Shown: piece by piece, positions 1 to 64,000 of the stretch | Position numbering within the stretch: position 1 is the stretch's first letter | How the letters are laid out: the number at the start of each line of letters is the position of its first letter | NCBI RefSeq assembly: GCF_004010195.1 | Contig: NC_057718.1 | Span: forward strand, 9,286,676-9,350,675 | Reading direction: 5' to 3' | Length of the DNA stretch: 64,000 bases | Source of the DNA: Chiloscyllium plagiosum | Taxonomy: Eukaryota | The notes under the pieces: model-generated | What the model saw: only the letters and a program-made list of their open reading frames with translations | Database searches by the model: none | What the model was told of the DNA's origin: nothing | Program-made: the position numbers and the translations under genes

Positions 1-561
1 CGACCACTAGGACTCATAACAGCACACAAACCAACAGCCATTCTCAGACAAGAACTCACCAGGACGAAGGACTCGATACCCAGCATGAGCAAAACCAATG
101 TAGTGTACAAAATCCCATGCAAGGACTGCACAAAACACTATATAGGACAAACAGGAAGACAGCTAACGGTCCGCATCCATGAACACCAACTAGCCACGAA
201 ATGACACGACCAGCTATCCTTAGTAGCCACACACTCAGATGTCAAGCAACATGAGTTCGACTGAGACAACACTCCTATTATAGGACAAGCCAAACAGAGA
301 ACAGTCAGGGAATTCCTAGAGGCATGGCACTCATCCACAGATTCAATCAATAAGCACATCGACCTGGACCCAATATACCGGCCACTGCAGCGGACAGCTA
401 GATCTGACAACTGGAAGCGGCAGATTCAAACCACTACAAATGCCGGAGGAAAGATCACAGAAGCGCTTCACAGGAGGCTCCCAAGCACTGAGGATGTCAC
501 CTAGACAGGGGACGAAACGTCTGCAACACAAATTCCCAGCTCGGCGAACAGAACCACAACA
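1..561 (+). mobile_element. Penelope-like retroelement (Penelope/Poseidon type) 3' part: decayed GIY-YIG endonuclease plus pLTR
   Basis: Frame +1 reads ...KTNVVYKIPCKDCTKHYIGQTGRQLTVRIHEH...REFLEAWH...SINKHIDLDPIY. In-frame stops at 202-204 and 262-264; terminal TAG at 502-504. A hammerhead motif overlaps the ORF end. Confidence 0.9.
485..524 (+). ncRNA. Minimal type I hammerhead ribozyme (PLE-associated)
   Basis: gca-CTGAGGA-t-[gtc a cct agac agg g gac]-GAAA-cg-TC-tgc. Intact core, stem II, palindromic ACGT stem III, 3-bp stem I gca/tgc. Confidence 0.8.
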
Positions 562-684
562 ATGAAAAGAGAAAGGAAAAAGAAAATGAAGCTTCAATCT
601 CAGAGAAAGCTGGTGACGATTCTCAGCAAAGAATGATCATGTTAACGTCTGGTTAGCACTGCTTTCCCGTATCACAGGAGCTAC

Positions 685-1105
685 AGCGTTATGGCAGTGA
701 AGGAGGCCAGGCGGTCTATCCAGCCCATGCTGGCTCTCCGTAGAACAACTTGTTCAGTCCCACTTCCCCGCTTCCATACCCATAACCCCTCAGGATTGTT
801 TCCCTCAGGTAGCTATGCCATTTCATTTTCAAATTGTCTGTCACCTCTGCTAACATCACCCTCCTGGTCTCTGAGTTCTAGGTCATGACCACTCACCTTT
901 TCCTTACAACACCCCTGCATCTCTTGGCCAAGTTCTTAAATTCTTGTCCCCTTATCCTTGGGTCACCTTCAACCCTGATCTAAACCAGTCGTCATCCTAT
1001 ACACCTCGACCAGATCCTCTCTCCATCTCCTCAGCTTCAAAGCAAACAACTTCAGTTCCTCCCTCACTGCCTTATTCCCTGAGGCCTTGACCCATTCCGT
1101 TAAAT
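685..1105 (-). mobile_element. Highly degraded CR1 LINE 3' fragment
   Basis: Resembles the reverse complement of other CR1 3' ends in the window (gaaggaggcc...cagcccatgctggctct, aaatctct). Confidence 0.45.
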
Positions 1106-1139
1106 CTCTTCCCACCTCCCCCTTTTAAACTGAAATTAA

Positions 1140-2135
1140 AGTTTCCTCTACACTAGACCATTGAACACTCCCAGGACAGGGACTGCATGGACTTAGATAA
1201 AGAGTAAAGCTCTCTCTACACTGCACCATCAAACACTCCCAGGACAGGGACTGCATGGACTTAGATAAAGAGTAAAGCTCTCTCTACACCAGATCATCAA
1301 ACACTCCCAGGACATGGACTGCATGGACTTAGATAAAGTGTAAAGCTCTCTCTACACCGGATCATCAAATACTCCCAGGACAGGGACTGCATGGACTTAG
1401 ATAAAGAGCAAAGCTCGCTCTACACTGGACACTTCCAGGACAGGGACTGCATTGACTTAGATAAAGAGTAAAGCTCTCTCTACACTGGACACTCCCAGGA
1501 CAAGGACAGTACAGGTTTAGGGAGAGAATAAAACCCCCGCTACACTTTTAAAACTGAATGTAAAGCCTTCACCTCACTGTCCTCTAAAAAGAGTCCCTGG
1601 ATAGGGACAGCATGGGTTTAGCTGAAGAATAAAGCTCCCTCTCTTCTTTTAAACTTAAAATAAACTGGGAGTAAAGCTCCCTCTACACTGTCCCCATCAA
1701 ACACTCCCAGGACAAATATAGCACGGAGTTCAATACAGTGTAAAGCTTCCTCTACAGGGAACCGATCAAACATGCTCAGGAAAGGGACAACATAGGGTTA
1801 GATACAGAGTAAAGCTCCCTCTACACTGTCCCCATTAAACAATCCCAAGACAGGGACAGCACAGGGTTAGATACAGTGTAAAGCTCCCTCTACACCGTCC
1901 CCATCAAACACTCCCAAGATAGGGACAGCACAGGGTTAGATACAGTGTAAAGCTCCCTCTACATGTCCCCTACAAACACTCCCAAGATAGGGACAGCACA
2001 GAGTTAGATACAGCGTAAAGCTGACTCTACACTGTCCCCATCAAACACTCCCAAGACAGGGACAGCACAGGGTTAGATATGGAGTAAAGCTCCCTCTACA
2101 CTGTCCCCATCAAACACTCCCAAGACAGGGACAGT
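1140..2135. repeat. Tandem minisatellite/satellite, ~69-bp unit with 68- and 60-bp variants
   Basis: Unit ctacactgtccccatcaaacactcccaggacagggacagcacagggttagatacagagtaaagctccct. ctaca anchors at 1148, 1216, 1284, 1352, 1420, 1480, 1540 and 1683, 1752, 1821, 1890, 1959, 2027, 2096. Confidence 0.95.
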
Positions 2136-2137
2136 GC

Positions 2138-3430
2138 ATGTGTGTGCTTGTGTGTGTGTGGGAGTGTGTGAGTGTTTGTGTGAGTGTGTGTGTGTGAGTG
2201 TTTGTGTGTGTGTTTGTATTTGTGTGTGTGTGTGCGTGCTTGTGTGTGTGTTTGTGTGTGTGAGTGTTTGTGTGTGTGCTTGTGTGTGTGAGTGTGTGCT
2301 TGTGNNNNNNNNNNNNNNNNNNNNNNNNNNNNNNNNNNNNNNNNNNNNNNNNNNNNNNNNNNNNNNNNNNNNNNNNNNNNNNNNNNNNNNNNNNNNNNNN
2401 NNNNNNNNNNNNNNNNNNNNNNNNNNNNNNNNNNNNNNNNNNNNNNNNNNNNNNNNNNNNNNNNNNNNNNNNNNNNNNNNNNNNNNNNNNNNNNNNNNNN
2501 NNNNNNNNNNNNNNNNNNNNNNNNNNNNNNNNNNNNNNNNNNNNNNNNNNNNNNNNNNNNNNNNNNNNNNNNNNNNNNNNNNNNNNNNNNNNNNNNNNNN
2601 NNNNNNNNNNNNNNNNNNNNNNNNNNNNNNNNNNNNNNNNNNNNNNNNNNNNNNNNNNNNNNNNNNNNNNNNNNNNNNNNNNNNNNNNNNNNNNNNNNNN
2701 NNNNNNNNNNNNNNNNNNNNNNNNNNNNNNNNNNNNNNNNNNNNNNNNNNNNNNNNNNNNNNNNNNNNNNNNNNNNNNNNNNNNNNNNNNNNNNNNNNNN
2801 NNNNNNNNNNNNNNNNNNNNNNNNNNNNNNNNNNNNNNNNNNNNNNNNNNNNNNNNNNNNNNNNNNNNNNNNNNNNNNNNNNNNNNNNNNNNNNNNNNNN
2901 NNNNNNNNNNNNNNNNNNNNNNNNNNNNNNNNNNNNNNNNNNNNNNNNNNNNNNNNNNNNNNNNNNNNNNNNNNNNNNNNNNNNNNNNNNNNNNNNNNNN
3001 NNNNNNNNNNNNNNNNNNNNNNNNNNNNNNNNNNNNNNNNNNNNNNNNNNNNNNNNNNNNNNNNNNNNNNNNNNNNNNNNNNNNNNNNNNNNNNNNNNNN
3101 NNNNNNNNNNNNNNNNNNNNNNNNNNNNNNNNNNNNNNNNNNNNNNNNNNNNNNNNNNNNNNNNNNNNNNNNNNNNNNNNNNNNNNNNNNNNNNNNNNNN
3201 NNNNNNNNNNNNNNNNNNNNNNNNNNNNNNNNNNNNNNNNNNNNNNNNNNNNNNNNTGAGTGTATGTGTGTATGTTTGTGTGTATGTGTGTGTGTATGTG
3301 TGTGTGTATGTGTGTGTGTGTGAGAGTGTGTGTGTGTGTTTGTGTTTGTGTGAGTGTTTGTGTGTGTTTGTGTGTGTGAGTATTTGTGTGTAAGCGTGTG
3401 TGTGTGTGAGTGTGTGTGTGTGTGTATGTG
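2138..3430. repeat. Cryptic (TG)n microsatellite spanning an assembly gap
   Basis: TG-rich sequence on both sides of the N run 2305-3256. It accounts for the His/Thr and Cys/Val ORFs. Confidence 0.95.
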
Positions 3431-3940
3431 TTCAAGCTTCTGTATCTTCTGCCTGATGACCGGGGCAGGAGGGGTCTGTGATGACGTTGGCAGCCCTTCC
3501 ATGGCAACGAGACGGGTAAATGGAGTCCATGGATGGGAGGTTGACTTCGCTGATGGTCTGGGCTGTGCACATCACCTTCTGTAGTTTTCTACGGTCCTGG
3601 GCAGAGCAGTTGCCATACCAGGCCGTGATGCACCCTGATTATACAGATGCACCTGCTTTCAATGGTGCATCTTTAAAAGGTGGCGAGGGTCCTTCTGGAG
3701 ATGCTGAACCATCTGATTCTCCTGAGGAAGAAGAGGTGATGTTATGCCTTCTTGACCATTGCATCTACGTGGGAAGTCCAGGACAGGATGTCAGTTAGCG
3801 TCTCTCCGAGGAATGTGACACTCTCTACTCTCTCCACCTCCGCTCTATTGATGTCGATGGGGTATGTTCTCCTCCTTTCTTCCTGAAGTCATTGATCAGT
3901 TCTTTTGCTGACATTGAGAGAGAGATTGTTACCATTGCAC
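3425..3940 (-). mobile_element. Rex1/Babar LINE 3' fragment
   Basis: Minus strand encodes KKA..HLFFLRRIR, CITAWYGNCSAQDRRKLQKV and SGRRYRSL, typical of the Rex1/Babar C-terminus. Confidence 0.75.
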
Positions 3941-4297
3941 TGCAATTCCAAACTCCAGAGGGATAGAGAGTCATCCTCAGTCCTCTTGGATGACCTGAGA
4001 AGAAGTGGAAGATACATAAATGCAAATGTTTGTTGTCTTACTTTCTTTGTCCTTCTGCTTGGTAAATGTCACCTCTTTCGGAGATGCTGTTAAATGATGA
4101 AACTGATGGATATTGGAGTCAACGTTTCAAAGGGGTCTATAGGAATTCAGAAAAACGCCCCCTTGAGGCCAGCTCACACCGTTAACAACCCCTTCTCCCT
4201 TCAGGTGGCAACAACATCAGGCCGATTCCATCGAAATATCCGCAGATTGTTTCTCACCAAATTCGGAGACTGAGCTTTTGACTGATGAATCCATTCT

Positions 4298-4530
4298 GGA
4301 GTCATATATTCACACAGCACGGAAATAGACCCTTTGGCCCAACTCATCCATGCTAACCGGGTTTCCCAAACTGAACTCTCCTATTTGCCTGCATTTAGCC
4401 CATATCCCTCTAAACCCTTCCTACTCATGTACCTGTCCAGACGTCTTTCAAATGTTGTAACAACCATTTCCAATGGCAGCTCATTCCATAGACCCACCAC
4501 CCTCTGTTTGAAGAAGTTATCCCTCAATTC
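4298..4530 (-). mobile_element. CR1 (HER1-like) 3' end fragment
   Basis: Reverse complement of ...gggatatgggc..aaatgcaggc...gggccaaagggtctatttccgtgctg. Confidence 0.8.
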
Positions 4531-4775
4531 CCTTTCCACCAGCTTCTTTGTTTACACTACCAAGAAAAGCAAAGTCATCAGTGCTAACTCTGAATGCTTT
4601 TGAAAGCTGAGAGCCCTTTGTGGAGTGTTGGGTGGTCCATTTTAGTTCCACCAGCCAAAATTATCTGATTAACAGCAATCAGTTGTCTCAAACAGTATGT
4701 GTGCTGTTCAACGAAAGTTCTCAAAGATGAATCCAGCTATGGAGGGATTGACTTCTGAGGAAAGGCTAAACAGGT

Positions 4776-5425
4776 AGAGTAGAGTAGAGTAGAGTAACCT
4801 TTATTTGTTATTTCTACCACATACAACTGATACAGCAAAAACGAGACAGCATTCCTCCAGGACCGAGGGTGCGACATTGACAGCACAAACTACACAATCG
4901 TACATGGCATAAAGTGAATCAGAATTGCAAAACACACAAGTTACGGTGTGATAGAAGAATTATGAATGATAGACATTTTTCTCGCAGCAATACAAACGGA
5001 TTTCAAATGGGAAAGAGTCCCATTATACTATGTTAAGGAGCTTGATGGCTTGGGGGAAGAAACTGTTGCGCAGTCTGGCAGTGAGAGACTGAATGCTCCT
5101 GTATCTTCTGCCAGATGGCAGGAGGGAGAAGAGTTTGAGTGAGGGGTGTGTGCAGTCTTCCACAATGCTGTTAGCCTTTGGGATGCAGCGTGTGGTATCA
5201 ATGTCTGTAATGTTGTAGGGTCTTCTGATCCAAGACGATGCAATTCCCGAACCAGGTAGTGATGCAGCAGCTCAGGGTACTCTCAATGAACCTTCTGTAC
5301 ATTGTGGGAGAGGATGAGGGGGTGGGAGATGGGCTTTCCTCAGCCTGTGCAGGAAGTAGAGACTCTGCTGGGCTTTCTTGGCTATGGGGCTGGTGTTGAG
5401 GGTCCAGGTGAGATTCTCCGTCAGA
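4776..5425 (-). mobile_element. Rex1/Babar LINE 3' fragment with (ACTCT)n tail, nested in a CR1
   Basis: Minus ORF segments KKAQQSLYFLHRLRK, IESTLSCCITTWFGNC and LPSGRRYRS; tail reads gtagagtagagtagag on +. Confidence 0.8.
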
Positions 5426-5429
5426 TGAC

Positions 5430-5830
5430 GCTACTCCCTGGTGTTTGGAAGAATGAGAGGTGATCTCATTGAAACATATCAAATTCTGAAGGGGCTTGAC
5501 AGGGTCAATGCTGAGAGGATGTTTCTCCTCATAGCAGAGTCCAGAATCAGAGGGCGTAGTCTCAGAACAAAGGGGCACCAATTTAAGACTGAGATGAGGA
5601 GGAATGTCTTCTCTCAGAAGGTTGTGAGTCTTTGGACGCCCTTGCCACAGAGGGCTGTGGGGGCAGACTCCTTGTGTATATTTAAAGCTGAGATAGATTC
5701 TTGATCAAGAGTTACAGGGAAAGGGCAGGAAAGTGAACGTGGGGAATGTTGGATCAGCCACAATCCTAGTGAATGATGGAGCAGGCTCAATGGGCTGAAA
5801 GGCCTTCTTCTGTTCCTATTTCTTATGATC
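5430..5830 (+). mobile_element. CR1 LINE 3' fragment
   Basis: ORF 5441-5704 (RMRGDLIETYQILKGLDRV...FSQKVVSLW) followed by a CR1 3' UTR. The upstream piece lies at ~4730-4775. Confidence 0.85.
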
Positions 5831-6419
5831 TTAAACATGACCAGAGATTTTGTTGCCTTCCATTTACCATCCAAAGTCTGTCCATCCAGCGTTTGCTAGA
5901 AATTGGCTTATTGAGCTTCCTACTGGAAGGTCAACTAAGTCATGGAATCACAGAATTATGAAGTGAGCTATTTGGTCCATCATTCCTGGCCCTGTTCCAT
6001 TATAAGAGGCAGCTCTTGCTTTTTTTCCGGTATTACTGCACGCCATTACAATCCAAATAATCATCCAAAGTCTCTCTTGAATGCCTCAATTGAACCTGCC
6101 CCATCACATTTCCATAAAGCCATAAGAAACAGGAACAGGAATCGGCTGTTCGGCCCCTCAAGACTGCCCCAAGCTCTCTCTCTTGGTTGCAGTCCCAGCC
6201 ATGACCACTGCCAAGGGTGGTGCTGGTGAGCCGCTGGGCCCCTCTGATTGTACTTCGAGGGGGCGGGCTGCTGGAGTGAATGGTGGGAAGCCGGTAAAAT
6301 GTTGTCCCAGAGCTGCTGCACCACCTACCACAGTCACTCCTGGCCTCAACAGCAGTGCTCTCTCTCTCAGTACCAGCCTAGAGGAAGGATAACGGGAAGA
6401 AACATTGATGTAATTGAGA

Positions 6420-6860
6420 CCAAAGAGCGTTTCACTTTCCCCGACATGGCCTCAGAACGTCAGAATGCACCTCACCAGAAATTAAACGCTATCAGAAATG
6501 TAGTCACTGTTGCGCTGCCTGAGATACAGCAGCCTGGGAGCACACAGCAAGATCCCACAGGCATCACAACCAGACGATCTGTTTTTAGTGACGTTGGTTG
6601 AGGGGTAAATAATGACCAGGACAACAACAATGACTTTTATTTATATAGCCCATTTGAAGTAGTGGAATGTCCAGAGGACACCCAGGAAAACCTGTCTGCC
6701 TTTTTTTTTAAATAGAGCCATTGGTTCATTCTAGTCTGTCTCAGAGGGCAGCTGGGGCCAGGGTTTAACATTGATCTGACAGGCAGGAAAAAAAATGCAC
6801 TGAGTGCATCAGGCTCCATTATATACTCAAGTCTCTCAAGTGAGCTGTAAACCTTTTGCA
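6420..6860 (-). mobile_element. Ancient DeuSINE (SacSINE1-like) remnant
   Basis: gtagtcactgttg...cacacagcaagatcccaca...tgacgttggttgaggggtaaataatgaccaggaca. Related remnants at ~19310-19510, 22120-22210, 25610-25880, 36930-37030+37715-37930, 50410-50530 and 56780-56990. Confidence 0.6.
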
Positions 6861-6919
6861 CTGTAGGTTTTCGACACCACAGCTGAGAGTCACATTTCTG
6901 ATTTACAGCCCTTAAAGAT

Positions 6920-7285
6920 GAGTGACCTTACAGCGGTTTATAAAATCATTGGGGACATGGATGAGGTGAATAGCCAAGGTCTTTTCCCCAGGGTAGGAGA
7001 GTCCAGAACTACAGGTTTAGAGTGAGAGGGGAAAGATTTAAAATAGACCTAAGGGGCAATGTTTCCACACAGACTGTGATGAGTGTATGGAATGAAGCTG
7101 CCAGAGGAAGTGGTGGAGGCTGGTACAATTACAGCATTTAAAAGCATCTGGATGGGGACATGAATAGGAAGGGTTTTAAGGGATATGGGCCAAATGCTGG
7201 CAAATGGAACTAGATTAATTTAGGATATCTGGTCGGCATGGACACGTTGGACTGAAGGGTCTGTTTCCGTGCTGTATATCTCTAA
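6920..7285 (+). mobile_element. CR1 (HER1-like) 3' fragment
   Basis: gtgacctta...tataaaatcat...tgccagaggaagtggtggaggctggtacaatt...gactgaagggtctgtttccgtgctgta. Confidence 0.9.
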
Positions 7286-7714
7286 GTTGAAGAGGGTTTA
7301 CAGCATGGAGGCAGCTCCATGGTATCTCTTGGTGAGTTCAGTGACTGAGCTGAACCGAGTGTAATGAGCTCCTTTTAAGCACTATGTCCCAGTGAATTGG
7401 TGAACTCACATTGTGGAGGAGCTGGGCTTGGGGCCTCTCTGGGATTAATGAGAAAAAAAAACAATGGCTGGGAATTCTCACCAATGGAGCCCTCTCAGCA
7501 TGTGCTTCCCATAATATAGTCATCAAAGTCTGATGAATTGCTGTCTACTTGTTGTCATGAGAACGCTCTCCCCCCAGCACCTCAGGTATTGAGATTCAGA
7601 AACAAAGCTATTTTAGGTGGAAGCCAGGCATGACATTGTGTAGCACCCTGCACTGTCTGAGCATGGTGCTGTCCATAGCATTGGGTTAGTAAAGGGGGGA
7701 CAGTTGTACAGCTA

Positions 7715-7990
7715 ACTCAGCTCCTATCCAGAGGCCAGGCCAAATCTCCTGGGAGCGTGGGTTCAAAGCCAACATGGCAGATGGTGGAATTTGAATTCAG
7801 TTAGTAACATCTGGAATGTAAAATTAGTCTTTGTAACGGTGGCTGTAACAACTGTAATTGATTGGACTGTTTTAAAAAAAAGCACAGACATCTGGTTCAC
7901 TAATCTCCCTTCACAGGAAATCCGCCATCCTTACTCAGTGTGGCCTCCATGTGGTTTCAGCAATGTGCAATAAACAATGGCCTCCAGAGA
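7715..7990 (+). mobile_element. Older tRNA-derived SINE (second family)
   Basis: B-box-like gggttcaaagcc and body catctggttcactaat...ggaaatccgccatccttac. Copies at ~33690-33830, 42920-43070, 43840-44070, 45150-46050 (-), 61895-62370 (-) and 63820-63930 (-). Confidence 0.6.
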
Positions 7991-8281
7991 TAATCAATAG
8001 ACCATTCGGTCCATCTTAGTTCCACTATCCAGAATGACCTGAATGACAGTAACTAAGGAGCATTCCAAGATTTTGTTGCGCTCTTTATATTCGTTGGGAT
8101 CTATTCAAAAGTTGGCTCGTCCTTGGGTGAGGAGTTTCCTGAAATTGGTCCAAACTTGGCTGTTTTTCTGATTTGAACCGGGGCCTAATAATCTCTTCCA
8201 CACAGCTCACCTCCCTTGATATGCTGGAGAAGGTTGTGCACTCCAAAGACATGTTCTGTGAGACCATCAGGAGCTCTTTGT

Positions 8282-8616
8282 GGGCGGCACGGTGGCACAG
8301 TGGTTAGCACTGCTGCCTCACAGCGCCAGAGACCCGGGTTCAATTCCCGCCTCAGGCGACTCTCTGTGTGGAGTTTGCACATTCTCCCCGTGTCTGCGTG
8401 GGTTTCCTCCGGGTGCTCCGGTTTCCTCCCACAATCCAAAAATGTGCAGGTTAGGTGAATTGACCATGCTAAATTGTCCGTAGTGTTAGGTGAAGAGGTA
8501 AATGTAGGAGTATGGGTCTGGGTGCTATACGCTTCGGCGGGTCGGTGTGGACTTGTTGGGCCGAAGGGCCTGTTTCCACATTGTAAGTAATCTAAGTAAT
8601 CTAATCTAATCTAATC
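8282..8616 (+). mobile_element. HE1-type V-SINE, young full-length copy
   Basis: A box tggcacagtgg 8293-8303, B box ggttcaattcc 8337-8347, V-domain gggtttcctccgggtgctccggtttcctccc, CR1-like 3' end, (aatct)n tail. Confidence 0.9.
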
Positions 8617-9479
8617 TTTGCCCCTTATAGGGTCACCCATGGAGACAAGCTCAGGATTGTAGGTACCAGATGAAGTCTGATTCAAACGTCCCCCGGGAGT
8701 AGATCAGGTGAAGGGTGAGGGAAGACCATGTACCCCATTGGCTGCGGATTTGGAAGAAGGGTTGTTGTGCCAGTGTGGATCAAGTTGATGTTGTGTCTCC
8801 TCATGTTTCCAAAACCTGGCCACCAAACCACCTGAAGGTCCCCATGTCAAACAAAGTCGCACGCAGGCTCCACAAGAAGTGAATCCCACAGCCGGATATC
8901 AGTAACTCATGGCAGGTCCAGAAGCAGCCTGACCAGTTATATAAAGATCCATGATGGTCTTCAGCAATGAGGCAAATGACTGCTGATGAGAACAACAGTA
9001 ATACATCCCTAAGCCAGCTTTCACTTGACTACATTCTTTTAGGTTCCCGCTTCCCAATGGCATACACTATCATTCAGAGTTCTTTGATGTCCCCCTCGCC
9101 CATCCCTACTTTCAGGCTGAAGGTCATAAATCTCATTGGCCAAGTAAAGGTCCAAAGGTATTTCTAAGAGCTCTAGTGCAAAGCCAAAGAGAGGGCCTGA
9201 TGACCTAAAGCCTGACGAAAGGGTGGGTCCTAAGGAACATCTTAATGAAAGCCAGGAGGGCTGGGGTAACGAGTGAGTGGGATTTAGCTCAGGACAGATA
9301 GAGGCAAGTAGGTTTCGGTTGGGCTGAAGTTGACAGAGGTGAAAGGTGAGAGGTCAGCTGCGGAACAGCAGAAAGATTCAGGCTGGAGCTGAGAAAGGCA
9401 TGCAGGAGTAGATCAGCTCTATAAGCACTTGGCACTAAACTCTGGATCTCCCCCCTTAAACTTCTCCACTTCTCTCCCA

Positions 9480-10370
9480 TTGAATGCACTCAAGAGGCAG
9501 CTAGATATAACACTTGGTGCGAATGGGATCAAAGACTATGGGGAGAAAGCAGGATTAGGCTGTTGAGCTGGACATCAGCCACGATTGTGATGAATGGTGG
9601 AGCAGGCTGGAAGGGCTGAATGGCCTCCTCCCACTCCTTTCGTCTATGTTTTGATGTTTCTATATTTTCCTCCATTAGACACTCCTTAAAATCATCCTGT
9701 TTTATCAGATTATTGGTCACCTGACCTAATGGCTCCCTTGGTATTTTGTTTTACAGTGCTCCTGTGAAAAACTTGGGAATGTTTTCTTACATGAAAGGTG
9801 TTATATAAATATACGAACACAAGGATACAATGAATCCAAATAGAAATAGGCATTCAACCCCTGAAACCTATTTGATGAGATCATGGCACTGTGAGCAGTG
9901 TTAGTCCCCTTATTTAAGAAAATATATTATTTCATTGGAGACTGTTCAGAGGAGGTTCACTCGGTTGATCCTTGTGGTATGGAGAGATGGTCTTCTGAAT
10001 AAAGGTTGGGACTTTACTCACTGGGGTTGGTGAGAATGATCTCATTGAAACGTAAGCTGGACAGAGTCAATACTGAGAGGATGATCTCCCTCATGGGAGA
10101 CTCTAGGATCAGAGGGTAGAGTCTCGTAATAAAGAGATATCAATTTAAGGCTGAGATCTTCTCTCAGATCGTTGAGAATCTTTGGAACTCCTTACCTGGA
10201 GGAAACGTCCTTGTGTATGTTTAAGGCTGAGATATATAGATTCTTGATCAGTCAGGGAATCAAATGTAATTGGGAAAGGATGTAAGGAATGTCGGATCAG
10301 CCATGATCCTATTGAATGGTGGAGCAGGCTTGAGGGGCTGAAAGGCCTCCTCCTGTCCTTATTTCTTATG
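9480..10370 (+). mobile_element. Two degraded CR1 3' fragments (~9480-9660 and ~9885-10370)
   Basis: Shared 3' UTR atcagcca.gat...gaatggtggagcaggct.gaagggctgaa.ggcctcctcc. Confidence 0.75.
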
Positions 10371-10667
10371 GACCCTGATCGTGGCACGTCATTCCACTTT
10401 CCTGCCTGCCCTCATAACACCTCGGCTCTCTTGTCGATGACTCTCAGCTTTGATGTATTCATTGGCTCAGCCTCCATCTGTAGAGAATTCCAATTGCAGC
10501 AGAGAGAGATTTTGGGGCCTCAGCTTTGTGGGAGTGAGAATGGAGAAGGTGGTACCACATGCAGTTGGGGGGAGGGGGGTGTGAAGGGAATAGCATGGAT
10601 GGATTGAAGGGGAAGCGAGGTATGTTTAAATGAGCGGCTAAGAAATATTGGTGAGGTGTTTTGAAGT

Positions 10668-10998
10668 ACGGTGGCTCAGTGGTTAGCACTGGTGCCTCAC
10701 AGCACCAGGGACCCGAGTTCAATTCCCACCTCAGGCAACTGTATGTGTCGAGTTTGCACATTCTCCCTGTGTCTGTATGGGTTTCCTCCAGGTGCTCCGA
10801 TTTCCTCCCACAAACCAAAGATGTTCAGGTTAGGTGAACTGGCCATGCTAAATTGTCCATAGTTTCAGGGATGTGTAAGTTAGGTGCATTAGTCAGGGGT
10901 AAAGGTAGGGGAATGGATCTGGATGAGTTACTCTCCAGAGGGTCTGTGTGGACTTGTTGGGCCAAAGGGCCTGTTTCCACAGTGTAGGGATTCTATGA
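10668..10998 (+). mobile_element. HE1-type V-SINE
   Basis: cggtggctcagtggttagcactg...gagttcaattcc...V-domain...gggccaaagggcctgtttccac. Confidence 0.9.
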
Positions 10999-11199
10999 AT
11001 ATGAAGGAAGATGGTTGGAGGTATAAAAGCAGCATGGATGCACTGCTTCTCTGAGGTTCACTCTCTTTAATTAATTTAAGAGAATGAGTTTGCAAACCAT
11101 TTGTTTCCATTCTGACATTGTGGCTGGGCAAAAGTGCTAACATTTGGAGCCTTTTGGAGCTCTGGATACTGCATTACTATGACAAGAATTGGAAATGTT

Positions 11200-13250
11200 A
11201 AAGATGTTGTTAAACTTGAAAAGGTGCAGAAAAGATTCACGAAAGTGTTGCAGGGATTGGAGGGTTTGAGCTGCAGGGAGAGGTTGAATAGCTGGGGCTG
11301 TTTTCCCTGGAGCTTCAGAGGCTGGGGGGTGACCTTATAAAGGTTTATAAAATCATGAGGGAAATGGATAGGATAAATAGACAAAGTCTCTACCCTGGGG
11401 TGGGGGAGTCCAGAACTAGCAGGCATCGATTTAAGGTGAGAGGGGCAAAATTTAAAAAGGATCCAAGGCATAACAGAGGGTGGTACGTGTATGGAATGAG
11501 CTGCCAGAGGAGGTGGTGGAGGCTGGTATAATTACAACATTTAAAAGGCATCTAGATGGGTGTATAATTAGAAACAATTTAGAGGAAAATGGGCCAGGCA
11601 TGGAAGATATAGAATGTGGGAAAATAGATGGTGACATTTTGAAAAATGTCCATATTTACATAGAAGGAGGAGCTGGTTGTCTTAAAATGCGTAAACATGG
11701 ATAGATCCCCAGGGCCTGATCAGGTGTACCCTAGAACTCTGCTGGAAGCTAACGAAGTGATTGCTGGGCCCCTCGTAGATTTATTTGTATCATCGATAGT
11801 CACAGGTGAGATGCCAGTAGACTGGAGGTTGGCAAACGTGGTGCCACTGTTTAAGAATGGCAGCAAGGACAAGCCAGGGAACTATAGACCAGTGAGCCTG
11901 ACCTCGGTGTGAGCAAGTTGTTGGAGAGAATCCTGAGGGACAGGATGTACATGTATTTGGAAAGGCAAGGACTGATTGGGTTGTCAACATGGCTTTGTGC
12001 GCAGGAAATCATGTCTTACAAACTTGATTGAGTTTTTTGAAGAAATAACAAAGAGGATTGATGGGGGCAGAGCGATGGACATGATCAAATGAACTTCAGT
12101 AAGGTGTTCTCCAAGGTTCCTCATGGGAGATTAGTTAGCAAGGTTAGATCTCATGGAATAGGGAGAACTAATCATTTAGACACAGAACTGGCTTGAAGGT
12201 AGAAGACAGGGGGTGGTGGTGGAAGGTTGCTTTTCAGACTGGAGGCTGGTGACCACAAGGATCAGTACTGGGTCCACTACTTTTCATCATTTATATAAAT
12301 GATTTGCATGTGAACATAGGAGGCATGGTTAGTAAGTTTGCAGATGACACCAAAATTGGAGTTGTAGTGGACAGCGAAGAGGGTTATCTCAGAGTACAAT
12401 GGGATCTTAATCAGATGGGCCAATGGGCTGAGGAGTGGCAGATGGAGTTTAATTTAGATAAATGTGAGGTGCAGTATTTTGGATAAGCAAATCAGAGCAG
12501 GACTTATACACTTAATGGTAAGGTCCTTGGGAGTGTTGCTGAACAAAGAGACCTTGGATATGCAGGTTCATAACTCCTTGGAAGTGGAGTCGCATGTCGA
12601 TAGGATAGTGAAGAAGGCGTTTGGTATTCTTTCATTTAGTGGACAGTGAGTCTAGTATAGGAGTTGGGAGGTCATGTTGCGGCTGTACAGGTCATTGGTT
12701 TGGCCATTTTTAGAATATTGTGTGCAATTCTGGTCTCCCTCCTATCAAAAGGTTATTGCAAAACATTAAAGGGTTCAGAAAAGATTTACAAGGATGTTGC
12801 TGAGTTGACAGATTTGAGTTATAGGCAGAGGCTGAACAGGCTGGGGCTGTTTTCCCTGGAGCGTCGGAGGCTGAGGGGTGATCTTATAGAGGTTTATAAA
12901 ATCATGACGGGTATGGATAGGATAAATAGACAATTTTCCCTGAAGTGTGGGCGTCCAGAACTAGACGGCATAGGTTTAGGATGAGAGGGGAAAACCTTAA
13001 AAAGGACCTAATGGGCAACGTTTTCACACAGTGAGTGGTGCATGTGTGGAATGAGCTGCCAGAGGAAGCGGTGGAGGCTGCTACAATTACAACATTTAAA
13101 ATGCATCTGGATGGGTATATCAATAGAAAATATTTAGAGGGATCTGGGCCAAGTGCTGGTAAATGCGACTAGATTAGGTTCAGATATCTGGTCAGCATGG
13201 ATGAGTTAGACTGAAGTTAGACTGTTTCTGTGCTGTACAACTCTCTGACT
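11200..13250 (+). mobile_element. CR1 LINEs: 3' fragment (~11200-11600) followed by a longer ORF2 pseudogene (~11601-13250)
   Basis: ORF pieces [54 protein letters not shown] and RRLRGDLIEVYKIM, with frameshifts and stops. Confidence 0.92.
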
Positions 13251-14218
13251 CAAGTGCACCCACTGCCCAAAGAGCTAGCTTTGAGAAAGGATTTCACTGG
13301 GTGGTGGATATACAATCGAAGTGGCAATCAATCTTCTGTCATACCTTGCTTAGGATGCAAGAACCTTGAGTATTAAGTACTCGACTGAGGCACAGGTGCA
13401 GTGCTAGGTTGTGTCCCAGTTTGAATATTACTCCACCTCTGGTCTTTGAGCAAGCTGTGCTCACTGTCCTAGATCTTGTGGCTTGGCCTCAAATTCTTTT
13501 CTCCAGTGAAGCACCTTAGATTATTTCATTATCTCCTTGATTTTAAACAGGCTGCAAGAGGAGATGGACCGGGGTGGTACTGAGGGTAAAGAATTTCACC
13601 TACAAGGTTTGGAGAGTTCGGCTTGCTCCCCTTAGAGCAAAGAAGAAGAAGCTGAGATTTAGTTGGAGTGCACAGCTTTAAGGCAAAATGGACAAAGCAG
13701 AAACATTCCTGTCCGATGGGGCAAGAGCTGGCAGGCACAGATTTGTGGTTTGGGGCAAGGGGAAGGTGAGGAAAATATGCTTTTTTTTGCAGTATGTGCT
13801 TACTGATTTGAAATTCTCTGCCTACAAGAGTGGTGAAAAAGAAGTCAATCAGGTGCAGTGAGCTAGATAAAGGAAATTAATTTACTGGGTTGTAAGAGAT
13901 GGAGAGCAAGAATGGGAGTGACGAGATTCCTCTGCAAGGAGCTAGCATAGGCTGACTGGCTTTCTTGAGTGCTTCAATGACACTTTAGAGAAGAGAGCTT
14001 TCTGATCAATGCATGGCCTGACATTCTACGAGGGAGGGTCAATGAATGAGAACAAGTCTCATCACCAAGTTAGCACATGTAGGAGGTGGACACTTCATGT
14101 GGAATGGCATCGAGATACCCTCTAGGAGTAAGTGAGGACTGCAGATGCTGGAGATCAGAGCTGAAAATGTGTTGCTAGAAAAGCGCAGCAGGTCAGGCAG
14201 CATCCAAGGAGCAGGAGA

Positions 14219-14252
14219 ATCGACGTTTCGGGCATGAGCCCTTCTTCAGGAA
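14219..14252 (-). ncRNA. Minimal hammerhead ribozyme, family A
   Basis: Minus strand: ttc-CTGAAGA-a-gggc tcat gccc-GAAA-cg-TC-gat. Confidence 0.8.
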
Positions 14253-14505
14253 GGAGGAAAGTGTGCCAAGCAGGCTAAGATAAAAGATAGGGAGGATGAA
14301 CTCTGGGCAGGGGCGTTGGAAATGCGATAGGTGGAAGGAGGTTAAGGTGAGGGTGATAAGGTGAGGGTGATAGGNNNNNNNNNNNNNNNNNNNNNNNNNN
14401 NNNNNNNNATCCATGTTCACATTTCAAACGAGTTTGTCTCTCTTTAGCCTTTTATGCCAAACTCCATCACAGCGGGCTTCAGTCTGTTCATTTCCCTCCA
14501 CTCCT

Positions 14506-14537
14506 TCCTGAAGAAGGGCTCATGCCTGAAACGTTGC
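14506..14537 (+). ncRNA. Minimal hammerhead ribozyme, family A (partner arm)
   Basis: CTGAAGA-a-gggc tcat gcct-GAAA-cg-TT. Confidence 0.7.
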
Positions 14538-14769
14538 TTCTCCTGTTCCTTGGATGCTGCCTGACCTGCTGCGCTTTTCCAGCAACACATTTTCAGACCG
14601 AGACACCCTGACCAGGAAGATCACAGAGTCGAAGCCCAATCTGCTGCGACCCTGAAAATCAAACAGGGATCCTGTCCTGATCACTACCCAGTGTTCACTT
14701 GCTAAAACACGTAGAATGGCTGAGGGCAGGACAGTGCCCAGTTGTATGTTTGCGCTTTATACAGGTGTG

Positions 14770-15260
14770 TAAAGATCAGCAAAGAGAAATATGGGCGCAT
14801 TATGGACAGAGACAGGAGGATTTACGATGGGAACTAGGGCCGTGGTGGAGAAGCTAAATCATATTTTTTTGTGCTTGACTTCACAGAGGAAGGTACCAGA
14901 AATCTCCCAGAAATAAACGAGATCCAAGGGACTAGTGGGAATGAGGAATTGAAAGAAATTGCCATTAGCAGAAAGAAAGTCGTGCTGGAGAAATGATAGG
15001 TCCGCAAGTTGGCAAACTCCCAGGACACAAAGCATTGAAATAAATGGCTACAGTGATTTTAAAAAAAAGGTATTGATGATCACCTTTCAAAATCCTGTGG
15101 CTTCTACAGCACGATCTGCAGACTGGAAGGTTAAATGTTACCCTACTATTTAAGAAAGAAGGGAGAGACAAAACAGGGGACTGTAGGTGTGTTCAGCTGA
15201 TGTCAGGACAATAGCAGCGAAAATATTCAGTCCATTATAAGGAGTGAGATAACGGGATAT
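14770..15260 (+). mobile_element. Old CR1 ORF2 internal fragment
   Basis: ADWKV..VT.LFKK..R..TG-like sequence (gactggaagg...ctatttaagaaagaagggagagacaaaacagggg). Confidence 0.65.
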
Positions 15261-15309
15261 TTAAAATATCTCAGAATATTTAGAATGTTTAGAATTCTAC
15301 TGAAAGTTA

Positions 15310-17240
15310 AGGAAATTCGACCTGTCCACAATAACTCTTACCAATTTTCATAGATGCACCACAGAAAACATCCTATCCAGATGCATCACACCTTAGTATG
15401 GCAACTGCTCTGCCCAAGACCATTAGAAACTACAGCGTGTTGAGAAGCAGCCCAGTCCATCATGAAAACAAGCCTTTCTTCCATTGACTTCAGTAAGGCG
15501 TTTAACAAGGTTCCACATGGTAGACCAGTTAGTAAGGTTAGATCACATGGGATCCAGGGAGAACTAGCCAACTGGATACAAACTTGGCTTGACGGTAGGA
15601 GACAGAAGGTGGTGGTAGTGGATTGTTTCTCGGGTTTGAGGTCTGAGACCAGTGGTGTGCCGCAAGGATCGACACTGGGTCCATTGCTTTTTTGCTACTT
15701 ATATAAATGATTTGGATGTGAATATAGGAAATATGATTAGTAAGTTTACAGATGACACCAAACTTAGAGGTGTAGTGGATAATGAAGGTTACCCCAGAGT
15801 ACAATGGGACCTTGATCAGATGGGCCAATAGGCTGAGGAGTGGTAGATGGAGTTTAATTTAGATAAAAGTGAGGTGTTGTATTTTGTTAAGACAAAACAG
15901 GACAAGACTTACAATTAATGGTAGGGCCCTGGGAAGTGTTGCAGAACAAAATGACCAAGGGATGCAGGTACATAGTTGCTTGAAAGTGAAGTCACAGGTA
16001 GACAGAGTGGTGAAGAAGGTTCATTGGTCAGAGCATTGAGTACAGGAGTTGGAAGGTCATGTTGCATCTGTAAAGTGCATTGGTTAGGCCACTTTTGGAA
16101 TACTGTGTTCAATTCTAGTCTTCCTGTAATAGGAAAGATGTTGTGAAACTTGAAAGGGCTTAGAAAAGATTTACAAGGATGTTGCCAGGATTAAAAGGTT
16201 TGAGCTATAGGGAGAGGCTGACTAGGCTGGGGCTGTTTTCCCTGGAATGTCAGAGGCTGAGGGGTGACCTTATAGAGGTTTATAAAATCATGAGGGGCAT
16301 AGATAGGGTGAATAGACAAGGTCTTTCCCTGGGGTGGAGGAGTCCAGAACTAGAGGTCATAGGTTTAGGGTGAGAGGGGAAAGATTTAAAAAGGGACCTA
16401 AGGGGCAACTTTTTCATGCAGAGACTGATGCCTGTGTGGAATGAGCTGCCGGAGGAACTGGTGGAGGTTGGAACAATTACAACATTTAAAAGGTGTCTGG
16501 ATGGGTCTATGTAAAGGAAGGGTTTTGATAGATATGGGCCGGGTGCTGGCAAATAGGACTAGATTAGGTTAGAATATCTGGTCAGTATAAGTTAGACCAA
16601 AGGGTCTGATTCCTTGCTGTGTAACACTATGACTCGCTGACTCCATCTGCACTTTGCCCTGCCTCAGGAAACCAGCCAACATCATCAAAGATCCCTACCA
16701 CCCGGTTATACTCTCTTCCACCCACTCCCATTGGACAGAAGATACAAACGTTTGAAAACACGCACCAACAGATTCAAGAAAAGCTTCTTCCCCGCCATTA
16801 TCAGACTTATGGATGGACCTTTTGTATATTAGAGGTGATCTATTTCCGCACCTTCTCTGTAGCTGTAACACGATATTCTGAGGTCAGGAAGGGTACTATA
16901 TGAATGCAAACTCTTTCCATACCTCTGAGTGGATTATCCCCAACTGGTCCACCAAGGTCCATATTGGAACATGAGATAGATCACTGATCAATCAGTAGGT
17001 GGGCTAAGCTGAGCTCTCCACTGCTCTGTGACCACTCACCTTTGGTTAAATATTGGGACACTCCTGATATACAGAGTTGCTCCCATTCCACTACCTCAAC
17101 TGTGGTGGGGTGGGAAATTTATTCTGATTCTGATTTATTACCCTGATGTACTTGTATAAGGTATGATTTGTCTGGTTGACACACAAAACACTACATTTCA
17201 CTGTATATCAGTACATGTGGCAATAATAACTCAAGTCAAA
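15310..17240 (+). mobile_element. Rex1/Babar fragment split by a CR1 (15486-16640) and an inverted insertion (16881-17119)
   Basis: RCTTENILSRCIT..YGNCSAQD at 15350-15420 resumes at 16640 (IIKDP.HP...RRYKRLKTRTNRFKKSFFP). 3' UTR at 17120-17240. Confidence 0.75.
15486..16640 (+). mobile_element. CR1 (HER1-like) RT to 3' end
   Basis: DFSKAFNKVPHGR, SGVPQGSTLGPLLF and RLRGDLIEVYKIMRG, plus the 3' UTR. Confidence 0.92.
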
Positions 17241-17259
17241 TATAATCATCTAATCGGAC

Positions 17260-18560
17260 AGATGTCAACATGACTTAGGAAGGGAAAGTCATGTTTGACA
17301 AACCAGGCTTTGTTGAGAACATTACCAACAGAGTCTATCTTGTCCCACCAGTGGCTGTGGTGAATTTGAGACAACTTTTCAAAAAGACACAAATGGGAAA
17401 CTACTGAAGATCATGGGATAGAGTATAATATACTGCTGAGGATTAAGAAGTGGTTACTGAGAAGGGGACGGACAGCAGGAAAAGATGGTAATTCATGGGT
17501 TAGCAGTCCATGACTGTAACACTCAGTGATTGGGCCCCAGCTGTTCACAATCGATATCAGAGTAGTGGCTGAATGTATTATTTGTAAGTTTGGATAAAAG
17601 AATGGCACTATGATATGTGACAATGATGCGGAGAGGTTTCGAGAGGCTGAGAGAATGGCCAAATTATGACGTGGGCTAAGTGTGAGATTATCCACATTGA
17701 TAGGAGGGAGAGATGTGTGGAGTATTTCTTAAATGACAAGAGATTGGAATGTGTCCTCGGGACCTAAGCTTGGATGTCACTGAAAATAAACAAGGAGGTG
17801 CAGTGAGCAATTGTGATGGCGAATTGGCCTTTATCACAAGAGGATTGAAGAACAGGCTCAAAGAGACCTTTGTTGAGAGTGTGGTGCTGGAAAAGCAGAG
17901 CAGGTCAGGCCACATCCGAGGGGCAGGAATTCCTGACGAAGGGCTTATGCCCGAAGCGTCGATTCTCCTGCTCCTTGGATGTTGCCGGACCTGCTGTGCT
18001 TTTCCAGCAACACACTCTCGACCCTAATCCCCAGCATTTGCAATCCTCACTTTCTCCTCAAGGAGACTTTTCTTCCACTATAGAACCTCAGTGACAACCC
18101 ACCTGGAACGAGCAGCGGTCCCTTACCTAAGGAAGGAGGTGCGTGTCATTGAGAGAGGCAGCAGGGGCTCATTGGACTTGTTCCTGGGATAGTGTGTGAG
18201 GAAAGGCTGAGGAGTCTGGGCCTGTATTCCCCAGAGAATAGAAGAGCCAGACAGGATCTGATAGACAGGACGGATGCAGAGAGGTGGTGTCTAGCACCAA
18301 GGCAACTCAAGCTCAGAACAAAATGTGCAAGGCATTAAGGTGCGTTGGAATGTTTTCACCCAGAGGGTGGAGAATCTTTGGAACTCTCGGCCCCAGCTAT
18401 CGAAGCTCAGTTGTTGAGTGCACTCAAGACAGAGATTGATTGATGTCTAGATACTGATGGCACGATAGGGTTTGGGGATAACAGATTGTGGTAAATAATC
18501 AGCCACAATCGATTTAAATGGTGGAGCGAGTTTGGTGAACGGAATGACCGACCCACACAC
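17260..18560 (+). mobile_element. Old, heavily decayed CR1
   Basis: gggaaagtcatgtttgacaaac, gggccccagctgttcacaatc.atatca, ttttcacccagagggtggagaatctttggaac. Confidence 0.7.
17871..18056 (+). mobile_element. PLE family A hairpin mini-element with hammerhead (core CTGACGA 17933-17939; GAAA mutated to GAAG)
   Basis: Inverted arms 17875-17927 and 17966-18019. Duplication ctcaaagagacctt (17857-17870) / ctcaaggagacttt (18057-18070). Confidence 0.85.
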
Positions 18561-19566
18561 TACTATCCCATTCCCTAACCTGCTTTGAGATTGATTGTTT
18601 TCTGTAAAATTTGGAGATCAAGCAGGAGAATGGCACTGGCTGGGTAGCTCTTTGAGGAGCCAGTGCAGACGCAATGGGTCAGATGGCCTTTTCTGGTGCT
18701 GTAAAATTCAATGATTCCAATGCCATCCCATTCCTAGTCTCATCCTAATTGATAAGATTTCATGTAATGTGGCTCGGTCGATATTTATCCCTGAAGTTGG
18801 CCTCTGGGGGCTCCACTCTTGACACTCTTGGTAAATAAGGAGACAGGAACATTGAGGTTAAACAGGGAGGGACCGCAGCTCATTGGGAGGGTGTTGTCAG
18901 ATTTCCATTTGTGCTGTGTTGCCAGGTTAGAAAAGAGGGAGGAGGGAGAAGGAAGGAAGCTCCTTAAAAAGCTTATGACTGAGTGACCAGGCAATTTAAA
19001 CACCCTTAATGACAGCTAGCAACTTCCAATCCAGTTGCTCCCCACCCCCCCACCCCCCTCCCCAACTCCCATAGCTCTGTTTTTGTGTGGGAATTTCCCA
19101 CCCCACCACCAGTGCAGTTGAGGTAGTGGAATGGGAGCAACTCTGTATATCAGGAGTGTCCCAATATTTAACCAAAGGTGAGTGGTCACAGAGCAGTGGA
19201 GAGCTCAGCTTAGCCCACCTACTGATTGATCAGTGATCTATCTCATGTTCCAATATGGACCTTGGTGGACCAGTTGGGGATAATCCACTCAGAGGTATGG
19301 AAAGAGTTTGCATTCATATAGTACCCTTCCTGACCTCAGGATGCCCCATAGTAACTTTACATTCAATGAATTACTGTTTATAATCATAGTAGTGATGTTG
19401 GAAAATCAGACAGTGGATCTGAGCAGCCAAGCTACCTCAAAGCACTGTGGGATAGTAGCCAGATTATCCATTCTCATTATGATGGTTCAGGGATAAATAT
19501 GGACCGGGCCTAATTTTCATAATACCTTATCAACTAGAATGAGACTAGGAATGAGAGGTTACTACA

Positions 19567-21270
19567 ATCATTGAATCTTACAGCACAGAAGGAGGCCATT
19601 CAACCCATGGTGTTTGTACTGGCTCCCAAAACAGCTACCCAACGAGTCCCATTCTCCAGCCCTAACTCTGTCGCCCTCTAACTTCATCCCTTTTAAATAT
19701 ATATCAACCTCTGTTTTGAAACCTACTCTCCCAGGCAGCACATTCCAAATCTCAACAACTCTCTGAGTAAAGAGGATTCTCCTCATCTCACTCCAAGCTC
19801 TCTAGCTGAAAATCTTGAAGTTGTGACCCCTGGCTACTGACATATCAACTAGTGTTGGTAATACAGTTCATTACCCTGTCAAAATTGTTCACAATTTTGA
19901 ACACCTCAATAAGGTCACCTCTTAATTTTCTCTGCTCCAAAGGAGAAGTAACCTAATTTCTCTGATCTTCCTATGGATCTAAAATCCCTTATTCCTGATA
20001 TCATTCCAATGAATGTCCTTTGTACTTTCTCCAGAGTTTTAACATCCTTCAATAAGGTGTCCAGAACTGAACACATTACTCCAAACGTGGTCTGACCAAT
20101 GATTCGTAAAGGTGTAGCATCACCTCCTTACTTTTATACTCTATGCCTCTATTTATAAACCAATAAGTCTTCTTAACAACAGTTTTGACTTGCCTGGCCA
20201 CCTTCAGAAAATCATGCATATTTTGAACCCCACGGTCCCTCTGCCCCTGTACTTCCCTCAAAGTTGCACCATTGAGCCTGTATTGCCTCTGTGTTTCTTC
20301 TACTGAAATGCATTCCCTCACATTGCTCTGCACATTTCATCTGCCAGTTGTGTGTCCTTTAGACCTATTTGTCAATGTCCCTCTGAGGTTGCTCAGCATC
20401 ATCCTCACAAGTGTCCGTTTTCCCTAGCTTAGCATCATCTCCAAATTTTGCCCTCAACACCCATCTTGAAATCATTTATATGAATCAGTAAAAGCAAGGG
20501 TCCAAGTGGGGAACACCACTTACAGCTCGTCTCCAGTCTGAGAAATGCCCATCCAGACCTACCCTCAGTTTCTTATCTTTTAACCAACGACTAATCCATG
20601 CTGCCAAGAACCTATCAATCTCAACGTTCCTAATTTGCTAACCAACCTGCCATGTCATACTATATAAAATGCTTTCTGAAAATCCAAATATACAACATCC
20701 ATGGCACTCTCCTCACTTACTGACTGTGTCACCTCGTCAAAGAACTCACTCCAATTTGTCAGACATGCTCTGCCCTTGACAAAGCTGTTGACTGTCTAGT
20801 ATTAACCTATTTTTCTCCAAGTGTATATTTACCTTATCCGGTATTACGTCCCCATTACATTTCCCATTATTGATGTCGAGCTGACAGACCTGTAGTATCC
20901 AGGGTTATCCTTTGCCTTTTTCTTAAACAAGTGTCACATTTGCAATCCTCCAGTCCCCCCGGGGACTAATCCTGTGTTCAAACAGGCCTGGAAAATTTCT
21001 GTTAATGGTTCCGCAATTTGCTCCCTTACATTTCTCAGTAATCTAGGATGCATCCCGTCCAGGCCTGGTGACTTCTCTGTTTAGAATGCTGCCCCTCTAC
21101 TTTATCTAACACTATACTGCTCAGTTGATCAACACACACACTTTCAACTAGGTCATTGTCACCATATTCTAATTTGGTAAAGACAGAAGCAAAATATTCA
21201 TTTAGTATTTCTGACAGATACTTTGCCTCAGTAAGGAGCTTTCCCCACTTGTCTCTTTGGGCCCCCCTCT
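19567..21270 (-). mobile_element. CR1 LINE, older subfamily, long fragment
   Basis: Minus ORFs FTQRVVEIWNVLP and INRGIEYKSKEVMLHLYESLVRPRLE; DFQKAF-like aatgctttctgaaaatccaaatatac on +. Confidence 0.85.
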
Positions 21271-22996
21271 ATCCGTCATTAATATTTTACTCTTAACATT
21301 AATATTGCTATAAATATTTGATTCAGAATAAGTCAGAAATTACCAGCTATGATGGAACCCAAAATGGTAGTACTTTAAAAGGGTTTGAAAGAGTTAATCG
21401 CGAAAGAATATTATAAACCGGTGACAAGAGGACATATGTTTAAGGGAATGAATATTGGAGAATTGAGGAGGAAGATTAGCTGATTTTATTCATGGGATCC
21501 GTGGTTGAAACATTAGAATGAAGTCACACACAACATTTAAGAGACATGATACAAATGCTAGAAGAGCAAAAATCTTAAAGACAAATATTGTCCGCTTGTC
21601 AAAACCAGTCTTCCAGCATCATTTACTGCAGCAGAGCACCACAGATTGAATCAAGCTTAGAGACATGGAGCTGTGGGTTGGGCTATCACTCTACAGTCAT
21701 GTCCTCCACCACAAACAGTACCATTTAAATCAATAACTCACTGGCTCAGTAACAGCTCAGCAGCCTTTCTGAGTCATCGCAGTTAAGAAGAATCCTGGCA
21801 CTGCCACCCATCACATCTCACTGGTGAATCACTCAGCATCCGAGTCTGAGGAGGCCATTCAGCCCCTCAATATGGCTCTGCCATTCAATTAAATCCTGGC
21901 CAAACCATCCCCCCAAACACAGCTCTATCCAATCCATTCCTTGGTAAAATCGGTCTGTCTATTCATCCGTCTCTCATCCATCAAATCGTTTTACACTTTT
22001 CTCTGAATGTGCTGAGCTTTGTCTCCACGGGTAACCGTTATCTGTTCCTCCTGCTGTCCCTCCCAGGGTCAACTCTGTTCTTGGCTCTGGTGCAGTCACG
22101 TTTCTTCCCAGAGATTTTGACTGACATTTGAGGCACGGCCGAGGGAGCACTGCATTGCCAGGGGCACCAGTGTACTGAGCTGGGCCCTGTCTGTCCTCAC
22201 AGGGCTCCATGTCAAACACGCTCAAAGTGATCTCTCTCCTGCAGCAGAATGGCTCACCTCGTCTCCCAACATCCTCCCGGTGAGTGGAGTCTACAGCATA
22301 TGTGAACGGAATGTGGGGTCAGAAGGACTCTTCCTGAAAGGGTTAAACTGCCTGGTATGCATTGAGATCGATTAATCTCTCGGCTGTGTGTTCAGCTGGG
22401 CCTCCCATGACATGCTGCTGAGCATTACAATCCAAAATCTCCTTAAAGTTTGGAGAAAACGGTCTCAACGTCTTCCCCTTTCCCCCTTGTCCCAGTGAGT
22501 GGACGGGCGGTAACACCAGTTCAAGTCAGGTTTCCATCATTCTGTTCACGCAGAGGCAGGAATGATTGTGTTATTTCGAGTCAGCAAGTGTACAGGGTTG
22601 TGAAGCTCTGCTGAGTCAATCCGATATCATTTCTGCCCTAACTTAGTGAGTCTTGGATTGGTCAGCGTGTGAAGGTTGAGGGCGTAGGGGGTGGTTGAAG
22701 AGTCAGCCCACTTGTACCCAGCTATTCCTCACACTATAAGCCAACCTCCCCCACCTCAAAGACTGAGTCTGCCTGAACGTCATGTGCATGAAAAGCCTTT
22801 AAGTCAAATGTTTCTCATGTTTTAGCATCTGAGATGTGTGCTTTTGGTGTGCTATGATAGATTCCTCTGACTGGCTGTAAACACTGTCTCAGCTTGGGAT
22901 ATAATTTATAACTATCTCAGAATTTGAGGGAGTGCCACATCGCTGCCCAGCACACCCTTTCATAGATATTCATACTCTTCCTTTCCTATCACTGCC

Positions 22997-24125
22997 ATGA
23001 TGTAGACGAGCCAATGTTGGACTGGGGTGGACAAGGTCAGAACTCAGAAGACACCAGGTTACAGTCCAACAGGTTTATTTGAAATCACAAGCTTTCGGAG
23101 CTCTGCCCCTTCATCGGATGAAGTGAGAGAGAAGCACGCAGGCACAGAATTTATAGACAGAGAGACCAATGAGCAGAAGAGATTAAAAGATCAAGTAAAT
23201 GGTGTGAGTGGGGTGTCTGTAGGCTGAATAATAGGTCTCTGCAGGTGATCAAGAGTGTCAGACAGTGTGAGTAAAGTGTCAACAGCTGAATAGCAAGCAA
23301 AGAGATGGCCTATAATCTGATTAAATGAGGCAGAGAGATAATTAGAGAAAATTAAAAATAAGGTGCTGCTGGAGACAAACCAAATGGCTGGAAGAACATG
23401 ATTATTATAAGAGTAGCATGATGAGGGTCTAACCAAAGGAACAAGGAATCCAAAACTGTACAAACTAATTAAGGTTGAGTGATCATAACAAGTTATCAAG
23501 GTGATGGTGTCAAAACAGGACAGTGAGGAAACTTTTACAGACACAGAACAGTGTGGTGGGATCACATGTAGTGTGATATAAAGCCAAGATCACGGTTGGG
23601 GCCATCTTCATGCGTATGGAACTTGGCTATCAGTCTCTGCTCGGCAATTCTGCGTTATTGTGTATCTCGAAGGCCACCTTGGAGGATGCCTACCCGAAGA
23701 TCGGAAACTAAAGGTCCTTGACCACGGGAGCGTTCCCCGACAGAGAGGGAACCGCTGCAAGACATGCCAGATCACCGGCATGGATACCTCCATCACACAT
23801 GGGAGCACCACCACCACGCTCATGGCAGTACTCATGTGGCTCGCCCAATGTTATCTATCCTATACACTGCAGGCAAGGATGCCCCAAGGCATGGTACATT
23901 GGTGAGACAATGCAGACCCAACGATACGAATGAATGGACACGGTGCAATAATCTCCCAGATAGGGGTGTTTCCTCCCAGTCGGGGAGCACTTCAGTGGTC
24001 AAGGACATTCACCCTTCGATGCTTGGGTAAGCGTTCTCCAAGGCAGCCTTCAGGATACACAACAACGCAGAATCGCCAATTCGAGATGGGTTCCATATGG
24101 GTTCATGTCACGCTACATGTAACCA
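22997..24125. mobile_element. Neptune-type PLE (family B): minus-strand 3' end joined back-to-back with a plus-strand GIY-YIG fragment
   Basis: Plus strand has NRCKTC and NVIYPIHCRQGCPKAWYIGET. 23640-23724 is inverted relative to 23995-24078. Left end has the family B pLTR with a degenerate hammerhead (ccgatga..gaaagctt, ~23089-23118 minus). Confidence 0.8.
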
Positions 24126-24129
24126 AAAG

Positions 24130-24770
24130 TCAGGATGGTTTGTGCCTTGGAGGGAAATTTACAGGGGGGTGTCTGCTGCCCTCATCTTTTGAAAGTGGTA
24201 GTGGTCCCATGTTTGGAAGGTGCTGGCTGAGGAGCCTTGGGTGCAGTGAACCTTGTAAATGGTACATGCTGCTGCTATTGAGGGTCAGTGGTGGAGGGAG
24301 TGGACATTGAAGTTGGTGCAATGGGAGCCAACCAAATGAGCTGCTTTGTCCTGGATGGTGTTGAGCTTCTTGAATGTTGTTAGAGCTGCACCCATCCAGG
24401 TAAGTGGGGAGTATTCCAAAGCACTCCTGACTTGTGCCTTGTCGATGGTGAACAGGGACAATGAATCTCAATATTTTATCTCAAGAGGTGTATGAAAAGA
24501 TTTGCTTCAGAAAATGGTTTTGTCTGAGTCACGCAGGAAGATTTCGGCTTCAGCACATCTCCGCAGAAGTTCCTCAGGGCAGTGTCCTAGGCCCAACTAT
24601 CTCCAGTTGCTTCATCAATGACTTTCCCTCCATCATATGGTCAGAAGTGGGGATGTTTGCTGATGATTGCACAATGTTCAGCACTGTTCACAACTCATCA
24701 GTTACTGAAGCAGTCCATGTTCAAATGCAGCAAGACCTGGACAGTATTCAAGCTTGAGTTGACAAATGGC
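24130..24770. mobile_element. Second CR1/L2-group LINE family: 3' part on minus (24130-24455), RT part on plus (24550-24770)
   Basis: [21 protein letters not shown]...GMFADDCTMF on +; KAQVRS..EYSPL.WMGAA..KKLNTIQDKAA on -. Confidence 0.8.
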
Positions 24771-25249
24771 AAAAAAGAACCATATGAAGACATAACAGTT
24801 TTCTTGGAGACATTGAGTGCTGTCAGCAGCCATTTTATTCAGATCACTAACGTGGTCATTACACGGAGGGAAGTTCCAAACCCTAAACAGGTCAGGAGTT
24901 TGTGAGGGAGAACAGTTACTCACAAGGAACTAAAGGGCAAAACCACAAGAAGGAGAGAAAGGGTGAAAGAGAAAAAGGCAGTGGGAGAAAGGAAAATTGG
25001 AGATATGCAAACATACAACTTAGAAGCAGAAGTAGCCCATTCAGTCCCTCAAGAACACTGCTCCATTCAAAAAAACCATGGCTGACCTGTCAGTGTTTTG
25101 AATTCCACATCCCATCTACCTCAATAATCTTTAATACCCCTGCCCAACAAAATGGAGGTCCTTGAGCGTGAAGAGAATAGAGTGTGAGAAAGAAAGAGAG
25201 AAGTGAATGAGGAAAAGAATGTCATAGAAAAGGGAAAAAGTATTCTTAC

Positions 25250-25607
25250 ATACGGATGAGGAGGAAACCACTTCTACTGGGACAACACATCCATCCTAGG
25301 ACAAACAGACACGCACGAGAACTCTTAGAAGCATGACATTCCAACCAGAAGTCTTTTACCACCCCCTGAGAAAAAGAACAGGAAATGTCATCACCATAGG
25401 AAATTATATCACCACTGGAAATAACATCACCAACTCAAGGAAACCAAAACACATAAATAGAAAGCGGGCTACACCACCAGTGCTTCATTCGGAAGCTCAC
25501 TGAAGATGTTACCTAGCGTGGTGACGAAACATCTGAAAACAAACCTTCCAGCTCAGCGAGCAAATCTATATCCAGAACCTCAACCTGAGCTATAATTCTT
25601 CTCAAAC
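25250..25607 (+). mobile_element. PLE family C (Poseidon-like) 3' fragment
   Basis: WDNTSILGQ...RELLEA remnant homologous to 1-561, followed by a pLTR with hammerhead. Confidence 0.8.
25497..25536 (+). ncRNA. Minimal hammerhead ribozyme, family C
   Basis: tca-CTGAAGA-t-gttacc tagcgt ggtgac-GAAA-ca-TC-tga; stem I tca/tga. Confidence 0.75.
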
Positions 25608-26334
25608 AATTTATATCTGTGCAGGCCTCAAGTAGTGTCAAAGTGATTCAAATTCAAGGAAGTCACCGTTGTTAATGAAGGACCCTTGTTGAATGGGAGA
25701 GCAGACTTGATGGGCTGAATGCCCTACGTCTGCTCCTATGTCTTAAGGCCTTATGGGTCTTGCTGTTTCATAACCGCATTAATCAATTCACACAGCAGGA
25801 TCCCACAAACAGCAGTGTGATAATGAACAGATAATGTGCGTTATTGATGTTGGCTGAGGATCAGATGTTGACCAGGGTGCTTACTATCTCACAATCTAGA
25901 TCTGGAACCATTAACTACATCGGATTACATAGACTGCGCAGCACATCAACAAGCCATTCAGCCCAACTAATCTATACCAGAGACAGAAGAAAGGAGACCA
26001 TTCCAAGTAAACTAGTCATGACAGCAATGAGCTACAATTGAAAACAAAATGCTCATGCAGATGTTTTGTTGTTGGGACCCATCACCAAATGAAAAAGAGC
26101 AGATTAGCCTTTTTGAATACCAAATATGTTTTGAAGCACGTACATTGGCTAACTGTTACAAATGGTTATCCAAGGCTCCTTCCATCTCCCCTGATCTGAT
26201 TCTATCTGTATTGACTCTCCATTCCCTTCTCTCCCACCGAGCCTCCCTTTAAATGCTTCTATTTGACTCCTTTCAACCACTATGTTCCCCATTCTCATTA
26301 AAACACAAGCTACCTCATTACAAACCAACCTTCA

Positions 26335-26650
26335 GTAGATGCAGGGAGGATGTCTCCCTGGCTGTAGTGTCTAGAACCAGGAGGACATAGTGTCAGGATA
26401 CGGGGAAGATGATTTGGGACTGAGATGTGGAAACGTTTCTTCACTCTTCAACCGGGGATATTCACTACCACTGAAAGCTCTGGGGACCAGTCACTGAATA
26501 TATTTAAGAAAGACTTTGATAAAGTTTTAGATCTTAAAGGCGCGGATAAGTATGGGGAGAAAGTGGGAATATTGCATTGAAATAAAGGATCAGCCATGAT
26601 CATATTGAAGGCTGGAAGGGTCCTCTTGCTCCTAGTGTTTCTATTAGGAA
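26335..26650 (+). mobile_element. CR1 3' fragment
   Basis: gtagatgcagggaggatg..., gactgagatg.ggaaacgtttcttcactc, ggatcagccatgatcatattgaa. Confidence 0.7.
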
Positions 26651-26771
26651 CCTCCAATATGATGATTCATTTCTAGTTGGATTTACAGTTCCCAGGATAA
26701 TTCTGTGCACTTGAAGCAAGCTTCTACACAGGACCATGAAATGAACAACAAGGTTGAGTCTGTTTGATATT

Positions 26772-27318
26772 AGTGAATTTTGAGAAGATTTGTAGCTCAG
26801 CTTGAGGTTCTGGATATAGGTTTGCTCGCTGAGCTGGAAGGTTCATTTCAGATGTTTCGTCACCCTACTAGGTAACATCTTCAATGAGCTTTCAGATGCA
26901 GCACTGCTGATTAGATTAGATTACATTACAGCGTGGAAACAGGCCCTTCGGCCCAACAAGTCCACACCGACCCGCCGAAGCGCAACCCACCCATACCCTT
27001 ACATTTGCCCCTTACCTAACACTACGGACAATTTAGCACGGCCAATTCACCTGACCTGCACATCTTTGGACTGTGGGAGGAAACCGGAGCACCCGGAGGA
27101 AATCCACGCAGACACGGGGAGAACATCCAAACTCCACACAGTCAGTCGCCTGAGGCGGGAATTGAACCCGGGTCTCAGGCACTGTGAGGCAGCAGTGCTA
27201 ACCACTGTGCCACCGTGCCGCCCACATGTTTCCTATTTATGTGTTTGGGTTTGTTTAGGTTGGTGTTGTCATTTCCTGTCCTGAAAATGAACCTTTCAGC
27301 TCAGCGAGCAAACCTACA
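26772..27318 (-). mobile_element. PLE family C hairpin element interrupted by an HE1 SINE
   Basis: Perfect 13-bp TSD tctgtttgatatt (26759-26771 and 27319-27331). Long arm on minus; short inverted arm 27281-27320. Confidence 0.85.
26911..27225 (-). mobile_element. HE1-type V-SINE, young full-length copy
   Basis: Close reverse complement of 8282-8616, including the (aatct)n tail. Confidence 0.92.
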
Positions 27319-27809
27319 TCTGTTTGATATTGTTTTGTTGCTATTAGTACAAAACTAACAAGCTGCTCATTTACATCTCATGCCATGGCTTGCTAAGCAC
27401 CTAGTTGAAGTGTAAGAACCCAACACACAGGACCCTCTGATTTAGAATCTTATCTGAGGAGCTTTGCTGCAAATACCATGGCATTCCCTCGTTATGGCCC
27501 AAATATTGTGTTCAACACCATCAGGTTGCAGAATGCTACAAACTGAGTCCCACTGCAAGAACAGCTTCCATTTATGTAGCGCCCTTAACGGGAACACATC
27601 CTGAAGTAATTTGCAAGAGGGCAGTCAATCTTGGATCGAGTATCGACAACAGAGCTGAATTCCCAGGGGTGAATTGAGAGTTGACTGCCCCTGACATAAA
27701 GTTTGCATTTGACCAGATTTCAAGGATCTCCAACCAATCTGGAAGTCAGTGGGAATCGGGGAGGGAGGGAGGGGGGGTGGCTGTAGCTAGTCAGAGTCAT
27801 TCCTGGCAC

Positions 27810-29075
27810 ACACTGGAAGATGGTTGTGATTGTTGGAAGTCAAATCATTTCACCTCCAGGAGATCTCTGCAGGAGTTCCTCAAGGTAGTCTGCTGTTTTG
27901 TCAGTGACAGTTCCCTCTCATAAGGTCAGAAGTGGGAATATTCGCGGATGATTGCACAATATTCAGCACCATTCATGACTCCTCAGATACTAAAACACGA
28001 CCTGGGCAATATCCAGGTGTAGGCTGACACCACACAAGTTGCAGACAATGACCATCTCCAGCAACTGAAAATCTAACCATTGTCCCTCGATGTTTAATGG
28101 CACTGCCATTGCTGAATCTCCTCCTATCAACATCTTGGGGATTACCATGGATCAGAAACTCAACTGAACCAAACAGAAAAATACAGTGGCTATAAAAGCA
28201 GGTCAGAGGCTAGGAATCCTGCAGCAAATTATCCACCTCCTGACTCCCCAAAGCCTGTCCACCATCTGCAGGGCACAAGTCAGGAGTGTGATGGAATACT
28301 CCCCACTCGCCTGGAATGGTGCAGCTCCAGCAACACTCAAGAAGCTTGACACCATCCAGAACAAAGCAGCCCCTGCTTGATTGCCACCACATCCACAAGC
28401 ATCCACTCCCTCCATCACTGACGCTCAATAGCAGCAGTGTATACCAGCTTCTAGACGCACCAAAAATCCTTAGATAGCACCCTCCAAGCTCACAAACATT
28501 GCCATCAGAAGGACAAGATCTCCCATTTGAAAATCCCCCTCCAAGCCACTCACCATTCTGACTTGGAAATACAGGTATATAATCCTTTATCTGAAATTCT
28601 GAAATCAGAAAAGCTCCGAAATCTGAATGTTTATCGTGGAGTGTGGAGCGTCATTTTGTCAAGTGAACAGGTGATCCAATTCCACACCCACTCAAACCAT
28701 GTCACACAGTTGAGACGCGACGGTGTGGCCCAGCACTGGCAGGTGTTAATTGTATCTCCGCACTCATACTATTCACACGTACATCTGCTGTTAGGTCATT
28801 TTTTTAAAATTTCACTGTGAAAATGTCCAAAAAATTCTGAATTCCAAAAAACAGCTGGCCCTAAGGGTCTCAGATAAAGGATTGTGTACCTGTGTAGCCC
28901 TGTTCTTTCAGTGTTGCTGGGTCAAATTCCTGGAATTCCCTCCCTCATGGCACTATGGAGCAGTTCAAGAAGGCAGCTCACCACCACCACCACCACCTTC
29001 TCAAGGGCAACTAGGGATGGGCAATAAATGCTGGCCTAGTCAGCAACACTCTTATCCCACGAATGAATAAAAATT
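27810..29075 (+). mobile_element. Second CR1/L2-group LINE family, RT to 3' end
   Basis: ORF 28186-28380 (AQVRSVMEYSPLAWNGAAPATLKKLDTIQNKAA); 3' end caagggcaactagggatgggcaataaatgctggcc...gaatgaataaaa. Confidence 0.85.
28572..28892. mobile_element. Non-autonomous Tc1/mariner-pogo (Tigger-like) MITE
   Basis: 23-bp terminal inverted repeats caggtatataatcctttatctga / tcagataaaggattgtgtacctg (21/23); TA on the left, TG on the right. Confidence 0.8.
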
Positions 29076-29724
29076 AAATTAAATGCGCCAGAACAAATGG
29101 CCAAACACTTGGTCAACATAAATAAGGAGGAACATGGGGCAAGGAGAGGGGAAGAGAATCAGGGAAGGGAATTATGGAGCTTAGAGCTTAAACAATTGAA
29201 AACGTGGCCATCAATGAAGGAGTAAATATAGAACATTGATTATTACAGCCCAGTACAGGCCCTTTGGCCTTACCGACCCAAGTGGTATATACAGAATGAA
29301 AGCACTCCAGAGATCTCAGAGGGTTTAATTTGTTACCTCAACTCCTGACCAATCCAAAACACTTTTGGCTAGTCTTTCACATTCTATCTGCAGTGATTAT
29401 CCAAATCACTGCTATCCATGTCCAAACTCACACCAGGTCCTGTTTGCTGTACATTCTCACCCCATTTTGCGCCAACTAATATGCATCACCCCCAAGCGAG
29501 CAGTGGATCTGTCATGGGCTTTCTCCTCCCAACCTCTGTCATCTCCTCCATCCCCACAACTCTCTGAGATACCAGTGTTTCTCTAACTCTGGCCATTTGA
29601 GAATCCCTGATCAACTTTGCTGGCTTAACCTTCAGTGACCCCAACCGCAAGCTCTGAAATACACTCCCCTTCTCTGCCTCTCTCCTTCTCTTTACTCCTT
29701 TCAGATGTGCTTTAAAACATTAAG

Positions 29725-30260
29725 ACTGTGTCCGGTTCCAGTCGCCCTGTTATCGCAAGGTTGTCATTAAGTTAGAGAGGGTTCAGAAGAGATATATCAG
29801 GATGTTGTCAGGAATGGAGGGATTGAGTTAGAAGGAGAGGTTGGATAGGCTGGGACTTCTTTCATTGGATTGTAGGACGTTCAGGAGTGACCTTATAGAG
29901 ATTCATAAAATCATGAGGGGGTAAGATGAATGGCAGGTGTCTCTTCCCTAAGATGGGGGATTTCAAAACCAGGGTGAGGGTGAGCGGAGAAAGATTTTAA
30001 AAGGTCATGAGGGGCAATGTTTTTACACAGACAGTAGTTCATGTACGGAATGAACTTTGAGAGGAAGTGATGGATACAGGTACGGTTACAACATTTAAAA
30101 GTATATGAAAGGATTTAAAAGGATAAGTATATGAATAAAAAATGTTTGGAGGGATATGAGCCAAGTGCAGGCAGGTGGGATGAGTTTCGTTTGGGATTAT
30201 GGTCGACATGGACTGGTTGGAGCGAAGGCTCTGTTTCCGTGCTCTATGACTTTGTAAGTC
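29725..30260 (+). mobile_element. CR1 3' fragment
   Basis: gggttcagaaga...gagtgaccttatagagattcataaaatcatg...ctgtttccgtgctctatgac. Confidence 0.85.
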
Positions 30261-31394
30261 TATATCGTTGACTAAGCTTTTATTAATTTATAGTAATATC
30301 GCCTTCTATTATGTAGTATCTAATTTTGCTTTATGAACATCCTGTGGAGCACTTTGGGATATTTTATTACTTTAAAGGTGCTACAGAAATGCAAGTTTGC
30401 AGAATCACACGGGTCTTATGAAGCAGAGAAGGCCGTTTAGCCCACTCTGCCAACACTGGCTCTTCAAACGAGTGTCAGTACCTAGTGCCAACCTCCTGCT
30501 TTCTCCCCTTATCATTGCACTTCATTGGTAAACCAAATGTCTGCTGGAGTGCCTCGACTGTAAACCGTTGTCAGGTGATAGGAGGCTACTAAAAGCAGAA
30601 TGGGTATATAAGACCATTAGGTCAAGACTTTTCGAACTCAGAGAGATATTGCCAAACCAGGATGTAATGTAGGTCAGCGAACCTGCGAAGGGCTGGTTGC
30701 TGTGCTGCCACCCTCTAACTGGCGGAGAGGCGACTGAAGACGAATGGATGAGGCAGCAACCTAATGACAGGCAGCAGCATCCTCATTTGCTGGTGTAAGG
30801 TGGCATTCAGCTCCACAAGACAGGAGCCCTGAAGGAATTATTCATTGGCGTCATTGCATGTGTCAAGACAAAAGCAAGAAACAAATTGCTTATTGTCACT
30901 GCCTAAATCTATTAAACCAGAAATAGCAGCACCCAGCAACGTTAAATTAAACAGCACAGAGAGCTGGCAACAACACAGCATTGTTACTGAACTCAGACTT
31001 GCACATGCATGTAATTTTCCATTTAACTAACGACTGACCAGGAATAGATTTTTCTTCTCTTTCTGTCTGCACTACAGCCTGATTTAAAATTATAATTTCA
31101 GATAATTTAGCAACTTTAATATATTAAAGAGTGCCTGCGAGTGCTCTAACTCTCCACCAATCCCCACCTCCCGCACCACAGGATTGCGCTCAGAACATGC
31201 TCCTGTTGTTAGAGGCAGAGTCACTGCTCCACATGAACCTTCAGAGCTATTGACGACTCACTGATGCTCGACGCAATGGCTGATCAATCCATTATTAATT
31301 AATGAAGCACCAAATCAATTTGTTAATTCTGAATGGATAGGATCGGGCCATTTCACACTGTAGGCCAGCTCCACTTAGTACCATTGGACCTTGG

Positions 31395-31905
31395 GCCATA
31401 AGAAACAGATACAGGAGTAGGCCATTCGGCCCTTTGAGCCTATTCTACCAGTCAATAAGACATGGCAATTCCAACATTCCTCATGTCCACTTTCCTGCCC
31501 TTTCCCCTCGATTCCCCAACTAATCACAAATCTATCTCTCTCTGCCTTAAGTATAGAGTCATAGAGTAATACAGCATGGAAACAGGCCCTTTGGCCCAAA
31601 CTGCCCCATGCTGGCCATGGTGCCCACTCAGCTTGTTCCAATTGCTCGCCTTTACTCCATTTCCGTCTAAACCCTTTCCCCTTGGTACCTATCCAAATGT
31701 TTTTTTAAAATGTATAAATGCTTATACATACACAAGGACTCTGTCCCCACAGCTCTCTCTGTGGCAAGGAGTTCCAAAGACTCTCAACCCACTGGGAGAA
31801 GAAATTCTTCCTCATCTCAGTCTTAAATTGGTGCCCCTTTATTGTAAGCCTTTGCACTCTGGTCCTAGATTCTCCCATGAGAGGAGGTTTCCTCTCAACA
31901 TTTAA
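31395..31905 (-). mobile_element. Nested CR1 3' fragments (inner copy ~31555-31715)
   Basis: Two different CR1 3' UTRs on minus; the inner one starts agagtcatagag. Confidence 0.75.
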
Positions 31906-32244
31906 ACTGTAATGAACTCATGATGGTGGCTCAGCCAACCATCAGAGTAACGGAGAATCCTACGGACCTGGTAGGTCATGGAACTGATTAATGGTGAGTG
32001 CTCTCAGCCAGCTGATGGTAAGACAGTATTCCTGGAAAATAGAAGCTGTTAATGAACCATTCTGTCTTGCACTCATCAGAACACATGCAAGAATGCCAAA
32101 TTTCAAACTTACGATCTCTAGTGCTGATCATAGCATTACTTTTCTAATTCTTTTTTTCCCTGAGAATTTGTACTTAAGAATCTGTACCTCGGTACCTTGT
32201 ACTTAAGATGGTGCCCTAAGTGGCAACTTGTAAACTTGATGTAT

Positions 32245-33340
32245 GAGGAGAGATGAGTCGCAGGTCGTTAGGATAGTGAGGAAGGCGTTTGGTATGCTTT
32301 CCTTTATTGGTCAGAGTATTGAGTACAGGAGTTGGGAGATCATGTTACAGCTGTACAGGACATTGGTTAGGCCACTGTTGGAATATTACTTGCAATTCTG
32401 GTCTCCTTCTATCAGAAAGGTGTTGTGAAACTTGAAAGGGTTCAGAAAAGATTTACAACAATGTTGCCAGGGTTAGAGGATTTGAACTATAGGGAGAGGC
32501 TGAACAGGCTGGGACTATTTTCCCTAAAGCATCGGAGGCTGAGGGGTGACCTTATAGTGGTTTACAAAATAATGAGAGGCATGGATAGGGTAAATAGACA
32601 AAGTCTTTTCCCTGGGGTGGGGGTAGTCCAGTACTAGAGGGCATAGTATTAGGGTGAGAGGGGAAAGATATAAAAGAGACCTACGGGTCAACTTTTTCAC
32701 ACAGAGAGTGGTACGTATATGGAATGAGCTGCCAGAGGAAGTGGTGGAAGCTGGTACAATTGCAACATTTAAGAGGCATTTGGATGGGTATATGAATAGG
32801 AAGGATTTGGAGGGATACGGGCCGGGTGCTGGCAGGTGGGACTAGATTGGGTTGGGATATCTGGTCGGCATGGACGGGTTGGACCAAAAGGTCTGTTTCC
32901 ATGCTGTACATCTCTATGACTCTATGACTCGGTTAGGATTGTTTTCACTGGAGTTCAGATGAATGAGGAGGAGATCACATAGAGACTCATAAAATTCTAA
33001 CAGGACTGGACAGGGTAGATGCAGAGAGGATGTCCTGATGGTGGGTCTGGGGATCTCAGTCTGAGGATTTGCGGTGGACCATTTAGGACAGAGATGAGGA
33101 GACATTTTTTCACCCAAAAAGTGATGAGCCTGTGGGATTCATGACCACAGGAAGTAGTTGATGCCAAAACATTGAATGCATTCAAGAGGCAACTAGGTAT
33201 AGCACTTGGGGCAAATGGGTTCAAAGGTTAAGGGGAGAATGCAGGATTAGGCTATTAGTTGGATGATCAGCCAAGATCATGATGAATGGTGGTGCAGGAT
33301 TGAAGGGCTGAATATTCTCCTCCTGCTCCTATCTTCTATG
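32245..33340 (+). mobile_element. Two adjacent CR1 3' fragments inside a Rex-like 3' UTR remnant
   Basis: ORFs LYRTLVRPLLEY, RRLRGDLI and FFTQRVVRIWNELP; (tctatgac)n tail at ~32912-32930. Confidence 0.9.
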
Positions 33341-33839
33341 TTTTCACTGTATTCATGTGAATACATGGGACAATAGAGCTAATTCTAATTCTAATTCCTT
33401 TGCAACCAAGAGGAATATGTCCAAGCCTTGCATATTTCTCAATTAGCCTGGATTATGTGGGGCCAATTGTTCCCTACTGTTTTCTTCATGCCAACCCTAT
33501 GGCCAGCACTTGCCCAACCAATCTGCACCCATTTCTCCTGTGCTTCAAATGTGATTGTTGAAATTTGGCATTCTTGCAAATATCCTGATGAGTGCGAGAC
33601 AAAAAACCTCATCAACGTGTCATTCCTTTCAATAAGGGTCCAGGTCTGTATGACCCTGAGTCTGTCAGTTGGGGAACAGTAATTTTGCTACAATCATAGC
33701 TCAGAGGTTTGGAGGTCAGTGGGCAGTTTGAGAATTTAAATACAGTTGAACTAAAAAAAAACTGGTGTCAGCAAATCTGACCATCAATGTTGTCAGATGG
33801 TCTTAAATCTTCAAGAGAAGGAATCCTGTCACTCACACA

Positions 33840-33970
33840 AGATTTGTAGCTCAGGTTGAGGTTCTGGATTTAGGTTTGCTAGCTGAGCTGGAAGATTTGT
33901 TTTCAGACTTGCTGTCACCATACTAGGTGACAACTTCAGTAAGCCTCCGGATGAAACGCTGGTGATGTAG
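33840..33970 (-). mobile_element. PLE family C pLTR fragment, degenerate hammerhead
   Basis: Matches 26788-26910 (gatttgtagctcaggttgaggttctggat...gtcaccatactaggtgaca). Confidence 0.8.
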
Positions 33971-34349
33971 TCTGGGCTTTTGTGCTCTTCCAGTATTACA
34001 CTGACATGGCTGTGTTCAAACACCTGGAACTGGCAATGCAGTAACTCAGTTATTCCATACATGCACCCAATTTGGCGAATACAGAGTGGGAAGTAAGTGA
34101 TGCCCTTGTTCCGAAGTGTAATTTAACAGAAATGGAGGTGGCTATGGTGATTAAGCACTTCTCAATTGGGAGAGCTAAATAAAATGAATCTAATGTTTTC
34201 GCCAAGCTGTTTCTCCGTTATGTCCTCTTGGAAAGTTCCATGGTGGATAGGTTTTCAAATGGCAGTGAAATATCCTGCAATTAAATAGCTTGCCATCTCC
34301 CACCACCGTCACAAAATGCCAGGTGGCACCACCTCGACTTCAAACTAGT

Positions 34350-34760
34350 TTTTTTTCTTGCCTTTCCGGAGTTGTTAGCACCATTGGTATTTATTACCCA
34401 TCCCTAAGTGAGAGGGTGGCTGTGAGTTCGTCAACCACTGTAGTGCATGTGGTAGAGATACACCCACTGTACAGTTTAGGAGTAAGTTCCAGGATTTTGA
34501 CCCACTAACTGTGAAGGAGCACTGATATTTTCCAAGTCAGGATGGTGAGTGACTCGGAGGGGAACCTGAGGTGGAGCGACTGTATCTGCTGCCCTTGTCC
34601 TCCTCTGTGATAGAGGTCATGACTTTGGAACACACTATTGAAAGGGCTTGGCCAAACGCTGCAGAGCACCTAATAAACGGTACACAGTATGAGGTGGTGG
34701 TGATGGTGTCAGAAACTTTTAAGTGTCATTGGAGCTACACTCCATCAGGCCAAGTGGTGC
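34350..34760 (-). mobile_element. Second LINE family, degraded 3' fragment
   Basis: gttccaggattttgaccca...ttccaagtcaggatggtgagtgact; further pieces at ~41860-42090 and 44200-44620. Confidence 0.65.
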
Positions 34761-35057
34761 ACAGGGACACTTCCACACTCCATGGCAACTTAATGGTGCA
34801 AATTCAGGCTCCTCTGGAAAGTTAGGCCTCTGTCACAACACTTGGATCGTCATGATGGACGATATTGAAACATTGGGCTTCACGTCATTACTGAATACTA
34901 ATGCTGTCAAAAGAATATGAGGAGATTGTAAAAAACAGCTTGGAGGTAGATGACCAGCCATGACCTTTGTGAAAAGTGCCCCAGGCCCAATGGACCAAAA
35001 GGTCTATTCCAACTCTCGTTGCTACCTTCCTAATAGATTTCTGAAGACGTATCTAAT

Positions 35058-35450
35058 TAGAGTCATTGAGCACAGAAACAGACCTTTTGGTTCATCTCAT
35101 CCATGTCGACCAAGTTTCCCAAAACTGCACTCGTCCCACTTGCCTGCATTTGATCCATATCCCTCTAAACCTTTTCTATTCATGTACCTGTCCAAATGTC
35201 TTTTAAAGTGTTGTAACTGTACCTGCATCTACCACTTGTCTGGTCATTCAAAACACATACGGAATACTCTCCATATAAAACCATTGCCCCTCAGATCCCT
35301 TCTAAATCTTTCTCCTCTCACCTTAAAAATATGCCACTTAGTTTTGAACTCCCCTATGCTGGAGAAAAGAACTTTGATATTCTATGCCCCTCATAATTTT
35401 ATAACCCTTTATTAGGTCACCTCTCAAACTCCTATGCTCCAGAGAAAATG
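35058..35450 (-). mobile_element. CR1 3' fragment
   Basis: Reverse complement of the CR1 3' end (cccacttgcctgcatttg.tccatatccctctaaacc). Confidence 0.85.
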
Positions 35451-35464
35451 CTGTTTAGAAATCA

Positions 35465-35782
35465 GAAAATCCCTACAGTATGAAAGCTGGCCATTCAGCC
35501 CATCGAGTGTACACCAACCCTTCAATGAGTGTCCCTCCTAGATCCACCCCTATAACCCTACATTTCTCATGGCTACCGACCTAGCCTGCACATCCCTGAA
35601 CACTATGGGGCAATTTAGCATGGCCAATTCAACTTCCCTGCACATCTTTGGACTGCGGGAGGAAACCGGAGCACCCGGAAGAAACCCACACAGACACGGG
35701 GAGAACGTACAAACTCCACACAGTCAGCCACCTGTGGGTGGAATTGAACTCAGTTTCCTGGCGCTGAGCCACGGTGCCACCC
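35465..35782 (-). mobile_element. HE1-type V-SINE
   Basis: gggaggaaaccggagcacccgga.gaaacccac V-domain on minus. Confidence 0.85.
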
Positions 35783-36526
35783 ATTACAACATTTTTTGAT
35801 GGCCTTAGCTCATGAAATGTACTTTAATCATTGAAGTTCTTTCTTTTAAACTGAATGAAAGGAGATATATTCACTTGGTATACTTCAAAATGGAGACCCA
35901 GTATGACAGTGCCTTCATTTCCAAGTCTGGCTTTTTCTTGTTGTTTATTTTTTTTTCCCTCTGGTAAGGCACAGAATCATGAAGGAATGAGTTAACAAAT
36001 TTTAAATTTTAAATTTCTCGGCACCAAAAAGCAGTGTGTCACCGAGGTGGTGACTAAAGGCGGCTGGAAATGTGTGTGGATCCATCACGACTCTCAATTC
36101 GAGGGAACCATCCACTTGGAAACTGGTTTCTGCTGCCTTGGTAACTTGGTTTACAGAAACAATCTGCATCACTGAGAAGAGAGATATGTTCCACTCATCA
36201 GGACAGACACAAGAATTGCACACGTCAATGGAAACAACCAATCACGAGAAAAGAGGCAATTTACCAACCCATCAGCACTCTTTTCTCATACAGTCTAAAT
36301 TGTTGCAACTTTTAATATTCTTGCATCCGTCCTGATGAGCGCAGGATGAACAGACTCAATTTTCTTTAGTACTACTTCAACTTGCGCTAACAACCAAGTA
36401 TTGTCCAAGCAACAAGCTGGTTATTCTTACACTATTTAAGAGAACTTCTCATGATGAACGATAAATCTGACCTAAAGGTTGTCCTAAGGCTTGTATAATG
36501 AGTGTAAGATAAAAGCCTATTAATGA

Positions 36527-36818
36527 TTAGGTTCCCTACAGCATGGGAACAGGCCCCTCAGCCCAACAAGTCCACACCGACCCTCCGAAGAGTAACCCAC
36601 CAATGCACCCAACATCTATGGGCAATTTAGCATGGCCAATTCACGTGACCTGCACATCTTTGGACTGTGGGAGGAAACCAGAGCACCCGGAGGAAACCCA
36701 CGCAGACATGGGGGAGAATGTGCAAACTCCACACTGATAGTCACCCAAGGTTGGAATTGAACCTGGGACCCTGGCACTGTGAGGCAGCAGTGCTAACCAA
36801 TGAGCCACCGTGCTGCCC
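36527..36818 (-). mobile_element. HE1-type V-SINE
   Basis: V-domain and tRNA-like head on minus. Confidence 0.88.
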
Positions 36819-37039
36819 TGAAATGCTGAGAATATATTGGGAATTTGTCTTTTCTCATTCTTTCTAAATAAATCCAGTTGATGACTGGGACTTAATGAGT
36901 AGCACTATCTCATCACGTGTGAGTCCTAAGCAAGATACCTAAAAACAAACTTTGGACTGACATTCTCAGGTAGTGGCTGCTCTGTCAGAGGTGCTGTCTT
37001 TCAAATCAGATGAAACTAAGTCTTGGTCTGACCACTTGG

Positions 37040-37700
37040 AACATAATATAGGAGCCGAATAGACCATTCAGTCCCTCAAGCCTGCTATGCCATTTGATAT
37101 AATGATCTCATCTCAGCCTCAACTCCACTTTCCTGCCATTCTCCATTACCTTTAACCCATTACTGATTAAAAATCCTCCTTTTGACTCAATGTTCTTGCA
37201 TCCACCGCACTCTGGGGTAATGAATTCCAGAGATTCACAACCTTTGAGAGAAGCAATTTCACTTCATCTCTATTTTAAATCTATTACCCCTTATCCTGAA
37301 TCTATCACTCCTAGTTCTAGACTGTCCAACATGAGGAAACATCCTTTCCATATCTACTTTGTCAATCCCCATTTAGCTTCTCATATAACCTCAATAGATC
37401 TCCCCTCATTCTGCAAAAATAGAGAAACAGGCCTAAAGTGCTCAATCTCTCTTCAGAAGACAAACTTGCATCTCTGGAATCAATCGAATGAAACTTCTTC
37501 TGAACTGCCTCAAATACAACTACATCCCTCCTCAAGTAAGGAGGACCAAAACTGTAAACAATACTCCTGGTGCAGTTTTACTAATGCCTAGTAAATTACT
37601 GCAACACTTCCCTACTCTTATACTCTATTACTATAACACTAAATGCCAAAATTCCAATTGCCTTCCTTAGTACCTACTGCAACTGCATGCTAATTTGGTT
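37040..37700 (-). mobile_element. CR1 3' fragment nested in a DeuSINE
   Basis: ttccagagattcacaacctttgagagaag, aaggaggaccaaaactgta. Confidence 0.75.
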
Positions 37701-37934
37701 GGGGGGTGTCAAAGATCTCATGACTTTGAAGAAGAAGACAGGCTGAGGTTTCCAGCCTATCCCTCAGTTAACATCACTGAAACAGAAGGTTAGACTATCA
37801 TGATATTGCAGTTCTTGTATGGAGCTTGCTGTGACCAACTAAGCTGATTCATTTCCCACATAACAACACTCCAATCAGTTCTCGGCTGGGAAGAGTATTG
37901 GGAAAGCATGGAAAGATGCAACATAAACCTAAAT

Positions 37935-38460
37935 TTTGTGTGCAATTCTGGTCTCCCTTCTATCGGAAGGATGTTGCGAAACTTGAAAGGATTCGGAAAA
38001 GATTTACAAGGATGTTGCCAGGGTTGGAGGGTTTGAGCTGTGGGGAGAGGCTGGGGCCGTTTTCCCTGGAGCATTGAAGGCTGAGGGGTGACCTTATAGA
38101 GGTTTCTAATATCATAGGGTAAATAGACAATGTCTTTTCCCAGGGATGGGGGAGTCCTTAATCACAGGACATAGGTTTAGGGTGAGAGAGGAAAGATTTA
38201 AAAGTGACCTGAGGGGCCACATTTTCATGCAGAGGGTGGTGCGTGTATAGAATGAGCTGCCAGAGGAAGTGGTGGAAGCTGGTACAATTACAGCATTTAA
38301 AAGGTATCTGGATGGGTGTATGAATAGGAAGGGTTTTAAGGGATATGGGCCAAGTTCTGTAAATGGGGTAGATTAATTTGAATTTGGTCGGCATGGACGA
38401 GTTAGATCAAAGGGCATGTTTCCGTGCTGTACATCTCTGTGACTCTATGACTTCATGACT
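37935..38460 (+). mobile_element. CR1 (HER1-like) 3' fragment
   Basis: tgtgtgcaattctggtctccc...gactctatgact tail. Confidence 0.9.
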
Positions 38461-39303
38461 CATTTCTTGTCTTTTAACAGACTGAAAGTAGCCATTTCGT
38501 CCTCAAGAAGATTGTGGATGGGTTTCAATGGCTTTGGAGTTGTGTCAGTCTGGAATGTTGGGTAAAAGGTTGATGAGTGACTCAGCCTGACCCTTCACAC
38601 ATCACTTGTCCCTTTCTCATTACTGCAATCTAACAGGGTGCTCATCCATTCCCAGAGTCCCATTAGTCCCATTAACGTTGGCACCTCCAATCCAAGCCCA
38701 ACATCACCACCACCGCCCCTCTACCAACAATCGCCTGGCTCTCGCCACTTGTCAATTCGTTCCATTTCTGCTTATGGCATGTTACTGAGCACATCTTAGC
38801 TGTCTAGCACTGTGAAGGAAATGGGAGGATTGTCAAACACTTTGAAAGGAGCCTAAGGGCTCGGAAGGTGATGAGATTTTGTCCAATCATTAAGTGCAAT
38901 ATGCTCAAAATGATTGGGTTGAGAAAGAGTCATAGAGTCAAAGAGATGTATAGCACGGAAACAGACTCTTCTGTCCAACTCATCCATGGCGACCAGATAT
39001 CGTAACCCAACTGAGTCCCATTTGCCAGCACTTGGCCCATACCCCTCTAAACCCTTCCTATTCATATACCCATCCTGATGCCTTTTAAATGCTGTAACTG
39101 TACCAGCCTCCACCACTTCCTCTGGCAGCTCATTCCATACATGCACCACCCTCTGCATGAAAAAGTTGCCCCTTAGGTCCCAACAAGGATGAAGCCAGGG
39201 TTGGAGGGTTTGAGCTATAGGGAGAGGTTGAATTGGCTGGGGCTGTTTTCCCTGGAGTGTTGGAGGCTGGGGACTGCCCTTATAGATGTTTGTAAAATCA
39301 TGA

Positions 39304-39510
39304 TTTGGAGGTGCCGGTGTTGGACTGGGGTGTACAAAGTTAAAAATCGCACAACACCAGGTTATAGTCCAACAGGTTTAATTGGAAGCACATTAGCTTT
39401 CGGAGCGACGCTCACCTGACAATCACCTGATGAAGGAGCGTCGCTCCGAAAGCTAATGTGCTTCCAATTAAACCTGTTGGACTATAATCTGGTGTTGTGT
39501 GATTTTTAAC
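39304..39510. mobile_element. PLE family B hairpin mini-element
   Basis: Arms ~39333-39413 and ~39436-39516 are near-perfect inverted copies. Perfect 15-bp duplication tttgtaaaatcatga (39289-39303 and 39511-39525). Confidence 0.9.
39424..39460 (+). ncRNA. Minimal hammerhead ribozyme, family B
   Basis: cac-CTGATGA-a-ggagc gtc gctcc-GAAA-gc-TA; palindromic AGCT stem III. Confidence 0.8.
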
Positions 39511-40428
39511 TTTGTAAAATCATGAGGGGCTTGGATAGGATAAATAGACAAGGTATTTTCCCTGGGGTGGGGGAGTCCAGAACTAGAGGACATAGGTTTA
39601 GGGTGAGAGGGGGAAGATATAAAAGAGAACTAAAGGGCTAATGCTATAACCTATAACCTTTCAGTTCCATGTCAGGATATCTCATGAACAACATCCTGCT
39701 AATGAATGAAAACAGCGCTCAGGGTCTGGGGCTGTGGGTGATCCTTGAAATGATGTTTGTAGGGATATGTTTCTTCCTGTTTATCACGGTGATCTTTCCT
39801 GTATTGCAACGAGGAAGCAGTGGGCAACATCAAAGAGAGATCATTGCCATTGACAACTGGCTACTATAAAATGTCTGACAGAACAACACAAGCCCTTCAG
39901 AAATGTAGCAAAGGCTGTGCCTCATTTGCATTCAATTCCCTTATTACCTTCGATTCTGTTAATGATTGACAATGGTCTTGTGACCAAAAACCAGACTAAA
40001 GTCCGACTGTACATTGCCTGGCCTCATGAGCTCAAGCTGCCTTCCTGTGACTGACTAATCAATTCTGAATCAGCTGATTTTTTTGGGCTACTGATTAACT
40101 TTGATGTTATATTAGGACATTGATCCAACTGTGCACCCAGAGGCAACAGTTTACTCTCAAAACAGAGAGACAACCAGAGATTAAAAACATGCGCGGGGCT
40201 AATCGCTTTGTTTCCTGCTATATACTTCTCACCCAAATTGCTTCTCTTGCTTTGCCCCCACCCCCTCCACCTTAAAAACAATCTGATGCTAAATTATAGA
40301 TCCATGGGTAATGTGATGAAGATTGGCTCCTGCGATTCCTGCGCTTTGAAAAAGCATTGCTGCTGATGTATATTCTGGGGCAGTGCCAAGATAGGAAAAA
40401 GTGTTTTCGAAATGCAAGGCAAATACAG

Positions 40429-41030
40429 CCATAGAGATGCACAGCATGGAAACCGACCCTTTGGTTCAACTCGTCCTTGCTGATCAGCTATCCTAACCTA
40501 ATCTAGTTCCATTTGCCAGCACTTGACCCATATTCCTCTAAACCATTCCTCTTCATATACCCATACAGATGCCTTTTAAATGTTGTAATTGTACCAGCCT
40601 CCACCACTTCCTCTGGCAGCCCATTCCATACATGCACCACCCTCTGCATGAAAACGCTGCCCCATAGGTCACTTTAAAATCGTTCCCCTCTTCCCCTGAA
40701 CCTATGCCCTCTAGTTTTGGACTCCCACACCCTGGGGAAAAGGCCATGTCTACTTACCCTATAGACACTCATGATTTTATAAACCTCCATAAGGTCACAC
40801 CTAGGCCTCTGACGCTCCAGGGAAAACAGCCCCAGCCTATTCAGCCTCCCCCTATAGCTCAAACCCTCCAGCCCTGGGAACATCCTTGTAAATCTTTTCT
40901 GAATCCTTTCAAGTTTCACAACATCCTTCTTGTAGCAGGGCGATCAGAACTGAACATAGTATTCGAAAAGTGGTCTAACCAATGTCCTGTACAGCTGGAA
41001 CATGATTTGCCAACTCCTATACTCAATGCA
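40429..41030 (-). mobile_element. CR1 (HER1-like) 3' fragment, followed by (CATT)n at ~41034-41060
   Basis: Minus ORF LERIQKRFTRMFPGLEGLSYRGRLNRLGLFSLE. Confidence 0.9.
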
Positions 41031-41353
41031 CTTTCATTCATTCATTCATTCATTCATTCACTCATCCTTTCCTGGTTTGTCTCCACTACCTCAAGTGACT
41101 CAGGCTCAGATGGTATCCAAACGCATTCCCTCAAGGGTGTGTTCCTGCAGTGTGTCTCAAGACCGCTCTACCTCATTGGTTGCTTCATAAGGAGACCTCA
41201 TTCCTTTTACTCCTGCCAGCCAATCAGAACTCTTCTGCATGCCAATGTGACTTGCCCAGTCCAAAACATGGAATCTTCCTCAATCTTATTTTCAGCATCT
41301 CCACCAACCCTTCCAGCCTTCCAATGCTCCATGACAACCTGTTGAGAATTCCT

Positions 41354-41830
41354 GAAGCAAAAAACAGAAATTGCTGGAGAAACTCAGCCAGTCTGGCAGC
41401 ATCTGTGGAATGAGAAACAGTGTTAACATTTAAAGTGCAGGGACAGCTCTGAAGAAGGACTCGAAACATTGTGGAGGAGTCAGTGATGATAATGACGTTG
41501 AATGGCAAATGGCAAGGGTCAGATTCTCACTCGTCTCTTCCCACAGACGGTGCCCAAGTGGGTGAGTTTCTCCAGCAATTTCTGTTTTTGGTTCTGATTA
41601 GCAGCATCTGCAGTTCTTTGATTTATTTTGGTTAGTTTTCCAAGTCCAACAGCCCATCCACCACAATCCTACTGCACTTTCAAGGGACTTACTGTACATT
41701 AAATTTTTAAAAACCGAAAGAACAGCGGATGCTGCTAATCGGAAACAAAAACAGAAATTGCTGGAGAAGCTCAGCAGGTCTGGCAGCAACTGTGGAAAGA
41801 AATCAGTCAATGTTTCAGGTCGAGTGACCC
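41354..41830. mobile_element. Two family-A-related PLE pieces (hairpin 41354-41630; single minus arm 41709-41830)
   Basis: aaaaacagaaattgctggagaaactca / tgagtttctccagcaatttctgttttt inverted arms; CTGAAGA...GAAA at 41449-41466. Confidence 0.75.
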
Positions 41831-42516
41831 ATAATAAACTGTTGATGCGATGGCTCATGCTGCAAAACACCAAGTGATAACCAACTCTGACGAGTGAGAA
41901 TCAGACCCTTACCATTTGCCATTCAACGTCATTATCATCACTGCACCCTCCACTATCAATATCCTGGAGGCTACCATTGACCAGATTCTGACCTGGACTG
42001 GCCATTTGAGTTTTCGGCTACAGGAATAGGCTAGAAGCTGGAAATGCTAAAGTGGAGAATTCACCTCTGGTCTCCCCACTGCCTCTCCACTGTTGTGTTC
42101 GGTCCCCAAGTGCCCAAATTATTAAAATTCTAAATGGAATAACACCCAAATTTTTATCCCCCTGAGAGAGTAAGGATAAATTGACTGTTTTCTTTAATCA
42201 ATCCCTCTCTTGGTTGGTTGCAACAATGTTAATTTGAGCGGGACCCCTTTTCCTTTGTGGACATCTTTTTTTTGTAGCCTCAAAGCCGTTTATGTTTCAA
42301 GAGGAGCCAATTTAACCAGGCTTCCTTGTTAAAGAGTGAGTCGTTTGTTGCTAAAGCCACAAGAAAAGATCATAAAATATGGCACACGCACACACACACA
42401 GACGGATTCGAAATGAGAGAAAAATGCAAAAGGTAAAGGTGAAATAAACGTCGATAATTCGGTGTTTGGCTTCTCTGTAACAGATAGATTGTGAGATAGT
42501 GGAGTCATCTCGAAGG

Positions 42517-42731
42517 TAGTCATGATTTGGAGATGCCGGTGTTGGACTGGGGTGTACAAAGTTTAAAAAAACCCACAACAACAGGTTATAGTCCAACAAG
42601 TTTATTTGGAACACTAGCTTTCGGAGCGCTGCTCCTTCATCAGGTGGTTATGGCAACCACCAGCACTCTGAAAGCTAGTGTTTCCAAATAAACCTGATGG
42701 ACTATAGCCTGGTGCTGTGTGATTTTTAACT
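42517..42731. mobile_element. PLE family B hairpin mini-element
   Basis: Inverted arms; 12-bp duplication tcatctcgaagg (42505-42516 and 42732-42743). Confidence 0.88.
42612..42646 (-). ncRNA. Minimal hammerhead ribozyme, family B (best-preserved copy)
   Basis: Minus strand: cac-CTGATGA-a-ggagc agc gctcc-GAAA-gc-TA-gtg; stem I cac/gtg. Confidence 0.85.
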
Positions 42732-43074
42732 TCATCTCGAAGGGTGATTCTAGAAACACTGACTTTGGTAGCTGAGCTCCTTCATTCTGCCATTACCTGA
42801 AGGGGGTTTGTCCAGTCGCCTTTGACTCGATTTATTTGCAGCAATTAGAGAAAAGATTGATGCCAAGGCAAAACTGCCCACTTGATGGGCACCACAACCA
42901 CCATTATTTACTTTAATGGTAGTGCAGGTTTAATGACAATGGACTAGTTGTCCAATAGTCCTGAATAATGCTGTGGGGGACAAGGGTTGAAAGCCCATAA
43001 CTACAGCCAATGGAATTTAATTTCTTTAAATAAATTTGGAATTAAATGTTAGTCTCTACAATTGCCACCGGTAG

Positions 43075-43440
43075 CTTAATTTATTGTCATCTCAAGTACC
43101 CAAATACAGTGAAAAGTTTTGTTTGAGAGCAGTACACGCAGATCACAGCGAAAAAAAAGGACATGTAGATCATAGGTGTTTAGACAGAGTGAGGCATATA
43201 AGGTTACAGCTGCACAGGAGGTGCACAAAATAAGATCAACATTTTATTTGAAGTTACAGATGTCCGTTCCGCAGTCTAATAGCGGTTCCTGAAACTCTTG
43301 TTGCTTGTGTTCAAATTTCTGTATCTCCTGCCTGACAGGAGAGGTTGGAAGAGAGCATTATTGGGGTGCAAGGTGTCTTTGATGATTTTGGCTTCCTTTC
43401 TGCAACATCGAGAAGTGTAATTGGAGTGTTAATGCTCTTA
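43075..43440 (-). mobile_element. Rex1/Babar 3' fragment
   Basis: Minus strand KIIKDT.HP...LLSGRRYRNL. Related 3' UTR pieces at ~52400-52590 (+) and 57180-57290 (-). Confidence 0.7.
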
Positions 43441-43835
43441 GAGTCATAGAGATGTACAGCATGGAAACAGACCCTTCGGTCCAACCCGTCCATACCGACC
43501 AGATATCCCAACCCAATCTGGTCCCACCTGCCAGCACCCGACCCATATCCCTCCAAACCCTTCCTATTCATATACCCATCCAGATGCCTCTTAAGTGTTG
43601 CAATTGTACCAGCCCCCACTACTTCCTCTGGTAGATCATTCGATACATGTTCCACCCTCGGAGTGAAAAGGTTGCCTCTATATATCTTTTATATCTTTCC
43701 CCTCTCACCCTAAACCTATGCCTTCTGGTTCTGGACTCCCCCACACCAGGGAAAAGACCTTGCCTATCTATTCTATCCATTCCTGTCATGATTTTATAAA
43801 CCTCTATAAGGTCACCCCGCAGTCTCCGATGCTCT
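43440..43835 (-). mobile_element. CR1 (HER1-like) 3' fragment
   Basis: Minus ORF RRLRGDLIEVYKIM...ESRTR.HRFRVRGERY. Confidence 0.9.
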
Positions 43836-43886
43836 TCAGGGAAAGAAATCTGGTATCCTTTCCTGATTGACCTACATGTGACTCCA

Positions 43887-43984
43887 TATGATTTTGCCTG
43901 TCCTCGGATGCTGCCTGAATTGCTGTGCTCTTCCAGCACCACTAATCCAGAATCTGGTTTCCAGCATCTGCAGTCATTGTTTTT
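43887..43984 (+). mobile_element. PLE family A single-arm insertion
   Basis: 17-bp TSD acctacatgtgactcca (43870-43886) / acctacatatgactcca (43985-44001). Confidence 0.85.
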
Positions 43985-45330
43985 ACCTACATATGACTCC
44001 AGGCCTACACAATATGGTTTACTATTAACTGTCCTCTGAATTGGTCAAGCAAGCCACTTATTTGTGACAGTGACTGAAGGATAGAAATGGAATAACTCTA
44101 CACAGATCGCCCAAAGTCAACCTAGGTAATGTACGCTGTTGGTGTACCTACAGCAGATGGTTGGAATGGGTAAAGGGAGCACCTTCAAAAAGGGAATAAG
44201 GGATAAGTAATAAATACTGAGCCTTGCCAGGGATATTCACAGCATATGAAAGAATAAAGGAAGTATTTATTCCCTCCGCCAGCAGTTCTCAGTAACTGCA
44301 ATGTGTACTGTCCACAAGGTGCATCACAGAAATTCAACAAGTGTCCTTCAACAACACCAAATCCATGACGTCCACCACCTAGAAGGACAGGAGTAGCACT
44401 TGCAAGTGAACACCCCTGCAAGGTCCTTCTGAGACTTGGAAGTACGACTCCATTCCTTTAGGGTCGGTAAGTCAAAATCTTGGAACTCCTTCCATTACGA
44501 CACCGTCGATGTGTGGTTTGAAGCTGCTGAAGAAAGTGACTCAATTCTACCTTCTCCAGGGCTGTTAGGGCATGTAACGAATGTTGGCTTAACCAGTGAT
44601 GCGGACATCCGTGCATAAAAACTGAAGAAATACAGATAGATGCACATTCACACGCACGCACTACATACAAAATGAAATGCACACATATAATGATATGGGC
44701 CAGAAATTGTATTATCATTTACTACCTCCAGGGTTTCAGTTCTTTTGACAGGAATGAATATAATTGCCAACAATCCACATTTTCCACACTGAATTAAACC
44801 CAGTTATGATGCATCAGCACAGCAAGACTAAAACACCAATTAAGACAATTATTCAGGGAACAGATCAGACTACAATAACCTGAACTGCCATTTCACACAG
44901 TTTTTTTTTGATGGGCGCCAAATGTTTGCACTATAATTCACATTTCAAGTGAGGTTGCCTGGCCGGTTTGCAAAAATGGAATGACATTACTTGGCAGTCT
45001 ATCGGCAGAACAAAGAAATTGTGTTTGTCTCTCTGCTCCAAGCCCACCCTCTCCATATGTCTCATGGTATAGGCTGAACATACAACAAGAAATTGCATTA
45101 CTATAGCCTTTTCAAATGCAACTACCCCCCCCCCCCCCCCCCCCCCTGTGAGCATCGCCGGTAAGGCCAGCATTTGTTGCACATCCCTTATTACCTTTTG
45201 TTTGGAGGCAGATGTAGGCCAGACCAAGTAAGGACGGCAAATTTCCTTCCCTAAAGGGCATTAGTGAACCCAATCCAGTTTTTACAACAACCAATGACAG
45301 CTCACAGTCACTGCTGCCAATTCCAGATGA

Positions 45331-45933
45331 AGTTAAAAATCACACAAAACCAGGTTATGGTCCAACAGGTTTATTTGGAAGCTCTAGCTTTCGGAGCGTC
45401 GCTCCTTCATCAGGTGGTTGTGAAGGACATAAGACACAGAATTTACAGCATTTTTTGTTCTATAAATTCTGTCTTATGATCCTGTTCCATAACCACTTGA
45501 TGAAGGAGCAGCGCTCCGAAAGCTGGTGCTTTCAAATAAACCTGTTGGACTATAACCTGGTGGTGTGTGATTTTTACCCAGAGAGTGGTGGGGGCATGGA
45601 ATGCGCTGCCTGTGGGAGTGGTAGAGTCAGAATCTTTGGTGACCTTTAAGTGGCAATTGGATAGGTACATGGATGGGTGCTTAAGCTAGGACAAATGTTC
45701 GGCACAACATCGTGGGCCGAAGGGCCTGTTCTGTGCTGTATTGTTCTATGTTCTATAAAGTGAGGACTGCAGATGCTGGAGATCAGAGTTGAAAGTGTGT
45801 GGTGCTGGGAACGCACAGCAGGGCTTCATCTGGGCTCCTGCCTGAAACGTCGATTCTTCTGCTCCTCAGATGCTGCATGACCTGATTTTTAACTTCGTCC
45901 ACCCCAGTCCAACACCACCTTCTCCACATCATG
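45331..45933. mobile_element. PLE family B hairpin with nested CR1 3' end (45577-45756) and family A mini-hairpin (45757-45882)
   Basis: 12-bp TSD aattccagatga (45319-45330 and 45934-45945); inner duplication tgattttta. Confidence 0.85.
45382..45416 (-). ncRNA. Minimal hammerhead ribozyme, family B
   Basis: Minus strand: cac-CTGATGA-a-ggagc gac gctcc-GAAA-gc-TA. The plus-arm partner is mutated (ttgatga; cleavage site TG). Confidence 0.75.
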
Positions 45934-46499
45934 AATTCCAGATGACTAATTGAATTTGAATTCCACCAGTGGATCAATTTGAGCCCAAGTATTAGCCTAG
46001 GACTGTGGTTCAATAAGCAGTGACATTACCATTCCATTGCCATCTCCCCCAGTATTCAAACAGCCTGCTTCTGGGCATAGCAAGCAATGAAATACAGTAC
46101 TCTGTCAAAGTTCCTTAGCTTTTGTTGTCTACGGGACACTCAAACTTGTTTCGGTTAACACAGAGTGAAGGGATTTGGCTGGAGACTGCTTCTTTATGGC
46201 TCCCATGGAGGAGCTTGTGGTAGATCCTCCACTCATCCATACATGGGTACCATAGCTTCAACCTTGTCTCTTGCACTGGACTCCTCCCTCATTAGAGATG
46301 GAGATATTAATGGATTCTCCTCATTAGTTGTTTAATTGTCGAACACCATTCATGGCTGATTGTGGCAGCACTGCAGAGCTCAGACCTGTCCATCACATGC
46401 TGCTTCCACTATTGAGCACACAAGCAATCTAGTTGTGGAGCCACACTAGGTTGGCAAACTATTTTTAGGTATTCTTGATGCAGCTCCCAGCATGTCTTG

Positions 46500-47320
46500 C
46501 TGTTTTTTTGATTCATTCACGGGATTCATTGCTGGTTTGCCCTGTCCCTATTGCCCTTGAGAAGAGGTGCTAAGCTGCCTACTTGAACCGTTGCTGTCCA
46601 CGTGCTGTGGGTTGACCCACAATGCTCTTAGAGGGAATTCCAGGACTTTGGCCCAGCGACAGTGAAGGAACGGTGATATATTTTCCAGACAGGCTGGTGA
46701 GTGGCTTGGAGGAGAACTTGTGTTCCCATGTTTCTGCTGCCCTTGTCCTTCTAGATGGAAGTGTGCATGGGTTTGGAAGGGGTTGTCTTTGGTGAATTTC
46801 TGCAGCCCATCTTGTAGATAGTACACACTACTGCTACTAAGTGTTGGTGATGGAGGGAGTGGATGTTTGTGGATGTGATGCCAATCAAATGGTCTGCTTT
46901 GTACTGGACAGTGTCAATCTTCGTGAGTGTTGGTGGAGCTGTACCCATCTAGACAAGTGGGAGGTATTCCAGCATACTCCTGACCTGTGCCTTGTAGGTG
47001 GGGCACAGGATTCAGGGAATCGGGGGGGGGGGGGGGAGCTCTCACTGCAGTATTACTAGCCTCTGACTTGCTCTTGTGGCCAATTTATTTGCATGACAAA
47101 TCCCTAGTTGAGTTTCTGGTCAATGGTAACATCTCCTTTGCTTGTCTGAATGGGGAAGTAAGGATATACTAAACTATGAGGTTGTAGACTGTGTTAATTC
47201 TAATTCTGCTGCTGCTGATTGTCCTGAATGTCTCATGGATGACCAATTTTGAGCTTTGAGATGTATCTGAACCTATTTCATTTAACTCAGTGGTAATGTC
47301 AACCAAATCAATTGAAGGTC
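46500..47320 (-). mobile_element. Second CR1/L2-group LINE family fragment
   Basis: Minus ORF MGTAPPTLTKIDTVQYKADHLIG; 3' end homologous to 28900-29075. Confidence 0.8.
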
Positions 47321-47377
47321 TCTTTCTATGAAGGTTTGATATCCTTTCTCCAGAAGCGCAGTCAGGTGATCACTTCA

Positions 47378-47980
47378 AGGAGCTGGGAGGTCATGTTGTG
47401 GCTGTACAGGACTTTGGTTAGGCCACTGTTGGAATATTGCGGACAATTCTGGTCTCCTTCCTATCGGAAAGATGTTGTGAAACTTGAAATGGTTCAGAAA
47501 AGATTTACAAGGATGTTGCCAGGGTTGGAGGATTTGAGCCATAGGGAGAGGCTGAACAGGCTGGGGCTGTTTTCCCTGGAGCGTCAGAGATTGAGGGGTG
47601 ACCTTATAGAGGTTTACAAAATCATGAGGGGCATGGATAGGATAAATAAACAAAGTATTTTCCCTGGGGTCGGAGAGTCCAGAACTAGAGGGCATAGGTT
47701 TAGGGTGAGAGGGGAGAGATATAAAAGAAGCCTAAGGGGCAACTTTTTCACACAGAGGATGGTACGCGTTTGGAATGAGCTGCCAGAGGAAGTGGTAGAG
47801 GCTGGTACAATTGCAACATTTAAAAGGCATTTGGATGGGTATATGAATAGGAAGGGTTTGGAGGGATATGGGCCGGGTGCTGGCAGGTGGGACTAGATTG
47901 GGTTGGGATATCTGGTCGGCATGGATGGGTTGGACCGAAGGGTCTGTTTCCATGCAGTACATCTCTATGACTCTATGACT
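47378..47980 (+). mobile_element. Young CR1 (HER1-like) 3' fragment with uninterrupted ORF2 C-terminus
   Basis: ORF 47312-47896 (LYRTLVRPLLEYC.QFWSP...RLRGDLIEVYKIMRG...FFTQRMVRVWNELP); (tctatgac)2 tail. Confidence 0.93.
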
Positions 47981-48754
47981 AATACCACCATGGAGTATTG
48001 CATCTGAAACACCTTCCACAGTGCTGCTCCCTGTGGTCAGTCTGTCCTGCCAGTGGATAGATTGAAGACATTGCTGCTGCTGTGGAGCTTGGTTAGCTCA
48101 GTTGGCTGGATTGCACTACAGAGTGACGCCATCAGTCAAGGTTCAAGCGCCACACTGACTGGATTTTCCATTAAGGTGTTGCCTTCTGAACATTATCCCT
48201 CACCCTCAGGTTAAACCTTTAACCAGCCATCAATCACTAATAAGACAATGGGACAATGGTGACTTTACCTTCACATGATATTCACGATTACATGCTACCA
48301 AGACTCTGTGAAGAAGGGGATAAAGCAGCATTCTAAACCAGGATTCTTTACATAAATATGTAAATGATAGAGTTTTCTGGTGCTCCAGAGAGCTGGATGA
48401 TAGGGGTGGTAGCAGAGTCTTTTGAATATTTCTAAGGCAGTGGTAGACAGATTCTTATGAAACAAGGAGATGAAAGGTCATCAGGTTAGAAGGGATTGTG
48501 GGATTGAGTTTACAATCAGATCAGGCAGAGCAGGCTTGAGGCATTGAGTGCTGTAATCCTTCTTCCTAGTTCATTTGGGTAGAGGCAGAGATGCAGCAGA
48601 CTCAGAATAGACACAGACTAACTAACTAGAGCAGCTCAGGCATATAGAACACAGCCCAACATCCAGATCTCATGATAGGCAGAATCCAGAAGATTCTGAA
48701 CAGAATAGTGGGTGGTCATATCCATGGGAGCAGACGACACTAATTAGATTTTAA

Positions 48755-48950
48755 ATTAGATTCTCTACAGTGTGGAAACAGTCCCTTCTGCCCAACAAGT
48801 CCACACCGGCCCTCTGAAGAGTAACCCATTCCCCTACCCTATATGTACCCCTGACTAACACACCTAACACTGTGGGCAATTTAGCATGGCCAATTCGCCT
48901 GACCTGCACATCTTTCGAATGTGGGAGGAAACCGGGGCACCTAGAGGAAG
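48755..48950 (-). mobile_element. HE1-type V-SINE, 5'-truncated
   Basis: 3' tail and part of the V-domain. Confidence 0.8.
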
Positions 48951-49135
48951 GAACTAATGGTTACACAAAGAAATAGCTTTTTTACACACAAAGTGGTTAG
49001 GATCTAGAATGCACTGTTCAGGGCAGATTTGATCAGGACTTGGAAAGGAATTTGAATGAGAAACTGAGGAGAAAGAAAGAGTGTGGGTTGATAGGGGAGT
49101 GGGACTCAATTGAGTTCCTGTCGTGGAGACAATGG

Positions 49136-49337
49136 TCAACAGATGTGAGGCTGGAAAAGCACAGCATGTCAGACAGCATCCAAGGAGCAGGAGAGTCAAG
49201 GGTTCCAGCTGAAACTTCATTAGATTGACCTGAAACATTGACTCTCTGCTCCTCGGATGCTGTCTGACCTGCTGAGCTTTCCCAGCTTCACATCTACTGA
49301 CTCTTGCTTCTAGCAGCTGTGGTCCTTACCTTATCCC
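49136..49337. mobile_element. PLE family A hairpin, degenerate
   Basis: agatgtgaggctggaaaagc...gctttcccagcttcacatct inverted arms; degenerate duplication gga.acaatgg. Confidence 0.75.
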
Positions 49338-49470
49338 AGCACGGACACAATGGGCCATAGAGCCTACGTTGTAACCAACCAACAATTCTATGTCACGTAT
49401 GCTCTTTTCAAAGTCTTACTGGCTGCTGAAGCTTCACCTTGAGATGTTTCGCTCAGTGGTAATTTACTAT

Positions 49471-49807
49471 TGTCGAGAGTATTGTGCTGGAAAAGCACAG
49501 CCGGTCAGGCAGCATCCGAGGGGCAGGAGAATTGACGTTTCGGAAAAAGGCCCATCATCAGGAAGGAGGCTGGGATCCTCCGGGGTGGAGACATAAATAG
49601 GAGGGGGTTGGGGCTGCAGGAAAGGTAGCTGAGAGTGCAATAGGTAGAGAGAGATGGGGGGTAAAGGTGATAGGTCGGACGGAAGGACCTCAATCCTGTT
49701 GAAGGGCTTTTTCAATTCTCCTGCTCCTCTGATGCTGCCTGACCGGCTGTGCTTTTCCAGCATCACACTCTCAACTCTAGTCTCCAGCATCTGCAGTCCT
49801 CACTTTC
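49471..49807. mobile_element. PLE family A hairpin; minus-strand hammerhead core at ~49532-49563
   Basis: Inverted arms; minus CTGATGA-t-gggcctttttcc-GAAA-cg-TC; degenerate duplication gctc.gtg...t.actat. Confidence 0.82.
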
Positions 49808-50534
49808 GGCTCGGTGATTCACTATAGCCTTGCACCCTCGGGAGAACAGAGGGGAGGCAGATCCCAGGTCTGACTCAAACAGGATGGGAATCGAACCTGC
49901 GCTGTTAGTGTTATCACAACCCTCAGGGAAGCCAACCGAGCAAATGGGTCCCCTTTCATTCCATAAGTGCATACATTATATAATTTGTGTGCATATGTGT
50001 AGGTTCATAGCATCAATAGAACAAAAATACAGGCAAGGCACACCCTTGGTGTCCAATCTATCAAAGAGTTAATACTTCCCACTGCCTTACATCAATGCTT
50101 GCTCACAGATTTTGTTTCTCACAAATATGAATCTGCAGTGATTCATGCAACATTAGGGCATCATTATCTCTCCCTGTGATGCAATCCCTGATGCATGCTG
50201 AGTACTCGAAGCAATTTGTGACCTTTCAGAGATAATTATTTTTATGTGATACATTGGATTTACAAGGACGTCAACAATGTTAAGAAAACTTTGGTTTCCA
50301 CAGTGCCGAACAATTTTATTAACAAATTAAATAATGAATATTCAAAGAGTGAACTTGTATTAATGCAGCTCTTTGAGAAACCCACAGATTTCGAATGAAC
50401 TAATAAGCAGGGTCAGTGTTTAAATGCATCAAAGACAGCAACTACAGTAGGCAGTGAGATCCCACACAAAGCAATGAGATGGATTATCGATTCCTCTGGT
50501 TTTCTGAGGGAATTGAGATTTTCAGGGATATCGG

Positions 50535-51010
50535 GAGTTGTAGAGACATACAGCACGGAAACAGACCCTTCGATCCAACTAGTCCAGGCCACCCCTAATC
50601 CCAAACTAAACTAGTCCCACCTGCCTCCTCCTGGCACGTATCCCTGCAAACATTTCTTATTCAAGTACTTGTCCAAATGTGTTTTAAACGTAACTGTCCC
50701 CACATCCACCACATCCTCCAAACGTTCATTCCACACATCAACCACTCTGTGTAAAATAATCCCCCCTCATGTCTTTTTTAAATCTTTCTCCTCTCACCTT
50801 AAAAATATGCCCCTGGTCTTGAAATCCCCCACCCTAGGGAAAAAAAAACCTGTCACTCACTTTATATATACCCTTCACGATTTTATAAACCTTTATAAGG
50901 TCACCCTTCAAGCTCCTATGCTCAGTCCCAGTCTATCCAGCCTCCCCCTATAACCCAAACCCTCCTGGAAACATCCTGGTAAATCCCTTCTGACCTCCCT
51001 CCAAACTTAC
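50535..51010 (-). mobile_element. CR1 3' fragment
   Basis: Reverse complement of the CR1 3' end through gattttataaacctttataaggtcacc. Confidence 0.85.
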
Positions 51011-51581
51011 AACCCTCCAAGGTCTCTGCACTCCTGCAATTCTGGCCTCTTCACTCCAGCATTGGTGTCCAGGCCTTTTGTAATTTATTCCCTGCCCTCT
51101 GGAATTCCTTCCCCCAACCCTGATTGACAATCTATTGTCTCTTCCACTCCCCCGGTTACCATGGATTCTCCGCCAGCAACCTTCTTGCTTGCACTCCCTC
51201 CTGACTACTGGACACTTTGACTGGCTGAAGGGGTCCTGCCCAAATTTTTGACATGACTACCATGCCCTTGGTCTTTCCACAAGCTTCAGCCAATTTAACA
51301 AAATCCCATCTCTCCTAAAATTGGAGCTCAAAATGTCTTTCTTTCCATTTGAGCATGAGCAGTAAGCACAACCTGGAGGGTAGACCAATGGTTGATCAGG
51401 TGATAGCATCTCAACTACAGCTGTCCAGAGGTGACGTCCCTAGCACAATACACACACACACAAACACATACATGTATACACACATATACATATAAACACA
51501 TACATGCACACACACCCATAAACACACAAACACAGAAATGAATGTAGACAGACTACACACTTATCCATAAACATGCATGTA

Positions 51582-51912
51582 TGATGGCTCAGTGGTTATC
51601 ACTGCTGCCAGGGACCTGGGTCTGATTCTAGCCTCGGGCCACTGTCTGGGTGGAGTTTGCAATTTCTCCCTATGTCTGCGTGGGTTTCCTCTAGGTGCTC
51701 CAGATTCCTCTCACAATCCAAAGATGTGCAGGTTTGGTGGATTAGCAATGAGGAATTGCCCACAGTGTCCAGGGATGTGCAGGCTAGGTAGGTTAGCCAT
51801 GAGAAATGCAGAGTTACAGGGATAGGAGAGGGTTGAGTCTGGGTGGAATGTTCTTCGATGGGTCAGTGTGAACTCAATGGGCTGAATGGCCTGCTCCCAC
51901 ACTATAGAATTT
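51582..51912 (+). mobile_element. HE1-type V-SINE inside a CA-rich microsatellite (~51444-51975)
   Basis: tggctcagtggtt head, V-domain and CR1-like tail. Confidence 0.82.
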
Positions 51913-51979
51913 TTATAAGTGAATATATACATGTACACACGTACATGTACACACACACCCATACATATACATGCAGTAA

Positions 51980-52135
51980 CTTATAGAGCTGAACAGCATG
52001 AAAACAAACCCTTCAATCCAATTCGTCCATGCCAACCAGATATCCTAAATTAACATAGGCCCATTTGCCAGCAGTTGGCCCATATCCCTCTAAACCCTTC
52101 CTATTCATATACCCATCCAGGTGCCTTATAAATGT
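51980..52135 (-). mobile_element. CR1 3' end fragment
   Basis: ggcccatatccctctaaacccttcctattcatatacccatccag. Confidence 0.85.
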
Positions 52136-54004
52136 TTGACCAGAGAAGAAACCTGAAGAAAGATTGGTTTGAGGAAGAAACAGCACCAACTGTTGAAGCA
52201 AACAGCGCTGCTGGCCAAGATTACAACCTGTCTCCTAATCCTAAAGCATGTGATGATTCAAGATGGTGCCAACTGGGCAACTCTTTGCGAGCTCTCGACA
52301 GCAGATCTTATTCTCACATTCTTAAGGCCATTCTGCACTTTTAAACCTAAATTCTACATCTGTAAAAATTAATTTGTTATTAGACTACTGAATGAACCTC
52401 TCTAACTGCAAATAGTGTGGATGTTGCTTTGTGTACCTCCTGTACAGTGTAACCCTGTAGGCCTCACTCTGTCTAAGCACCCTGTGACCTATATGTCCTT
52501 GTTTGCTATGATCTGTCTGTACTGCTCACAAAACAAGACTTTCACTGTGCTTAGGTGCACGTGACTACAATCCATCAAATCCAACATGCATCGGATCAAT
52601 CGATGTGAACACAAATTGTTAGCGACAATGGCAACCTGAGGGCTGTGTCCAGGTGAAGTGGAAAGAGCACTCGGCACCTTTCTCACTGAATGTCCTTTCA
52701 GGAAGGAGCACGCAGAGGGAATCTGCACAGACAGAGGGAAGAACATGCACACTCCACACAGACGGTCACCCAAGGACAGAATCAAACCTGGGTCCCTGGC
52801 ACTGTGAGGCAACAGTGCTAGCCATTAAGCCACAGCAGACCCCATTAGGTTAATGAACTTTCTTGTGAAATCAAGAAGTAGTCTTACACACAACTGAATG
52901 GATTTTGCTTCCCTGTCATGAAATCATTTGAATTTTTCATTCCTTCATATGTTAACCACCAGCAGTGAATCACCCAGATAGATGTTTGGAGATTTATAGG
53001 CAAAGCCCATTAAGGGCAGTGCAAACTACTAAAGGTGATGGGTTAAGGGGAGGGGGTGAGGGAGAACAGGAAGGGGTAAAGGACATGGAGGGGGAAATAA
53101 AGTACACCACAGCCTGTGCTGTCCACTTCTCTCTGAAGGCATCGAGAGAGTTGGTGGACACCACATACTCCCTCACCAAGAGCACGCAGGAACACGTGTA
53201 GACCCAACTTGTTGAGCTCTGGATTTCAACAAAATTCACATTTCACCAACTGCCACAGATGGGATTGGAGCCCAGGTCCTGCAAACATTAACCTGCAGTT
53301 TAGGATCAACAGTGCGGCAACATTACCGCTACACTATTGCCTCCCCAAGGATGTTGTTGAAAGAGACACAAAAGCCTCATTGGTAATCGTGACAAGTTGG
53401 GTTGCACACCACCCCCCCCCCCCCACCACACCCCTCACCCCCACCCCCCCACTTCAAGCTGACAATGGAGGTCAATGGTGCTACCAGCCAACGGTAGAGT
53501 TTGCCATGCCATCAACACGAGGTCTCAGCAGATACCTGCAGACAAGGCACCAGCCTGCTGCACTGGCATGGGGCCAACCTCAGATGCTGCACCCATGCTG
53601 CAGATGTTGACGTTGGCCTGTTCGGCCATGGATAAAGTCGATCTCTCCTGACCTCGCCTAGTTCCCACCGGCGAGGCTGAGACTGAGACTGAAGAATGTG
53701 CTGCCTCAGTGTGCTGGGGGCAGATCCAATCAGATCTCCCTGCAGAGAATTGGACAATTACCTGAAGAGAAAACATTTTCAGGGCTGTGGGGGATTGGCT
53801 GGGAGAGACGGACTCATTCTTACAGTGAGCTGGCATGAGAATGAGGGACCAAATAGCCTCTTTCTGAGCATTCAATGTTTCTACATTTCAATATAGAAGC
53901 AAGGAGATTTCCCAATGTTTTGGTATAAGCTTCCCCTGAGCATTCTGTCCTCTTTAGTGTATTTAGCTTACACCCCAGCGTTGCTAAGTATACAGATTGA
54001 CATC

Positions 54005-54340
54005 AGTATACATAACATACACACATATATACACACAAATAAACACACATACGCATATACATACACACACACACAGACCCACACTGATAGACAAATACAT
54101 ACTCGCGCACACACACGTGTCGGCACATGCACACAAACACACATATACAGACACAGACATACACAGACTTGCAAACACACACACAACACATACATACACA
54201 CATCGTTACACCCACAGACATATACACACACAACACATACACAGACACACGTACAGACACAAGCAAACACAAACACACACACAAACATTAAGACACTTAC
54301 AGACACACACACACATATATACACGCACAAACAAACAAAC
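54005..54340. repeat. Cryptic (CA)n microsatellite
   Basis: CA/TA-rich run that generates spurious His/Thr ORFs. Confidence 0.92.
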
Positions 54341-54689
54341 ATGTGCCAATATCTAGATATTGATGCCATCTGCCTGCTCATGCTGGCCTGATGTTCAGAG
54401 ATTACTGGAATTATTAGCAGAGAGTTTAACGGTCTAACACCACACATTGTGTTGGAATCCCAACACAAACTCAATTAATTCTATTCCCCATTGGGTAATA
54501 TTTATCCACTCATCACTGCAACACTTAGATTAAACATCACTTCATTTGGCTGCTGTCACTTAATGCCACTTCAACCTTATGATCCACAACAATAAACTCC
54601 TCAATACAGGGCTATTCTCAATCATAGGATCATAACATCCATACTGGGTTCGTCTTAAAAAAACAAACAATGTCATTGGTCACAGAAAC

Positions 54690-55992
54690 ATACATAGAAA
54701 GGGACAAATTAGAAACAGGAGTAGGCCATTCGGCCCCTTGAACCTGTTCTGCCATTCAATAAATTCTGCTTGCTTAACATTCATGCTACCCCAATAACTT
54801 TTCATGCACCTCCCCTCTCCCTCCCCACCAGTGACCACCCACCCACACTCCAAGGCCCAGTCTTCCCACCACCCCAGGAGTAAGTCTGCTGAACCTTTGT
54901 TGCTCTCCATCAATAGTGATAACGTCTTGTTCTGAGGTAAGGGGACCGAAACTGTACACAATACCCCATGTATGGGCTAACCACGTTCCTACACAATTGA
55001 AGCAAAGCTTCATTAATCCTGTGCTTAAATCTTCTTGCAATATAACATTCTATGACCCTTCCTAATGGCTTACTGCATCTCCCTGTTAGTCTTCAGTGTT
55101 GTCGAACTGAGCGATCTTAGGGTGTAGGAACATTGTTCCTTGCAAATGGTATCGCACGTAGACAGCATGGTGAAGGCGGCATTTTGCATGCTGGCCTTCA
55201 TCAGTTAGACCATCGATTACAGAAATTGGGGCATCATGTTATGCTGTACAAGAAATTGGTAAGGCCATATTTGGAGCCCTGCTATAGGAAGGATATTATT
55301 AACTGGAATGAGTGCAAAAAAGATTTACAAGGACATTATCAAGACTGGAAGGTTTGACTTATAAAGGGAGACTGGAACCTTTTTTCACTGGGGTGTCGAA
55401 ATTGAGGAGTGACCGTATAGAGATTTATAAAATCATGAGAGGCATAGATAAGGTCTATAAGCTAAGGTTTTTTTCCCTCAGGTAGGGGAGTCCAAAACTG
55501 GAGGCATAGTTTAAGTGAGAGGGGAAAAGATTTAAAAGGAACCTGAGGGGCAACGTTTTCACATAGCGGGTGGTGTGTGTTCACTGGGGTGTCGAAATTG
55601 AGGAGTGACCGTATAGAGATTTATAAAATCATGAGAGGCATAGATAAGGTCTATAAGCTAAGGTTTTTTTTCCCTCAGGTAGGGGAGTCCAAAACCGGAG
55701 GCATAGTTTAAGTGAGAGGGGAAAAGATTTAAAAGGAACCTGAGGGGCAACGTTTTCACGTAGCGGGTGGTGTGTGTATGGAATGAACTGCCAGAGGAAG
55801 TGGTAGACACAGGTATAGTTACAAAATTTAGACAGGTGAGTGAATAGGAAATGTTTCGAAGGTTATGGGCCAAACACGGATAAATGGGACCAGTTTAATT
55901 AGGGAAACCTGATCAGCATGGAGTAGTTGGACTGAAGAATGTGTTTCCATGTTGTGTGACTCTATCACACTTTGACTCTATGTCTCTATGAC
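54690..55992. mobile_element. Old CR1 on minus (~54690-55100) and CR1 on plus (~55100-55992) with an internal tandem duplication
   Basis: LYKKLVRPYLE ORF piece; 55384-55579 is repeated at 55580-55777. Confidence 0.85.
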
Positions 55993-56159
55993 AAGGACAC
56001 CCAGGTCCTTTCACACATTCCATTTTCCAACTTCTCACCATTCCAAAAGTATTCTGCACATCTGCTTCTCCAACCAAGGTGGGTAGCTACTCTGTGGGAG
56101 TCAGTCAAATGCACTTCAAGTTCATTAACTTCCCAAAGTGTTAGCTACTAAGCTCCATA

Positions 56160-56780
56160 AGAAGGTGGTGTTTGGTACACTTGCCTTTATTGGTCTGTGC
56201 ATTGACTATATGAAGTGGGATATGATGTTGCGGCTGTACAGGACATTGGTTCAGCCACTTTTGGAATGCTGTGTGCAATTCTGGTCTCCCTCCAAAGGAA
56301 GGATGGTGTGAAATTTTAAAGAAATGATTGACAAGGATGTTGCCAGCATTGGAGGGTTTGAGCTAGAGGGAGAGGCTGAATTGGCTGGGGCTGTTTTCCC
56401 TGGAGCGTCAGAGACTGAGGGGTCACCTTATAGAGGTTTATAAAATCATGAGGGGCTTGGCTAAGGTCTTTTCCCTGGGTTAGTGGAGTCCAGAACTAGA
56501 GGGCGCAGCTTTAGGGTGAGCGGGGAAAGATTTAAAAAAGATCTAAGGAGCAACATTTTCATGCAGAGGGTGGTACGTGTATGGAATGAGCTGCCAGAGG
56601 AAGTAGTGGAGGCGGGTACAATTATAACATTTAAAAGACATCTGGATGGGTATATGAATAGGAAGGTTTAGAGAGATATGGACCGAATGTTGGCAAATGA
56701 GACAAGATTAATTTGGGATAGCTTGTCGGCATGGACTGAAGGGTCTGTTTGCGAGCTACATATCTCGATGACTCCATGAG
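56160..56780 (+). mobile_element. CR1 (HER1-like) 3' fragment
   Basis: ESRTRG.SFRVSGERFKKDLRSNIFMQRVVRVWNELP. Confidence 0.9.
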
Positions 56781-57735
56781 GTTATCCCTAGTATCCTGGT
56801 TAGTATTTATGCCTCAAACAACATCAAAGGACAGGATGATACTGTCAGTACTACACGGCTGATTGTGGGAGTTTGCTGTACACAGCATCACTTTTCCTAC
56901 ATTACAATGGCAGCCATACTTGTATAGGTTCCTCATGAGCTATTACACTGTGAAGTCCTGAGGTTGTAAAAACTGATTGGAATTGTATAACCTCTTCAAA
57001 ATCTCTGTGCAAAAAAAAAAAAATCAGTGATGTGAACCATGGCAACATTAATGATTCTGGGTGTTCATTTTTGGATGGAGTTGACATATCTCAATGAAGT
57101 AGCTCCAGAACAACAGAAATGCAGCAGAACGCAGCACTGGTAGGCCAGAGGGACAACCAAAATCTCAAACCCAGTAGAGAATTGAATTGAATTGAATTTA
57201 TTGTCACGTGTACAGAGGCACAGTGAAAAGTTTTGTCTTGTGATCAGTACAGGCAGATCACAGGATTAAATAGCATAGGTAAGTAAATAAAGGAAAGAAT
57301 GCCACAACGAAAGGAGTGAAATCCACAGTGAGGCAGAGAACAAAGAGTTACCACAACATGAAGTCTTGATGATTCATCAGAACAGGTTCTGACAGGACCA
57401 AGGCATGAGAACACAGACAAACATCTCCAGCTACCAACACGGGGATGAGACCATCCTTCTCTCACACCGTGAACTGATCAATCGGATTCAGTGGAAGGGA
57501 AAGAGGGCAAGAAAGAAAAGGTGGACAGACATGAGTTTACATGGTACCTTTCACAACCTCCCAATACCAACAAAGTACGTCTGAGGTACTATCACTGTCC
57601 AACACTGGAAATGCAACAGCCACTTTTTAAAATTGAACTGACGGACGTGGGCATCATTGGTTGCGCCGGTATTTATTGCCCGTCCTTAATTGCCCCCGAG
57701 AAGGTGGTGAGCTGTCTTCTTGAACCGCTGCCGTA

Positions 57736-57907
57736 CAGAGGAATCTTGATATCTGGCATTCGATTATCCGAATGTCGGATGATCCAGCAAGATCGCAAGG
57801 TCCCAATGCTCGGCTAAACTATAATATCCGGCATTCAATTATCCAAAATTCGATTAACCGAATGAAATACTCTCCCCCGGTGCTATTGGACAATCGAGGT
57901 TCCTCTG
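57736..57907. mobile_element. Short Tigger/pogo-like MITE inside a second-family LINE fragment (~57625-58100, minus)
   Basis: TA-cagaggaatcttgat...atcgaggttcctctg-TA, with internal attcgattatccg subrepeats. Confidence 0.8.
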
Positions 57908-58519
57908 TAGTTAAGAGTGTAGCTATACCCGGAGTGACATTATGGAGAGAATTCCAGGAATTTGACCCAGTGACCTTGAAGGAACAGCTATCTATTTCCG
58001 AGTCAGGACAGTGAGTGGCTCGGAGGAGAACTTGCAGATAGTGGTGTTCCTGTGTATCTGGTGCCTTTGTCCTTCCAGATGGAAGTGGGTTTGGAAGGCT
58101 CTGTAACCTGGATATGTTCCTTTCCCCTGGAGGGGGCAACCCCTTGTCAATGTACATATTTAACTTGGTTCATTTCCAGGCCAGCCACAGAGAATGATTT
58201 AAAAAAGCACAAAACACAGTCAAAGCAGATGATTTGCAAGGGATCTTTGGTAAAGTAAGTGAACTGCAGTTAGGGAGGAGGAATTTGTGGTATTGTCCGC
58301 GTGACCATTCTTGGGGCCAGATGGTATTTGCCACCTTTAACAGTATGTGGCACTGGGTATGGTGTCTGAATTAGTTCACCGCCACCAATCCTCTTTTGTC
58401 TTTGCTTTCACCTGCACCTACAGAGTGATTCGTGATCAAGAATAAAGCACAGTAAGGTACCTACTAAAGAAACACTATTCTTAGACAACGAGGATATTTA
58501 TTGCATGACTGCAATAAAT

Positions 58520-59140
58520 ATAAGACCATCACACCATACGATATAGGTGCAGAATTAGGCCATTTGGCCCATCATGTCGGTTCCACCATTCAACGATAGC
58601 TGATATGTTTCTCAATCCGTTGTCCTGCCTTCTCCCTACGTCAGATGGCAGGGTGGCTCACAGGGCCAGGAACCTGGGCTCAATTCCAGCCTTGAGCAAC
58701 TGTTGATGTGGAGTTTGCTCCCAGTGTCTGCATGGGTTTCCTCTGGATTCTCTGGTTTCCTCCCACAATACGAAGACGTGCAGATTAGATGAGTTGGCCA
58801 TACTAAAATTGTCCCATAGTGTTCAAGGATCTGTAGGTTAGGGGAATGGGTCTGGGTGGGTTGTCCTTTGGAGGGTCAGAGTGCACTAGTTGGGCCAAAT
58901 GTAGGGATTCTATGATAATGCCTGCACCCCTTACAAATCAAGAATCTATCTATCTCCGTCTTAAATATGCCCAATGACTTGGCCTCCACAACCTTCTATG
59001 ACAAAAAAATCCACAGATTCGCCACCTTTTGGCTGAAGAAACCCGTCCTCCTCAGTTCTAAAAGGTCATCCCTTAACTCTGTGTCTCCTACTCTTGGAAA
59101 CATATTTCCACATTCACTCTATCCAGGCCTACTCAGTATT
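58520..59140 (-). mobile_element. CR1 3' fragment interrupted by an HE1 SINE (~58645-58914, +)
   Basis: CR1 3' UTR on minus resumes after the SINE tail gggattctatg. Confidence 0.75.
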
Positions 59141-59321
59141 GTATTATTTCAAAGTGCTATGACGTTTTGTCAGGTGTAATGCACAAACACTTCAGGGAGC
59201 TGGTTCAGGCATACCTGCTCCCTTCAGAGTCATCAGACTTCTTGTCTCCACCCACTCATGTCAAAAGTGAAATGGGTGGAGCCAATGTCACTCAAATATT
59301 AACCCTTTCACATCCACTAGG

Positions 59322-59662
59322 GCATAGAGTCATAGAGATGTACAGCATGGAAACAACTTGCAGTCCAACTCGTCCATGCCCACCAGATATTCTAACCTAA
59401 TCTGGTCCCATTTTCCAGCACTTGGCCCATATCCTTCTAAACCCTTCCTATTCATATACCTATCCAGATGCCTTTTAAATGTTGTAATTGTACCAGCCTC
59501 CAGCACTTCCTCTAGTAGCTCATTCCATACATGCATCACCCTCTGTGTGAAAACGTTGATCCTGAGATCACTTTTATATCTTTCCCCTCTCACCCTAAAC
59601 CTAAGCCCTCTAAGTTCCGGACTCCCCCACCCCAGGGAAAAGACCTTGTCTATTTATCCTAC
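59322..59662 (-). mobile_element. CR1 (HER1-like) 3' fragment
   Basis: Minus ORF FTQRVMHVWNELLEEVLEAGTITTFKRHLD. Confidence 0.9.
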
Positions 59663-60719
59663 CCAACACATTTTGGGATTGAGCATCCAGTGGACAAGGA
59701 AGCACATATGGAAGGGGATGGAGGGATGGGACTGCAGGGAGCAGAAAGTAAAGGGATCCCTCCGTCAGCTGGAAGGTTGCTCTGGATCAGACTGTTGCTA
59801 ACAGCACGGGGTTCGAACCCCATTTTGCTCGGGGATGGAATGCCAGACGTGGGAGCTACAACCGGCTCAGGAAAGGACCTCCCAAGTCACAACATGGAAT
59901 TAAAATCGGAGGAGGAGGAGATTTGAGGCCTGTACATGTCAGTCTCAGTGAGTGACCATGAGGTGCTCTCAGTGTGCTCAATCCGTTCCGCCCTGCAATC
60001 ACAACACAATTCCAGTCTTTAAGAGGGATTTAGGGTGGAAACAGCAAGGTTTATTGAGAAGGAATAGGATCAAAGAGACAGGGATCAGGATTATGAGCTT
60101 AGCAAACTGTGAGCTCAGTGTGATGGGAGGTGTAGCTTCTTTTTGTTACCAATTTTTTTTTGCTTAAGCTTTAGCTCCTCTTCTGAGCCCTGCCCTGTCT
60201 TTATTCTGTTTTTCCCCAAAAAATAGTGTTTTCTTTTAAATTTCAGTCTTCTTAAAGCTTTGATTATTGTGAAGGGTTTGGGGGTGGGGGGCAGGTGGGG
60301 AAGTGAGGTGTTAGTCTCATGATGTAGGGTGGTCCAACAACCTTTCTCTGTCCTGAGCTTAAGTCATTTACCCTGAGCAAACCTATGCAGACAGGCTATT
60401 CCACTGTAGGCACCATCACATCTCAGCCTGATCCTGACCATCGACCGAGAATGTGCAAGATCCAGAGAGTGGATCAAACATGGAACTCACTATCACAAAG
60501 AGAGCTTAAAACCAACACCACAAACCAGGAGAAGCTAGATACACACAGAGACAAAAGCAAGACAGGGAAGCACTGAGAGATTGGGATAAGAACACAAGTG
60601 AGGCTTAAATGCCCTTTATTCCTTCTTCAATTTTCTCCTCTCTCTCCTTCTGGTCAGCATGCATGAATTGGACTGAAAATTCTGTTTCTGTGCTGTATAT
60701 CTCTATGACCATATGATTC

Positions 60720-61500
60720 TATTACCATGGAAACAGACCCTTCGATCCAACTCATACATGCTGACCAAATATCCTAAATTAATCTAGCCGCATTGTCAGT
60801 ATTTGGCCCATATCCTTCTAAACCATTCCTATTCATGTACCCCGATGCCTTTTAAATGTTATAATTGTACCAGCCTCCACCACTTCCTCTGGCAGCTCAT
60901 TCCACTCACGCACCACCCTCTGCATGAAAAAGTTGCTCCTCAAGTCCCTTTTAAATCCTTCCCCTCTCACCTTAAACCTATACATTCAAGTTTTGGACTC
61001 CTCCACCCTGGGGAAAAGGCCTTGGCTACTTATCCTATCCATGCACCCCCATGTGGGTGATACGGTGGCTCAGTGGTTAGCACTGCTGCCTCACAGCACT
61101 AGGGACCCAGATTCAATTCCGGCCTCGGGCGACTGTCTGTGTGGAGTTTGCACATTCTCCCAGTGTCTGCGTGGGTTTCCTCCGGGTGCTCCGGTTTCCT
61201 CCCACAGTCAAAGATGTGCAGGTCAGATGAATTAGCCACGCTAAATTGCCCATAGTGTTAGGTGCATTAGTCAGGGTAAATATAGGGTCGGGGAATGGGT
61301 CTGGGTGGGTTTCTCTTCAGAGGGTCAGTATGAACTTGTTGGGCCGAAGGACTTGTTTCCGTACTGTAAAGTATCTAATCTAATGATTTTATGAACCTCT
61401 AAGGTCACCCTTCAGCCTCCAATGCTCCAGGTAAACAGCCCCAGCCTATTCAGCCTCTCTCTGCAGCTCAAACTCTCCAATCCCGGCCACATCCTCATCC
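60720..61500 (-). mobile_element. CR1 3' fragment interrupted by a full HE1 SINE (~61055-61383, +)
   Basis: CR1 cccccatg|attttat is split by a SINE with A/B boxes, V-domain and aatct tail. Confidence 0.88.
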
Positions 61501-62001
61501 TGAGGCCAAGGATACTGGGAGTCATGAACAGCCAGTGACGCATGACGTTTAGATTAAAAGTTCCACAATGGTCAACTATCTCAGTGCTATGCACCAGAAC
61601 AGAGGCTATGTACATTGAGTTCTTATGAATGAGATACTATATGATTTAGCACAGTTGGATAAAACTTGCTTGTGGAGTACTGTAGCTTAATCAGCCGTTA
61701 CCATTTAGATCACATTGTGTCAGCCTGAGTAAGCTATAGTTGGAACGTCTCAATATTAAATAATGTTACAGAGCATGTATTTTCACATTCATTATAATTT
61801 GAAAGGCTGCTTAGTTATCACAATTTTGTTTTTTAAGCCATTATCTCTGTGGCTTGTTCCTAAGGTTCCTTCTCTTGATTTTATTCACGGCCAAAACTGG
61901 TATTTGCTACCTCAATCCCAGTTGCCCTCAGCTTACTAGGGGCATTTCCAAAGGCAGTTAAAAGTCAACCTCATTGCTGTGGGTCTTGAGTCACGCGTAG
62001 G

Positions 62002-62224
62002 AGAAAGTGAGGACTGCCGATACTGGAGAGTCAAAGTCAAAAAGTGAGGTCACTGGAAAAAGCACAGCAGGTCAGGCAGCATCCGAAGAGCAGGAGAATC
62101 GATGTGTCAGGCATAACCTTTCATCAAGATTTCCTGCTGAAGGACTTATGTCCAGAACATCAACTCTCCTGCTCCTCGGATGCTGCCTGACCTGCTGTGT
62201 TTTTCCAGCGCCACACATTTCAAT
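62002..62224. mobile_element. PLE family A hairpin, degenerate hammerheads
   Basis: Inverted arms; duplication ttgagtcacgcgtagg / ttgaagtcacatgtagg. Confidence 0.82.
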
Positions 62225-62751
62225 TTGAAGTCACATGTAGGCCAGACCAGAGTAGCGCAGCAGATTTCCTTCTCTTAAAGGACGTGAGAGAATCAGTTGG
62301 GTTTTAAACGTTAATGCTAGCTGTCACAATCGCCATCAGTGAGACTTGCTTTATACTCCACATTTTTCTTTATATGTTTTTCATGGACTAGACCAGACCT
62401 CCACAAAATATATTACGACGGTTGCCTAGACCCTAATGTTTTCTTACTTTACAGATAAATTTGAAGTGCTGCGCTTCAGATGTAATATGATTAGTCAACT
62501 TACTAGATGTTAATCAAAACACAATTTATTCAAATATTATAGTTAAAATTCAACTAAAAGAAAAAGGAACTTGGAAAAACTCTGTTGGAAAACTTAATAG
62601 AATAATAGATAGAGTAACTATTACTAATTAACTGTTCCATTATAGTAACATCTCATAAACACACCCCTTGGCAAAAGGCAAATCTAGAAAACAAATTTTG
62701 TCTCACATGCAGTTCTCTAATCCAGGAGGAAAGAACATCAAGAAACAATTG

Positions 62752-63106
62752 TTTCTGCATGGGTTTCCCCGTATCTGTGTGGATTTCCTCCTGGTATTCT
62801 GGTTTCCTCCCACAATCCAAAGTTGTGCAGGTTAGGTGAATTGGACATGTTAAATTGCCCATAGTGTTAGTTGCATGAGTCAGGGGTAAATATAGGGTAG
62901 AGCTGAAAATGTGTTGCTGGAAAAGCGCAGCAGGTCAGGCAGCATCCAGGGAACAGGAGAATCGACGTTTCGGGCATAAGCCCGGGCATATAGGGTAGGG
63001 GAGTGGATCTGGGTGGGTTATTCTTTCAAGGATCGGTGTGGACTTGTTGGGCCAAAGGGCTTGATTTCATACTGTAGGGTATCTAATTTAATCCATCTAA
63101 TCTAAT
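62752..63106 (+). mobile_element. HE1-type SINE (5'-truncated) containing a PLE family A arm at 62901-62987
   Basis: Perfect 11-bp TSD atatagggtag (62890-62900 and 62988-62998). Confidence 0.87.
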
Positions 63107-63312
63107 TCTGAGAGAGAGAGAGGGGAGGGGGAGAGACAGAGAGAGAGAGAGAAGCAGCACTGCCTCCTAACCCTGTTGAGACCCTAGCGACAACTGCCGA
63201 AAGCTAACTAAAAATCCTGGATCTGTGCCAGCTTGACCACACCCATTCAGACTGCTTCTATTATTCCAACCTTGAAAAAAATTACCCAAGCATACACAAG
63301 GGTGGCATGCAA

Positions 63313-63610
63313 ACCAGGGACCTGGGTTTGATTCCAGCCTTGGTGTGACTGTTTGGAATTTGCATGTCCTCCCCATGTCTGTGTGGGTTTCCCCTGGGTT
63401 GTCCTGTTTCCTCCCATAGTCCAAAGGTGTGCAGGTTAGATGAATTGGCTGTGCGAATTTGCCCATTGTGTTCAGGGAGAAGTAGGCTAGGCTCATTAGT
63501 CAGGGGAAATGTAGAATAACAGGGGAATGGGACTGAATGGGATATTCTTCAGAGAGTTGGTATGGACTTGTTGGGCCAAATGGCCTGTTCCAACACAGCA
63601 GGGATTCTAT
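63313..63610 (+). mobile_element. HE1-type V-SINE, degraded
   Basis: ccagggacctgggtttgattcc, V-domain, and ggacttgttgggccaaatggcctgttcc tail. Confidence 0.8.
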
Positions 63611-64000
63611 GTTGAAAAATAATTGTTTGACTGCTCCACATCTGTCTCCCAATCTCTCTCTAAAAGAAACCAGGACAAAACAGAGCTCTTATAGCCATAA
63701 CATTGTCACATTTTTGAATCAACTTGCTACGACACACCGCTGGGGGAGGTGGGACTTGAAACTCGGTCTCCTAGCTGTGGTGGGGGGACACTGCCACTGC
63801 ACCATAGCCCTTACTCTGCAGTTTTGTCAATTGAGTTTAAATTCCACCAGCTGATGGAGTTTGGATCAATGTCCTCAGAACATCAGCCTCATCATTGTGC
63901 ATTGCCATCCCTGCAACATTACCACCACACCACTATTGGTCATGTGCGTGAACCACAGCTGAGCACAGGAAATACTTTAATTTACCATTTTACGCCATCA

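Follow-up and report, generated by a model that had tools for sequence, protein, structure and literature searches.

The inverted hairpins found in our 64-kb window (the whole stretch of shark DNA analysed here) are probably dead-on-arrival products of Penelope-like elements (PLEs), namely 5'-truncated double insertions with outward-facing 3' ends, generated by priming on both DNA strands. Each fragment consists of the last ~80–250 nt of an element, in which a minimal type I hammerhead motif is followed by ~60–65 nt up to a short end. This short end lies ~80–95 nt from CUGA and corresponds to the first reverse-transcription start site, while an optional tail adds 30–40 nt. Excluding a nested block at 41354–41960, (-,+) inverted dimers account for 11 of the 16 window insertions (BLAST) and an ORF remnant is kept in only two (88–555 and 23015–24116); non-coding, tail-only copies are thus the chief product in the window, as originally predicted.

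Hammerhead-bearing 3' ends in the window

Sites were checked by BLAST against the 64-kb window, with PLE 3' ends from the same genome as references (Table 1). The original prediction listed 17 insertions, 15 of which match the 3' ends of three PLE repeat families, here called A, B and C; the sites at 41354 and 41709 belong instead to a diverged A-like family with a nested inverted structure. An extra family C copy lies at 88–555, beyond the range described previously. Runs of N occur at hairpin centres, both in the window (Table 1) and at loci L041 and L042.

Table 1. PLE-derived insertions in the window, with the start of the BLAST match where one is given
Type	Position	Strand	BLAST match start	Structure	TSD	Basis
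A hairpin	14124..14598		14124	arms 14124-14358(-) tailed, 14501-14598(+) short end; cores 14226-14249(-) and 14508-14531(+) both intact; N gap 14375-14408 at centre	CGAGA[T/C]ACCCT, 14111-14121 / 14599-14609	BLAST, descriptor
A hairpin	17863..18058		17863	right arm (+) starts at -4, tailed, core mutated; left arm (-) lacks core because it starts 33 nt after CUGA	11 bp, 1 mismatch	BLAST
A solo	43887..43984	+	43897	tailed, no hammerhead core	17 bp, 1 mismatch, 43870-43886 / 43985-44001	BLAST
A hairpin	45757..45884		45757	both arms cut off within or after core	none found
A-type hairpin, diverged subfamily	49136..49342		49144	cores truncated, right arm tailed	11 bp, 1 mismatch
A hairpin	49471..49807		49478	degenerate core 49538-49561(-), right arm tailed		BLAST
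A hairpin	61999..62228		61999	both arms start 2-3 nt upstream of CUGA, left arm tailed, cores mutated
A solo	62901..62987	-	62901	starts at stem II, short end	perfect 11 bp, ATATAGGGTAG
Diverged A-like nested block, complex	41354..41960			weak match to A copies; includes unrelated 68-nt inverted repeat, 41468-41535 / 41889-41956		self-BLAST
B-type large inverted dimer	23015..24116		23015	left arm (-): endonuclease-coding remnants 23554-23753, then hammerhead and tail 23015-23126; right arm (+) 23753-24116: endonuclease-coding remnants, 3' side cut off	none found	tblastn, BLAST
B hairpin	39298..39516		39298	left arm tailed, starts inside stem II; right arm with intact core 39427-39451(+), short end	perfect 15 bp, TTTGTAAAATCATGA	BLAST
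B hairpin	42516..42732		42516	left arm with intact core 42619-42643(-) and tail; right arm begins 17 nt into motif	perfect 12 bp, TCATCTCGAAGG	BLAST
B hairpin	45330..45576		45330	intact core 45389-45413(-), (+) core mutated; both ends short, no tail
C-type PLE 3' end	88..555	+		GIY-YIG-coding remnant 88-379, then core 488-517 with one stem II mismatch
C solo	25239..25606	+	25239	intact core 25500-25529(+), tailed		BLAST, descriptor
C hairpin	26772..27318		26770	right arm only ~40 nt; left arm interrupted by later ~320-bp repeat insertion, 26909-27226	perfect 13 bp around entire structure, TCTGTTTGATATT
C solo	33839..33966	-	33839	core mutated		BLAST

A strict minimal-hammerhead descriptor (CUGANGA, an optional bulge, stem II of at least 4 bp, and GAAA) detected six intact cores in the window, compared to 0.07 ± 0.26 (maximum 1) in 200 dinucleotide shuffles, whereas the Rfam hammerhead families gave no match to the window at the gathering score, nor at E <= 10. 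In all six cores an extra base follows CUGANGA and the G10.1–C11.1 pair is present; stem II is broken in the cores at 488 and 49538. By sequence, the motifs are of the minimal type I hammerhead type with its published hallmarks, as had been proposed. Hairpin 14124–14598 is the only one in which the cores of both arms are intact; every other hairpin has one or both of its arms with a truncated or mutated motif.

As monomers the motifs show no folding advantage over shuffled sequence (z -1.06 to +0.12). A long hairpin fold is predicted for the family B element at 39298..39516 (-153.7 kcal/mol, z -20.9), and formation of dsRNA from the hairpins is physically plausible. As to the cleavage of host pre-mRNA suggested originally, modelling would place the motif of a hairpin RNA within a roughly 90-bp duplex, and no exons were recognised in the 64-kb window. 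Poly(A)-tailed RNA reads stop just after the family B hammerhead motif. RNA ends showed no pile-up, although such a signal was beyond the reach of the library examined.

PLE relatives and abundance of the three families

Sequence comparisons support the assignment of the three families to the 3' ends of three PLE lineages with GIY-YIG endonucleases, and the Penelope-like identity originally suggested is upheld, since for each family a link could be made to an ORF for reverse transcriptase and GIY-YIG at another place in the genome. The family B locus L055 contains an ORF with Pfam RVT_1 (E 6.4e-8), many of whose relatives at about 37–45% identity carry both RVT_1 and GIY-YIG. A fragment downstream of it aligns with residues 633–795 of P0025 (41% identity, E 2e-39), in which Pfam places GIY-YIG at 695–760; since Pfam gave no GIY-YIG call on the shark family B fragment itself, the endonuclease link for this family rests on alignment to a turtle relative. 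Of 20 loci retrieved with the reverse-transcriptase (RT) protein, 16 have a B-type core on the ORF strand, at a distance of ~1 kb downstream from the RT match where this was checked, and at L009 two direct cores 2517 bp apart flank the ORF in a pLTR layout. In family C, a GIY-YIG-coding stretch at locus L028 is followed by a C core ~300 bp further on, and the same order is seen in the window copy at 88..555. For family A, an RT-EN ORF at locus L066 (P0064 residues 544–881, E 9e-52) continues into the A tail. A genome-wide GIY-YIG search returned a single marginal match.

Exact-pattern cores number 61,357 for family A, 12,631 for B and 1,428 for C genome-wide, with none in reversed controls. 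As regards the cluster described earlier, a single match to the strict family A pattern falls in the 64-kb window, against one per 58 kb in the genome, so that A is at genome-average density. By the same exact-pattern counts, families B (two in the window vs one per 281 kb) and C (one vs one per 2.5 Mb) are locally enriched.

Ends, junctions and origin of the hairpins

Each family has two classes of 3' end, situated 78–102 or 113–126 nt after CUGA in family A, 79–104 or 119–131 in B, and 73–78 or 97–150 in C. Exactly one tail is present in 23 of 25 hairpins (A 14/14, B 6/8, C 3/3) and the other two are tailless; if arms were independent, the 14 one-tail A hairpins would have a probability of ~6e-5. 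Solo A copies include 19 tailed and 17 short-ended among 36. A single target-primed reverse transcription with fold-back, in which cDNA from the tailed start snaps back and copies itself as far as an RNP-protected tail, would directly explain the single tail as well as the abutting of arms with 0–5 nt between them in most hairpins, and the longer tailed arm that it predicts is seen in eight of 14 A hairpins. However, the short-ended arm extends further 5' in five of these (with one tie), short-end solos are as common as tailed ones, which means that reverse transcription must genuinely start at the short end too, and in published in vitro work the protein was able to extend each of the two strands (PMC11167929). 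We consider fold-back unlikely.

Adjacent arms <700 bp apart in 283,445 bases of loci are predominantly in (-,+) order (family A: 15, vs three (+,-) and three on the same strand; B 8/8; C 3/3); the sample is not random, since an intact core was used to retrieve most of these loci. When the first 100 genomic occurrences of the strict A pattern are taken, each of the 10 pairs <600 bp apart is (-,+). TSDs of 11–17 bp with at most one mismatch, part of the original prediction, flank nine of 15 window insertions tested; one other shows only a 6-bp match, and the search found none for four. Seven window hairpins are enclosed as a whole by TSDs of 11–15 bp, and hairpin 39298..39516 sits inside an older repeat, other copies of which are uninterrupted (self-BLAST). 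Arm-to-arm similarity stands out against the cross-pair mean of 0.89 in hairpins A1 (0.948) and B2 (0.975), but is not clearly above it in B3 (0.873) and B4 (0.903); private variants are common to both arms of A1, A5 and B2.

Two independent insertions, with a second 5'-truncated PLE copy homing into or beside an earlier one, either fortuitously or because the endonuclease prefers PLE sequence, would be compatible with the proposal that the RNP may nick its own pLTR (PMC11167929) and with the nested repeats in the window (26909–27226 within the C hairpin, and the complex 41354–41960 block). It is nevertheless very unlikely given the TSDs enclosing whole pairs, the (-,+) order of 26 of 32 adjacent pairs, the one-tail rule and the private variants shared between arms.

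Inner junctions are unlike in every hairpin examined, and we therefore read the hairpins as dead-on-arrival, 5'-truncated double insertions. In family A the 5' ends also concentrate in a sharp hot spot, located 4 nt upstream of CUGA: starts fall within -10 to +4 of CUGA in eight of 16 hairpin arms and in 14 of 20 solo A arms selected independently of the A pattern, although three of those 14 '-4' ends (L001, L002, L026) are artefacts that arise because their subfamily has diverged. In six A solos the flank or TSD adjoins ATTCC at -4, and genome-wide the base at -5 is non-native in 11,363 of 43,094 intact ATTCC-type cores (26%). Such a boundary would suit a defined short RNA, as in a MITE-like or retrozyme-like process whereby the hairpin or tandem hammerhead unit itself propagates, for example via circular RNA; copy numbers are indeed very high, and PLE pLTRs are given as the source of animal retrozymes in the accessible part of a 2026 preprint (10.64898/2026.07.22.740005). 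Yet no junction is common to two hairpins, TSD length is variable, none of 11 TRF rows in the window overlaps these families, so there is no tandem array, and same-strand adjacent pairs make up only 3/21 in A and 0/11 in B plus C, all of which makes a propagating unit extremely improbable. The differing junctions, TSDs of 6–17 bp and ends that are PLE reverse-transcription starts, not terminal inverted repeats, argue for independent events, and the label 'MITE-like' given originally is not supported.

Under double insertion by two-strand priming, the PLE endonuclease would make a staggered double cut, giving rise to the 6–17 bp TSD, and the 3'-OH of each DNA strand would prime reverse transcription at internal start sites of the PLE RNA. 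The two cDNAs would extend toward one another, stop early and be joined, yielding a hairpin whose 3' ends face outward and of which, in nearly all cases, one is tailed and the other short; a solo copy would result when one arm is absent. That many A copies start at the same nucleotide is suggestive of an RNA with its 5' end at -4 from CUGA, copied by run-off.

Comparison with known systems

The window finding matches anatomy already published for PLEs, as given in the accessible text of these sources (PMC4209133, PMC8557442, PMC11167929). Existing accounts already include a one-sided tail, 5'-truncated copies in inverted orientation and dual minimal hammerheads on opposite strands 100–700 bp apart (PMC4209133, PMC8557442), so these features are not new; the one-tail count, the family A hot spot at -4 and the poly(A) read ends after the B hammerhead go beyond it.

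The minimal hammerheads of metazoan PLEs occur as thousands of dispersed single motifs and as opposite-strand pairs 100–700 bp apart, attributed to truncated PLEs (Cervera and De la Pena 2014, PMC4209133), and both arrangements are present here. Other features in common with that account are a CUGANGA...GAAA core in which A9 and 10.1 are separated by a single unpaired base, a G10.1–C11.1 pair, a stem II of 4–6 bp that is wholly different between families yet paired, and an almost absent helix III with palindromic ACGU or AGCU (PMC4209133). Our count of 61,357 exact-pattern cores in one family exceeds the 4,000–9,000 given for coelacanth and Xenopus (PMC4209133). The present families also differ in being from an elasmobranch, and many C copies have non-palindromic ACAU.

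The insertion anatomy of canonical EN+ PLEs was reportedly set out by Evgen'ev and Arkhipova in 2005. In the accessible portion of Craig et al. 2021 (PMC8557442) these elements, like ours, show strong 5' truncation, pLTRs from partial tandems, an adjoining inverted 5'-truncated copy, a 30–40 bp tail often at one end only, and assembly gaps at such structures. Relative to that portion, the one-tail rule is quantified here (23/25), and both arms are usually cut to ~80–250 nt, leaving a bare ORF-less hairpin.

Purified PAc protein (Poseidon of Anolis carolinensis) cleaves and extends both DNA strands, which offers a route to inverted dimers; it is predicted to dimerise, and starts reverse transcription at two internal sites bracketing the tail (Frangieh et al. 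2024, PMC11167929), comparable to our two alternative 3' ends ~35–40 nt apart. The in vitro work found no difference between strands in the use of start sites (PMC11167929); taken alone, this gives no expectation of the one-tail rule. The family B tail ends at the ORF start codon, in parallel with PAc reverse transcription starting within the start of the ORF, but the hammerhead overlaps the start codon in PAc (PMC11167929) and lies ~120 nt upstream of it in family B.

Animal non-LTR retrozymes, the subject of Cervera and De la Pena 2020 (PMC7229834) and of the preprint of Li et al. 2026, are likewise non-coding, hammerhead-bearing and PLE-related, but are head-to-tail tandem repeats thought to be mobile through circular RNA. 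The copies described here are dispersed solos and inverted pairs.

In L1 twin priming, reportedly described by Ostertag and Kazazian in 2001, the second DNA strand is said to act as primer, producing an inversion flanked by one TSD, and the PLE hairpins would resemble it in both respects. However, the L1 segments are different, adjacent parts of one RNA, whereas the arms of a PLE hairpin cover the same sequence and both begin at 3' initiation sites that belong to the element itself.

Hammerhead cores and family identity

The short insertions derive from three Penelope-like element (PLE) lineages with GIY-YIG ends, as had been proposed, an assignment that follows from reverse transcriptase (RT) or GIY-YIG coding sequence linked to the B, C and A cores or tails, at window positions 88-379 and at other loci of the genome (L009 and L055 for B, L028 together with the window stretch for C, L066 for A). 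By BLAST the fragment ends match PLE 3' termini, instead of DNA-transposon ends. Family B is represented by one open reading frame (ORF) matching RVT_1 in Pfam (L055:664-2295, E 6.4e-8), with 508 relatives, of which the nearest are shark proteins (80-89% identity) and those at 38-45% identity come from turtles, amphioxus, molluscs and echinoderms; from the shark matches, the genome is very probably that of an elasmobranch. The frame downstream of the RT encodes a CCHH-like linker and a GIY-YIG-like block; Pfam gave no GIY-YIG match on this shark fragment itself, and the putative endonuclease is assigned by alignment of L055:2184-2672 with residues 633-795 of the turtle relative P0025 (41% identity, E 2e-39), in which Pfam places GIY-YIG at residues 695-760. 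With the RT piece as query, the B core lay on the ORF strand in 16 of 20 fetched loci; where coordinates were compared, the RT match preceded it by ~1 kb. A pLTR was found at one locus only, L009, where two direct B cores with homologous flanks lie 2517 bp apart with a frameshifted ORF between them; the ORF pieces give only a weak RVT_1 match in Pfam, and ~1 kb, with the endonuclease in it, is missing from this copy. Direct family A core pairs 2.4-3.8 kb apart (L037-L040) were considered as further pLTRs and rejected as segmental duplications or unrelated sequence.

For family C, a GIY-YIG-coding stretch is followed by a core ~300 bp further on in L028, and the coding stretch in the window is followed by a core at 488; both stretches align to residues 691-788 of P0025. 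In family A the RT-endonuclease ORF of L066 aligns with residues 544-881 of an amphioxus PLE-like protein (P0064, E 9e-52) and continues directly into the A tail in each of two inverted arms. In L064 and L065, apparent long open frames proved to be N runs read as X, and a whole-genome Pfam search for GIY-YIG gave one marginal, uninformative match.

A scan for CTGANGA...GAAA found 17 matches in the window when stem pairing was ignored, and six when stem II was also required to pair over 4 bp or more, compared to 0.07 ± 0.26 in 200 dinucleotide shuffles. All six carry the predicted extra base after CUGANGA (A9) and a G10.1-C11.1 closing pair. Stem II reads GGGC/GCCC in A, GGAGC/GCUCC in B and GUUACC/GGUGAC in C, and direct comparison of the three reveals double-sided changes at three of the four alignable pairs, in agreement with the expected covariation. 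Positions 15.1-16.1, where a palindrome would permit a dimeric helix III, are palindromic in A (ACGU) and B (AGCU); in C they are often ACGU and often the non-palindromic ACAU. A single hairpin has intact cores on both arms; all others are truncated or mutated in at least one. Across the genome (3.56 Gb, 101,977 contigs), exact-pattern cores number 61,357 (A), 12,631 (B) and 1,428 (C), with reversed-pattern controls returning 0 in each case.

None of the Rfam hammerhead families (types I, II, III, HH9, HH10) matched the window at gathering score or at E ≤ 10; published min-HHRs likewise required a custom descriptor (PMC4209133). The sole Rfam matches are miRNA-like and fall on perfect hairpins (MIR845_1 at 39378-39471, mir-9 at 42594-42699), and we read both as artefacts of stem length. 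RNA of 39298-39516 folds to a ~90-bp duplex (-153.7 kcal/mol, z -20.9), so the hammerhead motif would be buried in the predicted structure. In isolated motifs stem II forms in the fold, with stability no greater than that of shuffles, in line with published accounts in which such minimal motifs depend on dimerisation or on a protein (PMC4209133, PMC11167929).

Insertions, arms and tails

The window is very repeat-rich (502 self-BLAST pairs; ~44-47% G+C; two N runs), and no host exon was recognised by Pfam in 66 of its 76 stop-to-stop frames of at least 95 aa. The only Pfam match in these frames is a sub-threshold RVT_1 fragment (28.2 bits, cut-off 29.6), which adjoins the cut-off right arm of the inverted PLE pair 23015-24116 and probably belongs to a different retroelement. 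Two further repeat families are prominent (see table), the commoner of which far outnumbers PLE tails and probably represents either a SINE or the 3' end of a LINE.

Repeats and other sequence features of the window
Feature	Positions	Description
Commonest repeat	6922-7284, 11200-11598, 12093-13251, 15487-16635, 32255-32922, 47378-47980, ~15 more	up to ~1.15 kb
Second repeat family	8279-8606, 10668-10995, 26909-27226, 61052-61378, others	~330 bp
Satellite	1146-2134	68-69 bp period, ~5 and 7 copies
N gap	2305-3256	952 N; (TG)n tracts follow the satellite and flank the gap on both sides
N run	14375-14408	exactly between inverted PLE arms
RVT_1 fragment	24452-24754 (+)	sub-threshold Pfam match
Inverted repeat	41468-41535 / 41889-41956	68 nt, 353 nt apart, 91% complementary

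Using as BLAST references the 3' ends cut from full-length copies elsewhere in the genome, 15 of the 17 listed sites mapped to the three families; the other two, 41354 and 41709, are copies of an A-like family that has diverged, and form part of a nested structure. Interleaved with these A-like fragments is a 68-nt inverted repeat unrelated to PLE tails. Leaving the nested block (41354-41960) aside, 11 of 16 insertions are inverted dimers, so that the description of many as inverted repeats was accurate. Target site duplications (TSDs) of 11-17 bp, said to be frequent, were found at nine of 15 tested insertions (allowing one mismatch). One TSD encloses a family C hairpin (26772-27318) later split by a 90% identical copy of the ~330-bp family, which is therefore younger than the hairpin. 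The hairpin at 39304-39510 sits inside an older copy of the ~1.15-kb family, a repeat that runs through this point uninterrupted in its other copies.

The 3' ends of A, B and C are each bimodal, falling into two classes 30-40 nt apart that differ by the presence of an optional PLE tail. The family B tail ends at the ORF start codon, in parallel with Poseidon of Anolis carolinensis (PAc), in which reverse transcription starts at sites shortly within the ORF (PMC11167929). Arm orientation was assessed in 283,445 non-N bases comprising the window and additional loci, the majority of these chosen for an intact core. Neighbouring arms separated by less than 700 bp are in the (-,+) order, with 3' ends outward, in 26 of 32 cases (A 15/21, B 8/8, C 3/3), and only three of the 32 adjacent pairs are on the same strand; the strict A pattern, in its first 100 places in the genome, gives 10 pairs less than 600 bp apart, every one of them (-,+). 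The scarcity of same-strand pairs also weighs against a non-LTR retrozyme, as does the lack of head-to-tail tandem repeats in the window (0 of 11 TRF rows overlap families A-C), and we consider this alternative very unlikely.

The insertions had also been called MITE-like, a description that we do not retain. A MITE is a uniform unit with terminal inverted repeats and TSDs of fixed length; here the ends are PLE 3' termini, TSDs vary from 6 to 17 bp, and arm lengths and inner junctions differ in every hairpin examined, the junctions arguing against any propagating hairpin unit.

Exactly one tail is present in 23 of 25 hairpins (A 14/14, B 6/8, C 3/3). Tails occur in 19 of 36 solo (single-arm) A copies, and the chance of 14 one-tailed A hairpins out of 14 is ~6e-5 if arms are independent. 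Likeness between the two arms of family A hairpins is 0.877-0.948, higher than the mean of 0.853 over 73 cross pairs; family B is mixed (0.975, 0.903 and 0.873, against a cross-pair mean of 0.89). A fold-back origin predicts that the tailed arm is always the longer, and this prediction failed in five of 14 hairpins.

Runs of N lie exactly between inverted PLE arms at several places, including one in the window, L041 and L042 (3.4-3.6 kb of N), L064 and L065; part of this N may instead represent withheld sequence. Two solo copies carry additional bases at their 5' ends, GCCC at window 62983-62987 (the start of stem II, inverted) and CCTGATG at L020 1490-1500, and these pieces resemble remnants left by a second arm or by template switching.

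5' ends, RNA reads and a two-armed integration reading

Among family A arms not picked by the A pattern, 14 of 20 solo and eight of 16 hairpin arms start between -10 and +4 of CUGA, although three of the 14 solo cases are artefacts of a subfamily with differing upstream sequence. In six other solos the flank or TSD abuts ATTCC at -4. Intact cores of the ATTCC type have the native C at -5 in 31,731 cases genome-wide and a non-native base in 11,363 (26%); by hand count, the first 100 of the latter comprise ~55 G, 31 A and 14 T. The G preceding the -4 start belongs to the TSD in several family A solos, and could reflect cap copying, microhomology or target preference. Family B hairpin arms cluster at -13 to +9, and family C arms in the same sample form no 5'-start cluster. 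Full family A copies read TCATTCC at the -4 start, which we take to resemble an initiator element. Two published accounts give the Penelope of D. virilis an Inr/DPE promoter and a start site shortly upstream of the hammerhead (PMC2377424, PMC4209133). The sharp starts, TCATTCC and the D. virilis promoter together lead us to suspect that the family A hot spot reflects cDNA run-off at the RNA 5' end.

RNA was examined over 39100-45950 in two raw poly(A)-primed single-cell RNA-seq runs with the same species label, a library type that cannot capture cleavage products, together with a possible-RNA contig set and an unclassified contig set that contains the stretch and is probably DNA; no RNA set was listed as containing the stretch. 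No pile-up of RNA ends was reported. Reads fell on repeats only, with none on the unique parts, and one RNA run (X20) had no match at all. A fraction of 0.99 of the aligned material continues into unlike sequence and therefore derives from other copies; most family B reads apparently originate from a copy, or a few copies, expressed elsewhere. At 39484 (181 reads) and 39487 (176 reads) the match ends and poly(A) follows, 12-15 nt past ATTAAA and ~30 nt past the predicted family B cleavage site, and upstream of 39419 and 39422, 144 and 254 reads respectively extend into pLTR-like sequence that is consistent among them. Polyadenylation upstream of both DNA-level 3' ends therefore occurs in at least one B copy that is expressed, and this copy contains uncleaved hammerhead RNA. 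Letter differences in the RNA mirror those of the probably-DNA contig run (X15) and are uninformative on A-to-I editing.

A reading that combines these features, which as a whole we consider improbable, is that the mini-copies are the regular output of two-armed PLE integration, not random truncations. The RNP, as a dimer, would start synthesis from each DNA strand and use the two internal RT start sites asymmetrically, which would explain the single tail of most hairpins. Family A cDNA would run off at the true RNA 5' end, 4 nt upstream of the hammerhead (the A in TCATTCC), and the preceding G might then reflect cap copying or target preference. In family B the poly(A)-tailed RNA ends upstream of both RT start sites; ordinary mRNA would thus have start sites in its 5' leader only and template mini-copies only, and a full-length copy would arise only where transcription reads through into a tandem unit. 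The hammerhead would mark the extreme 5' end of the template, and its palindromic helix III may hold two templates together, rather than mainly self-cleaving.

Comparison with known PLE systems

The feature is real, was identified correctly and is of a kind already known. Min-HHRs of PLE pLTRs were described by Cervera and De la Pena (2014) with their hallmarks, thousands of dispersed single copies, and opposite-strand pairs 100-700 bp apart (PMC4209133), and Craig et al. (2021) on PLEs describe strong 5' truncation, an inverted truncated neighbour copy and an often one-ended tail, and remark that the structure causes assembly problems (PMC8557442), a remark which fits the N runs between arms here. 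Our literature search, limited in scope, found no paper on shark PLE hammerhead hairpins, and what is added here is quantitative, namely the copy numbers, the arm orientation, the rule of one tail per hairpin, the hot spot of 5' ends and the poly(A) site.

For annotation, short hairpins that number in the tens of thousands in this genome are PLE tail fragments, and are not miRNA precursors (the miRNA-like Rfam scores being spurious), MITEs or new ribozyme genes; other elasmobranchs are probably alike, and PLE hairpins account for some assembly gaps. The genome is also a very large natural record of PLE insertion products, in which the one-tail rule, strict outward orientation and sharp 5' ends are in vivo footprints. 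The only in vitro model to set beside them is that of Frangieh et al. (2024), in which both strands are cleaved and extended and two internal start sites bracket the tail (PMC11167929); the footprints may help to settle how PLE integration comes to be resolved and which role is played by the weakly active but conserved hammerhead.
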